DNA of 64,000 nt from Saccostrea cucullata. Its lineage: Eukaryota. Positions 1-64,000 of the stretch are shown piece after piece (within the stretch, counting starts at the first letter, position 1; the number at the start of each line of letters is the position of its first letter). A program made the position numbers and the translations under genes. Location: contig NW_026932328.1 of NCBI RefSeq assembly GCF_032062105.1, positions 186,001-250,000 of the forward strand. Reading direction: 5' to 3'. The notes beneath the pieces are model-generated. The model saw nothing but the letters and a program-made list of their open reading frames with translations, did not search any database and was not told the DNA's origin.

Positions 1-267
1 AATAAAATTGATCAATGGGGCCGTTTTTGAACTGATGCGGCGGTGCCTGAGAAACTATTGATTAATTTTTTTTTTGGCCTAACGGTATTTTCTGCTGTGT
101 TATTTCAGATGTAATAATTTTTATTTAAAATCTGTATGTATACTTGCACATTTTCATCCTGAACCACTTTATTCATAGTCAATGCTTATATCTACTTTTT
201 TGAGAGTTTAGTGTAACAATATTAAAGTTAAACTTTCACCATTTATTGAGAATCTGAATTATTAAAG

Positions 268-3200
268 GGAAATTTACTGGATTGAAGGCCTCGGTAGGAA
301 TTATACAATAAAAGTTGGAAAATTTGATGGAAGTCCAGCAAAAGTGATTGTTAATAGTACTAACCTCAAAAAACCTACTGGGTTATTTTACCACGTGGAA
401 AAGCATCGGTGAGTAGAATAGAACCAATTCATTTTCTGGAATTAATGAACTGTTTAAAGGTGAAATATATAATGGTTACTCTAGCATAATTTATGCTTTT
501 GTTTTTTTTTTATTCTTTAAAAACACTTTGAATAACTTTGTGTATATAATGGCAAACCTTTAAAAGAAATGTACTTTTATTTATCGATACACAGTTTGCA
601 AATATTTTTTTCTTTGTAGGTTGTTTTGGATAAATTGGGACAGTATCCACAGTTGTAAAACAGACGGTTCTGATCTGACTACACATCTACATTCTATTTC
701 TGTGCTATTCTTTGGGGTAGAACTTTTGGTCTATAAGGTAATCAAGATTTGAAAAATGGTTTTGATTATAATAGGAAATATCGTTGATACCCTCTTAGAA
801 ATTTAAGTTGTTTTTATTACCGGTACCAGAAAAAGCTTCAAATTTAAGTTTATATGAGTTATTGCCTTACATTTGAAGATCTATGCTTATTTTCAACAGG
901 TAGACCACCTTTTCAAAACACGTTGCAAAGCTTTACACCCATTCTCAATATAAGGGCACAAATGCCTCTCTGATTTTTAAAAAAATGAAGTTCAAGATAA
1001 CAATTTTTCTATCAATTACCTTTGAAAAAAAGTATCTGAAGATTTTGTTTCCAGATTTTTTTTCATCAAATTTCAATACATGGAATAATGACAAGACGGT
1101 AAAGTAGAGGGTGATTTTATTCAGAAATGTAGCTTGAAATGTACGTTACTCTTTCTTCAATGTCCAAAAAGATATGTCAAAAAAAATATTGTCATTAAAA
1201 TCACAATTGGAATATCTCATCTTAACACCAGGACATCCTACCAACTCTGTCAGCAACATATTTTCTCGGCATACGAACGTGCGTTTGATTTTTCCTTTCA
1301 AAAAACAAAGGTTACTTTTTGATCCATATGTATAAAAACATTTTTTTTAAATATAATCTTTAAATTCTTCTCTCTGTTTTGTTTAGAGCGATCAGTTTGG
1401 AATCTTGTCATTTTCTATAGATACTGGAACTTAACATGTACATGTAGTAAAATTCTATTTTGTAGTTACTGTCTTTTTTAACACATATCCATGCCGATTT
1501 AGAAAACTACGTAAATATAACGTACATTTCAAGATATATTTCTGTTTAATAAAAAGCTTAAAATTCATCTAAAATTCATCGTTTTGTTTCAGTTTATTCC
1601 AAAAACGATTCTCTATGTTATCACATTGTGTTATATGTCAAAATCACCACTATAAAGATACGATTGCCTCAGAATATGAGTAGGTAACGTACATTTCAAG
1701 CTTGTAATAATATGTAAATTAGTAATAAGAAAATATTGAAAAAAAGCAATTATTGACATAAAAATCATTTTAATGAAGCGTTTTAACGCAGTAATGTAAG
1801 AAATCATAATGTAACAAACGAGGTTATTTGTCATCAACTACATGAATGTCACGTCACTTCGGTAACGTTCATTTCACATATTATTGGGGAGTCCCCTCCA
1901 CCTCAGTTCATTACCATTCTTTTGTGCTGTTTCGCTGAAATTGACACCGGTCGTAGCTTAGTTACTTTCAAATTTAGCCCATCAATAAATAAAGGAGAAC
2001 AAAACTATCAGGTGTATAATCTTTGTGTTTGCTTGTAATGTGGTTGAAATAGAATTAAGCGACAGGGACATTGCACAATAAAAACTATTTATCATCACAA
2101 AGAAAATGTATTTATTGTTATGAAAAGAAATATATATGATACAAGGTTTAACGTATCAGAAAATTTTTACTTGAGAATCAAAACTATATATTACACAGAG
2201 GGGATTCAGCATAATATTTGCCTCGGCGACAGTAACGTACATTTCAAATAGGTTACTATATTTGAATTTGGAACTCCTTAAATACCCTTTAATATGACTA
2301 TTTATAATGTTGATTTAAAAATTACATCAGTGGTATTTCTTCTAAATGAAAATGAGGTTTGAGCCCTTATATTGAGAATGGATGTTTAACCGTATTACCA
2401 TAAACAAAACATTTGATAATCTGTTGGCATTTCCTTTGTAGGATCATGCAATATGGACACATGGTAAAAATTTCGTAATGACGGGTAGTATCTTTAGAAA
2501 TTCAGCAGAGGTTAAAATTGGCACCAATGACTATGGAAAACTAACTGGATTGGCAATATATGATCCAGACTTACAGCGGTATAAGAGAGGTATGCAGTCT
2601 TTATACAGACAACACAATGTTATTGGCATTAGCTGTTTCAACATTTCAAGTCATTTAAAACAAAATTATGCATGATAAAATGTTTCAAACTGTAAAGTAC
2701 TCAGTTACTTGAGGCTAACCTCTGTATTTTTAATTAGTTTTTATTCTTAAGTTTTTTTTTTTAAATAGGACCCTGTGAGATAATGAATGGAGGTTGTGAA
2801 CATGTCTGTTTACCCTCTGATACCACCGTAAGCTGTAAATGTGATTTTGGATATAGACTGGATTCTGACCAAAAAAGTTGTTCTTCAGGTACGAAAATTG
2901 CCTATATTTGATAATTCTTTAATCTTATTTGCATTTATATCATGAATATAAACATTTTATTCTATAAATGTAAATTAAAATTGAAATTTGTCTTACAGAT
3001 ACCTTAAAGGATCGATTCATGATCATAGCCGATCACACACATGGAAGACTTTATCAGGCGTCCTTAACCGATGCAAAGATCACTGCTTTGGATTTTCCTG
3101 AGGTCACAAAGCCTGCATGTGTTCTTTATAACAGAAATACCAAACTCGTTTACTGGGTAGAAATAGAAAGCAGAGGAAGTCAGATAAAACAAGCAACTAT

Positions 3201-4296
3201 TAAAGGAGAAAATACAACAGTCTTGATGGATTCAGGTCAGGAAAGTATAATCTTAATTTTGTAACATGACAAGAATAAGGGTCAAATTTCAAGATATACA
3301 GGCATACATGATAAAGCTCTCATTGAAAGATATGTTTTTTTTTAAAAGGCTAATAAATAGAAAAAATCTTAATCATTAGCATTCTCAAGATTCCTAAAAA
3401 TTTATTTCGCAGGATATGTGTATCTTGATAGGATAGCAATGGACTTCACAACAGGACATATATACTTCACGGCTGTAGCAAGTGATATTTATCAGAGTTA
3501 CGTAGGAGTACTCCATCCACAGAGAATGGTTCACCGAAAACTTATTTCTCAACTCGGAACCCCTCGGGCTATTGCAGTCCATCCATCATCAGGGTTAGAC
3601 TTTTTCAAAGAATGCTAACATCATGGTTTTGATGTACTTTAGTTTTGTTCTTTAGTTTTTGTTTAGTCTTATTCATGATATTCATTTTAAAATGCAAATG
3701 ATGTATCTCTTTAATTGTAAAAAGGAAAATATAATTATATGTTTCTTTGGACACATGCAGATATATGTTTTGGACAGACCACAATAAAAATAGTCCCCAT
3801 ATTGGACGTGCGTTCATGGATGGTTCTTCACAAAGAGTTTTGATTTCTAAAGATGTTGTGTGGCCAAATGGTCTTACCATAGACTACTCAGGTATGATGT
3901 ATGAAAAAAAACACAATTTCACACACACCCCTCAAATAAACAAAATGGAGAAAATAGGTTGGTTCCAATTAAACGTTCACCATTGAAACAAGGAATTGAA
4001 AATGTATAAAGATTTAATTTTAGATGTTTCAAATTTCATTAATACTCGCAAAGAATGTACTTTCATGTACCAATTTTAATTCTAGTTGTAATTAGAAGTA
4101 TCAAGATGTGCGTGTTATTTCTTTATTTTAGAGAATCTCCTGTACTGGGCAGATGGTCATACAGATACGATTGAATCAGTGGACATTCATGGTTTAAATA
4201 GAAAGGAAGTCTTAAAGGTTTCTAATCAGCAACTGATGGATGTAGAACTGTTTGGCTCCTACCTCTACTATACAGCATGGAACACACAGTAAGATG

Positions 4297-4327
<31 letters not shown>

Positions 4328-7300
4328 TGCCCCATCACATGTCCAAGTATATAATAGTGCCAGGGTTGGGGCCCTGGGTTCACTAAGTAACATACATAAT
4401 ACACATATATATTACACAATCATAATGTGACAGGACATTTTTTTCACATATCATTCACACACCTTTCGCTACATAACATGCATATGATTATATTTATAAT
4501 AATATTTAACAACTGAAATCTTAATATAATCAGTGAAAAGTTGATGTACATCTGTAACTGCATTGTTTTTTCAAAAATATTAATCATATTAAAACATTAT
4601 CAAATTCCATCGTTTTTTAAAACTGTCCATTTCCCCATTTTTCTTATAAATATATTTTTCACAATTAAAATAATACATAACCTCTTGTTTGACCCTCTCA
4701 AAAGATGGTACACATTTTTTGCATCTATTTCTATAAATATGCTTTTTTATTATACATACTACTAAATTAAATATATTGTTATATTTATAATGTTTTCCCA
4801 ACAAAACATCAACTTTGTTTAGAGATATATCAACTCCAAACTGTTCTTTCATCCAATCCAGTACATTTTCCCAAATTTCTGCAACACACTCGCATTCCCA
4901 AAAAAGATGACAAAGTGTCTCTGGGTGTTTCTTACAAAAACTACATAAATCTGAGTCAGTAACACCAATTTTGTGTAAATATGTATTTGTAGCTAAAATT
5001 CTATGTACAATTCTATAGTGGAACCATCTTAACTGTATATCATTTGTTATGTTAAAAAACAGAATGTTTTGTTTTTTCCACCAAAATTCATCAACATTAA
5101 GTTCTAAAATGTTTTCCCATTTCATTTCACTTTTTGGTTTTTTGTATTTCTGACTAATAAAAACATCATAGAAATCTCTTGCACCTTGTTTGCTTTTTGT
5201 TATTGTTTGTAAGAATTTTGGGAAGAAAGGTTGATTTCTTTGAATTATATTATGATCATAATTCAACTGTAATTTTCTAATACAATTTGTTATGCCTAAA
5301 AACATTGTAAAAGGTGTTTTTAAATCATATTGTTTACAAAAGTCTTGGTATCCTAACAAAGTCCCATTTGTATCATAAAAATCAAAAACAAATTGTATAC
5401 CTTGTCTCAGCCATGACTTATAACAAACACTTCTGTTGTTTATACATATTGATGGATTATACCATATGGGACTTAAAATAGATGTTTGATCATCAATACA
5501 TAATCTCAAATCCAACAATGCTGAAAAAACATCATTCCAGAAAACATTTTCCGTATCTTTCTTAAGTTTTTTTGAAAAATCCCTACCATAGATAATAAAT
5601 ATTTAATGTCAGGAATTAAATCTTTTAGCAATTCTTTCCAGGCTGATTTACATGAACTATCAAACAATCTGCGAATCCATGTAATTTTTAAACTTTTACA
5701 AAATGAATCAAGACATGTCATTCTCATACCACCGTTTTCATAACTTTGGCATATAATATTTTTAGCCACCCTAGCCGTTTTGGTATTCCAGATATAATGA
5801 AAAAATATAGCTTCAATTTCTTTGAGTTTTTCTTTAGAAGGGCTCGGTAAACTAATTAATAGGTGACTAAATTTAGGTAAAAGCAAGTTTTTTACTACTG
5901 TTATACGACCTGCCGTTGATAAATGTCTTCTAGACCAATCTTTGCTTTGTGATCCCTCCTTTCTCGGGTCAAATTTGCAGATAATTGTATTGCCATATCC
6001 CTTATTTTCATTAATAGAACATCAAGAAAAAGATTATCTGGTATTCCTAACATTGATTCATCAATACGATATTCATTATCCGTTTCCCTTATAATTTTTT
6101 TAACATTTGTCACAAATTCTTTGTTTCTCAATAAGGAATTGTTAAAACGCCAGAATCCCTTTCCACGTTTAAATTCATTAATAGTAATATCTAATTCTAT
6201 GATAGAGTGATCAGTCCTATAGCCTGGCATCATGTGAACATCATTTATAATTGATAAGAGTTCCTCTGATACTAAAAAAAAGTCAAGTCTAGCCTGTTTT
6301 ACTAGGTTCTTCCTACTCCATGTATATTTTTTAGCATCTGGGTTTTTGATTCTTACTAAATTGAATTTTGATTTTAATTTTTCAATTTCAAGTTTATTTT
6401 TGGGATTGTTTTCTCTAACATAATTGTAACAGTCTAACTGGTAATCTTGTACTACATTCCAGTCTCCACACATAATTATAAAGTCAGTATCAAAAAAATC
6501 ATCCATTTTATCACTTATTTCTGCATAAAATTTAGGATTATCTTTATTGTGACCATATAAATTAACCAAAGTGATTGAGTACTTGTTATCCACCATTATA
6601 TTTGATATAATGAAATTCCCCTCATTATCACTATAAACTTTTGAAATTTTTATTTCATTTGTGTTATTAAAAAGGGTTAAAGTCCCTCTTGCATCTGATT
6701 TTCCTGAGCTGATGAGTATGTCATTACCCCATTGGGCATAAACTGAATTTTTCTCTAATTCTGTACAGTGGGTGTCTTGTAAACAATAAATAGATGATTT
6801 AAAATTTCTTAAATAGTTTAGGACATCCTTTCTTTTCATAGAATCATGTAAACCTCTGCAGTTTACAGAAGTAATTTTTAACTTAGTCATAGATTACACT
6901 ACACAGTTGAATAAAGGCAAAAAAATATGCATGTTGCATACTCTCCATTCTTTCACACATATATCAAAAATGAAAAATACTTCCTGTATGGTAACAAAAC
7001 AAATCAAGAAAATTCATGTATTACATCGCATTGGGTCTTTTTAATTTAACTTAGCCACCTAAATAAGATAGTGAACCGTAGTTCTCTCATAGAAAAAAAA
7101 TAATAAATACAAGCTCCTCTAAGAACTTCTACCAGTAATCTTTGTAATCTTTGTTGAAATTTAGGTATTTATTACATTAAAAAGAAAAAACCAATATGTC
7201 CCCATGTAATTTATACAGCAAACCATAAGCTGCCAAACAAATATATATCCTGAGACATACTACATGTAGATATGTTACAAGTTATCAACTATGACATAAC

Positions 7301-10300
7301 ACAGTAGTTCACAGATAACGATACCAAAAATTCTCAATATTTTACAAGTTATTAACAACTAAGGCATAACTCTGAATTTTACAGATATCATCCAAAGCTC
7401 AAAACACTGGTATTTTACTTTTAAACATCTGCCGCATACCTTAGTATATCTTTCTAATAGCATCTAAAACATACTTATTATGTGACAAGTAAACAACACG
7501 ATACCAACTGTAGCATAACTCATCACTTTACAGATATACAAAACCTTCACCATATCATACTCCTACAACCTGTCATCTCCTGCAAATAATCTTGTTCTTA
7601 TCTAGATCAATTAGAAGGAATCACTAAAAGCGAGCCATTCTTTTTCTCCTTTTTGTCGATACTCCAGAATCACATCGTCTTTCGTTTCACGGATTCTCGT
7701 CTTCATTCCTGATTTCCTGAGTTCATATGCTTTTTGAGCCAGCTCTGCCCTCTTTCTCTTCAAATGCACGGGTAGATCTGTTCGTATTGCATAGCCTTTC
7801 GGTAGGGTAGTGTTTCTGGCATGATTTAGTATCATATTACGGTCCTCCATAAGAACGAATTTAACAATGACTGCTTCTGGTGCTTCAGGTTTGTAACTGC
7901 TGTTGGGGTTTTTTGGAACCCTATGAGAGTTTTTAATCATTATAGACTCTGCTGTTGACATGCCCAGTTTTTCACTCAAAAATTTCACAATAACCTCGTT
8001 TGAAACTTCATTCTCTGCTTTAGGAATGCCATAAAATAAGAGGTAAGATGTAACAGTAAGATGTTAAATGGAAAAATTTCTGCGTGCTTTTACAAGCTTT
8101 AAATATTCGCTTTTCGGTATTTTCTCTGCAATTCTTAAAGAGAAAAGTAAAAGATTTTCAGGAAAGAGGAATATCAATGGTCACATTGATATGGTACAAA
8201 CGTACAAGCTCATGAATAGAGACAGGGCTTAACTTATCTTCAAGGTCTTAGGTCGATGTAGGATTTTAAAATAGTTTCACACAAAATTACTATGAAAAAG
8301 TTTTTATTTCAAGTAAATACAGTAGTTTCATTTTATATTTGCCATGATTTTGCCAAATTTCTTTTATTTTGACTCAGTCACAAACTGTACATGTGCTCTT
8401 AAAATACACATTTGAACAATTAGATATGTGCTCATTACAGCTTCAATATATTTTAAGTAAAACGTATTTCTATCTAACCAGCTACCGTCAATGAGGCCAG
8501 TATTTTGCCTAAACAACAACAGAGTAGTATTTTATGATTCCATAAAAAAGTATTTAAAATAACGATGAAATCCATATAATTTTATTATGTGATCTTTTTA
8601 AATTGATACATGCCATCGACAAAGGTAAAAGTATAGAATGCGATACTTTCGTTTCAGAGATGTCTAATGATTGACTTGTCTGTAAAGACATAATTAATGC
8701 CTGCATTAAATTAGAATTTTTTTTTTTATTTTTTCAGAAAAGTTTCTAAGGTGTTATTGAACAGTGATAGAACAGGGACTCTCGTAGACTGGATGCCCGA
8801 TGTTCCTGAATTAGGAAGATTAGATTCTATTGAAATACAGCCCGGAAATTATCAACCAAGTAATTGACAATCATTGCTTCTAACATATAGTAAAAATATT
8901 TACAATGTTGAACGAGAAATCAAAGTTTTTGGTACGGGACAATTGTAAATAATAATGATAAATGGAAAGTCTCAAAGCATTGAACATCCGTATACAAGCT
9001 AAAATAATAGCTTATTTTGAAATCAACTTGCCATATAAGCAAGAAAATAAAATACTACCAATTTGTAGTTTTTAAAATGACTCACTCCAATCGCAGAAGG
9101 GAAAAGCCCATTCTATCTTGGAAACAATTGATTTTAAATAATGTTAAAATGTTATATTACAGAAAGTTCAGCATGTTTACAAGACAATGGTGGTTGTAGC
9201 ACTTTTTGTCTACCGACACCAGAGGGACGCACCTGCGCTTGCGAGGAAGGTGTAGATTTACTGGCTAATGGTCAAACGTGCGAAATAAGCGGAGGCAAGT
9301 CGTGCATTTTAATTAATATAATCATTACAACTGTGGAAAAAAATCAATTTTTTTTATGTTTTTAATTTCAGTTTTAAAGTATTACAGATAGACAAAAAAA
9401 GGTTTGAATTTAATAATTCTTTGAATAGGTTCCCCTTGTCCCAGTACTTTGCCAAATGGGGCCTGGTCCACCAACTGCTATAAATTGCCGACAGAAAACT
9501 GTACTTACAGCTGTGATGAAAATTATCTCCCGAATGAAGCCTTTCCTTCTGTTACTTGTGGCAGAGATGGCCAGTGGTCAGTCCCTACTGAATCCCTTTG
9601 TAAAGGTAAAGTAATATGTTCAAATTATAATGCTGAATCAATATTAAAGGTAAATAAACATATACAAATAATTGCATAAGTATCTTAAAGATTCTGAAAT
9701 GATAATTTAAATATTGTAAAATGTCCATTAAATCTGAAGAAATTTATGACGTACATTAACATTACACATGTCAATAAGAGAGTTTTTTAAAAATCTAAAA
9801 TATTATTTGAAATCCTTCTCTAGAGAGTTTTTTTTAATCTAAAATATTATTTGAAAACCTTCTCTATAACGTATTTTTTTAAAATCATATTTTAAGAATT
9901 TTTTCTCCTTTTTATAAAAACCGACTGTCTTTGCAGCAAAAACATGTATTATCTATGACCCAGTCCATCACTTGCTGAATGGCTGTTTACCGGTGGTTGG
10001 GAATGAATGTGAATATGCTTGCAATGAAGGGTACCATAAAAATCCAAATATAAATAAGATTAAGTGCTTACCATCGCAGAAATGGAATGTCAATACTTTA
10101 GAAGCTTGTCGTCAATTTCAAGGAGAGGTCAAAGGTCAGTCCACATTGTCTGAGAGAAAAATAGATGGCTCGTTATTACGAAAGGTGGAAATATCCTCAT
10201 GAGAGTACATTTAATATATTTTTAATTTTCATTTGTGGCTGCATGTTTTTATGATTTTATTTAGTTAAATGTGCATTGTAATATATATGTTGAGCCTTTT

Positions 10301-11627
10301 ATATGAGTGATTTTTATAAGCTTTATAACTGTTTCATTTCTCCTCATTGAGACATTTTTTTGGTTTATAGTTGATTCTTTGGAAACGACGTCAATTCCTG
10401 TTAAGTGTCGAGCAGATGATCTTCCTAACGTTAAACTTGGTCCAGACTGCAGTAAATTGCCCGACGAGACATGCTCGTTCTCTTGCGTGAATGGTTACTT
10501 TAAAAAAGATGTAGATATTACAGAACTTGTATGCCTAGCAAATGGAAAATGGGATTTAGATCACATGCCATTATGTATTGGTAATCATTATCCTGTTTTA
10601 CATTTTTGGGGGGCGTGAGATGATGAGGGATTGCTGTTGATAGAGAAAGTATTTAGACTTTGAGGCTTGTTCATATAACTTTTTTTTCATTCAACATCAG
10701 TCAATCTTGATTGATGAAATTGTACATGTATATTGTTTTTTTTTCTAGAAGACGTTTGAAAATAAATTGTATAACCTCTGTACATTTCATACTAACAAGT
10801 GTTTCATTTCATTCAATTCCATTCACACATTGTAAAATTCTCATTTTATTTCATTTATACAGGGACTTTCTATCTTTGACATTCGCGGTAATGAGAATTG
10901 TAACCAGTATGACAATAGTTTAAAATAGATAAATTTGGTTTAACTTTTATATTACAATTTTCTTTCTAGATATCAATTTCGGGGGTATCAGTGACGATTT
11001 ATACTTGAGTTGCCTAAAAATAGCATAATTGGACTTATGAAATTGGTTTTAACTGTACTTTTCTTTTACAGCTGGTACTGGGATTAAAAGTTCCAAAATG
11101 TCTCAAGAAGAAAATAAATCAGACAAATCTTATACTGCAATAGCTGCTGCATTGGCTGCCGTTATAGGAGCAGTTCTCATCGCCGTTCTCGTCATAATGT
11201 TCTTCTACTGTAAACGAAAGTATGAACAATTATTTTCTTAAAGATGAGAAATCAAGAGATTTTTAGGAATTAAACATGCTACAGAGATACAAGATACATT
11301 TTTAGATAATATTTTTTGCTGATCATTGAATATCCAATCATGCAATTAACAAAACACTAAAATTCGATTTATTTCAAGTAAGATGAAATTTTTGTATGTG
11401 TATTGAATTTGCTGGAAAATTTTTTTTTTTTTCAATTATATCTTCAGTTTATTGGTTTGTATCTTTGATTTTTTTTTGGTAGAAGGAGAACGGTGGTTGG
11501 ACGGTACGAATCTCATCAAAATGAATCTAACGTTTATTGTGAACCTCATAAAGGAATCGTTAACTTAGCAGCGGACAATGGGAATAAAACAGAAAATAAT
11601 CATTATGCTCAAATGAGTGACATATGA
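268..11627 (+). CDS. LRP/cueball-like type I membrane receptor (YWTD beta-propellers + EGF + 3 Sushi/CCP + TM), 5'-partial, 15 exons in window
   Basis: Phase-consistent exons: 268-408, 620-737, 2442-2589, 2769-2888 (EGF), 2999-3235, 3413-3593, 3761-3891, 4132-4288, 8738-8859, 9163-9294 (EGF; GC donor), 9429-9605, 9937-10134, 10371-10580 (three Sushi-like), 11072-11219 ([26 protein letters not shown]), 11483-11627 (tail, TGA). YWTD-type motifs IYWIE, VYWVE, MFWTD, LYWAD and WPNGLTID; [11 protein letters not shown] and NGGCSTFC. Confidence 0.88.
4589..5945 (-). pseudogene. L1/Tx1 ORF2 post-RT region with zf-RVT (frameshifted)
   Basis: [37 protein letters not shown] and CSFC-x6-CHLFWEC motifs; frameshift near 5510. 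Confidence 0.88.
5901..6890 (-). pseudogene. L1/Tx1 ORF2 AP-endonuclease domain
   Basis: SVNCRGL, CLQDTH, NLYG, GDWN, ARLDFFL, TDH followed by [11 protein letters not shown]. Confidence 0.92.
7611..8042 (-). pseudogene. L1/Tx1 ORF1 C-terminal part (5'-truncated)
   Basis: LLFYGIP..., SHRV, 'VIVKF', 'IRTDLP...KRKRAEL' are typical L1 ORF1 RRM/CTD motifs. Confidence 0.8.
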
Positions 11628-12258
11628 AATTAATTCGCAATGTAATTATACCATAGTACATGTAGTATATGTTTCCTACCGATGTTTTTATTAATCAAGC
11701 ATCTGTATCGTTATTTTCATACCAGATGAAAGAATGAAGAAAGTCGAGTCTTTTTATGTCATTGCTTATCAAAAGATAACCATAGATATAGTGTAAATGT
11801 ATTATATTTGGCATGTACGATATTTGGCGGAAACTGACTTTTGAACAAGTTAGTGTAGATTTGATTAATAAATATAATACGTGTACAGTAATCATTCCAT
11901 AGTAATCCATACATGTATTAGTTTTAATATGCTTGTCCTCAGTATTGAGCTTGCATGTGTTAAAAAAACTGTTTTAGTGATTTATTTTTTTTTCTTAAAA
12001 AAGAAATAAAGATGAATTTGTGTTTATTGCTTTTATGTCTTTATTTAAATCTTAGACTATTTATTTTTTAGTCACATTTGATTAGTGTGGATGATAGCAT
12101 AAGAATAAAATGTGATTTGCCTTTTTCTTTTATTCCTGTTGCGGTAATTGTTCAAGGTCATATGATACGCAATAAAAATAAATGCGAATTAAATTGAATA
12201 ACTATCGGGATTAATATAATTCTATTGTAAAATGCACTGAAAATAAATTTAAAAGTAA

Positions 12259-12734
12259 GAGTGTGACATTTAACTCCGGACACGGTATTGTCCAGACCTG
12301 GTAATTTAGTACCATTTCTAATTGTGATGTTCAAAAATATATTATGGCAATTGATGGGAATTTTAGCGGTAGTACATGATTTGAAGTTAACATAAAAAAT
12401 ATCTTCTTTTTTTTTTAGGTATATGAGGTCCAAAACGTCAGAATCCAATGGGAGAATTGCAGTCTTAGCAATTTTCCCAGCTTTCACCTATTGGAGAAAA
12501 AGTTTCCGATGGGATATTTTCTCCGATTGAATTTTTCCTCACAAATGTTAAAAAGGGATAAATCCCACGGATATTGACAATGAATCATTTTTTTCTCCTA
12601 TACGTTGTTCAACTTGGGATACACCGGTATCCCATAAATAATGATAATGGTATCCCATTCATCATGAGATGACATGACCACAATGGTAGTAAAAAGTATG
12701 GACAATGTCGTATCCGGAGTTAAATGTCGCACTG
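12259..12734. mobile_element. MITE with ~36-bp TIRs (CAGTG-type, pogo-like termini)
   Basis: gagtgtgacatttaactccggacacggtattgtcca at the left end versus tggacaatgtcgtatccggagttaaatgtcgcactg at the right end. Confidence 0.7.
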
Positions 12735-13304
12735 TTAAATTCTTGGTTTTACATCTCAAATAATTTGTATACCAAAAGGAGATTGAGGTATATGTACTGG
12801 GTCTTTTTTTTAATTTAAAAAGGCAAAATAATGACAAAAATGTTTTAAGTGAATCTTATTTGCTCCTTTCGTATTTTTCTCCTCTTCATAATGCTTTGGT
12901 TCTTCACCAATTACATGAGATCAACATATACAATTATACAATGACAGTTTATGATTTATTTAATGTACATGTATTGTCTAATTATAAATTAGACACTGTG
13001 ATAACAATAGGCCTCGAGATCAGGACACAAATTAATTTTTTTATATATAAAACTTTGTAGTCAAGCAAACCAACATTAAATAATTTTTCACCACTGCTCT
13101 TCAAAAATATTGCTGTTCAAAGATAGATATTTATTAATATTAAGCAATTACATATTACTTAATGCATTTTTATTGTTTTTATCATTATTTTGCATCCTGT
13201 GTCATGAATATTTTATAGGTAACAAAAAAAATCTTTGTGAGAGTTATCTTTCGTTGTAATTAAGTTGATTCTCAATTAAAAACTGGATATGCTTTAAATG
13301 AAAA

Positions 13305-13556
13305 AATAGAGGTACTGTGAGTAATGAGCTCACTAAATGATGTGTCAAAATATGTGTCAGATCTGTGAGTAAAATAGGAGGTCCACAATGACAATATGTA
13401 ATAAAGATTCTGCAAAAGTTTCATCAAATTTTATTCAATGGTATGAGAGGAGTTGCGTATATGAGATGGGTACCCCAACGCGTAACAGACAGACGGATGG
13501 ACGGACGGACACACCGATTACTATATACCCTCCCGTTTTTCAAGCGGGGGTATAAT
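13305..13556 (+). mobile_element. Non-autonomous Helentron-type (HINE/pearl-like) element
   Basis: (ACAG/ACGG)n microsatellite at ~13485-13510 followed by the 3' hairpin ataccctcccg-tttttcaag-cgggggtat, the usual bivalve HINE layout. Confidence 0.7.
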
Positions 13557-13777
13557 AAACAGACGCGAGGAAAGCAGAGCTAAAATATTGGAGATCAGAG
13601 AAGAAGGAAGGATATTGTGTTATGGACTAAACAGTCTTTCCACATAAAATTCTTTTTACGGACGTAGATTTGGCTATGAATAATAATAAAGTTTTTTTTC
13701 TCATAGTTGCTCATCTTTCATCTTCAAATAAAGTTACGTCATTCAAAGATCAGTTTGTGTGTACAACTATGAGTGTA

Positions 13778-13927
13778 NNNNNNNNNNNNNNNNNNNNNNN
13801 NNNNNNNNNNNNNNNNNNNNNNNNNNNNNNNNNNNNNNNNNNNNNNNNNNNNNNNNNNNNNNNNNNNNNNNNNNNNNNNNNNNNNNNNNNNNNNNNNNNN
13901 NNNNNNNNNNNNNNNNNNNNNNNNNNN
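13778..13927. other. Assembly gap (150 N)
   Basis: Run of N. Confidence 1.
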
Positions 13928-13984
13928 CAATTAAAATATTTCAAAACATTACCCTCATGGATTTTACCTGAGTAAAACATTTAT

Positions 13985-15014
13985 ATTTTTCAGCTTCTTC
14001 TCAAATGAACCAATTTCAACCAAAAAAGCATCTATGGGTGAAGAAACAAAAATTGTGAATTTCATGGTCCCCACCCCCCTGGGGCCTGAGGGGTGGGGCA
14101 CTAAAATTATTGCAATCTTTAAAAATCTTCTTCTTTAGTCAAGGGCAAATTGCATGAATGTAATGAGCATTGTCCTCTACCAAAATTGGAAATTGTCCTC
14201 TAGGGTGGGGCTATATTTATATTGAAAATACACATTTTTTGAAAATCTTCTTTTGCTTCTGGGTATTAAATAAACTAACTGAGCACATAGTTATGATGAG
14301 CAAGGTTCCAGATTTGTGAATTTGATGGCCCCCAAATATGGATTATATATTTTTTTGAAAATCTTCTTCTCTGCTTCTGGGTATTAAATAAATAACTAAA
14401 CATAGTTATGATCAAAACAGATTTGTTAATTTGATCAGGGTTAGGGGTTTGGTGTTAGGGCGGGGCTCTATTGATTATATTAAAAATACATTAATTCTTT
14501 GAAAATATTTTCCTTTGCTTCTGGGTTTTANNNNNNNNNNNNNNNNNNNNNNNNNNNNNNNNNNNNNNNNNNNNNNNNNNNNNNNNNNNNNNNNNNNNNN
14601 NNNNNNNNNNNNNNNNNNNNNNNNNNNNNNNNNNNNNNNNNNNNNNNNNNNNNNNNNNNNNCTAGCAAAGTGTTTTTTTATGCCCCCAGGGTCAGAGGGG
14701 AGGGGGGGTTACATAAAAAAAGGAATAAATGCTTTGAAATCTGCTCTTTGGTATTAATCAACCATTTCATGATAAAATTTGCAAAATTTTGAAATATGTG
14801 CACAACTGGGTATAAAGTGGAAGTGCATTTTCTTTGTTACTCTGATCTATATAAGCATGCTAAGTTAATAATTATGATAAGCAATGGTGCCTCTTTCAAA
14901 ATGTGAATTATGAATTTCATGGCCTCTGGTTTAAAACAGGAACCATGTAATTTAATTGTTTGAAAGTTGTTACACAATACTCAGGTGACCTATAAGGCCC
15001 GTGGGCCTCTTGTT
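13985..15014 (-). mobile_element. HINE-type element carrying degenerate satellite-like central repeats
   Basis: Terminus reads aacaagaggcccacgggccttataggtcacctgagta on the minus strand; recurring aaaatcttcttc / tgtgaattt(c/g)atg units; interrupted by a gap. Confidence 0.65.
14531..14661. other. Assembly gap (131 N)
   Basis: Run of N. Confidence 1.
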
Positions 15015-15202
15015 TATACACATTTTTAGTTTTTCATGGATTCTAATAGAGCAAGGTTAGAATTTACCAAATATGGATTTTTTTTTAATAAATATAATAA
15101 ACGTTCAAAACATCTTTGAATCAGATTTTCACATTTCCAGCTTAAGAATCAAGGCCAACAACACATACATGAAAATATTTTAATGTGTATTATTATATTT
15201 TA

Positions 15203-15205
<3 letters not shown>

Positions 15206-15270
<65 letters not shown>
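15206..15270. repeat. (TA)n microsatellite
   Basis: About 32 perfect AT units. Confidence 0.98.
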
Positions 15271-15275
<5 letters not shown>

Positions 15276-17392
15276 TGAAATGAATGTATTAGATAAGATT
15301 TATAATAATCTTAAATAATCTTGCATAAAATGAAAAAAATTAACCTCATTTTTTAAAAAGAAATGTTTTCTTTTATTTATGATCTATATTTGTTTTTTAA
15401 AAAATTAATTTATATCTAATTAACCTTAAAATTTAAAAGTACATAATGTAGAGAAAAATATTTCTCCAAGACTTGTAGATGCCATTGATAGCGATACATG
15501 TATAATGCTTATTGCTTTTATTTATCAATGCATTGGAACTGAAGTATAACATATATGTTTGCATGATGACAAGGGTAAAGATTATAATAGTAAGATATTT
15601 TATCTGGTCTCATATCTTCTAGAAAAGATGTACTTTTAGGTACAGGTGTAAAATGTACAAAGTCATTGGAAGAGGTCACACTTTTCGTCATGAAAGTTCA
15701 TACCTAATGCATAGCTAATACTTAATAACTGCAGACAAGTCATTAGTTTGGTATATATAGAACATATTAATTCATACCCCTGCTTCTAAATATAATGGTT
15801 GAATGAATAAAATATTTCATCTAAAATGTCACTCCAAGTCTAATAAAATGACACAGATATATAACCTGTGAAACTGATCATATAAATCAGTTTCTCTTGC
15901 GATTCAAAATTTGTAACTGTCAATACTTATTAATTAAAACAATTTAAACAATTCATAAAAATTAAAAACAAATACTATACCTAATAACTAAAAACCTTTT
16001 GGGATAATTGATGTATGAATGCAGGAACCAGGTAAAAAATATTAACTTTATTAAATAAATTTTGCAGGAATTCGTTAGTCTAAGTAAATTATTAAAGTTC
16101 ATGCTATTAGATTTCACCAATGTTATAAAAACTTTTTTACAATGACTTATTAATCGGCGACGAGTTTAAAAATTGAAAAACAAAATCATTATAATTATAA
16201 CATGAGTTTTGAAAAACAAAATCATTATAATTATAACATGATTTCTTACAAATCTTTAGACAAAGATATTTTTAGTCGTATGCCACATGACGTGTCATAT
16301 TCAACCTTTGACATAGACCCTTATAAAAATGGCTGACAAGTGAAAATGAGCAAGTTGACGCATATGTAGGACATATCGATATTAAGGTGCATAAAGGGGA
16401 AAAGTGTATTGATTTTTATTTTACATGACATATGTTATAATATAAGCTACAACAAATTATGCCCCATTATTGATATTTTTGATGCATTTTTATTATTATT
16501 TTTCATATTTATCGTAGATTTTCAGGATATAAAAACAGTGAGTATTACAATTAAATTTGTTTATTATAACGCAGAAAGTTTTTATAGTAATGGAGGAGGG
16601 ATAGTAACGGAGTAAGGGCACTAGGTGATGTAAATGTATATGGGAAAACATTTTCAAATGTAAATATAAAATTATGACAAACTATGAACCACAATTTTTG
16701 TAGACAAATTTGTGGAACAATGACAGTATGGTTCCCTGACTTTGATATAACACATCTAAAAAGATCTCGCACAGTCTTAACTCTAACTGACTTCTGTCTA
16801 AGCAGGCCTTAAGTTTTATTCATGTGTTCCTGTGTTTAGGCAATAACACATTTTGAAGGCTTTATGTATGACCCAAAACTAAGAAAAAGCAACTGTATAT
16901 AAAGTGTTGATGCATGAATGTAAACATCATATTCGTATGAGATCGTCTAAAAGATGAACCTCTTACATACTAACATATGAGAAAATGGTCCTTTTCTTTC
17001 ATTTTAATCATGTACCTTAATTGTTTTCCTTATTAATTTTGTTAAGCTTCTAAAACCTAAAAATAAAAAATCTAAGTCGTAGTATTTGTGAATGCATTGT
17101 TAAAATAGCATTTCTTGCTGTCGCTTAGTTTTGCTGCAAGCTAAGTATCTGAGGTGAAGCAAACTGGTTGGAGATTGATTCGTCATGCAGATTCATCTAG
17201 CCACAAGCAAAGAGCAAAAGTTCATATTCAAGTGCACGATTGCCAGAATTAAGTGAAGTAAAGGTAACGTTTTCTAACATTTGTAGCAATTTCATAACTA
17301 CAATTGTCAATTCTTTAATTGTTCTATTATTTCTATGAAAGAAATATGTGGAGATGAACAGAATTCGAGCTCAAAAGTTCATTAAATATCAC

Positions 17393-17462
17393 AAAATAGG
17401 AGAGGAGTAAACACGGACGTCAAAAACATCAGAGTTGGGATCAGGTGCCATGGAGGAGTGAA
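17393..17462 (-). mobile_element. Naiad/Penelope-like 3' module fragment
   Basis: Reverse complement of the module at 50900-51010 (gggatcaggtgccatggaggagtga). Confidence 0.75.
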
Positions 17463-17926
17463 CAAAATATAAAAAGGAAAACAGCAATATCTTAAATTTA
17501 TATTTGTAAAAACGAAAACTTTACAATTTTCATTTTCAACTAATAATTAAATTTGAAATATAAATTAAGAACACTTATGTAGTTTATTTTCTGGACATTA
17601 TGATTAGTTTTGTGCGTACAACCCCCTTCATTTCGTCCAGCATTTAAAAAACGTGCAAGAAAGTCATATATTTATTAAGCTAGATTAAAGATGAAAGAAA
17701 AAATATCTTCAGCTTCCCTTTCTTGTCAGTAGCGTTCATAATTGCCACGACTCCACCATCATACATATACCTCTAGGTTGCTTTTCTTTTTGAGGTTTAC
17801 TTAAATGATAATTAACCCTAGGATAAGTAATTATTTACGTTCACTCAGGCGAAGTTGGACCAGCTGGCCTTCACTATTTAATCCAGCAATTTTTGTAAGA
17901 CATGCTTTTTTCATAACACCTTGGCC

Positions 17927-19465
17927 ATGGGCATCCAGTGTTTAATTTGTTGTCTCTTGCTGGTGCTTCCCAGTATCTACGGATTTTGTTTTTCTACGTT
18001 TGGAAGGGTCGATATAACAGGTTTAGTATCTTCTTATTGAACAACACTTAATTTTTTTTTTATTAAATATTCATTTGATTTTGGTGTTTTGTTAACTTTA
18101 ATTTGTATTTTATATTCCTTCAATTTCAGAATCTCAATCAAAATTGTTTATAACTTACAAGTATTTTTATAACTGTTATAAATATATCAAAAAATGATAA
18201 ATCGTGTTCTTTCTTTTTAACACAAATACTCTGAGAGATTATTATTTTTATAACAATATCAATGTTCTTATTAAAACGACAAAATTTCTCAAAGTGAAAT
18301 TTATCATGCTGGTTTCAACGAAATAATTTTTAAAAAAAATGTTTTGTTCCAATTCATTGTGTTCCCTCAAAATGAAATTTTGAATCTGTACCTGCAAGGG
18401 TAGTACTGTTATTATCTTGGTAATTACACGTTAAAAATGCTGGCGATGGATTTCTGTAAAAATAACCATGAATAAAATTTGCAATTTGAAAAGAAATTAC
18501 TCCAAAATACATTTTAAAGCGAAAGTTTTAAGATGAAACATATGGAGATAACGAAAATCAAAAGTTTATAGAACAATACAAAATAGGAGCAGAGCAACAC
18601 TGACGAAGATATAACTTCTTATGTTTTCATAATAGACAATAAATTAATTTGTAAGAGAATATAAAAAAAACAATAACCGTGTTGTTTATTTTCAGCAACT
18701 GGGCGGAGGGTTCCAGTATGTGAATTTAATGGTATTGACTTTCTAGATGGCTCAAAGTTCACGACAACGGGCTGCAACGAGTGCGAATGCAAAAAGGGTC
18801 ATTTACATTGTTGTGGGTAGGTCCGACATTCCGCTCAGAAAACAGTTATTAAACTTTGCATGTTTGTTTTGATAGATAGAAACCATTGGGTTTTTTTTTC
18901 ATTTGGGTAAACTTTTTATTTCAGCATTGGTACAAATGCTGGTGTAATACAACCACCTCCAAACTGCAAAATTTTGAAGGACGGTTGTATAGCGAGAGAG
19001 GTTCGGATATCTGACGAAACACTTGACTGTGTTACCGGAAAACCTTATCGAAACGATACTGGGGAAGTATCATTTCCTACAGGCGCCACGCCTTTACAAG
19101 CAGGTTCTCCCACAACAACTGACCCGATAGGAGGTGTAGCTGTGGGTCATATCCCACATCCAAGCCTCTCCAAATCCACTGTCAATTCTATTCCTAATGA
19201 TGTGGCAACCTTAGAGAATATTTTCAATACTATTGCTAACAATGCCCAAAATGGAAAACGTACTTCTTTTGATGACCTGCTTCGAGACATATCGTCCAGA
19301 AAATCTCTGATGCAATCCAATGTTGTTTATCCCAAGTTTCCAAAATATCCACGGGTTCCATCTACTCAGTACTCAAATTCTTTCCAATTGTTTGATCCAT
19401 ACACCACTAACGACGCCATGTCAAACTGGTTAATGTACAATGGAATCATGGATGGTGGATTCTAG
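17927..19465 (+). CDS. Beta-microseminoprotein (PSP94)-like secreted protein A, 251 aa, with C-terminal extension
   Basis: Exons 17927-18020, 18696-18816, 18925-19465 (intron phases 1, 2; GT-AG). Signal peptide MGIQCLICCLLLVLPSIYG, then 10 Cys in the PSP94 pattern C..C..CxxCxC..CC..C..C..C; TATA-like tatttaaa at 17875. Confidence 0.85.
18539..18605 (-). mobile_element. Naiad-like extreme 3' end fragment in intron
   Basis: atatggagataacgaa...aacaatacaaaataggagca matches 28214-28265 and the reverse complement of 50995-51056. Confidence 0.65.
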
Positions 19466-20344
19466 ATGACATTGATAACACAGAAACATTTGAAGTAGGC
19501 GAGATCGGTTTCTTGTTATCATTTTATAATCATTACTTCAACTGTACAGAAACATACAGGTAGTTGTAGCTCAGCTGGACTGAATATTCTGAGACACTGA
19601 CCAATGAAAACATTTCAACTAGATTGATGTATAGGATTCTGATGACTTGTTACATAGTTAAATTACGTGCTTACAAGTTTGAAATAAAAGTTTACCTCGA
19701 GAAAAATATATTGTTGAATGGTAAGCCTGAAATAAAAGTGTTTCCATATGAAAAAAAACTTACTTTATCGAAAGATCGTTTAAGATGTATTTGCATAGAA
19801 AAATTGAATCTTAATTTATTTGTTTTATATAACGTTTCTATGAATATTATCATTAAAGAGGTTTATATAATTTTATGATTTTAGTAAACATTCATGATTT
19901 TCTAATTCTTTATGTTGGTTCTTCTTTTTCAAATTTAGCTGATTTCATCTTAAGAAAGTTGTTGCACTTGTCTTCAAGCCAAGTCACTTTTACAGTCCCT
20001 TCTGTTGTTTTCTATGGTGCTGTTCTGTTGCAACTCTTCTGATATAATCTGGGTGAATGAATTCTCCTAGATTTTTCCTTACCCAATTGGATAAATATAT
20101 ATATTAACTTTCAATTTCATAGGATGACATACTATTTGATCATGCGAGTCTTGGAAAAATATCATTGTTTTATTCAGCCTAGGTTTTGCCCTTAATTTCT
20201 AAAAGAAACAGTATGTCTGTCTTCTGTATATTTATCTGTAATTATGTTGATAAAAATCAAATAACGATCCGTAGTCATGCTCTGTCCAATGAATCATAAA
20301 AATATTGAAATCAAAGCAAATATCCCTGAATATATCTTATCTCG

Positions 20345-21375
20345 GATTGGATGGCAAGGAGGAATATAAAATATAAAACAGATGAGTCAGACTCCACAGG
20401 ACATTTCGTATCGACATAAGAATGGAAATCACCATTGCTAATTGACAATACATGTACGTCGTCGATATATCTAAATGTCGAGTTGATGGCCAAAGCAAGT
20501 GTTTTATTCTTTTCAAGCATAAGATGTTGCAAAAATTCTGATTTATATTGATACAAAAATATATTTAGGTCTGCTGATAACAGGGCGCAATTGGTACCCA
20601 TGAAAATTACAGTCGATTGTTGGAAGACCTGGTCTCCAAAACAACATAGATATTGTCAATGACAAACTCAAGCATCTTTTGATGTCAAATTCAGAGTTGT
20701 TGTGTGTACAATCAGAATGTTTTTAACAAAATAATTTTGCAAATGACCGTTGACAAGGTAATTAAATTTACGAGTTCCATTTTTATTGAAAAAGCAGCTG
20801 TTAATATCAAAAAGCCTGGACTTTAATCTATCGTGGGGAATGGTTGTTTATAAAGTTGAAAAGTCGTAAGTTTTTAAGCAGTTGATTTTCAAAAAATCTT
20901 GTGATTTCAATTTGTCGAAAAAAATCCTTGAATTTTTTAAGTATCCACATCTGATTAAAACCACCTTTTGAGTATATTGTTGCACAGTACTCTTGACGTT
21001 TCTCCTTCACTTCTGTTAATATTTAAGTAAAGAAAGAGGCTTGATTGAATATTTACTGAAACCCGCAATGTATCTTTGTTTGTAAGGATTCTTATGAAGT
21101 TTCCGAATCCAAAATTTATATGGTAGTTCAAATTTATTTTGGTATTTAGAATATTGAAAACATTCAAAACTGACATATTATTTTGAAGAATTTCTTTCTT
21201 AGAAACTTAGGGAACCATGAGTATACGTTGAATTATTACTTGTAGAATTAAAACCAAGTTCTTCTAAAATACAATTTATGTAATGAGCCTTACAAACGAA
21301 GACAATGTTGTTATCTGCTTTGTCAGCAGGGACCAGTATGTACTGATCATGTAATCTATCTACTTCTTGTAAAAT
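20345..21375 (-). mobile_element. Degenerate Naiad-type Penelope-like RT fragment
   Basis: MGTNCA, NSTFRYIDDV, NQMWILK and PADKADNNIVFVCKAHY in broken frames. Confidence 0.85.
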
Positions 21376-23104
21376 TTTGCTAAATTTATTGTTTGTATGG
21401 ATTTTTATGACATTCTAGACCCCCTATGAATATGGTTATTCGAATTAAGTTTAGTTGTCTAGAACTTTGAAAATATATAATATAAACATATAATTTTAAA
21501 ACGTTATTCTCAAAGTTGGATTACTAGGTGTGGAAGGAAATACTTTTAAAATGCCATTTGTATATGTAATATAGATCCAAGCAAAATTAAATAAACTGAT
21601 GCGTTATGCTTTGTTATCGTCCATTTGGAGAACAAATACAGATCATTTTCAACATATCTTTTTATCCTCTCAGACAACCGTGACGTGTTATTGCTTTCTT
21701 TGTTCTTCTCTATTGGCAGTATTAAGCTTAGGAAGAATTCAAAATACTTCTGAACTTCACATCACCCGTAAAGATGTGTCCTGAGAGACTACAGCTGAAA
21801 TAAAATGAAAATGTCATGAAGGAGGATTTTGCTTCAGATGGTCGTATAGCTAGTAAAGATACCTTCTCATTTTTTGTTGGTATTTTGTCTTTTTTGAAGT
21901 ATTAGTAAAAGATTATTAAACTTTTAATGAAAATTAAACACGTGAACCAAATAAAATTTAGTGGAAATGGGTGTTATTAATTTTTCTTTCCAAATAAACA
22001 ATATATTGATTTAAGTTGAAATTTTATATCCTTTATAATTAATTTTGAATATGCTAATCGAACATAAAGAATGGATTACATAGGGAATATTAGATTATTT
22101 AACAAATATTGATAAAAACAGAGGTTCTTTTTTGTAAGTAGAAAGCTGATATTCCATAAATGTGCAGCCTTACTCATTAATGTAGACACTTTTAATCACA
22201 TCGGACAAGAACGGGTGTACTTGTAGTCTAATGAGGGTAATTTATTTTTAAAAAATCTTGTTTTTATGACAACATTTATAAATGTTAACACTTGCAAAAA
22301 GTAATCTATAAATCAAATGATGAAACAATAAATACAAAAAACGTTTTAAAAAATTATGCCTCAATCTCAATCTCAAGGTTTTTCTTAATATGATTTTCAG
22401 TTAAAGAATTCTTTATAATAATTTTTTTATGTAATTATATAATGTTCATTTTTTTTTTACTTAATTACATTCTTAAAAGTAGGTATTAAGCGGTCCATAA
22501 AAGGATTTATTTTTTACCTTAAAATGCAACAGCAAAAATTTACGAAAAACTATCGATTTTTGACGGTCAGACATCCATTTAATTTTAAAACATGTTTTTG
22601 TTTATTTACGACAAAATCATACATATTTTCATTTGAAGTGCAATTATTAGACATATAGATTATCATCTATAAAGTACAAAATCTACTACATAAGAACATA
22701 AAAATAGTCACATTATAACCTACTATTACGTAACACTGGGAATTAATGTGTAGTTGCCAGTCGTGCATTGTGTCGTCGATCACGACAATTGCTGTCAATC
22801 TACATGTAACAGACAACTTTTACAACCTCTGTAATTGTTTTAATGTATTGAACGAACATTACAGCACTTTGTAACCTTATTCAATCAGATGTTGGAGAAT
22901 ATATAAAATATCTATTGAAAAAAGTATTAACGGACTAAAAAAATCAAAAGAATTGAAGATGTATAACAAAAATGTTATGTTAAGAATCGTGCATGTTGTG
23001 TTTGAGAAGCTGATGAGGGGAGTGCCATATTTTGCCAGAAGGGACATCCTAAGGTGCGTCCATTGTATACCGACCGATGTATGAGGATTCTTCATTCCAG
23101 CAAG

Positions 23105-26100
23105 ATGAGTCAAACAGTAAAGTTCGGATGGATTTGGATTTTAGGTTTTCTGTTTGCAATAGTTGTCTATGTTCAGTGTTCTTGCACTGTAACACCCGCC
23201 AAAATTGAGAAAACATGTGAGTATTATATGATTATCTTAAATTAATGCATTATAAGCGCCTTAGGCATAAGCTATCATTTTGATGGCATCAAAATATTTC
23301 TCTAGAAATAAACTTCTTTGTGTTAACATTTGGTTTTGTTAACTTCGTGTTCCGCTCAAATTTATTATTTGCAGCGTAATTTTTTACAAATGTTAAAAAC
23401 AATGATATATTTCTCATACTGGTTTCAAATTACTTTCAGTATTGAATGTTTTATTTTTGAAATGCAGATACTGGTCGTGTAAGACACTACTGTGTACACA
23501 ATGTCACCAATGGAAATTCCACCGTCCAGATTGACCTCTTGCTGGATTCAAAATTTGAAACACGTGATTGTCAAAGATGCACATGCACTCGCATGGGATT
23601 AAGTTGTTGTGGGTAAGGTATTCAAATATTCAATTAAAGTTGATTTTAATCAACTCTATAGTATTATTTGGGTCATAACTGATCTCAGAATACGGTAATG
23701 AATTGGTGTACGTATAATTTTGGCAGATCTACTTATTAATAATATACATAAGTATCCTTTTACCACCAGCCACGCCGGAGCCCATTCTATCAAATGTAGT
23801 ACTAACAAACATAAATAATAAATGTAAATAATTTATTTCCGTTAGCAAAATACATCTAAAATATGCAGGACTATTGCAAAGCCTTTTACGGTGTTAGAGT
23901 TTTTTTTCCAAATAAATGGAATACTACAGTATCCATCCTATGTTCTTAGAATTAAGAATATGTATGAAATCAATTCGAAAGACAAACGATGACTTACTTA
24001 ATTTACATAAAATAGTGTCAAAAAATTTCTTTGTTCCTATATTTTTTTAAAAATATCTTTTAAATGAAACCTCTTGAATTAATTTTTAAAATGATTTCTG
24101 CTTGTAGTTTGCGTAATCAGAAGTTTCGATTCCCGTTTCCTGCGCCGCATCAGAACAGAAATATAAAATGTTTTTCGCTAAGCGCAACATTAGACGTGAA
24201 AGTCACGGGTCATTAAGAGCTTAAAAAAAATCAATGCCACGTTTATTGTAGGTTAGTAAAATAAAGATCCCTGGAGTGCTGAACATACATCTAAATCTAA
24301 ATTTGATTCCCGTCACTGGTACATGGCGACGTCTCTGTATGGAAAGGGACGAACAATTGTAACAACATACTATCAATTTACTTATGTTTCAAATGGGTAC
24401 TGTTCTGGTTTACTGCTTTCTGAAATTCAAGAAATCTAGCTATATTTTCGAGATGTCATAAAAGTTTCTTTTATGTTATTTTACACAAGTGAACAATTAT
24501 GTGTACCGAACTGGAAGGGTTAAGCATACCTTCTTTTTACTTTCATGCATATTCAAATATAAAGCAAGGTGACAAACCAAATTGCGAGCATCATATATCA
24601 ACATGTAAAAGCAAAAATTACTATATATCGTATATTTTTTTTATTATGCATGTGTATCAAACAATTTCGAAATTAACAGAGACACGAGTACAAAATAAAA
24701 ATCACATTAAAATTTGTAAGAATCCAGGGTTTTTCATTAATAATAATGAGGATAATACACTGATTAATTTTTCTGGAATTAAAAAATGAATTTTTCAACT
24801 GTTGAAATGTATTTTAATGTTTTGAGGATGCAAAAATTTTATTATAATGACAAAAACATATTATACATATACGTTAAATTGGTACGCTTCTTTCTTTGGT
24901 GAGGACTAGAATATATGTGTATCGAATTTGAACTACCTTTTTTGTCGTATTTTTAAAACCATGCACATACATATATATTACTTTTTTAAATCACAATTTT
25001 TGTATGAAATGCATTTTGGTTTACTAAAAAAATCCTTTCTAGTTCAAAATAGGTATTTTAAGACTTTGCGAGTGCACATTGAACAACATAATAAATTTAA
25101 TGTTTTTGTGCAGACAGTATGACATTTATATTGAAGATTAATATTGTCCGAGCTCTTCACCCCAGGGTCTACTTATCAATTTCGGACAAGACTTTAATCA
25201 GGCCACCTGACAATTGACAAGGACGTGCAGAGGGCACACGGTGACCTGTCATCGCTGCATACTTCTACCATCACCTGGCCCCGCAGACATACTAAATATA
25301 CTTAATAAACGCTTTATTATTTTTTATTATTTAATTTGAAATTATACATCCAAAATTAACATTGGCCGTATTTGATCCTGTTTAAAAATATCGAATACTT
25401 TCCATGTGCATTATTATGCAATTTACACAACATTATGAAATACATTTGCTATTCGGAGAAAAAAAAATCGCTAAACATATTAAATATCAAGTATATTATG
25501 GCTAAGAATATAACATATTTCTCTGATTCACATTAATAAATTAGAGGTACTGTAATTGAATGAATCAATCAGTGATTTAGATAAGAGGATTTTTAAAGGG
25601 TGGTAAAATTTTTTTTAAATAAAATCTCTTTCAGGTATGGAGTAGCTTCTAACGAACCTATCCACGTACCAGAAGGCTGTCATCCAGTGGAAGACGGATG
25701 CCGGATTGCCTTGATTTCCAACATTGATAATGTAACGGACTGTTACAGTATCGGACCACCGGCTGCCGAGCGCCGCCAACAGGAAATGATGAGAGATATG
25801 GCAAGGAGTATGGCGCACCAACAATACCCACAGGCAATGCAGTACTGGAGGGGACTCAATCCACCCCGAATTCACCCGATGGCGGCACTTTTTGGAGCAG
25901 GAAGGCGAGGACCAAACGGTCGTCCGGTAGAACAGCCTGAGGGCCTGATGGAGTCCTTCCTGTTGATGAGTATGTTTGGCGGTGGTGGAATGGGCGGAAG
26001 TGGTGGGCCGGGTTCACAGGGCACTGCTTCCCCTGGGGATCCTATTGGACATATGGGAGACGGAGGGCAAAGTATGGGCGGACTGGGATTGGGATTAGGT

Positions 26101-26169
26101 GGGATGGGTGGATCTTTTATGGAATCCCCATTAGGAATGAGTCTTCTATTTTCGTCTTTCATGAGTTAG
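23105..26169 (+). CDS. Beta-microseminoprotein (PSP94)-like secreted protein B, 263 aa, with Met/Gly-rich tail
   Basis: Exons 23105-23216, 23468-23612, 25635-26169 (phases 1, 2). Hydrophobic signal peptide, SCTVTP, DCQRCTCTRMGLSCCG, PEGC..DGC..DNVTDC; 10 mature Cys. Confidence 0.87.
24110..24365 (+). mobile_element. Degenerate tRNA-derived SINE (Meta-SINE-like)
   Basis: B-box-like ttcgattccc followed by a gtgaaagtcacgggtc...taaagatccct core resembling mollusc SINE cores (recognised from memory). Confidence 0.45.
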
Positions 26170-26669
26170 AGAAGTGATATTTATTTCCTCAGTCGATCTG
26201 CATTTTGTTTCAATTCTGCTGTTGCCATATTGTTGTTGTAACCGAGATTTTCGCAAACTTTCTTAGGCTTATTCTTTTTAATCTGAAGTCTTTAACAATA
26301 TTTCAAATCAGTGAGATTGTCAAAATCAGAACTGAAAATTGGTTACATATTTTCTATGACATCAATATGTTTGTTCATGGTAAAATATTAAATATTAATT
26401 TAAAAAATAATACTAAATCTTGTTATAACATTTATTTGCATAGAGAACAAGCTTGTCGGGTTCGGCTTTGATATTTATTTTGTTTTGTGTTGCCTTTTAT
26501 TTATTGCACTATTAATAAAAGAAATATTCCTTATATTGCTTTACTTTTTCCACTTCATAAACATTATATTCATAGTACAGAAGCCTCTCTTGTACACATA
26601 ATATTTCACAGATCTATTTCTATCCCCAGTTTGTTTCACATTAAAGATATATCTTTCTGAAGATAAATG

Positions 26670-27631
26670 CGAGGGGTGATCAAAAAGTTCGCAAACTATC
26701 TCTATATCTACAAAACCACAATTCAGATTAGAATGAAATTCGGTACACACATAGCCATACGCAAGGTCTATAAGTAGCATATGCTGAATAAAGTTTCTCT
26801 CCTTGTTTGTGGCGTCACAATGTGAAAATGACGTCACTATTTAGGTCACTTGTGACGAAAAATGGTTGTCTCAGTCGAACTAATTCAACAAACGACTGTA
26901 CAATTTAATGTAATATCTTAGAAATCCCTCTACAGTATCATATAATAATTTGTACACAGTTTATTGAGATAAATGAGTTCCTATAAATTCAATTAATGAT
27001 TGGATTAATCGTTTTAGTGAAGGAAGGCTGATGGTTAAAAATGATACATGTCATCTTGCCCAGTGAAAGCAAGTTTGAAAAGATATGTATTTTTAATTAA
27101 GCAATTTGCTATCAAAGACCTCCAATTAGCACTTTGAAAAATAGTTGAATATTTGAACAATGATATAAGTATTAAATACCTAAGATATCGTTTACTTTAG
27201 ATTTTAAACATATTAGATATGATAAAAAGGATGTACCCATTCTCTATCCACCTTGAATAAAGGTCTCTCCTGAGACAGAAGATTTGTGTTTTAATGGTCG
27301 CCATGCTTATTTTCGGAAAGGATGTTATTATCCACCCATTCTGTTGCCGAGATATGACCATTTCTGACAAATTAACTGTTCTTGTCATAAAAATTAACTC
27401 ACATGGAAAGAAATATAAAAATCGGAAAAATCTTTTAACTTTTGTGATAGAACGCTACGGAGGGGGTCACGTAACCGCCAATATCACGTGATTCGCGCAT
27501 GCGCAGAACGGTGGTTGATGTGCATTAAAATCGGGGAGGATCAATTTAAGATATAATCAACATTAAAACCAAATATTGTTTCTTGTATGGAAGTTATTCC
27601 ATTAGTTTGCGAACTTTTTGATCACCCCTCG
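26670..27631. mobile_element. Non-autonomous Tc1/mariner element
   Basis: Perfect 29-bp TIR cgaggggtgatcaaaaagttcgcaaacta; TA at the right flank, TG at the left flank. Confidence 0.88.
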
Positions 27632-27654
27632 TAGAGTGCATAAATGTTGCAATC

Positions 27655-27790
27655 CACAGATTGAACTCAGATTAAAGTGTAAAATATGCAGATTAACGTG
27701 TAAATTTTACAGATTTAAGTGTGAATTTTACAGATTAAAGTGTACAATTTACAGAAAGAAATTGTAAATTTTACAGATTAAAGTGTAGAA
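27655..27790. repeat. ~21-bp minisatellite (acagattaaagtgtaaatttt), ~6 copies
   Basis: Visible periodic repeat. Confidence 0.85.
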
Positions 27791-27819
27791 ATTCATACTG
27801 TGATCCAGAAACGTGGGGT

Positions 27820-28176
27820 ATACACAGGCAAAAGTGGCTCGCATAAGTTTATATGAAATAATTTGAACTTCATACGAATTCTTTACACCAGAAAGAGACG
27901 AAAAACAGGACACATGAAAATCGTTATAGATATATGTGAAAACTCGAAGAAATTTTGCCATAACTTTCATGTAAATTTTACGTGAAGAGCAAATCACATA
28001 GATATCGACAAAGAAAAGTTCCAATAAAAATTATAAAAAAAATATTATGTGAATTTTGTACAAATACTATTCACAGGGTAAAATACCGTATTTTATATAA
28101 TTTTTACATGATTTTTGCATAATATTGTCAAATAAAAAGAAAATAACATGAATATAACTGTGAGCCACTTTTGTGT
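27820..28176. mobile_element. Probable MITE
   Basis: Imperfect TIR tacaca(ggc)aaaagtggctcgca / tgtgagccacttttgtgta. Confidence 0.5.
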
Positions 28177-29176
28177 AAAATAAATATCACACATACGTTC
28201 CTCGAATGGAAGGATATGGAGATAACGAACGGTATTCAATATATAAAACAATACAAAATAGGAGCAGGGCAAACATGAACCTCCGAGACATCAGAGGTGG
28301 GATCAGGCGCCATGGAGGAGTGAGCATCCCCTGCTGACCGGTGTCGCATAATATTTGGTCCGCCTCGTTTAAAGGTCCGGCCGGACCAAATACGATAACA
28401 TATTTGGTCCGCCTGGCTCTATAAGAAAAGGTCCGCCCTCGGCCTTTTATACAAATTGTATGCTTGTGGTTCATTCGATATTAATTGAAAAACTATTCTT
28501 TTAAAATTAATTAAGGATATATAGTCGTGTTAATAGCTAGTGTTTTCTCCAAGAAAATGTAGTAAACAATAAGTAAGAAATCGAAATTAATACATAAATA
28601 AAGGAATGTTTAGATTTATTGATCGGGTTTCTTCAAATTCTTGTCGGGAAGATGGGACATGCTTCTTTTGTCGTTTAAATTAATACACTAATGTCAACAT
28701 TATCATTAAAAAAATATTAAGAATACATGTACATACATTTACCTTCACCGCCTTGTTTACTGACAGAATAATCAGTATTGAATGAACAGATAAATGTTCA
28801 TATATCCAACACGAATCATTTAGTTACACTCTCTTTCCTATAAACATGATAAACGTTTGACTAATCCACTCACAAAAACTGATGTTCACATCTTTTAAAA
28901 TATATTTCTTTATAGTATTGATAAAAGATATCTGTCATTCTTTACGTTTAATATTGTTGTAAATTACTGGAGGATCACTAGCTGTGACAGGGGCTTATGT
29001 CACGGTGTACTACCCTACAACCCTTATTGTAAAAACAACATGCCTACGGATTGGGCAATTGGGGGTTAGCCTATAACTGTTTCGTTTGAGAAAACCTAAA
29101 GTACCATATCCCCTGTGTTTCTTTTATAAGTTAACACTGTTTCTTACCTATTCAAAGGCTAATTATTATATCTACT

Positions 29177-29716
29177 AGATCTCTGCATTTCATTTCCTGA
29201 ATTTAACATTGCCGACAATTTTTGTTATTATTTCGGAATCCGACAATTTCATTTTCATTTTCAACATTATTTATTTCTTTTTTTCACATTTTCGGATTTT
29301 TTAGGATACCTTTACGGCAATTTAAATTTAACATTTAATATTGTTTACTTCTAGTAGTATTAGTAGTAGAAGTAAACAATATTAAGACTAGTTATTAAGT
29401 AAGGGAAACAGTTAAGTGAAGGAAACAGTTAAATGAAACTTCACATTCACAATACATGTATCTACATCTGTTCCAGGGTAAAATCAATTAAGTTTCTTTG
29501 ACAGCTAAGAGCAAAGTCTTTTATTTGAATAAATTATCTAAAATATTTTTAATTACCTTAAGGATTTTTATAACGGATGCATGAATTCTTTTTTCATTTA
29601 CGAAAAAGTACTGACATGAATTTGACAAATGTCGGAGATGAAAACTTTTAAAATGTAAAAACTTAAAAATGTCGGAAATGAAAAGTTCAGAAAATTCCGG
29701 AAATGAAATGCGGCCT
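29177..29716. mobile_element. MITE-like inverted-repeat element, copy 1
   Basis: Ends gcatttcatttcc / ggaaatgaaatgc with subterminal ccgaca(a/t) and tgtcgga repeats. Confidence 0.65.
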
Positions 29717-30479
29717 ACTAAATATTACTCCGGGACAAGGTAAATATGCATTAATTGGCGAAATCAAACAAATTAAGTCGATAAATTGCTGGATTTATAA
29801 ATGCCTTTATTTTTCATATTTAATATGCATGTTGCTCATATAAAATCTCTGTGCACTACATTTATGATATATTATTTATACTTATGTCTCTCGGTTTCGG
29901 TTTCAATAAAAATCCGAACATTTTATACCCCCTCCTAAATGTTTTTTTTTAGGGCGGGGGGGGGGGGGGGGGTAATGGAGTGTAGTAAAATCACGCAGAT
30001 ACCTGTCAAAAAAGTTTAAAGTTTTAAAGTATACCGATATTGTACATATAAAGAGCTTGAGTTTAAAGACACACAATTTCAGAAAAGAACGAATGCACTT
30101 ATGAGCATTGGTAAAATGTGAAAAAATAAACAAAGTTAGCAAATTTTTCATATCAAATCATTAATTGATATCTAAACCACACGATTCAACAATCTTTGAC
30201 GCTGAAATTCACGAAGTATAAAGAACAATACCATACAATGTGGTTGGGGTCAGCCGACTTTTGTGATCTTCTATTAATAGTAAATCGAGAACGGTCATGC
30301 ATTTCAAAAATTTTGTTTACTATGAGCCTAACTTTGTACAAACTTGTGCACATGTGAATAGCAAAAGACGTATAATACATTTATAAAGCTTGTGTGAAAG
30401 TAGGAAATTTGCACACAATTAGGCTGGTACTTAAAATATTAATTAAGGAAGTTCTAAACACTGCACATTAAAAAAGTTC

Positions 30480-31720
30480 TAATCTCTAGTTTTCAAGTTA
30501 CGAAAATAAACCTTGTCCAAAAATTTTCCCTTTCTAACATAAAAATATTTAAAATACAGAGGGCGAACCTTTTCTAATAACTGCGTTTTAAGGTCCGCCC
30601 TCTCTATTTTTCTAGTTTTCAAGCTACGAAAATAAACCCTGTCCAAACATTTCCCCTTATGACATGAAAATATCTGAAATACAGAGGGCGGACCTTTTCT
30701 GATAACTGCGTTTTAAGGTCCGCCCTGTCTCTTTCCCTAGTTTTTTAAGCTACGAAAATAAACCCTGTCCAAAAATTTCCCTTCATAACATAAAAATATC
30801 TGAAATACAGAGGGCGGACCTTTTCTGATAACTGCGTTTTAAGGCCCGCCCTTCTATTTTTCTAGTTTTCAAGCTACGAAAATAAACCCTGTCCAAAAAT
30901 TTCTCTTTATGACATGAATATATCTGAAATACAGAGGGCGGACCTTTTCTGATAACTGCGTTTTAAGGTCCGCCCTGTCTCTTTCTCTCGTTTTTTAAGC
31001 TACGAAAATAAACCCTGTCCAAAAATATCACTTTATGACATGAAGATATATAAAATACAGAGGGCGGACCTTTTCTGATAACTGCGTTTTAAGGTCCGCT
31101 CTGTCTATTTTTCTAGTTTTCAAGCTACGAAAATAAACCCTGTCCAAACATTTCTCTTTATGACATGAATATATCTGAAAAACAGAGGGCGGACCTTTTC
31201 TGATAACTGCGTTTTAAGGTCCGCCCTCTCTATTTTTCTAGTTTTCAAGCTACGAAAATAAACCCTGTCCAAACATTTCTCTTTATGACATGAATATATC
31301 TGAAAAACAGAGGGCGGACCTTTTCTGGTAACTGCGTTTTAAGGTCCGCCCTGTCTCTTTCTCTATTTTTTAAGCTACAAAAATAAACCCTGTCCAAAAA
31401 AAATCCTTTTAATATGACATAAAGATATATGAAATACAGAGGGCGGACCTTTTCTGATAACTGCGTTTTAAGGTCCGCCCTGTCTATTTTTTTTTAGTTT
31501 TCAAGCTACGAAAATAAACCCTGTCCAAAAATTTCTCTTTATGACATGAATATATCTGAAATACAGAGGACGGACCTTTTCTGATAACTGCGTTTTAAGG
31601 TCCGCCCTGTCTATTTTTCTTTTTTTAGTTTTCAAGCTACGAAAATAAACCCTGTCCAAAAATTTCACTTTATGACATGAATTCGAAGATATATGAAATA
31701 CAGAGGGCGGACCTTTTATT
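30480..31720. repeat. ~125-bp tandem satellite array, ~10 units
   Basis: acagagggcg-type anchors at 30556, 30681, 30807, 30931, 31057, 31182, 31307, 31436, 31563, 31700; each unit contains the hairpin gagggcggacctt...aaggtccgccct. Confidence 0.97.
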
Positions 31721-31837
31721 ATACTACGTTTAAAAATTTTAAAGTCATATATAAGGCGTTTTTTTTATAAGTTCAGACTAAAAAATATAAAAAAGATCTT
31801 TCTATTTGTTTTGGTACTTTATATACCACTGTAAAGA

Positions 31838-32360
31838 TAGGACCGCTGCATTTCATTTCCGGAAATCGACATGTCATTTCTGCCATTTCTTTATTTCATT
31901 TCCGACAATTTGTCTTTTCTTTTCTGACATTTATTTCTTTTAATTTCTGGAATTTTTGCAAGGTACCTCTCCGGCAATTTAATGTTTACCAGGTACATGT
32001 ATATAGAAATGGAATTTTGAAATTTATTAAACACAACATTTTTAATATAAAAGTTCTGTATACATGTATATACATCTGTACATGAAGCACTAAGTCTAGT
32101 TAACAGAGTTTAATGAGCATGCAATTTTTTCATCGCATTTAATGTTCACTAAATTAAATGTCAAAGACTGCGCCGAACATTGATTTACTAAACAGTCTTT
32201 AATTTATTCTTTAAAATTTTTCATTACCGGAAAGCACTAAATTCCTGAAAAATGTCGGAGATGAACACTTTAGAATGTCGAAAATGAAAGCTTATAATGT
32301 CGGAAATAAAAAGTTTAAAATTTCAACACCAAAAAACAAATCCGAAATGGAATGCAGACT
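31838..32360. mobile_element. MITE-like inverted-repeat element, copy 2 (same family as 29177-29716)
   Basis: ctgcatttcatttccggaa ... aaatgtcggagatgaa ... gaaatggaatgcag. Confidence 0.65.
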
Positions 32361-32459
32361 GAAACATTTTATGAAAATCAAACAATTTAAATCAATCGCG
32401 TTTCATAGATATTTTATTAATTTTTTAAATTACAAACTTACGGTATATCAGGAGATCTT

Positions 32460-33960
32460 CTTCAGTGGTTTTCTAGTTATTTGTGTAAAAGGTCAAAAAA
32501 AGTTATGTATAAAGATCTGTTATCATCAAAACTAGATATTTTTGCAGGTGTACCCCAAGGTTCCGTTTTAGGACCCCTTTTATTTCTGATATATGTAAAT
32601 GATGTTGCTGTAAATATGTTATCATTGTGCAGACTTTTTGCTGATGACAATTCGCTTCAACACTCTTCATATAACATACTTAATATTGAATATAACTTAA
32701 ATCATGATTTACATATTCTGGAACTTTGGTCAAATCAGTGGCTTTTAAAATTCAACCCTTCTAAAACGAAAGTAATTTTTTTCAATAAGAAAAACATTTC
32801 TGTTATGCCTAAATTATTTTTTAAAGGTGACAGACTGGAGTGTGTCCCTGTTCATCGTCATTTAGGTCTATTGTTATCACAAAACCTTAGCTGGACTGAA
32901 TACATTGATAGCATTGTAAACAATGCTTATAAGAAACTTGGGCTTTTGAAAAAACTTAAGTATAAAATCGGCAGGACACACCTTTCAAAATTGTATGTCA
33001 CATTTATCAGACCCTCGCTCGAATACGCTTCAATTGTTTGGGATGGATGCTCTAATAATGATGCCGAAAAGCTTGAAAGAGTTCAATTATCTGCAGCTAG
33101 AATTGTTACAGGTCTTCCAATTTTTGTGTCAAGAGAAACGCTTTACTTTGAAACTGGCTGGGAAACATTGAAAGTTAGGCGCTATAATGCAAAAATGACC
33201 ACGATGTACAAAATTCATAATGGTAGTGTACCTGAATATTTAAATGACATTGTTCCAAACAAGCGTGAAAACATTTCAAAATATAATACCCGTAATAAGG
33301 AACAATACGTTGTCCCAAGATGCAGATTAGAATTATATAAAAGGTCTTTTATTCCCGACGCTGTGAAACAGTGGAATTTACTAAAGACAGAAACGAGGGA
33401 ATCTATCTCACTTAATGCAAAAACTTAACTACAGAAGTAAAAAAAACCCAATTCATTTTTCATTTGGCAAACGCTATACAAATATAATCCATACTAAACT
33501 TAGACACAACTGTATACTTAACTATGATTTACATAAAAGAAATATTATTAATAGCCCTTTATGTTCATGTGGAAAGTATGAAGATGTTTATCATTTCTTT
33601 TTTGCCTGCAGAAATTATCCAAACGCTAGGAATAATCTTTTCAATCGCCTGTTTTTACTTGACGAATTGGTCAATATTGATACAAATTTGTTATTATTTG
33701 GTAAGTAAATTTGCCTGTAGAAACAAATACATATATTTTTGCTGCTGTGCATAAATTTATTGACGAATCTTGTAGATTTTAAATTGTTATATTACTGAAC
33801 AAATATTTCACTTATCTCTTTTGCATTTGAATTTCTATGTACTACATGTACATGTATTTTAATTGCATGACATATAGTTATATTTAAGGAGAGGAACTCG
33901 TAAGTTGAAAGAACTTGTTTCCAACCCTTTTGTTTATACAATAAAATATGTTCAAAACAT
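32460..33960 (+). mobile_element. 5'-truncated CR1/L2-group LINE (RT C-terminal half)
   Basis: GVPQGSVLGPLLFLIYVND, LFADD, FNPSKTK, HLG, RPSLEY; frameshift near 33420; CSCG..H.FFAC motif; aataaa near 33940. Confidence 0.9.
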
Positions 33961-35155
33961 CATAGATATCCGAGATTTAAAACAGTGGCCGATTCTTATC
34001 GACTCGGAATTTACATAATGTAAATATCAGACACAGTTTTAATTCAATTAGTTTGAATTTAACTAATAGAAACGTGGGGATATTTAAGTTCAATATCGGT
34101 GAAATTTTTAATTTGAACATAAAAACCAAATCTCATGTAAATCTACGCTTAATCTATTATTCTTAATTTTTAGCTCAAATACGCCATATTTAGCTTTAAA
34201 TATTCAAATAAAGATTATACATGTATGGTTAAAATTATTAAAAATGTCGCAGTTTTGAAGTGTACGCCTAAATATTTGGTTCCTTGGCATAATTTATTTA
34301 TTTAATTAAAAAATCAGATCATTCTATTAATATGTAAAGCTAACACATGACCATTAGGTTCACCGACCATTCAATCACAGCGCCATCTGCCGCGGGCTCT
34401 ACCTGTGGGTGCGGTGGGTACCTGTCAGGTAAACAAATACGTCACACACCCATTGTTTTATTATATAGCTGATTTCACACCTTTAATCGTACTAATTTAC
34501 AAAAAGCAAATTCTAAGGAAAAACAAACACTTGCAAAATAATTGTGGTATGATTCTTAAAGAAATCATGGCCCTAAACGGCACTGCTTAAAGCACACTAT
34601 ACGAGTAGATTCTTGTCTGGAGATACTTGTATGTTGTACAAAAAATAAAACACAACAGGGTTAATCCTTCTTTCATCATATAGTATAGACAAATACCCGG
34701 TAGCCTTAATTTCATATGTTAAATTCAAGATTAAAACATTTTGCACCACCCGGACCTTAAAACGCAGGGGGACCTTTTCTTATACGAGCCGGACCTTTTC
34801 TTATAAAAGGCGGACCAAATATGATATCGTATTAGGTCCGGCCGGACCTTTAAACGAGGCGGACCAAATATTATGCGACACCGGTCACACTCGCCGTGTG
34901 CTCCTTGTCATGATCGGGAAATAATGGAAAAATCCGTCGTCAATTCAGTATATAAATAATGGACTAACAATTAGTATGAAAAACGTCAGTCGAGTATAAA
35001 TTTCTTGTTACTCGTCATATTACTGACTATTCCAATTATATTCATTACTATTACAATATTTGGTAAACGCTTAACTTGTTTTAAACAGAATATTCACCAT
35101 ACAAAATTAGTGCAATATATGAGATTTTGATTTCCTGAATGATTACTTGGAAAAT

Positions 35156-36000
35156 ACAAGGGCTGTTCAATAAATAATGTCCTCTGTGCTCGGAAAGAAA
35201 CAAAACACGCTTTTCAAGGATTTATCCTGATTGATTTCACTTAAATATTCTCTTTGAGTTAAAACACATGACCGTAACATTTTTACCCAATTTCTGATTG
35301 TTTTTAGAACACACTTTTGAGTATGGCCCTTCGTATACAAATGTGGGAGTTCCTATGGTTTACTTGACTTGTTTCTTCTTTCTGAAAGTTGTTTTTTTTT
35401 TCAAGTTTGGAAAGTGAAACAAGTCAAAGGTTGAAAATTCTGGCGAATCTTGTTGGTGTGACGAAACACTAACTTTCAGTATATCCCCAAAACTACTTAA
35501 CTCTTCATTGCGTGTGAGTTTTGACGCAGTCATGAAGAAATTTAATGTAATTTAATGTAGTTGATTCTGATTATGGTTCCATCCTTTCATAAACCTTTTG
35601 TTTTTTGGGGGGATACTTTCTGGACTTCTCTAGATATTTAACTGCCTCCCCGAATAAGAATTTGAACAAGGCTACTAATATTTAAGAAATCGGCATATGA
35701 AACTGTTTTTGTGCTTTTGCAATTCTATGCTCTTCTAAGACCTTGGTTGTTTTTGTCAAGTGCATCTTATTCTAAATTTGTTTTGATGGTTTAAAGCAAT
35801 AGATTCACGTTTCACAATTTGTTTGAATATTAGACAAACGTGGATAACTTCATTTTTTTTTATTTTTTAAAAATAATTGTTAAGATATTCTTACACGTCG
35901 TTTTCACTCATTTTTCAGAACATAGGGTGACTATTGAAAACTAAGCTTTTTCACTGCCAAATGTTCTTTAAAAAAGTGTAAACTACCCAAGAAATGATAC
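35156..36000. mobile_element. Highly degenerate mariner remnant (right boundary uncertain)
   Basis: TIR-like tacaagggctgttcaataaataatgtcc, also seen at 62595. Confidence 0.4.
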
Positions 36001-36774
36001 CTATAAAATTTTCTGTGTGTCTTAAAGTCAATCAAACATCATCAGTGATTTGTTGAATTTTAGCAAACAGTACATTTGTTGTTTAAAGTCTTTGTCGCAA
36101 AAGATGGTACCAATTTTTTATGCTTATTATATCATTTTTGTTCAATGAAATCCACCTGCTCATGTGTCTATTAAACAGACATTGGTTGCTGTAAATTTCA
36201 TATATTTCAGTGCATATTTCTTTCGGCTTCTTAAGTATTACTGTGCCATCTCAGAATGTACAATTCCTGTAATTACTCTGCTCTTCGGAAGCATCTCACT
36301 TTAATGTAGCTGAAGTTCACAACATCAAATGTCAAAAAGTCAGCAACACTCCTTTGTACCAGTTGGTAGCATACTGGCTGGTCCTTCCAATGTAGAAATG
36401 TAGATTGTGGATATCCGTGTCATCAGGTGTACCTCCTCCAACAGCAGCTTTCATAAAGCGTTTAATTTAACTATTGTTCACTGATTCTTCATCATTCATT
36501 TCTAATGCAGTGTCTTGAGTAGCCCTTCTTTTCCATCTTCTCACAATGAAAATATGTCATGAAAAGTGGTCACATAAACTGTAATCAATTCAATAACGAT
36601 TCCATCATGAGAGAAAGTCAAGCTTAATGTCACATGATTTCTTTATTGTCTGTCAAAGAGCCAATGACATTATTTACTGAACAACACTTGTACTGTACTC
36701 AGGAATCTCACAAATCCCTGCTTATTAACCACATTTTTCTGTTAGAAAGTTTTTTTTTAAATAAAGAAAGCCTA

Positions 36775-37405
36775 TGAAGCAGAATTTGTGCAAAATCTTA
36801 TGCGTGAAAAGAAGAAAACACTTGCTGTGGCTTTCAACTCGACATTTAGATATATCGACAACGTATTGTCAATTACCAATGGTCACTTCCATTCCTACGT
36901 CGATACGATATATCCTAGTGAGCTTGAGATAAAAGATACCACAAAGTCTGACACATATGTTTCATACTTGGATATTTTACTTGAAAAAGATGGTAATCTA
37001 ACAACCAAACTATATGATAAACGTGATGACTTTAACTTTTCTGTCGTCAACTTCCCTTACTTATGCAGCAATATACCTTCATCACCTGCATACGGAGTGT
37101 ATATGTCTTAGTTGATTCGATACACAAGAGCATGCTCTACATATAAACAATTTCTAAAACGAGGCAAATTATTGACAAGCAAGTTGATGAAACAAGAATA
37201 TCAATAGTCTCGTTTAAAGTCATCATTTCGTAAATTTTATGGTCGATACAATGATCTTGTCACTGAATTGACGACGACGACGGATTTTTCAGTTATTTTC
37301 ATATCAAGACAGGGAGCACACGGCGGGTGTGATCGGTCAGCAGGGAATGCTCACTCCTCCATTGCACCTGATCCCACCTCTGATGTTTCGGAGGTCCGTG
37401 TTTTA
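36775..37405 (+). mobile_element. 5'-truncated Naiad-type Penelope-like element
   Basis: FNSTFRYIDNVL, KLYDKRDDFNF, SNIPSSPAYGVY followed by the conserved 3' module. Confidence 0.9.
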
Positions 37406-37823
37406 CGTAACTGAGAAACGTGTCTTCGTATGTTAAAATATATGTAATCATTAATAAAGTAGGACACGAATTTGTAAACATAAAAATAGGACAGTTTTAG
37501 TTCCTTTACAGCGTGATTATTTACAAGTTGTATTAGTTTTAGATGCAATTTATTTAATGGGCACAATAAAATAATTAGTAACGCTCATTAAAGTTGTTGC
37601 ATTGTAATTACAGATTTTCTAGTGCTTGCATGTATATTGAAGATGCAGAACCATAAAGTCTCAAAGCAATAAGGTAAACGGTATTTTAATTTATATTCTT
37701 AAATTATGCATGTAAATCAATAACGTTTCACCAAATAATTCTAGATTTGTTGCAGGTACTACAGTGTGAAGGTACATATATCTTTATTATTGACCAGTCA
37801 CTTATGAATAAATTAAAAACCCA

Positions 37824-38202
37824 TGTTATGTATATTCTACTATAACCTTATATTGGGTTTTATTAACATGATGTCACTGCTGCATGTTTTTGAAGCAGCT
37901 AATTATCGTCTATTGAATTGTATAATCATGATGTCATTGTTACCAACTATATTTATAATAGAGCTACTTTTTACTAAAAGCATACACTATATTATATAAG
38001 TTTATGCTTGATATATTTACTTAACAAAATTACTCTTGATTTACCTTTTATACATGTATAAATTTTGTCAATCCAGGGAGCCCCTGGCACCCCTGGTGAG
38101 GTATATGATGAGGGCCTCTGCGGAGGTGATGCCTCAAATATGAAACTATGTATATATTTGAAATAAAATCTTTTATTCAAAAAAAAAAAAAAAAAAAAAA
38201 AA
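37824..38202 (+). mobile_element. Retroposed LINE 3' UTR stub (L1/Tx1-like)
   Basis: aataaa at 38162, poly(A) 38179-38205, 14-bp TSD aaattaaaaaccca (37810-37823 and 38203-38216). Confidence 0.8.
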
Positions 38203-38214
38203 AAATTAAAAACC

Positions 38215-38428
38215 CAAGGCGTTCATTAGTTGGATCCAGAAAGTTGTATACGATATATTGAACAGAATAGCAACATGCTATACTTCAAAAACTGTCAGAT
38301 ACGACTTTAGAAAGTTGGATAATACAAGTAATAGTATGTTTCACACAGTAATATTTTGCTATATACGACAAGTTGTGTATGATATGGAAATAGCGCGCTT
38401 GTCCGCGAACTTTTCTAACAGCCCTCGT
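38215..38428 (+). mobile_element. Mariner 3' end remnant
   Basis: Ends in aacagccctcgta (mariner-type TIR plus TA); decayed transposase C-terminus-like sequence upstream. Confidence 0.5.
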
Positions 38429-38449
38429 ACATGTATGTGACTAGGGTAT

Positions 38450-39110
38450 AAAATAAGAACCCTTGAAATTCCTATAGGTTGGATCCGGTGCATCGACGGA
38501 GTAAGCATTCCCTTGTTGATCGGTCCCATTCGCTGTGAGCCCTATGTATTGATAGAATAAACTTCTGTAGTCAAGTCAGTATGAAGAAAAAAGGCCTAAC
38601 AATTGGTAAGAAAATGTCAGCTAAAATACACCCTGAATGATAGATTTAATTTGCTAACAAGGTCATTAGATCAAGCATACAAATACAGAATGCGACTTTA
38701 AAAGAGAAATTCCTGTCACATCAGCTATTCAATAAGAAGCTTAAGAATTTATTGTACTCAAAGCAAGATTTTGAGTAACGAACACACTGGGAGACATAAA
38801 CACTATAATTATTATGAGTGGGCGATCGTGACAGTGGAATATTACTACACAAATAAGTTGACAATGGAAAAGCTGAAGCCATCTCGTTTGTCATGCAATT
38901 TAGTTGTTGATTGGCCTTTATTTAGTCAGTAATACATCCAAATATGAAACAGATGTGGCATACTCTCTTGTGTCTCAAAATTCCAGTTCACTGGGATATA
39001 TCGAGACGACATATAAATGAAAATAACATTTTTTAATTGATAAAACATCGTCGATGTATCTGAATGTCGAATTGAAGGCCAAAATTCAAACAGAAAAATG
39101 AAGAATATAA
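38450..39110 (-). mobile_element. Degenerate Naiad-type element
   Basis: Minus strand encodes AFNSTFRYIDD and KLHDKRDGFSFSIVN; decayed 3' module near 38460-38540. Confidence 0.8.
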
Positions 39111-39131
39111 ATCTAAGCATTGGATTTTTTA

Positions 39132-39338
39132 CTGTATACAGGGTTATTTTCGCCCCGTGTTATTTTCGCCCTTTTGAACTTGTGAACAATTTTGCCCCGT
39201 TTTAAATTCGCCCAGTCATAGTTCTGTTTAAGAAATTATGAGGTGTAATTTGAATTCGCCCCGTTTTAAATTCGCCCAATCAAGGAGAGGGCGAAAGGGG
39301 CGAAAATAAAACGGGGGCGAAAATTTCCCTGTATACAG
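39132..39338. mobile_element. MITE with CTGTATACAGGG TIR and TA TSD
   Basis: ta-ctgtatacaggg...ccctgtatacag-ta with internal ttcgccc repeats. Confidence 0.88.
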
Positions 39339-40792
39339 TATGTTGTCGATCGTATAGCACTGCCTGTCCGTGCCGCCAAATTAACATACCGCTAACGCGC
39401 GGTATTCAGTAAGATAGCACTGCCAGTTGCTGTTATAGAACTAACGTCATAAAAATAGAATCCAATACCTTAATTAAAAATTTGACACATAGGAAAGATC
39501 TAAGACTTCTTTTGCTATATTTTTAAATCAAAACTTGAAATGTGATTTGTTATAACAACATACTTTTTTTTCAGTTGTCACACTTCATTAGATTTAGAAA
39601 TACACATAACAATATAGAACATTTTAAAAAGTACTAGGGTTCTTTAAGCCTTCATTGCTCAATTTTACACACGATTTCAACAAGTTTCAAGACTATTCAA
39701 TAGGCCGATAAATCACTTTTCATCATGATTATTGTGTATGTTTATCAGATCCACCTTTCCTTCAAATTATTGAATTGCAATATTAATATAAAAGCCATAA
39801 TTTAGCTCTTTTAAAATCAATTTACAAACATATATTGAAAAACTTTTAAGGCTAAATATTTTCTCTTTCAAAAAGCAAAATGCATTTTATGGAGATAAAT
39901 GTCTAATATAATGAGATTCTCGATATCCATTTTGAAGGAATCAAATTTGACAGTCTTGTCAAGAATGCATTTCATCTGACAAAGCTTTCCAAGAGCAATC
40001 ATAGTTTTCCAAGAGCAATCATAGTTTATCTCTTCAAATCTACATTCTTCAAACTTAATTCTGCATTAAGACAGGTCTGTTTAGATTGTCTACTATTCTT
40101 CACATTGTGGTTTCCTTTGCAAGGACATTTGGTTTGTTCTCGACATTAATCATATGGATAAACTAATAAAGTTTATCTCCTCTGGATAAACTAGGTTATT
40201 TTGAGCACATAATTATTGACTATAGAAAGATAGACAACTCTTACTTGTCAGATTTATACAACTGGGCATGCGCAAGGTAAACTTCCTTTTCCTGTTGAAC
40301 AACAAAGCTGCTGGTACCAAAAATTTTAACTGAAGAAAATTACTTTCATCTAAGGCATCACGAAGAGAAAGTCAAAGTAAGTTTGTTTAATTAATGAGTT
40401 ATTAATTAGGATCAATTATTTGAATGATTTATTTAAAAATTTAGGGTTTTAGTCACGATTTATCAGATTAAATTTTTGGAAAATGATCTCGACCTTGCTC
40501 ATAGGTCAGCCATGTTGTAAAAAAAAAAAAAAAAAATGAATGAGTCAGAGTAGAAAATTATTCAACTAACTTGACAGGGAAAAGTTTAGTTTAGTTGCAA
40601 TAAATGGTAATATGTTTTGGTATTAAACAATCAAAAAACAAAAAAAAAATTGACAGAGATTAGTTTAGGTGCTATGAATTGTAATTTGTGCTTGCATTAT
40701 ATTTAAATAAATAATAGGAATATTACAATTAAAAAAAAAAAATGATGAATTTTAAATGGAATTAAAATGACATTTCTTTTGTTTTATGAGCC

Positions 40793-42254
40793 ATGTTGAG
40801 AGCCAATAAAACCAGGGCATCGAAGGCCAAAAGCCCATATGCCCGCCCAGTATCTAGGACTTCTGCGGCGCATAGTATTATTAGTTACATAGTCTTTTAG
40901 TGACAGGGTATGGGATGATACCTGGTTAGTAAATTTCATACCTGGCGAGGCGGAGCCGAGTCAGGTATGAAATTTACTAACCAGGTATCATCCCATACCC
41001 TGTCACTAAAAGACTATGTAACGAATTTACCCCATCGATGAAACATTTAATACGTTTTATCTGTTGTTTACAAATGGTTTTCTCTGCTAAATGCTTCATC
41101 AGGCTTATACTGTGCCTATTATGACGTCACGTTTGTGTTTGTGACGTAATACATCGACCGGGTATAGATTTACAACTGACCGGGTATAAGTAATCCACCG
41201 CCTTCACGTGACAGACTTCAACCAATCGCAAGCCAGGATTTCACGGAAAAATCGACAGAGGTGGGGTAATGTAGCCTCCAGGGTGACCACCCAAGCATCC
41301 ACGGTAGCGTCGACGTCCATTGACCCCATCATACCGACATCAGTCAACAGTCATTATTCCCAGGCAGCTATGTCAGTGCCAACAAGAACTTACATGGTCA
41401 GCCAAGAATCGCTTGTTCAATCAGTACCCTTACAGCCTGTCTACGAGACTGCAGACATCCTAACTCCGGTTGTGCAGACTGTACCCACCCAACAGACAGT
41501 GGAGCCGCAGCTGCCTGTGCCAACAACTAGCACTACAGCAGGTATAAATTGCATGGTTGAAATAGATAGGCCTACACCTTTTCAGAGTGTAGCATCAATG
41601 CTTGGAGCTCATGTCTCTCAAACATTGAAAGAAAAAATTTGGAATAACGAGTATGTCGCTTTGAGCAAACTGTTGATCAAAGAGCCAGTTTCAGATATAC
41701 AGCATCATATTGTTTATCTTGATGGTTTAATTCAGGTTAAACCTAAGTACAAAGATGAAAAAATTATGTCTATTTCACAATGGACTGATGCCTTTTTAAT
41801 TTTTGCCTCAATTTACTGCGCCAAGCACTCTGCACAAGCTATAAATTTATTTCGTTATATGGCAACAATTAGAAAAGGTGCAGAGCGTTCACCTACGTCT
41901 TATGGTTGGAGGGATTATGACATCCAGTTTAGGCTGAAAAAATCATTTGATTCAAATCTTAACTGGGGTTCGGTTGATGCTGAACTTTGGTTGTTTTATA
42001 TGCAGCCCACTGTACAAAATTCTAGTCAGAATCCCCCCAAACAATTTAAATGTTACTCTTACAATTTTCAGGGTGTTTGCGAAAAACACAATTGCAAGTT
42101 TTTGCATATTTGTGTGAAATGTAATGGTTCACATCCTTCTTTACATTGCAGATCTTCCCAGAATAACAATGTCAAACAATTCCCCCAGTCTAGGCCCACA
42201 CAACAGCAGTTCCGCCCAAGATTCCCACAGCGAGCAATTCGACCTACACAATAA
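40793..42254 (+). pseudogene. Gag-like ORF interrupted by a 391-bp insertion
   Basis: ATG at 40793 (MLRANKTRASKAKSPYARP...) rejoins in frame at 41268; KIWNNEYV, WTDAF, WRDYD.QFR and C-x7-C-x4-C-x3-H-x-C-x2-C-x3-H-x4-C zinc fingers. Confidence 0.82.
40877..41267. mobile_element. Long-hairpin non-autonomous element (probably Crypton-like) inserted in gag
   Basis: Perfect 61-bp arms at 40884-40944 and 40962-41022; removing the element restores the gag frame. Confidence 0.7.
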
Positions 42255-43862
42255 GTTATGGGATTTAGGCCATTCTCCAATTAAAACCAACAATCTTCAC
42301 AAATTATTAATAAATTATCCTGACAGAAAAGTTGCCAACATATTAGGGCAGGGTTTTGAGAAAGGGTTTTTGTTAAATTATCAGGGCCCTAGAGTAAGGG
42401 TTGAATATAAAAATATGAAGTCTGCAATTCAACACTCTAGCGATCTAGAAGAAAAGATTAAGAAGGAAATTGGATTAGGTAGGGTTTTGGGTCCTTTTTC
42501 AGCCCCCCCCCCCCAATATCAAATTTAAGATGTAGCCTAATAGGTTTATTACCTAAAAAACAAGGTGGATGGCGTATGATAACCAATCTTTCACATCCTT
42601 ATGGTGATAGTGTTAACGATTACATAGATCAGCAAGATTGTACTGTCAGCTATGCTTCGTTTGATGATGCAATTAACATAATTCAAACCAAAGGAAAAGG
42701 GGCCCTTATGGCAAAGATGGATATTTCTAGTGCATTTAGGCTTTTACCAATCAATCCTCAGGAATTTTGTCTGCTAGGTTTTAAGTTTAATAATGCATAT
42801 TATATTGACAAGTGTTTGCCAATGGGGTGTTTAGTATCTTGTTCACTGTTCGAAAAATTTTCATCATTTTTACATTGGGAATTAGAACAGAGGTCACAAA
42901 AGGATGGTATTGTTCATTACTTAGATGATTTTTTTTTGCTGGATCAGCGAATTCTAGTGAATGCAGAGAATTAATGTATCATTTTCAAGAACTGAGTCAA
43001 TTTTTAGGAGTTCCAATTACACCAGAAAAAACTCAAGGTCCTTGTACAAAATTAACATTTTTAGGGTTAGGAATAGATTCTGTTGAAGAGACAATTTTTG
43101 TTCCAAAAGAGAAAGTAGATGAATTGTTGGAAAAGATAAAGTATGTTCAGTGTAGTAAAAAAGTAACAAAGAAAGAATTAGAATCGCTTGTTGGTTCACT
43201 TGCCTTTGTTGTAAAAGCACTACCGGCTGGTAGGGCATTTTGTAGGAGAATTTACGGGGCACTACAAGGTGTTGATAAATCTTTTCATTTGATTAGAATA
43301 TCTAATGAGATTAAGTTGGACCTTCAAATGTGAGTTGTATTTCTGCAAAAGTTTTAATGGACTAACTCGGTTTCCATCAGTAGATTGGTCAGATAGTGAT
43401 ATGTTGCAATTTTCTACAGACAGTTCAGGGTCGGTTGGGTGTGGTGTTGTTTTTGGCGATGAATGGAGTGTGTTAGTTTGGCCAGCAAGTTGGTCTCAGG
43501 AGATAAAGAAGGATATTACTTTGTTGGAGCTCATTCCAATATTGTTAGGTATTGTTATTTGGGCAGAAAAACTAGCTTCTAATAAATTGCTATTACATGT
43601 AGACAATTTAGCACTTGTTCACATAATTAACAACAAAACGTCAATAAATAAGAGAGTTATGGTTTTGCTGAGAGCCTTGGTCCTCAAAACATTGCAGAAT
43701 AATATTCAGATCAAATGTCAACATATTCAAGGTATAAAGAATGATAAGGCAGATGCTCTCTCTCGTTTTCAGTTTTCGAGGTTCCATCAGCTGGCTCCTG
43801 GGGCTCGGCCTTATCCCTGTCCAGTTCCTATGCAATTTTGGCAAATTATTCATCAACTGTAG
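42255..43862 (+). pseudogene. RT/RNase H of the Ngaro element (three frameshifts)
   Basis: ITNLSHP, KMDISSAFR, LPMG, YLDDF, TFLG; RNase H TDSSG, ELIPI, VDN, ADALSR; frameshifts at the C-run ~42510, the T-run ~42935 and ~43330. Confidence 0.92.
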
Positions 43863-44701
43863 AGAACCTGGTAGATGCTAGCATTTCGGACAATACAAAC
43901 AAAGTTTATAGGCAGGCATTCAAACCTTTATTTAACTCTTTTCCACAATTGTGGCCTCCACCTGTTGACCATGTCATCAATTTTGTTGCACACATGTCAG
44001 AGAAAAAATGCGCCTTTTCAACTGTCAAGTGTTATCTGTCTGGTCTGAGCTTTTTTATAAACATTCATGGATGGCCAAATTCTGTGGAGTCATTTTTAAT
44101 TAAAAAACTGCTTACTGGTTACAAAAAGTTGACTGTGTCTAGTGATATTAGAAGGCCTATTACCTTGCACTTATTAGGTCGTATCATAAATACCTTGCCG
44201 TATGTTGCACATTCTTTATACGAGGCAACATTATTTCAATGTGCCTATTCAGTAGCATTTTTTGCATTGCTTAGAGTCAGTGAAGTAATAGACCTTCAAT
44301 CTGATAGTGTTCAGTTATTACAAGACCATGTTAGTCTACTGATTAAAAGTTCTAAGACTGATCAAATGCACAGGGGTTCAGCAGTTAAAGTTCCAAAGCA
44401 TGCCCAGTCATTAATTTTGTTTACAATACTGCAGAAATTTCCTGCAATGCGTCAGACAATTTCAACTACAAAATTTTTTGTGCATTTCAACTCCAAGCCT
44501 TTGACTCAGTATCAGTTTTCTACAATACTCAATAAATGTTTATCATTTTTGAATATAAACACATCGGTTTTTAAATCTCATTCTTTTAGAATTGGTGGGG
44601 CCACACATCTGTATTTAAATGGTATGAGCGAAGCTGAAATCAAAACCATTGGCAGATGGAGTTCTGCTGCCTACAAGTCATATATAAGGCCAATTGTTTA
44701 A
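43838..44701 (+). CDS. Tyrosine recombinase
   Basis: LLRVSE, SKTDQ, SHSFRIGGAT, GRWSS and YKSYIR give the catalytic R-K-H-R-W-Y set. Confidence 0.92.
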   Translation: MANYSSTVENLVDASISDNTNKVYRQAFKPLFNSFPQLWPPPVDHVINFVAHMSEKKCAFSTVKCYLSGLSFFINIHGWPNSVESFLIKKLLTGYKKLTVSSDIRRPITLHLLGRIINTLPYVAHSLYEATLFQCAYSVAFFALLRVSEVIDLQSDSVQLLQDHVSLLIKSSKTDQMHRGSAVKVPKHAQSLILFTILQKFPAMRQTISTTKFFVHFNSKPLTQYQFSTILNKCLSFLNINTSVFKSHSFRIGGATHLYLNGMSEAEIKTIGRWSSAAYKSYIRPIV

Positions 44702-44741
44702 TAAGTTAGATGCAAATTTATTTTGTTCAAAATCGTTTCAG

Positions 44742-45346
44742 ATTGCATATGGATCATTGGTTCATCTTTGATATTTTGGGCTCAGAAATATGCTCAACAG
44801 AGAATGCTTAACAACCTGGGATTTGAATCACATAGGATAATTTGGCATGGAATAAGGGGTATGGTTTGGTCACAGCTTTATCCAACTATCCAAAAGAAAT
44901 TAAAAGATAATAACCCACCAACAATCCTAGTAATACACTGTGGTGGCAATGATATTGGTAATCCGCATAATACGTTGAAGGGTTTACAAATGTACATGAA
45001 ATCTACCATTGTAAATATTTCACAATTAATGCCAAAGACAGTTATTGTTTGGTCTCATATTTTACCACGAAGTAATTGGACCTTATGTCTTTCTAACAAT
45101 GATGGAGAAAATTGGAGAAGAAGAATCAATTCTGCACTTGCTACTTTTGTTGTTAAGAAAATGTGTGGGGCCTCCATTAAATATCCTGATATTTTAAAAA
45201 GACATGTAGCCCTTTTTCGCAAAGATGGTGTACACTTGTCAGACTTGGGTAATGACTTGTTCGTGAATTCTTTAAGAAATGCTCTGGGGGTGTTTTTGTC
45301 AACCACTGACAGATTTTATCCTACTACTCCCACATGTACTTGTTAA
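44742..45346 (+). CDS. SGNH/GDSL hydrolase domain (no ATG start; begins at a predicted splice acceptor)
   Basis: Blocks IIGSSL, GIRG, HCGGNDI and DGVHL. Confidence 0.85.
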
Positions 45347-46069
45347 GTCTTGTCATGGCCAATCCTTGAAGTTGTGAAGTTGCATATTTGAAAATTGAAT
45401 TGTATACAACTACTGGTTGAGTGTTAAATTGATAAATATGTATTTGTATTGATGAATGCAAAATTGACCGCCTAGATTTGTTGGCGGATGACCCACAAAA
45501 AATATGTTTTGTGGTTCATTAGGCAGAATTTTGCAGAGAATGCCACCTCCATGTTTTTTCCAGGTCCCTTGGGTCAAGGTGGTGTTTCTACTGCTTTGAG
45601 TTGTTTGTGTATATGCTGCCATATCGATTTGAAGATCGGCGCATATTTTGTTGTTTTGTTGAAAAAATTGTGAATAAATGGCCATAAGTACGCCAAACAT
45701 TAATTATTTGTAATATTTTAATTAGGTTAGGTCAATAAGGTCATTAGGATATTAAGTATCAATTTGTAGAAATTATTGTTATTGGTCTTCCAATGGTAAA
45801 GAACAATGGTTTGTAAGGGGTGCTTTGCTGTCTAAAAATAACAAGCAAAGACGGTTTTTTGACGTATTTTATATTGTAAAATGTACTTTGCAAACAATAA
45901 AAAAGAATAACCATTCTCCAGACCTCTGAATTTGAGGGGTTTTTTTAATTCCAAACGTAACAAAAGAGGCTATGATTGGCGATGAGAGATGATGAGGCGA
46001 TCTATGATTATGGATATTGCAAATCTTAGGCTTTTTAAACTCCCACGTTTTACTTAAGAAAATGCCGCT

Positions 46070-48175
46070 TAAACAATCATTAATTTTAAACTTCAATATG
46101 CCAATAAAGGAACTGACGCGATTAATATAAGTAATATTCTTAACCACAAAAGAATATATGTACAGTCTTGCGTTCCACCATATTCAACTTGAAGACTACA
46201 CCTTGTATTTCCTACAATTATACATCGACTATTGCTTCCAAACTTTTTTTAATTACAGTAAAACTTTACATGGCCTGGATATCGAATATCTGAACCTCAG
46301 TCCTCCATTGCGTTCATATTCTTCTTTACACTACAACTACAGTCCTGCTGGACACGGTATTACTGGTGACGTAAATAAAATTAATAATGAGGACCTTAGA
46401 TCACTAATTTTTAAAGGTCCTGAATATAGGTAGCCCCGATCCTTCAACAGACGTCGGAATTTCGGGAATAGAATATTACGCCAGGTGATGGACAAGACAT
46501 GAAAAAGAAGACTTTGACACTTTGTCAGAATGGATTATTAAATGCATCAGCTGTATGTTAAAATCGCGCGTTAAGCTATTAAGGGGCATTATGAAAACTA
46601 TCTATCCTCCTGTTTTCAATAACCCAGAAGTAAAAAAAGGAATAATTATTAGAAAGATTACACGATTAGTATGTACTGGTCCCTGTTGACACAGCAGGTA
46701 ACAATGTTGTCTTCGTTTGTAAAGCTCATTTTAGAGAAACATGGATTTAATTCTATAGGTGTAAATCCTACTTAAACCAATAGCTCCCTTTCTAAGGAAG
46801 AAATTATTCACAACCAAATGTCAGTTTTGAATATTTTTAATATTCCAAACAACCAAAATGAATTTAAATTACCATATCTATGCTGGATTCCGAAGCTTCA
46901 TAGAAATCCTTACAAAGATACATACATGTAGCAGGTTCCTAGAAATGTTCTACCAAGCCTCTTTCTTTACTCCTCACCAAAAGTCCAAAACATTAACAGT
47001 AGTGAAGGAGAAACTTCAGGAGTTATATGCAATAATATATTTGAGAAGCGGTGTAAATAAGATCTGGATATTAAAAATTCCAAGGGACGTTTGGAAAATT
47101 GAAGTCACAAAATTGTGCAAAATTCAACAGCATTAAAACTTACGACTTTTCAACTTATATGCAACCATTTCTTCGCGATTAATAAAGTTTAGGCTTTTTC
47201 ATATCATTGACAGCTTTAAAAAGAATGGAATTAGTAAATTTACTTACAGTGTCTTTGGTCATTTGCAAATTTATTTTGTTAAAGGAGATTCTGATTGTTT
47301 ACACAAGTTCTCTGAAGTTGATAATAAAAAGATGCTTGAGTTTCTGATTGACGGTATCTTTGTAGTTTTAATTGGAGACCAGGTTTTCCAACAGTCAATT
47401 GGAATTCCCATGGATACCAATTTCGCCCATTATTAGCAGACCTATTTTTGCATTTAAATGAAACATAATTTTTCCAAAATCTTATAGGTGAAAAGAGGAA
47501 AACAGTTGCTGCGGCCTTCAACTCAATATTTAGATACTTAGTATATCGACGACGTATTGTCAATTAACACTTATGTCGATACGATATATCCAGTTGAGCT
47601 TGAAATAAAAAAAATTCCACAGAGTCTGACACATCTGTTTCATTTTTACATGTATATAACTTGAAAAGGGCATTAACGATGATCTAACAACTTAGCTTTA
47701 TAACAAAGGAGATGACAAAAACTTTTCAGTTGGCAACTTCCCTAATTTTTTGCAGCAATATACCTTCATCGGGGTCTGTAGCTTTAAATTGATTCGATGT
47801 GCAAGAGCATGCTTTACGTTTAAACACTTTTTAAAATGAGGTAGATTATCAACAAACAGGTTGCTGAAACAAGAATATCAGCAGTCATCATTTCGCAAGT
47901 TCTATGGTCGATACATTCATTGCATTGTCAGCAAATACAATTTATCATTAAGTCAAATGCTGACTGACGTTTTTCATACTTGTTAGGCCATTATTTACAC
48001 TGTCTTGTCGACGGATTTTTCCGTTATTTCACAGACATGATAAGGAGCACAAGGCGGAATGTGTCCTTAATGGCACCTGATCCCCCTCTGGTTTTTTGGA
48101 TGTCCCTGCTTCTATTTTGTATGGTGTAATAAACTTTTGAGCTTGAATACTGTTCTTTATATCCATAAATTTCAT
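46070..48175 (+). mobile_element. Longest Naiad-type Penelope-like copy (degenerate)
   Basis: YANKG, the linker P.GH.ITGD..I.NEDLRSLI.KGP.YR, a decayed CxC (cgt-tca-tat), NNVVFVCK, RT motifs and the 3' module; no C-terminal GIY-YIG. Confidence 0.85.
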
Positions 48176-49056
48176 TCTTAAACTTGCTTTATTTACAAAG
48201 CGAAATCTTTCAGTTAGATGTAAATTGCTTAAAATCTATTTTACTTACAATTCTATGTCATGATTTTCTGTACATTTTTTTTTCAAGGATTGTTGTATTT
48301 GTAATATATTGAATAGTAACTGTCCCTTATGGGGTATGACAGAAGATACCCTATCTTCGTCACTTTTTGTCTATACAATTAGCCAAATTATCATGTCTTA
48401 TAACTCTTGGTTTATTCTGGTCACAATATTGTGTGTATAACTTTTAATATTCTATTTTTAGGGTTGTGGCATTTTAGAAACCCTTTTGGAAGAATTGTAT
48501 TGTGTTTTTGTTTGCTGATGTTATTAACCATTCCAATTTCTTAGCTATTTGATGTGTTTATTGTGTCAAACTGAGTCCAACCCCAGCATGCAGTTATTCA
48601 TGTATATTTGTATATTTATTTTAAGGAAGACAAAGTGAAATATATAAGATAATATGTTATGTATGTTGAAATGTTTCATCGATTCGGTCACTAGTATCAC
48701 GAAACTTTTGTACAAATTAATTATTTTATGCAACAACATTATTTTATAACATAAATCGGGCATAGTTCAAAGTAAATAGCTTGGCTTTCATCTCTGAATT
48801 TCGTATACTAGCTTGAGATATGCACGATGAATGCATGCAGACTGTATTCATTGCCCTATTAACACAAAGGGTCGAGATGCGTGAAGAAATTGTCATCTGG
48901 CCGTATAAGTTGAGATTTACGCAGGTGAAAATCACCCTATGAAAAATGATGGCACAAGTAGCCAGCTCATAATTTCAGGTGCGAGGATCGCCACACAAAC
49001 TTTTTCACCGCAGCAGGGCCCTGTGCTTTTTCTGTTGTCTTACTCTCTACAGAAGA

Positions 49057-51872
49057 ATGCACGCTTTGCCGATATATCTGCTTTTGCTTTCGATCGTGCA
49101 TTCGTGTCTCGGAGCCTGTACAGTCACACCCATTCAAAATGAGCCCTTAGGTAAGAAAATTTTATTGAATAGAACGTTATTGAACAGTAAGAATTACATT
49201 TTGGAGGGGGTACTGGATGTACATTTGCAGTAGCATAACTTATATTACATCAAATGATAACTCATTTGAACATACTGAAATATATTTTGTTGGTTTTAAA
49301 ATAAAAAATTAAGGCTTTTTGAAGATTTAATCGTATATTCTGATGTTGTTTGGAGCAATCTGTAGAAATAAATTAGGCTATTTAGTATAATATGTATAAT
49401 TTGACGAAATATTACTTTGAGGTGAGATGAAAATTGTTTATAATTTTTAGCTTGTGGGATATAATCATCTGATATATGGATACGTCTTTTCGCCGTTGTC
49501 CGGAGACATACCTGTACATACAGGTGTGTTAAGATCTGACAACCTATAAGTAGTCTGTGGTGCATCATGATTTTTTTTAATGAACTGCAGTTGCATGTTT
49601 TGATTTATTTCCTGGTTTCAATCATATAAATAAAAGATTTTTTTTAATAAAAAAAATCAAAATATTTGTTTGTAGAAAAATTGATTTATCACATTCTAGC
49701 TACATTTCTGATGTAGAAGTTTCTTTGTGTACTTTTTACATGTATTACACTAAATAATGTCGAAGACTGTTTTAATGTACAGTGTACTAAAGTTCATGAC
49801 CTCGAAAACCTGCCCAGTATTTAGGCCACAAGATATTCTAGATGTATCGCTCAGTTTTTTAAGGTATCGAAAGCTCTCTGTCATACGGGGAAATAAAAAG
49901 TTATTTCCGATTGCGGACCTCTATGAAAAATTATTATGTAAACGTCAATGCTAATCATAATGTACGCATGTAAGATGTTCATATAGCTAAAGTACGTAAA
50001 TAACCTCATATTATTCATTAAAGGTTTAAAACGTAAACAAAAAATCGAAAAAGAAAATTGAATCATTTTCCTTTTTTACAGCAATGAAGTCATTTCGATA
50101 TTTCTGTGAATATATCCACAACGACAAAATCAAAGGACCGACAAAAATAAAGTATGGACAAGGTTCCGTATTTGAGGATGTGGATTCCTGTCAGAGGTGT
50201 CGATGTAGTCAGCGAGGATTGGATTGCTGCGAGTAAGTAACATGCGTATCAGAGTAACCCCCTCCAAATAAAGACTGAGTGTTCACAGGAAGCCGCACTT
50301 TATATCGCCCTTTTGAGTGGGGAACTAGGTATATATCCTTATTGTGGCAGGGGATTGGGTTAAGATATATGGACGACGTATTGTCAATTAACAATGGTCA
50401 TTTCCATTCCTACGTCGATACGATATACCTGGTGAGCTTGAGATAAAATATACCACAGAGTCTGACACATTTGTTTCATACTTGAATATTTTACTTGAAG
50501 AAGACGTTAATGGTAATCTAACAACCAAGCTATATGATAAACGTGATGACTTTAACTTTTCTATCGTGAACTCCCGTTTTTTATGCAGCAATATACCTTC
50601 ATCACCTGCAAACGGAGTGTATATATCTCAGTTAATTCGATACGCAAGAGTATGCTCTACGTATGAACAATTTCTAAAACGAGGTAAAATATTGACATGC
50701 AACTTTAGGAAACAAGAATATAAGCAGTCTCATTTAAAGTCATCATTTCGTAAGTTCTATGGTCTATACAATGACCTTGTCAGCAAATACATTTTATCAT
50801 TGAGTCAAATGCTGACTGACGTTTTTCATACGAATTTTTGGTCCATTATTTATACACTGAAATGACGACTGATTTTTCCGTTATTTCCCGATCATGACAA
50901 GGAGCACACGGCGGATGTGACCGGTCAGCAGGGGATGCTCACTCCTCCATGGCACCTGATCCCACCTCTGATGTTTCGGAGGTCCACGTTTGCTGTGCTC
51001 CTATTTTGTATTGTTTTATGGACTTTGACATTGAATACTGTTCGTTATCTCCATATCACCCTTTTGAGCAGACCAGTCGTTTTGTAGATCAGTGACTACA
51101 CAGCCAAAACTCAGAATATGTATTTAGAATGACATTGAAAACAACGAAAATACTGTCATTTAAGAGATAAAAAGCAGATAATTATATCAAACTTAAAGAA
51201 AAAGAGAAAAGGAGGTCGGATTAAGTTTTAACATCGTTTGTTACATAATTATTACCATTCTCTAAGCAAAACTTTAAAGATTGACTATTTCAGAATGTTT
51301 TTTCTTACAGGACTGGATTGAAAGTAAAAATAGCACCAAGGTCAATTCCCGTAGAATGTCACATAGTTAAAGAAGGGTGTGATCAATATTTAGTGTACAA
51401 AGGCGACAACATCACAGATTGTGCTACTGGTAGACCTGCTAAAATAGTACGCCAAGAACAAATTGCGCAAGACAAACGAAGTCAATATATCGAAGATATG
51501 CTCTACAAAGAAGTAATGCAAGATATGGATGGAACATCCGGAGCCAATAGAGAAGTCGAAGGAAATTTCAAGCAATGGGTTCTTTTAGACTACTTTCTGA
51601 ATGACGCATTTGTTGGCCGAATTCCATCTCCCATTGTGGATCAACAGAAGACTCCAGCAGAACTCTCCGGGTCTTCACCAATGAAAGCAAACACAGCTGA
51701 TTCAACTATCGGCTCGCTTACAAAAGGTTTTGTTGACAGTCTTGGAGGCCCGGATGCTGCGCGCGCAACCATAATGGAGAGAATTAAAAACTATGACATT
51801 GGTAGTCCACATAACCAGGGACTGAATGACAACCTTCCACTTCTTTACCTTCTATCAACTTTGATAAATTAG
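49057..51872 (+). CDS. Beta-microseminoprotein (PSP94)-like secreted protein C, 268 aa, with C-terminal extension
   Basis: Exons 49057-49150, 50082-50232, 51311-51872 (phases 1, 2). Signal peptide MHALPIYLLLLSIVHSCLG, ACTVTP, SCQRCRCSQRGLDCC, PVEC..EGC..DNITDC. An acceptor at 49052 suggests an upstream non-coding exon. Confidence 0.87.
50364..51056 (+). mobile_element. 5'-truncated Naiad-type element in intron 2 of PSP94-like gene C
   Basis: YMDDVLSI, KLYDKRDDFNF, GVYISQLIRYAR and the best-preserved 3' module. Confidence 0.9.
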
Positions 51873-52513
51873 AAAATCCGGTGAATACACAAATTAAGCT
51901 CTCAATTTGTTATATATGTTTTCAGAAAGAATTCAAAAAGTGTATTGTATAGTAAAAAGGCGTTCTCCAGTTTTCTTAACTGCGAGAGTTAATCACATAT
52001 TCGAGTACATATTCTGAAATGGGCAATATCCCCAAGGAATCACACATACGTATATTAACTCTCTTAGCGTGTTTTTATAACATTCAAAAGGAGACTGCTT
52101 ATACGTATCTGTGTTGTAAAAATACCATACTCATGTATTATAGTCCTATGTAAACAACTATAAGGAACTGCACATATGTAATAAAATTATTGATTCTATT
52201 TTTATTGATTTATATTTAATATGAACATTCTAGGGCTTTTAAGTTTGCCCTGTATGCCTGATTTTTTATAGTAAAGAAAATCACAAAAATTCGAACGACA
52301 ATGATCTTGGATCTTAATTTGAAATTTGATTAGTAAGAATGATCCATGTCTCGGAACAGGCTCTCACTACGGTTAAAACGATTCCCCTATACTTTCAATG
52401 TAGTAGAGAATTGCAGATCCGTTCTAAAATGATTTTGGCGAAAATAAATATATATTTATCATAAACAAGATATGTTTGTGAAACAATGATGCCCTCAAAT
52501 GGCAGCTTATCTA

Positions 52514-64000: not shown

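What the first reader, a model, noticed from the sequence alone, without database searches (positions are those of the whole stretch)
17927..51872. Cluster of three PSP94/beta-microseminoprotein-like genes with long, length-matched but unalignable tails
Seen: three co-oriented genes, none recovered whole by the ORF track, share exon number, intron phases (1, then 2 in the codon right after the CC pair), a signal peptide and a 10-Cys PSP94 pattern. After the last Cys each continues for 144, 141 and 149 Cys-free residues that I cannot align with one another. Established: vertebrate MSMB ends a few residues after the last Cys; family members bind CAP/CRISP proteins, and a squid member is an egg-capsule pheromone. 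Inference: this is a diverged head-plus-disordered-tail subfamily, possibly extracellular matrix, cement, shell or mucus components or tethered chemical cues. It is the best candidate for an undescribed host system here.
Basis: partly seen in the sequence, partly recalled or inferred. Interest (0 to 1): 0.82.

Follow-up and report, generated by a model that had tools for sequence, protein, structure and literature searches.

The report
Oyster relatives of shell protein PfN44
These three real oyster genes make secreted proteins with a small beta-microseminoprotein head and a floppy tail; the first is the counterpart of a known pearl-oyster shell protein (PfN44), so they are most likely shell-matrix components rather than an unknown system.

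Summary
In detail: three co-oriented 3-exon genes (phases 1, 2), signal-like N-termini, 10 mature Cys, and tails of 144/141/149 aa that do not align with each other. The window is from the rock oyster Saccostrea cucullata (RefSeq LOC134234876, -878, -856, all 'uncharacterized'). The head is a beta-microseminoprotein fold: Pfam PSP94 is sub-threshold, but a family profile and Foldseek both rank beta-MSPs first. Gene A is a syntenic co-orthologue of PfN44, a characterised pearl-oyster shell-matrix protein, and the order LRP-like, A, B, C is kept in Pinctada and three other oysters. Tailed members occur in scallop, ark shell, mussel and clams. The length match holds in oysters only (Pinctada tails: about 84, 334, 121, 263 aa). 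Best reading: secreted shell-matrix proteins with a rigid docking head and a flexible tail carrying 'sticker' helices (0.55). No expression data were available for these genes, and gene A lacks PfN44's acidity. I found no paper linking PfN44 to the beta-MSP fold, which is a modest novelty.

The parts
17927..18020 (+). Gene A (LOC134234876; PfN44 co-orthologue) exon 1: signal-like peptide (about 19 aa, inferred) plus Cys1; phase-1 donor
18696..18816 (+). Gene A exon 2: N-terminal beta-MSP domain, 6 Cys ending in CC; 62% identical to PfN44
18925..19465 (+). Gene A exon 3: last 3 Cys plus tail and stop
19031..19462 (+). Gene A tail, 144 aa, Ser/Thr/Pro/Asn-rich, net charge 0, pI 6.9
19421..19462 (+). 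Gene A C-terminal hydrophobic block; a similar block ends PfN44 and other A-type proteins
23105..23216 (+). Gene B (LOC134234878) exon 1: signal-like peptide plus Cys1 (RefSeq start at 23081)
23468..23612 (+). Gene B exon 2: 6 Cys; Pfam PSP94 18.6 bits (cut-off 22)
25635..26169 (+). Gene B exon 3: last 3 Cys plus tail and stop
25744..26166 (+). Gene B tail, 141 aa, 22% Gly and 11% Met; the orthologue model has a helix right after the head and a terminal helix
25945..25977 (+). Gene B internal Leu/Met/Phe block, kept in Pinctada and scallop B-type tails
26125..26166 (+). Gene B C-terminal hydrophobic block
49057..49150 (+). Gene C (LOC134234856) exon 1: signal-like peptide plus Cys1
50082..50232 (+). 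Gene C exon 2: 6 Cys ending in CC
51311..51872 (+). Gene C exon 3: last 3 Cys plus tail and stop
51423..51869 (+). Gene C tail, 149 aa, mildly acidic (pI 4.9)
51567..51599 (+). Gene C internal hydrophobic block, the most conserved part of the C tail
51828..51869 (+). Gene C C-terminal hydrophobic block

Best explanation
An old tandem cluster of secreted shell-matrix proteins of the PfN44 kind, already present before oysters and pearl oysters split. Shown: intact genes, a 10-Cys beta-MSP-fold head, long tails under purifying selection that end in a short hydrophobic block, and orthology of gene A to PfN44 by sequence, tree and synteny. Inferred mechanism: the mantle secretes the proteins into the shell-forming space. 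The disulfide-locked head docks on a conserved protein partner in the organic matrix. The tail is a flexible spacer whose short Leu/Met/Phe helices act as stickers, joining the protein to other copies or to the hydrophobic framework. So anchored, the proteins limit or steer calcium-carbonate growth, as reported for PfN44. The three tails (neutral Ser/Thr/Pro in A, Gly/Met in B, mildly acidic in C) give three material properties on one docking module.
For: The head profile finds PfN44 at E=3.9e-20. Exon-wise identity of gene A to PfN44 is 48%, 62%, and 38% over 84 aa. In Pinctada the order is LRP-like, A-type, PfN44, B-type, C-type, matching S. echinata, M. gigas and C. virginica. The tree pairs each oyster gene with the Pinctada gene in the same slot. 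PfN44 is cited as a matrix protein acting in nacre and in larval shell formation, with an RNAi study (PMC4445274, PMC6095885, PMC5824888, PMC5519542). All tailed hits that could be named are from shelled molluscs, and the two cephalopod members have no tail. Tail dN/dS is about 0.08-0.36. A terminal hydrophobic excess is seen across 22 tails. The B model has a confident head, a low-confidence tail and a terminal helix.
Against: There is no tissue, stage or proteome evidence for any oyster gene; ID searches found nothing. Gene A's tail is neutral (pI 6.9) and shares only its two ends with PfN44's acidic 334-aa tail (pI 4.2), so magnesium binding cannot be assumed. Pinctada has two A-type genes, so A is a co-orthologue and not one-to-one. 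PfN44 is not named among the proteins detected in a 72-protein P. fucata shell proteome (only part of the supplement is held). Nothing is known of B or C orthologues. The sticker and docking steps are pure inference. The PfN44 paper could not be read.
Confidence: 0.55

Rival explanations
1. Components of a non-mineralised secretion (hinge ligament, periostracum or pallial mucus), especially gene B, whose Gly/Met tail resembles abductin-type ligament proteins in composition.
For: The B tail has 22% Gly and 11% Met, also seen in Pinctada and scallop B-types. That ligament proteins are Gly/Met-rich is from my own knowledge and was not tested. Foldseek also lists vWC and mucin modules, though weakly.
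Against: The resemblance is compositional only. A and C lack this composition. The only characterised member is a shell-mineral protein.
Confidence: 0.17
2. Protective or immune scavengers on body surfaces: the head binds CAP/CRISP-type or other proteins as vertebrate MSMB and snake SSP-2 do, and the tail tethers it.
For: The fold matches SSP-2 from a toxin/antitoxin complex. A very conserved head implies a fixed partner.
Against: In vertebrate MSMB the last strand (beta10) forms the dimer edge with beta1 (PMC3268785). The models show no strand after the last Cys; in B a helix follows. No binding was tested.
Confidence: 0.1
3. Larval cement or foot adhesive proteins.
For: Secreted, low-complexity tails with sticker-like blocks. 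Oysters cement.
Against: The subfamily is shared with non-cementing pearl oyster, scallop, ark shell and clams. The tails are not Tyr- or Lys-rich.
Confidence: 0.07
4. Egg-coat proteins or tethered pheromones like squid beta-MSP.
For: Squid beta-MSP (D2X5V5) is in the same profile hit list. Squid and marsupial members are egg-coat components (PMC3268785).
Against: The squid protein is tailless and distant in the tree. Gene A exon 2 is 95-100% identical across Saccostrea, Magallana and Crassostrea while synonymous sites are saturated in the cross-genus pairs. That is the opposite of the rapid change reported for MSMB and USM.
Confidence: 0.06
5. B and C are GPI-anchored surface proteins and their terminal hydrophobic block is an anchor signal.
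For: B and C end in about 12 uncharged, mostly hydrophobic residues.
Against: The block is short. The equivalent block in A, PfN44 and the Pinctada C-type carries charged residues, and similar blocks recur inside tails. No GPI predictor was available.
Confidence: 0.05

Closest known systems
PfN44, acidic shell-matrix protein of Pinctada fucata (AGG35567.1 / M1T9E3; Pan et al. 2014, doi 10.1074/jbc.M113.504027, not readable here)
   Same: Same 10-Cys head (62% identity over exon 2 of gene A), same exon boundaries, same genomic slot after an LRP-like gene and before B- and C-type genes, long Cys-free tail, similar terminal hydrophobic block.
   Different: PfN44's tail is 334 aa, acidic (pI 4.2) and internally repeated. 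Gene A's is 144 aa and neutral, and the middles do not align. Pinctada has a second A-type gene. B and C are more distant paralogues (33-35% head identity to A).
Beta-microseminoprotein / PSP94 family (Pfam PF05825; vertebrate MSMB, MSMP, USM, snake SSPs)
   Same: Ten Cys in the family pattern, all-beta fold (Foldseek top hit chicken MSMB3, E=4e-5, TM 0.64), three coding exons as in MSMP, tandem clustering.
   Different: Below the Pfam gathering score. A 141-149 aa tail follows the last Cys, with no terminal strand predicted. The head evolves slowly, not fast.
Squid beta-MSP egg-capsule pheromone (D2X5V5, Doryteuthis pealeii)
   Same: Same molluscan branch of the family; found by the head profile at E=2e-6.
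   Different: Tailless, about 34% identical to the A head, and a separate clade.
Gly/Met-rich bivalve matrix proteins (abductin, MRNP34)
   Same: Gly/Met composition of tail B (recalled from memory; a lead only).
   Different: No sequence comparison was run, and to my knowledge they have no beta-MSP head.

Membership tests
Beta-MSP/PSP94 | Ten conserved Cys in the mature protein, including C-x-x-C-x-C and a CC pair | tested here: met
   1+6+3 Cys in all three genes; all ten invariant in the orthologue alignment
Beta-MSP/PSP94 | Pfam PF05825 at or above the gathering score (22 bits) | tested here: not met
   Best 18.6 bits on B exon 2 and on full-length B orthologues; no match for A or C exons. 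23 of 60 relatives match at E<=0.01, so the model is weak for molluscs
Beta-MSP/PSP94 | Profile-level sequence homology to solved beta-MSPs | tested here: met
   The 60-sequence head profile hits only beta-MSP-family chains in the PDB, E 3e-9 to 4e-7
Beta-MSP/PSP94 | Two-domain all-beta fold | tested here: met
   AlphaFold2 on the S. echinata A head: pLDDT 92.8, nine strands. Foldseek ranks 1-3 are MSMB3, SSP-2 and PSP94. Done on an orthologue, not on a joined window model
Beta-MSP/PSP94 | Secreted (signal peptide) | tested here: inconclusive
   Hydrophobic N-terminal cores (Kyte-Doolittle 10-residue maxima 2.5-3.5) just before Cys1; no signal-peptide predictor was available
Beta-MSP/PSP94 | Terminal strand (beta10) after the last Cys, protein ending a few residues later | tested here: not met
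   Tails of 141-149 aa; no strand predicted after the last Cys, and a helix follows in B
Beta-MSP/PSP94 | Disulfide connectivity; binding to CAP/CRISP proteins | not testable with these tools
   Needs biochemistry
PfN44-type shell-matrix protein | Orthology of the head (gene A) | tested here: met
   62% identity on exon 2; oyster A is sister to the PfN44 + Pinctada A' pair, support 90/78, moderate
PfN44-type shell-matrix protein | Conserved genomic position | tested here: met
   LRP-like, A, B, C in Pinctada and three other oysters
PfN44-type shell-matrix protein | Acidic, repeat-containing tail | tested here: not met
   A tail pI 6.9 with 8% D+E, against pI 4.2 for PfN44; only the ends align
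PfN44-type shell-matrix protein | Mantle expression, presence in shell, Mg/Ca binding, RNAi shell phenotype | not testable with these tools
   No expression resource; literature ID searches were blank

The most novel reading that the evidence does not exclude
A bivalve-wide, unrecognised class of shell-matrix proteins was co-opted from the beta-microseminoprotein family. The head is a conserved docking module for a specific matrix partner. The freely exchangeable tails carry short hydrophobic sticker helices that drive self-assembly or phase separation of the matrix, and PfN44 is only its first studied member.
Probability: 0.25. Interest if true: 0.65.

Novelty: new variant of a known kind. 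Interest (0 to 1): 0.4.

Why it matters
It ties an orphan-looking shell protein (PfN44) to a known fold and gene family. It also shows that PfN44 is one of a conserved cluster of three to four genes shared by oysters and pearl oysters, with tailed relatives in scallops, mussels, ark shells and clams. That gives shell biologists a defined candidate set (A, B, C) and a domain-level test of which part, head or tail, does the work. I found no paper pairing 'microseminoprotein' with 'shell matrix'. However, the library is incomplete, the PfN44 paper could not be read, and UniProt already auto-names one tailed scallop member 'Beta-microseminoprotein'. It is not a new kind of system.

Tried and rejected
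Artefact or pseudogene: rejected. There are no stops or frameshifts, RefSeq agrees exon by exon, spliced transcripts of the M. gigas B orthologue exist, and selection is purifying. A further copy in the window: none. Hidden homology between paralogous tails: none significant by pairwise shuffle or profile-profile comparison; only a weak B-C resemblance in layout (helix, then hydrophobic block). vWC/SVWC as the head's family: weaker than beta-MSP in the family-level sequence and structure searches, although VWF/VWC slightly outscore PSP94 on the A head alone, all sub-threshold. DBLMSP2 hits vanished with the deeper profile. Tail-length match as a conserved constraint: not supported outside oysters. 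A post hoc count gave 0.7% of triples within 8 aa among 23 hand-listed tail lengths, so it is left unexplained. Linking the sequencing runs to tissues failed. Orthologue IDs were not found in main texts or held supplements. The PfN44 paper is not held.
Full report
Observation. Reading the sequence and translating exon by exon gives three + strand genes, each with three coding exons and GT-AG introns in phase 1 and then phase 2 directly after the CC pair. Gene A: 17927-18020, 18696-18816, 18925-19465 (251 aa). Gene B: 23105-23216, 23468-23612, 25635-26169 (263 aa). Gene C: 49057-49150, 50082-50232, 51311-51872 (268 aa). Each has a hydrophobic N-terminus, 1+6+3 mature cysteines, and a Cys-free tail of 144, 141 or 149 aa. 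The tails do not align with each other (shuffle p 0.11-0.26; profile-profile E >= 0.11). A profile scan of all six frames finds no fourth copy.

How the searches were done. The step of joining the exons into a spliced protein and searching or folding it was left out. Profiles, trees and structure predictions used proteins of other species, or of another S. cucullata locus (LOC134233846), returned by the tools. The RefSeq products of these three genes were read only to check that each exon translation occurs in them, and one of them (P0013) was looked up by its id for accession numbers. The two N stretches (13778-13927, 14531-14661) lie outside the genes and were left alone. No human contig was met; human PSP94 appears only as PDB rows in hit tables.

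Source and gene reality. Exon 3 of gene C is 100% identical to a Saccostrea cucullata RefSeq protein, and all nine exon translations are exact substrings of LOC134234876 (A), LOC134234878 (B, which starts eight codons earlier at 23081) and LOC134234856 (C), all named 'uncharacterized'. Orthologues exist in S. echinata, Magallana gigas and M. angulata, Crassostrea virginica and Ostrea edulis, with the same splice phases. Seven assembled sequencing-run contigs encode the M. gigas B protein without introns and map to its three exons, so the junctions are used in transcripts of that orthologue.

The head. Pfam PSP94 matches only B exon 2, at 18.6 bits against a cut-off of 22, and full-length orthologues do no better, so the formal Pfam test fails. 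A profile of six orthologue heads ranks beta-microseminoprotein first in the PDB, and a 60-sequence profile hits only that family (E 3e-9 to 4e-7). AlphaFold2 on the S. echinata A head gives a confident all-beta model (pLDDT 92.8), whose best Foldseek matches are chicken MSMB3, snake SSP-2 and PSP94. The squid pheromone D2X5V5 is in the same hit list. Ten cysteines and a three-coding-exon form are family features described in PMC3268785. The head is therefore a divergent beta-MSP domain. Neither model shows a strand after the last cysteine, and in B a helix follows. In MSMB that last strand forms the dimer edge, so dimerisation or CAP binding cannot be assumed.

The family is wider than this window and has a studied member. 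The head profile found 88 cluster representatives. About twenty carry long tails, from pearl oyster, scallops, ark shell, mussels, Manila clam and a freshwater mussel. One is PfN44 of Pinctada fucata (E=3.9e-20). Gene A matches it in all three exons (48%, 62%, and 38% over 84 aa). In the Pinctada genome the order is LRP-like gene, an A-type gene, PfN44, a B-type gene and a C-type gene. This is the order seen in S. echinata, M. gigas and C. virginica, and the window has EGF/sushi exons upstream. The tree, whose supports are rough, puts oyster A with PfN44 and its neighbour (90/78), oyster B with the Pinctada B-slot gene (94/61) and oyster C with the C-slot gene (98/89). The cluster thus predates the oyster/pearl-oyster split, and gene A is a co-orthologue of PfN44. 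The PfN44 paper is not held. Its title states that PfN44 stabilises magnesium calcite to inhibit aragonite. Other papers cite it as acting in nacre (PMC6095885), as needed for larval shell formation (PMC4445274) and as studied by RNAi (PMC5824888). It is not named among the proteins detected in one P. fucata shell proteome.

The tails. They are unalignable between paralogues but 44-87% identical between oyster orthologues, with dN/dS of about 0.08-0.36 where dS can be estimated. They are therefore constrained, not random read-through. Heads are more constrained still: A exon 2 is 95-100% identical across genera. The length match is local: C. virginica A has 163 aa, and Pinctada has about 84, 334, 121 and 263 aa. 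What the tails share is a short Leu/Met/Phe-rich block at the very end. In 21 of 22 tails the last 14 residues are 43-71% hydrophobic against 15-32% elsewhere. The combined p of 5e-12 is inflated because the sequences are related, and single tails are mostly not significant. Similar blocks recur inside B, C and PfN44 tails and are their best-kept parts. The model of M. gigas B has a confident head, one helix after it, a long low-confidence stretch and a terminal helix; the tail alignment is shallow, so low confidence is weak evidence of disorder. Gene A's tail is neutral (pI 6.9) whereas PfN44's is acidic (pI 4.2), and only their ends resemble each other.

Mechanism. The most likely reading (0.55) is that these are mantle-secreted shell-matrix proteins. 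The disulfide-locked head binds a conserved matrix partner, the tail is a flexible spacer whose hydrophobic helices stick it to other copies or to the organic framework, and the anchored protein limits or steers carbonate growth. Shown: gene structure, fold, orthology, synteny, constraint and the terminal block. Inferred: tissue, docking, sticker role and mineral effect. The inference is best for A, weaker for B and C, and PfN44's magnesium chemistry may not carry over. Rivals: ligament, periostracum or mucus component (0.17), CAP-binding protective protein (0.10), larval cement (0.07), egg-coat pheromone (0.06), GPI-anchored surface protein (0.05).

Novelty and verdict. What appears unreported in the searchable library is that PfN44 has a beta-MSP head and sits in a conserved cluster of tailed paralogues with a shared terminal motif. 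That library lacks many papers, and UniProt already labels one tailed scallop member as beta-microseminoprotein.

Noticed in passing
window 41208-45346 (+): Tyrosine-recombinase (DIRS/Ngaro-like) retrotransposon between genes B and C: gag-like ORF, RT, integrase-family recombinase and a GDSL/SGNH-like ORF. It helps explain why the B-C gap is 23 kb here but under 2 kb in M. gigas, C. virginica and S. echinata.
   Followed up: partly
window 4589-7988 (-): LINE-like element in pieces (ORF1-like, endonuclease, zf-RVT) among the exons of the upstream gene.
   Followed up: partly
window 2765-2908, 9138-9362, 10307-10618 (+): EGF- and sushi-like exons of the upstream LRP-like gene, the conserved neighbour of the cluster in oysters and Pinctada.
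   Followed up: partly
window 30485-31731: Tandem array of a 125-bp unit, about 10 copies, 88% matches.
   Followed up: no
window 20311-20601, 32481-33708, 36788-37111, 50482-50865: Reverse-transcriptase-like fragments by eye; one lies in intron 2 of gene C and gave no Pfam hit.
   Followed up: partly
window 53151-53777 (-): Cys-rich ORF with six ephrin-receptor-like (PF07699) repeats, probably an exon of the downstream gene.
   Followed up: partly
window 56544-58525 (-): DDE_Tnp_4 (PIF/Harbinger-type) transposase ORF with an adjacent THAP-like ORF (THAP by eye).
   Followed up: partly
window 61548-61979 (-): ORF with a signal-like start and a PAN/apple-like Cys pattern by eye; no Pfam hit.
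   Followed up: partly
L005 10001-28154 (Pinctada, KAK3088352.1): The 571-aa public gene model appears to fuse two genes: an A-type gene with its own stop and a tail of about 84 aa, and PfN44. A lone exon-2 fragment lies at 21734-21916.
   Followed up: partly
L018 10001-13312: A fourth tailed S. cucullata paralogue (LOC134233846, B-type, 107-aa tail) on another contig, between a kinase and a HlyIII-family gene.
   Followed up: partly
L003 6823-7419 (C. virginica gene A): The tail is 163 aa because a short Leu/Met helix-like segment is internally duplicated.
   Followed up: no
P0014 (S. echinata gene C model): The 240-aa model lacks the signal-like exon 1 seen in other oysters; probably a modelling error.
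   Followed up: no
P0102, P0103, P0104, P0116: A separate tailed clade that includes Ruditapes ends in an aromatic Pro-Trp-Phe-type block instead of a Leu/Met one.
   Followed up: no

Follow-up and report, generated by a model that had tools for sequence, protein, structure and literature searches.

How a retrotransposon translates overlapping downstream reading frames that lack a start codon of their own is the question raised by a broken Ngaro-like element in a 64,000-nucleotide stretch of Saccostrea cucullata DNA (contig NW_026932328.1, positions 186,001 to 250,000; hereafter the window). The element carries, in this order, gag, reverse transcriptase (RT) and RNase H, a tyrosine recombinase (YR) and an SGNH esterase, and a preliminary description proposed that a spliced mRNA joins the Gag leader to the esterase. 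The evidence makes it likely that intact relatives use one donor in the Gag leader with alternative phase-1 acceptors, giving Gag from unspliced RNA as well as leader-YR and leader-esterase proteins. The features of the locus are the following, in window positions, with their basis in brackets.

40793..40872, plus strand: true gag start; carries the ATG of the shared leader and its basic N-terminal motif (translation, tblastn)
40873..41269, no strand: insertion of about 400 bp interrupting gag, ends approximate (inverted repeat, read ends and depth, frame change)
41270..42254, plus strand: remainder of gag (ORF list; 64% identity to Gag P0055 over 333 columns)
41539..41547, plus strand: phase-1 splice donor, cut 41541/41542 (phase arithmetic, RNA read break, relatives' switch point)
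42118..43862, plus strand: pol (RT and RNase H), four pieces in changing frames (ORFs, Pfam)
42125..42151, plus strand: candidate phase-1 pol acceptor, cut 42151/42152 (rank 3 of 146 YAG sites; phase 1 to the first pol piece)
43753..43772, plus strand: phase-1 YR acceptor, cut 43772/43773, inside the RNase H coding end (rank, RNA joint, RefSeq isoforms)
43773..44701, plus strand: YR exon (Pfam Phage_integrase, E=7e-11)
44722..44741, plus strand: phase-1 SGNH acceptor, cut 44741/44742 (phase; junction position matches leader-SGNH models)
44742..45346, plus strand: SGNH esterase exon (Pfam; Ser, Gly, Asn, Asp and His motifs intact)
45347..45845, plus strand: 3' non-coding part (read depth, loose read ends)

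The gene content is that of Ngaro elements, within the DIRS order: gag, RT/RNase H and YR follow one another on one strand without a DDE integrase or protease, and an SGNH hydrolase ORF lies downstream of YR, as in some animal Ngaro members. No methyltransferase follows RNase H, as judged from Pfam, which names no methylase family, and from frame analysis; its absence distinguishes Ngaro from DIRS1 and PAT, according to the available part of PMC4157794. The pol pieces match RVT_1 (E=1.3e-10) and, weakly, RVT_3 (E=0.0018). The split direct repeats A1 ... B1-A2-B2 were found neither in a self-search of 38000-48000 nor by blastn of 39000-47000 against the window, and a self-search for terminal repeats was likewise negative; given the decay of the copy and a 5' end that is not defined, the label stays at 'Ngaro-like', membership being not proven. 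Reads and one contig from other copies diverge past 45845. A metagenome locus (L001), the one weak match among 270 pattern matches (39% identity), had no recognisable gag, RT or YR close by and was dropped, and a viral scan confirmed none of 17 pattern matches.

Gag is laid out as a low-complexity leader up to 41541, followed by a conserved core and a Cys/His knuckle. In relatives the leader comprises 90-122 residues, with a basic N-terminus and then a Ser/Thr/Pro/Ala/Gln-rich linker. Although the ORF list would place the start at 41370, this reading was discarded and 40793 preferred, where tblastn aligns residues 1-22 of Gag P0055 at 73% identity and where residues 1-28 of the leader-SGNH model P0006 also match. 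The gag frame changes between two tblastn Gag matches flanking the insertion, which is a non-coding repeat of high copy number that contains a 72-nt palindrome (40880-41026); in run X1, contig depth is about 1000 at the insertion and about 10 elsewhere, and loose read ends lie past 41269. Because the insertion separates the ATG at 40793 from the remaining gag, the full leader cannot be made by the window copy. Pfam named a family for none of the three Gag proteins scanned, and an Atlas search returned only unnamed mollusc clusters.

The two splice sites of the preliminary description are found as it gave them. At the end of the low-complexity region, base 41541 fills the first codon position of the gag frame, and GTATAA comes next; on the acceptor side, tttcag occupies 44736-44741, and 44742 takes the second codon position in the SGNH frame, so that both sites are phase 1. 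The first ATG of the SGNH ORF (44705-45346) stands at 44804, past the block I serine (about 44765), in agreement with the claim that no ATG precedes this block. By sequence alone, donor and SGNH acceptor are no better than chance and the donor is weak: it ranks 23rd of 242 GT sites in 40793-44745 and third of 16 phase-1 GT sites of the gag ORF under a rough donor matrix, and the acceptor ranks tenth of 146 YAG sites by pyrimidine count. The pair rises above chance because the switch point of relatives and an RNA read break both coincide with 41541. Indeed, the gag glycine codon 41541-41543 aligns gap-free to Gly99 of Gag P0055, the point where identity with P0006 stops after 98 common residues.

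In three element families, Gag and leader-SGNH proteins are nearly identical until the predicted phase-1 codon, where they part: P0055 and P0006 switch from Gly to Asp after these 98 residues, P0101 and P0010 do so after 90, and P0115 and P0033 have 97 residues in common, Gly last. A Gag and a leader-YR protein (P0070 and P0117) switch from Gly to Val after about 105 residues. Since the codons for Gly, Asp and Val all start with G, these switches fit a phase-1 exon ending in G. A low-complexity leader is carried by 25 of 54 SGNH homologues (24 named gene models and one Logan contig), although 21 of these 25, together with all loci that have both isoforms, belong to one family and are hence not independent. 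The latter are six named RefSeq loci from two Crassostrea species, each with leader-YR and leader-SGNH isoforms of identical prefix. Four Logan contigs (1177, 1258, 1308 and 1240 nt) contain the coding sequence for the whole or nearly whole leader-SGNH protein (P0015, P0297, P0460 and P0462), and these lengths leave no room for the 3.2 kb intron between the joined ORFs. A long hydrophilic leader occurs in 23 of the 150 SGNH representatives obtained by 50% clustering; the nine of these looked up, one of them borderline, are models from Crassostrea, Mytilus, Ruditapes, Haliotis, Xenopus, Hyperolius and Zootoca, and the leaders outside oysters gave no BLAST match to the Gag set, which is oyster-biased. 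A residue trace of the phase-1 acceptor, chosen after some sequences had been seen and based on residues rather than codons, is present in 32 of 43 SGNH proteins with a short upstream part, compared with 142 of 679 background windows; a second count gives 39:18 against 561:699 (Fisher p=6e-4), with leader-type proteins at 15:15. The homologues, the Gag/SGNH pairs and the short contigs thus speak for the Gag-leader-SGNH fusion by splicing that had been proposed, but the proposal was incomplete, as the same donor also serves the YR acceptor.

It is at the YR acceptor that RNA reads bear on the model. In poly(A) RNA run X14, six reads with two starts, each with its first mate on the minus strand, join 41541 to the YR start; this joint, seen in one of four runs with two independent starts, stems from a diverged sibling copy. 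The reads resume at 43783 with nine unlike letters in between, where the predicted acceptor requires ten, so that the reading frame (by one base) and the AG are not fixed. This is the sole RNA joint from donor 41541, and it leads to YR rather than SGNH. In 44616-44778 read depth is 0 in X14 and below 1 in X15, at which the join from 41541 to 44742 is neither shown nor excluded. Thirteen runs contain the stretch, each with less than half of its words; run shares below 0.1, probably from the inserted repeat, were excluded from use. One X1 contig has another joint, from 41944 to 42509, whose AT..CC ends are not splice-like, and it was left out of account.

The YR acceptor is itself the second-ranked of the 146 YAG sites by pyrimidine count, and RefSeq leader-YR isoforms start their YR part at its position. 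The first in-frame ATG of the YR exon comes only at 43994, and the RNase H frame, ending at 43862, overlaps YR by 90 bases. A clear leader-YR fusion is seen in one of 87 YR representatives, the others being found among cluster members. For pol, neither reads nor a gene model support the candidate acceptor at 42151/42152, and the Gag residues overlapping it are not conserved in most relatives; that Pol too is made as a spliced leader fusion is possible, at somewhat less than even chances.

In the reading that we favour, a single donor closing the disordered Gag leader would be spliced to one or other of two phase-1 acceptors, before YR or before SGNH, so that one transcription unit could yield unspliced Gag, leader-recombinase and leader-esterase, the leader presumably supplying the start codon missing from the downstream ORFs. 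With so weak a donor, most transcripts would remain unspliced and available for Gag synthesis and copying. The leader might further act as a common address tag, through nucleic-acid binding or nuclear import, bringing YR and esterase to the element's ribonucleoprotein, a role for which we put the chances a little short of even.

Translation of the esterase without splicing, through reinitiation past the YR stop or through an internal promoter, with use of a local start codon and with the spliced forms as minor by-products, is improbable. The SGNH frame opens three bases past that stop. The weakness of the donor favours unspliced translation, as do X1 and X2 contigs that span the SGNH acceptor unspliced, though both runs may be DNA. 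Spliced models and short joined contigs in several families argue against it. An in-frame ATG before block I, which the preliminary description had named as evidence against a fusion, is absent from the window copy, and its 99%-identical relatives also have none before the catalytic serine, but some families (P0005, P0246, P0007) do have an in-frame Met ahead of block I, so that this counter-evidence exists in part; of these, the P0005 family also has the spliced model P0006. In 43 proteins, called start and block I lie 8 to 45 residues apart, a spread that also argues against a local start.

It is very improbable that the splicing, though real, is cryptic or imposed by the host (through silencing, or as decayed copies are exonised) and plays no part in the element's cycle. 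The reads are very few, the window copy is dead, and some isoforms are seemingly useless, combining the leader with a short YR piece and SGNH or with a short tail (P0030, P0040, P0078, P0443). However, the donor and both acceptors have stayed in phase 1 in families that share only about 30% identity in the leader, neither YR nor SGNH has its own start codon here, and the SGNH catalytic residues are conserved. That leader-SGNH proteins are annotation artefacts or come from internally deleted DNA copies is likewise very improbable: gene models can arise without RNA support, and in 5 of 54 SGNH homologues it is a piece of RT, RNase H or YR that is attached at this SGNH position, but YR and SGNH isoforms occur at the same locus, the switch codon is identical across independently annotated genomes and genera, the donor is used in raw poly(A) reads, and a DNA copy deleted at precisely these points would in turn presuppose an earlier splicing event.

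Alternative splicing from one Gag-leader donor is thereby a concrete, testable answer to how elements of the DIRS order translate overlapping downstream ORFs. Its extension to animal Ngaro elements at large, as one alternatively spliced gene whose single Gag leader exon is connected by phase-1 junctions to Pol, YR or esterase, is offered tentatively; if it holds, every Ngaro enzyme would carry the same tag for assembly with Gag, and splicing would replace frameshifting in setting protein ratios in a DIRS-order element from molluscs to vertebrates. In the literature within reach of the search, which key Ngaro papers lie outside, spliced leader fusions were not found described for DIRS or Ngaro elements, nor were they in the accessible portions of PMC9210276, PMC7192593, PMC3783388, PMC4157794, PMC6681497 and PMC4495291. 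The Xenopus elements DIRS-53_XT and DIRS-54_XT (Hydro-SGNH; PMC9210276) have the same order of gag, RT/RH, YR and SGNH, without a methyltransferase, and the function of their hydrolase, like that of the oyster element, is not proven; the consulted portion of that paper places the hydrolase in amphibians and does not mention splicing, whereas the oyster element is molluscan, with its Gag leader probably spliced to YR and SGNH.

Partial splicing of genomic RNA to express or balance genes would be shared, in the parts of the sources available, with foamy virus pol and env (PMC7828637), with rotifer LTR elements, whose ORF3, including a GDSL esterase ORF3, comes from a spliced subgenomic mRNA (PMC5408684), and with the spliced Gag RNA of plant Ty1/Copia (PMC5580714). 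A suboptimal site that sets the level, as predicted for the oyster element, is a further common trait (PMC7828637, PMC5408684, PMC5580714). However, foamy virus Pol is made free of Gag (PMC7828637) and Copia splicing gives Gag alone (PMC5580714), whereas the oyster DIRS-order element would keep a Gag leader of 90-122 residues on two different enzymes. For leader-SGNH, gene models and short contigs would fit a singly spliced mRNA for the 3'-most ORF, of the retroviral env type, while no read of this family spans that junction at a depth below 1 over the acceptor.

The esterase itself shows the hallmarks of the SGNH family, namely Ser in block I, Gly in II, Asn in III and Asp-x-x-His in V on a flavodoxin-like alpha/beta fold, with catalytic columns conserved at S 58/60, G 60/60, N 58/60, D 59/60 and H 59/60 (alignment A2); Pfam matches to Lipase_GDSL_2 and GDSL both fall below the curated cut-off. 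In the AlphaFold model of P0006, residues 1-100 have no secondary structure and are followed by a confident SGNH fold. The best PDB match by sequence profile is 4C1B (E=5.7e-9), the esterase of zebrafish ZfL2-1 ORF1p; a fold search with P0006 matched SGNH structures, 4C1B not being among the matches listed. The ZfL2-1 enzyme is hydrolytic and binds acidic phospholipids (available text of PMC3905857; PDB 4C1B), and by analogy the element's esterase is predicted, with about even confidence, to bind or trim lipid or acetyl esters at membranes. As proposed for the oyster element, the SGNH esterase of ZfL2-1 and of CR1/L2/RTEX non-LTR elements is joined to an N-terminal part of the first ORF (PMC3905857), but there a single genomic ORF encodes the fusion, which contains a coiled coil, whereas here it would arise by splicing and the partner is a disordered basic leader. 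This suggests that two unrelated retrotransposon classes have converged on a protein made of an ORF1 start plus an SGNH esterase. Leader-YR and leader-esterase would be the real proteins to express when the role of the Ngaro hydrolase is studied. Many genes annotated as 'uncharacterized' or 'SGNH domain' in oyster, mussel and clam are probably transposon transcripts, an origin that matters for expression studies in these animals.

The Ngaro-like element very probably uses a single splice donor inside gag together with alternative acceptors, so that the N-terminal part of Gag (the leader) is joined to the tyrosine recombinase (leader-YR) or to the SGNH esterase (leader-SGNH). The copy and its insertion have the following layout, the genes being identified from open reading frames (ORFs) and a family scan:

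~40.8-45.8 kb, plus strand: gag, RT/RNase H, tyrosine recombinase (YR) and SGNH hydrolase
40873-41269: repeat of high copy number inserted into gag; it contains a 72-nt palindrome (40880-41026), and short inverted ends occur near 41027 and 41269

This copy is dead; its pol is split into four pieces, with the frame changing between them, and the gag ATG (40793) is separated from the remaining ORF by the insertion of ~400 bp. The 5′ piece of gag matches the first 22 residues of the Gag protein P0055, in a frame different from that of the remaining gag ORF. Transcripts of the insertion, which we take to resemble a rolling-circle or MITE-type repeat of the non-autonomous kind, occur in both raw RNA runs; reads from elsewhere drop off past 41269, and contig depth on the insert is ~100-fold above that on the element. 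Saccostrea cucullata gene models are 99% identical to the window SGNH protein, which identifies the host as an oyster of Saccostrea type. Past its first helix (43900-43960) the YR is a few residues shorter than its relatives, probably through a small deletion in the window copy.

Consistent with the preliminary description, phase arithmetic places the donor 41541|41542 after position 1 of a gag codon, and base 44742, the first past tttcag, falls on the second codon position in the frame of SGNH. The absence of an ATG ahead of SGNH block I was likewise borne out, the first ATG (44804) being downstream of the block I serine; in the same scan the YR also has no early ATG, its first lying at 43994. 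Local initiation, in which the esterase would start within its own ORF, is unlikely. Scored with a rough matrix, the donor ranks 23rd of 242 GT sites, and by pyrimidine count the SGNH acceptor ranks 10th of 146 YAG sites; taken from sequence alone the splice-site case is weak. A phase-1 YR acceptor, 43772|43773, ranks second of the 146 YAG sites, and a third phase-1 candidate, 42151|42152 ahead of pol, ranks third; no gene model or read supports the latter, and pol has in-frame Met codons of its own. A strong donor-like GTAAGT (40377-40382) and, immediately 5′ of the gag ATG, a T-rich stretch (40770-40792) suggest a 5′ UTR intron, and the P0201 model has five extra N-terminal residues consistent with an upstream exon.

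Four of the 24 listed runs were aligned to 41030-45900 at 85% likeness. Few reads came from the two raw poly(A) runs, 89 for X14 and 110 for X15, and most of them fell on the inserted repeat. A single splice-like joint was found, 41541 to 43783, in six X14 reads with two starts, every first mate lying on the minus strand; it was absent from X15 and from X1 and X2, two runs that are possibly DNA. The donor is thus used exactly as had been predicted, the X14 reads breaking at 41541, whereas its partner is the YR start and not that of SGNH. The shorter side of the joint measures 34 letters, and 9 unlike letters separate the sides against the ten predicted by acceptor 43772|43773, a mismatch that may reflect a one-base reporting offset or a one-base difference in a sibling copy; frame and AG are not settled by these reads. 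Over the SGNH start region (44616-44778) read depth is 0 in X14 and below 1 in X15, and at such depth no SGNH joint was seen. That the splicing is cryptic and without function is improbable.

Leader-SGNH fusions are present in relatives, both as gene models and on contigs. Among 54 SGNH homologs, 25 carry a long hydrophilic leader (24 of them named gene models, 21 from one family), 5 have other ORF pieces in front, 9 a short upstream part, and 15 are without block I. For three Gag proteins a partner was found among the leader-type proteins: P0055 and P0006 share 98 identical residues and P0101 and P0010 share 90, each pair then diverging into Gly (Gag) versus Asp (SGNH), and P0115 and P0033 have 97 residues in common, the last being Gly. 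Since the window Gly codon 41541-41543 aligns to Gly99 of P0055, the donor of the preliminary description is the homologous site. Leader-SGNH is also encoded on unnamed Logan contigs of 1177, 1258, 1308 and 1240 nt (P0015, P0297, P0460 and P0462), too short for the intron, so the joined form is present in sequencing runs, which may be of RNA or of DNA. An annotation artefact is highly improbable.

Other models show further arrangements. P0030, P0040 and P0002 include the first ~44 YR codons as a middle exon (compare window 43773-43909) and then enter SGNH one residue later than usual, a pattern that implies that YR contains a second donor. P0078, P0443 and P0444 are short leader-plus-tail isoforms (115-121 aa) with the same donor and still other acceptors, and the very long unnamed models P0298, P0299, P0300, P0301 and P0302, with 4-6 SGNH copies, are probably tandem arrays of such elements fused by gene prediction.

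The S. cucullata protein P0117 joins the leader of Gag P0070 to YR with a Gly-to-Val switch, and is the only clear leader-YR case among 87 YR representatives. Among the listed cluster members (up to 15 per cluster), leader-YR and leader-SGNH isoforms with the same 112-122 residue prefix occur together at six or more named loci of C. gigas and C. angulata, at least LOC128164503, LOC128176572, LOC128185949, LOC117689615, LOC105325521 and LOC117682001, these six being one family. The YR part of the leader-YR models begins at the homologue of 43772-43773 (tblastn of P0030). All switch residues seen (Gly, Asp, Val and Ala) have G-initial codons, as expected if the last base of exon 1 is a G that fills the first codon position.

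An SGNH profile search returned 4835 representatives at E<=0.001. The best 150 comprise 23 with a long hydrophilic leader, 54 with a short upstream part, 16 with another folded-looking part, 9 long models and 48 without block I by our own pattern. The nine of the 23 that were looked up and one borderline model, classed by hydrophilic leader and not by match to Gag, come from Crassostrea (2), Mytilus (3), Ruditapes, Haliotis, Xenopus laevis, Hyperolius and Zootoca. The residue trace of a phase-1 in-frame acceptor occurs in 32 of 43 short-upstream proteins (at least 8 upstream residues) versus 142 of 679 windows taken from within the domain, and a second count gave 39:18 versus 561:699 (p=6e-4), with 15:15 in 15 leader-type proteins; this is supporting and not decisive, because the pattern was picked after some sequences had been seen and concerns residues only. 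The splicing is probably real and general for oyster Ngaro-like elements.

Under the one-donor scheme, unspliced RNA would provide Gag and the template for copying, while splicing to the first acceptor would give leader-YR and to the last leader-esterase, the leader supplying the missing start codon. The leader is probably a common targeting or assembly tag, the weak donor would hold Gag in excess, and Pol might be made by the same leader splicing. In the AlphaFold model of P0006, residues 1-100 are without secondary structure (pLDDT ~50-60) and are followed by a confident α/β domain that matches SGNH hydrolases in a fold search. Leaders are poorly conserved, most mollusc ones starting with a basic patch (14 of 15 leader proteins counted have 5-12 Lys/Arg among their first 30 residues). 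Of 60 aligned sequences, 58-60 retain the residue at each SGNH catalytic column, and the top solved-structure match by profile is the ORF1-encoded protein 4C1B (E=5.7e-9), presumably the ZfL2-1 esterase. The ZfL2-1 esterase is reported to have hydrolytic activity and to bind liposomes as well as acidic phospholipids (PMC3905857).

In gene order, in carrying the hydrolase and in having no methyltransferase, the element agrees with Ngaro; a search of the decayed window copy turned up no split direct repeats, and the element is therefore filed as Ngaro-like. The Ngaro elements described from amphibians include some with an SGNH ORF of unproven function (PMC9210276, PMC7192593, PMC6681497). In other systems, spliced subgenomic RNAs are known for the pol and env genes of foamy virus (PMC7828637), are described as typical of LTR-element ORF3s (PMC5408684) and are known for plant Copia Gag (PMC5580714); unlike the scheme proposed for the oyster element, none of these, in the portions covered, leaves two enzymes joined to a long Gag leader. 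No published report of leader-fusion splicing in DIRS-order elements was found in the literature covered, which included PMC3783388, PMC4157794 and PMC4495291 and outside which lie the founding Ngaro papers and Repbase; within the same coverage, the expression scheme proposed for the oyster element had no match in print.

Elsewhere in the window, a tandem array with a unit of ~125 nt occupies 30461-31718. A further repeat, presumably Penelope-like, is represented by several decayed copies that keep remnants of RT-like coding sequence, at 36761-37403, 46650-48058, 50360-51019 and 20387-21362.

Follow-up and report, generated by a model that had tools for sequence, protein, structure and literature searches.

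A pseudoknotted, palindrome-bearing RNA fold at the 3' end of Naiad Penelope-like elements, predicted to dimerise and a candidate self-cleaving ribozyme

Penelope-like elements (PLEs) are the closest relatives of telomerase, and their retrotransposition is poorly understood. To our knowledge the small self-cleaving ribozymes described so far fall into only about ten classes; several ribozyme classes were found as a conserved fold of a new type in the usual slot of a known ribozyme. In other PLEs the slot considered here holds a minimal hammerhead with a palindromic stem III that cleaves as a dimer, as set out in passages of PMC4209133 and PMC6765202 (the latter being our source for the palindromic PLE hammerheads of Lunse et al. 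2017). Passages of Craig et al. 2021 (PMC8557442) report that Naiads lack the hammerhead and yet proliferate well; the searches described there were for hammerheads and SECIS elements only, and these passages report no structure at the place of the module described below. The module is a covarying, conserved RNA structure of the Naiad 3' UTR and pseudo-LTR, whose predicted fold is a three-way junction containing a pseudoknot of 5 bp, together with one palindrome of 10 nt and another of 4-6 nt.

Host element and copies of the module

The module of about 80 nt is real in the window, the whole stretch of 64,000 nt that was analysed. Its core pattern has one exact match there, where shuffles predict 0.00. 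Four of the module cores are recovered by a covariance model derived from the aligned family, and each of the seven sites at which the first-pass annotation saw it recurring bears the module whole or in a worn part (Table 1); an eighth piece (18540-18597) is tail only. The RT piece upstream of the best copy spans residues ~868-1026 of the 1027-aa family ORF, with one frameshift and the family stop gone. In this genome (G000) the core pattern has 7,982 exact matches and its reversed control has 0, the 3'-terminal 18-mer occurs 10,432 times, and the module is among the commonest repeats. Single-sequence folding by itself is weak evidence for its structure, with z-scores of -2.84 on the + strand and -0.82 on the - strand for the 50895 copy, and of -0.64 for the 37300 copy.

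Table 1. Positions of the parts of the module and of its copies in the window
Feature	Positions	Strand	Basis or remark
P0 5' strand (stem that closes the three-way junction)	50907-50911	+	P4/P0 junction test
Helix A 5' strand	50912-50917	+	Family CGGGUG; window copy G>A at 4th base
Pal1, 10-nt palindrome free in sequence, predicted to form an intermolecular helix	50918-50927	+	Covariation
Unpaired (R)RCAG linker, CAG invariant	50928-50931	+	Alignment and File S5 entries
Pseudoknot B 5' strand (GGGAU)	50932-50936	+	5/5 pairs two-sided, 86.9% of cells paired
Invariant GCUYAC and pyrimidine-rich spacer, candidate catalytic strand	50937-50946	+	Alignment
Pal2, 4-6-nt palindrome of free sequence	50947-50952	+	3/3 pairs two-sided
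Helix A 3' strand (CACCYG)	50953-50958	+	Only one-sided G-U/G-C change
Pseudoknot B 3' strand (AUCCC), junction strand between helix A and P4	50959-50963	+	Covariation
P4 hairpin, length and sequence variable	50964-50983	+	Folding and junction tests
P0 3' strand, two changes in window copy	50984-50988	+	Copy versus family
U-rich tail to fixed 3' end of element	50989-51057	+	28/29 homologous loci end at 51056-51057
Module copy	50907-50988	+	Slightly decayed: 1 change in helix A, 2 in closing stem
C-terminal part of 5'-truncated Naiad RT ORF	50360-50865	+	tblastn 82% to intact L063 ORF; ORF 50392-50865
Second copy, 3'-truncated	37276-37403	+	RT piece 36773-37262 upstream
Long decayed Naiad copy	46001-48167	+	Module part 47996-48167, internal deletion at ~48040
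Copy 5'-truncated within module	17346-17464	-	Sequence match
Split copy, 3' half	28213-28342	-	Interrupted inside Pal1 by ~6.5-kb insert
Split copy, 5' half	34880-34991	-	Partner of 28213-28342; together one copy
Old copy, RT end upstream and worn module	38476-39081	-	Covariance model and tblastn
Worn copy	60821-60997	-	Sequence match

Judged from its coding sequence, the host element is a Naiad PLE, as the first-pass annotation had supposed. Intact members (L063-L065) carry a single 1027-aa ORF with an N-terminal GIY-YIG endonuclease and a C-terminal RT; Pfam places GIY-YIG at residues 159-247 (E 2.9e-4, just under the cut-off) and a weak RVT_1 at 785-877, and the translations show the Naiad-type CxC (CSC) and DKA (ADKAG) motifs and a KR-rich linker (RRKR). 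Together with 5' truncation and partial-tandem pseudo-LTRs, these are the traits by which Naiads are recognised. The Naiad_Sglo consensus (PMC8557442) has nearly the same 3' end as the window element and marks a near relative, which makes an oyster the probable host; both it and the Naiad_CGi consensus already contain the module, which goes unremarked in the passages of that paper drawn on here.

The module lies ~74 nt past the end of the RT ORF in 55 of 60 loci chosen by RT protein alone, and it is present again in the upstream pseudo-LTR of the element. Homologous loci combine a fixed 3' end (Table 1) with ragged 5' starts, and sharp 3' ends are seen in most of 100 sampled genomic copies. 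Ragged starts with fixed ends indicate 5'-truncated retrocopies, so that the copies lacking RT, which the first-pass annotation had remarked on, need no other cause.

Anatomy and covariation of the fold

From 5' to 3' the module runs P0, A, Pal1, (R)RCAG, B, GCUYAC-spacer, Pal2, A', B', P4 and P0'. The search pattern fixes only its invariant letters (CGGGUG, CAG, GCUYAC and CACCYG) and leaves Pal1, B and Pal2 free, so that chance matches serve as a natural control. From 176 records, 13 with a locus GC of at least 0.5 were dropped, the remaining 163 were clustered and 32 medoids were chosen regardless of structure; two-sided changes were counted on a MAFFT alignment of these 32 representatives.

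All 13 free pairs (five in Pal1, five in B and three in Pal2) show two-sided changes, and the eight column pairs that covary most strongly are five of Pal1 and three of B. Covariation between families, named as a check in the first-pass annotation, amounts to 149 two-sided cells versus 45 ± 5.5 in shuffles, cells that are not independent, one large group having contributed roughly a third of the representatives as decayed relatives. Paired cells make up 92%, versus 36-42% with partners slid, the higher figure being inflated by helix A, which is fixed by the pattern and shows only a G-U/G-C change. Among the 32, Pal1 takes 17 different perfectly palindromic forms and B takes 19 different fully paired ones. 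G000 itself added little covariation because a second RT query gave the same dominant family. A purine stands directly before CACCYG at the end of Pal2 in 32/32 representatives versus 29/55 controls, and YACYC of the GCUYAC strand could alternatively pair with the 5' strand of helix A (5/5 in 27/32, control 20/55), a comparison in which most of the letters are fixed by the search pattern. The first base of Pal1 correlates with the first base of Pal2, which may reflect kinship.

The outer stems were assessed through their junctions. P4 abuts B and P0 abuts P4 with no linker (at least 10 bp in total) in 13 of 30 rows versus 0.8 when shuffled (maximum 6), and a looser P4/P0 test gives 21 of 30 versus 11.5; a test of the P0 duplex gave no separation (27/30 real, 37/55 control), and the junction tests were used instead. 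Among the pairings drawn in the first-pass annotation, the closing stem cacgg/ccgtg and the hairpin acctctga..tcggaggt both hold in the junction tests, and gggtgt/gcacct is complementary in all families, with no two-sided change seen. The hairpin agggg..ctcct is weak (59.9% of cells paired versus 54.6% shuffled). The pairing ggtcag/ctgatc, drawn there as part of a pseudoknot or switch, sits at shuffle level (52.1% versus 52.1%) and is rejected; the pseudoknot is formed instead by GGGAU and AUCCC. The five bivalve entries of a published consensus set seemed to favour a switch of two states, B and a hairpin, which fails in the hemichordates of that set and in the wider set, where this alternative reaches at least 4/5 pairs in 10/32 representatives versus 25/32 for B; the switch is rejected. 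The key feature overlooked in that annotation was the pair of free-sequence palindromes, which imply pairing between two modules.

The range of the module was followed through File S5 of Craig et al. 2021 (PMC8557442), in which the last 280-400 letters of 50 of the 54 Naiad consensus sequences were compared by eye and four 8-mers were searched. The module occurs in 11 of these entries: five bivalves (CGi, Sglo, Olur, Tgra and Pmar), the hemichordates Skow-1/2 and Pfla-1/2, and the hydrozoan entries Chem-1/2; in the Chlamys passages of that file the 8-mer search found none. The 11 entries, chosen by protein, all retain CGGGUG, CAG, GCUYAC and CACCYG. The same core letters stand in families whose RT is only ~40% identical to that of the window element (L148), where the search pattern fixes them, yet they are invariant in the 11 protein-chosen consensus entries too.

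In metagenomes, 122 loci match the invariant-letter pattern (25 of 64 parts scanned); 28 of them have a Naiad RT end upstream (37-67% identity), and in ten fully structured loci RT was not found within the fetched flank. Pal1 and B jointly reach at least 4/5 pairs in 88 of the 122 metagenome loci and in 49 of 53 matches from G000, and the palindrome and pseudoknot occur together in one of 56 GTDB matches of the same pattern. This single GTDB match (L240) lies on a contig of 407 bp, differs little in its letters from the Naiad_Pmar module of the published set, and is likely a contaminant. Both pattern matches in viruses lack the joint palindrome and pseudoknot, and the RT query returned nothing from viral contigs. 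No description of the fold was found in the literature searched, motif strings included (one unrelated match), a search whose scope excluded subscription journals; passages of Eckert et al. 2023 (PMC10085705) contain no oyster or hemichordate entry.

Predicted dimer and possible function

Neighbouring bases cannot pair with each other within one strand. The two adjacent bases at the centre of Pal1 are complementary in 29 of the 32 representatives, with 15 two-sided changes, and those at the centre of Pal2 in 25 of 32, with 11; this covariation of central neighbours in both palindromes indicates that the helices form between two modules, which are thus predicted to pair through Pal1 and Pal2. 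The Pal1 self-duplex has a mean energy of -12.0 kcal/mol versus -4.7 ± 0.5 kcal/mol for shuffled sequences. In cofolding, all 14 intact modules chosen by hand preferred the dimer (Pal1:Pal1 in 12 and Pal2:Pal2 in 2), a result only supportive in that the model excludes pseudoknots and is biased towards dimers when an RNA is rich in hairpins. Head-to-tail arrays with a spacing of ~3.3 kb exist (C22741), so both partners could lie on one transcript.

Small ribozymes usually show themselves by a compact pseudoknot with unpaired, invariant letters around it. The module, a pseudoknotted Naiad 3'-end fold predicted to pair with a second copy, may quite possibly be a self-cleaving ribozyme of an undescribed class; from its slot position, its dimer design and the invariant unpaired letters around the pseudoknot, we tentatively propose it as a third ribozyme type in this slot. 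The idea of a functional substitute for the hammerhead, put forward in the first-pass annotation, appears on this analysis to be the best reading. Where a transcript spans a tandem, whether partial or full, its upstream and downstream modules, ~3.3 kb apart, would join by Pal1-Pal1 and Pal2-Pal2 pairing. CAG, GCUYAC and the purine that precedes CACCYG would thereby form a complete active site at helix A's inner end. Only multimeric transcripts would then be cut, and perhaps re-ligated, to give RNA that is circular or of unit length, a scheme already put forward for the minimal hammerheads with palindromes in other PLEs. As a first guess, the putative scissile bond would be the step between CGGGUG and Pal1.

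An alternative that we consider credible, though we lean against it, is a non-catalytic signal for dimerisation and recognition, in which the palindromes would pair two modules in the manner of a retroviral dimer-initiation site and the Naiad RT/endonuclease would read helix A, CAG and GCUYAC to load its template; the protein would set the fixed 3' end ~75 nt downstream, or guide the template jump that makes tandems. Invariant helix sequence is found more typically where a protein binds than in the stem of a ribozyme, and since the unchanging helix A agrees with protein binding no less well, this reading carries appreciable weight. The fixed 3' end just downstream of the module speaks for it too, as does a 987-nt unit without an RT ORF (L164) that retains the module. 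Also in its favour, the PAc protein is a predicted dimer and starts reverse transcription inside the RNA according to passages of PMC11167929. The same passages place the region that this protein binds at the beginning of the ORF, downstream of the hammerhead, a position that argues against such a signal here. Against it stand also the ribozyme-like signature named above and the mussel and clam Naiads of File S5 (PMC8557442), which in the consensus ends compared have a twister-like core and palindromes in place of the module and so indicate that the RT works without it.

The insertion ends bear on the same choice, and the lack of a cut-site signature in them favours the recognition signal. No pile-up of the 5' ends of genomic copies at one base was found, and a weak cluster at module positions 42-51 comprises 8 of 100 sampled copies. 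Two junction-selective searches with two windows gave similar totals (393 and 444 matches); among the first 100 matches listed of one of them, ~48 truncations counted by eye are spread over positions 32-49 with at most 6 per base, forming a broad hump at 37-42 with no single-base peak, which microhomology could explain. Among 62 copies spanning a pseudo-LTR/body junction, 40 carry the whole module, 12 start at scattered points within it and 10 downstream, and the 40 indicate that the template usually carries the module uncut or re-joined. Passages of PMC11167929 report that reads ending at the hammerhead cut were likewise not found for the anole element, and that hammerhead cleavage was dispensable for insertion in this sole PLE tested in vitro, so that the insertion-end test is a weak one, yet it lends the ribozyme reading nothing.

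It is improbable that the module is a rewired pistol-type ribozyme, with Pal1 serving as P2, P4 as P1 and ACYC/GGGU as P3, in which the cut would come after the last G of CGGGUG. The invariant letters do follow the pistol order, with counterparts of purine-32, G33, G40 and C41 (CAG before and GC after B in the 11 File S5 entries) and a G33-C41-type pair possible by passages of PMC6795133, PMC6154101 and PMC4604425; an invariant G lies directly before Pal1, and P4 stacks directly on B. However, the pseudoknot has 5 bp and not 6 and its partner is the junction strand rather than the loop of the P1 hairpin, U occupies the place of G42 in all 11 File S5 entries, and the strict 2-nt P3/P2 junction is missing, Pal1 starting with any of the four letters and this base being paired in 30/32. 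The invariant CACCYG would compete for the same strand, and Rfam gave no pistol match at E <= 10. A DNA-level element, with the palindromes as cruciform or endonuclease sites or as part of a pseudo-LTR promoter, is very improbable: although the pseudo-LTR carries the promoter in other PLEs (passages of PMC8557442) and non-Watson-Crick cells are G-U only modestly more often than A-C (17 versus 11), free palindrome sequence argues against a sequence-specific binding site, and the pseudoknot and the near-invariant G-U in helix A fit RNA of the + strand only.

The ribozyme reading, if true, would answer the point left open by Craig et al. 2021, namely Naiads that proliferate without a hammerhead, and would mean that the Naiad clade has swapped at least three unrelated ribozymes (the new fold, twister and hammerhead) into one slot with the dimer switch kept; the candidate comes from animals. 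Even without cutting, the module is an undescribed RNA fold, and its two freely varying palindromes are comparative evidence of unusual clarity that RNAs dimerise in PLE retrotransposition.

Comparison with known ribozymes

No catalogued RNA family matches the module: Rfam gave 0 matches at E <= 10 for window positions 50700-51200, and six weak matches (E 1-8.7) among 20 diverse loci, none of them a ribozyme and all far below gathering. The poor fit to hammerhead and HDV remarked on in the first pass is confirmed, both cores being absent. For a hammerhead in any permutation, CUGANGA is missing from both strands of the window copy and of the intact member L063, and there is no Rfam match. HDV-like ribozymes are nested double pseudoknots with the P3 hairpin before the 3' strand of P1 and an unpaired J4/2 that carries the catalytic C; in the module P0 follows P4 directly with no linker, P3 covariation was not seen and Rfam again gave no match. 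Twisters have an L1 with U|A and an L4 that forms the pseudoknots T1 and T2; the L4 string is also absent, and Rfam has no twister match at the module, though the same tool found twisters in viral loci. A search for true pistols for comparison found none in five virus records, its control being silent.

The same slot is filled otherwise in other Naiads. By eye, the File S5 consensus ends compared show a twister-like core in seven Naiads (Mgal, Bpla, Mphi, Scon, Mmer, Movir-1 and Mley) and hammerhead core strings in six nematode entries. A 19-nt motif from the mussel entries led to nine viral loci, five of which are Rfam twister-P1 matches (56 bits and E 2e-10, short of the 67 needed for gathering). 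In G000 a search with RF02684 found nothing, its control being silent too, and a twister pattern gave two matches, neither with RT. Twister-type Naiad ends were found in 0 of 404 loci, one further match being chance, and the twister comparison therefore rests on File S5 by eye and on the motif check in viral loci. Naiad-1_Chem carries the module together with an HHR_core flag in the portion of File S1 covered, where the other 10 of the 11 module entries are unflagged, so that a swap of ribozymes would not be strictly exclusive.

Compared with pistol (RF02679; passages of PMC4604425, PMC6154101 and PMC6795133), the module shares the order of A-G, pseudoknot strand and G-C, the stacking of the pseudoknot on a stem and a G at the possible cut; it differs in strand order, in its dimer design and in its setting, an animal retroelement rather than bacteria and phage. 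Unlike twister (RF03160 and RF02684; passages of PMC5408937), it has no UAA cleavage loop or L4 string and has one pseudoknot instead of two, whereas the twister-like cores of mussel and clam Naiads in File S5 occupy the same slot and have two palindromes at the place of P1. The minimal type-I PLE hammerheads (Cervera and de la Pena 2014, passages of PMC4209133) resemble it in their pseudo-LTR place, in a stem reduced to a palindrome and in tandem pairing. Palindromic stem pairing between tandem copies, a hallmark of these minimal hammerheads, is found in the module, a likeness of working and not of membership: the module has neither CUGANGA nor GAAA, carries two palindromes versus one, and has a pseudoknot and other invariant letters. 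As read from these comparisons, the fold is an undescribed one that fits none of the families tested, and the role proposed for it is taken by analogy from the PLE hammerheads.

Base correspondence between Pal1 and Pal2

The module has two palindromes, Pal1 (10 nt) and Pal2 (4-6 nt), and in an alignment of 32 family representatives their opening bases are correlated. The last base of Pal1 is able to pair with the first base of Pal2 in 27 of the 32 rows, versus 24 of 55 in the control. This correlation may reflect either kinship or a cross-helix contact.

Module copies and neighbouring repeats

Pal1 of one module copy in the window is interrupted by an insert of ~6.5 kb, which possesses terminal inverted repeats of ~100 nt (94%), is flanked by a 6-bp target duplication, and is likely a DNA transposon or a MITE. 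The module is fully structured at nine further loci (L103, L109, L125, L134, L160, L173, L183, L191 and L208), in whose fetched flanks no Naiad RT was found; L109 features a GIY-YIG piece on the strand opposite to the module. At L164 the module is carried by a 987-nt unit lacking an RT ORF, and the upstream partial copy begins at about module position 42; the unit looks like a non-autonomous partial tandem. In one bacterial assembly from GTDB, a contig only 407 bp long (L240) bears a module near-identical to that of Naiad_Pmar, probably as animal contamination.

Positions of the features discussed
Location	Strand	Feature
Window 28335-34887		Insert in Pal1
Window 30483-31734		Tandem array, period ~125 bp
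Window 41190-45346		ORF series with gag-like, RT/RNase H, recombinase and SGNH-like parts, presumed from its motifs to be similar to a DIRS-type tyrosine-recombinase retrotransposon
Window 4589-8063; 32421-33428; 56544-57748	minus;; minus	Presumably, from motifs, L1/Tx1-like and CR1-like non-LTR element pieces and Harbinger-like transposase
L164:1-1308	minus	Module-bearing unit
L240:167-218		Module, bacterial assembly
L469-L471, L475, L476: ~1470-1550		Phage twister-P1 ribozymes

Twister-like cores

Twister-like cores were recognized by eye in the 3' ends of Naiad_Mgal, Bpla, Mphi, Scon, Mmer, Movir-1 and Mley (File S5 of PMC8557442); that paper makes no mention of them. Indirect support comes from a 19-nt motif of the mussel entries, which retrieved 9 viral loci, 5 of them Rfam twister-P1 matches. 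The phage ribozymes score below the Rfam gathering score. In the cores of these seven Naiads, as read by eye, the palindromes occupy the place of twister P1.
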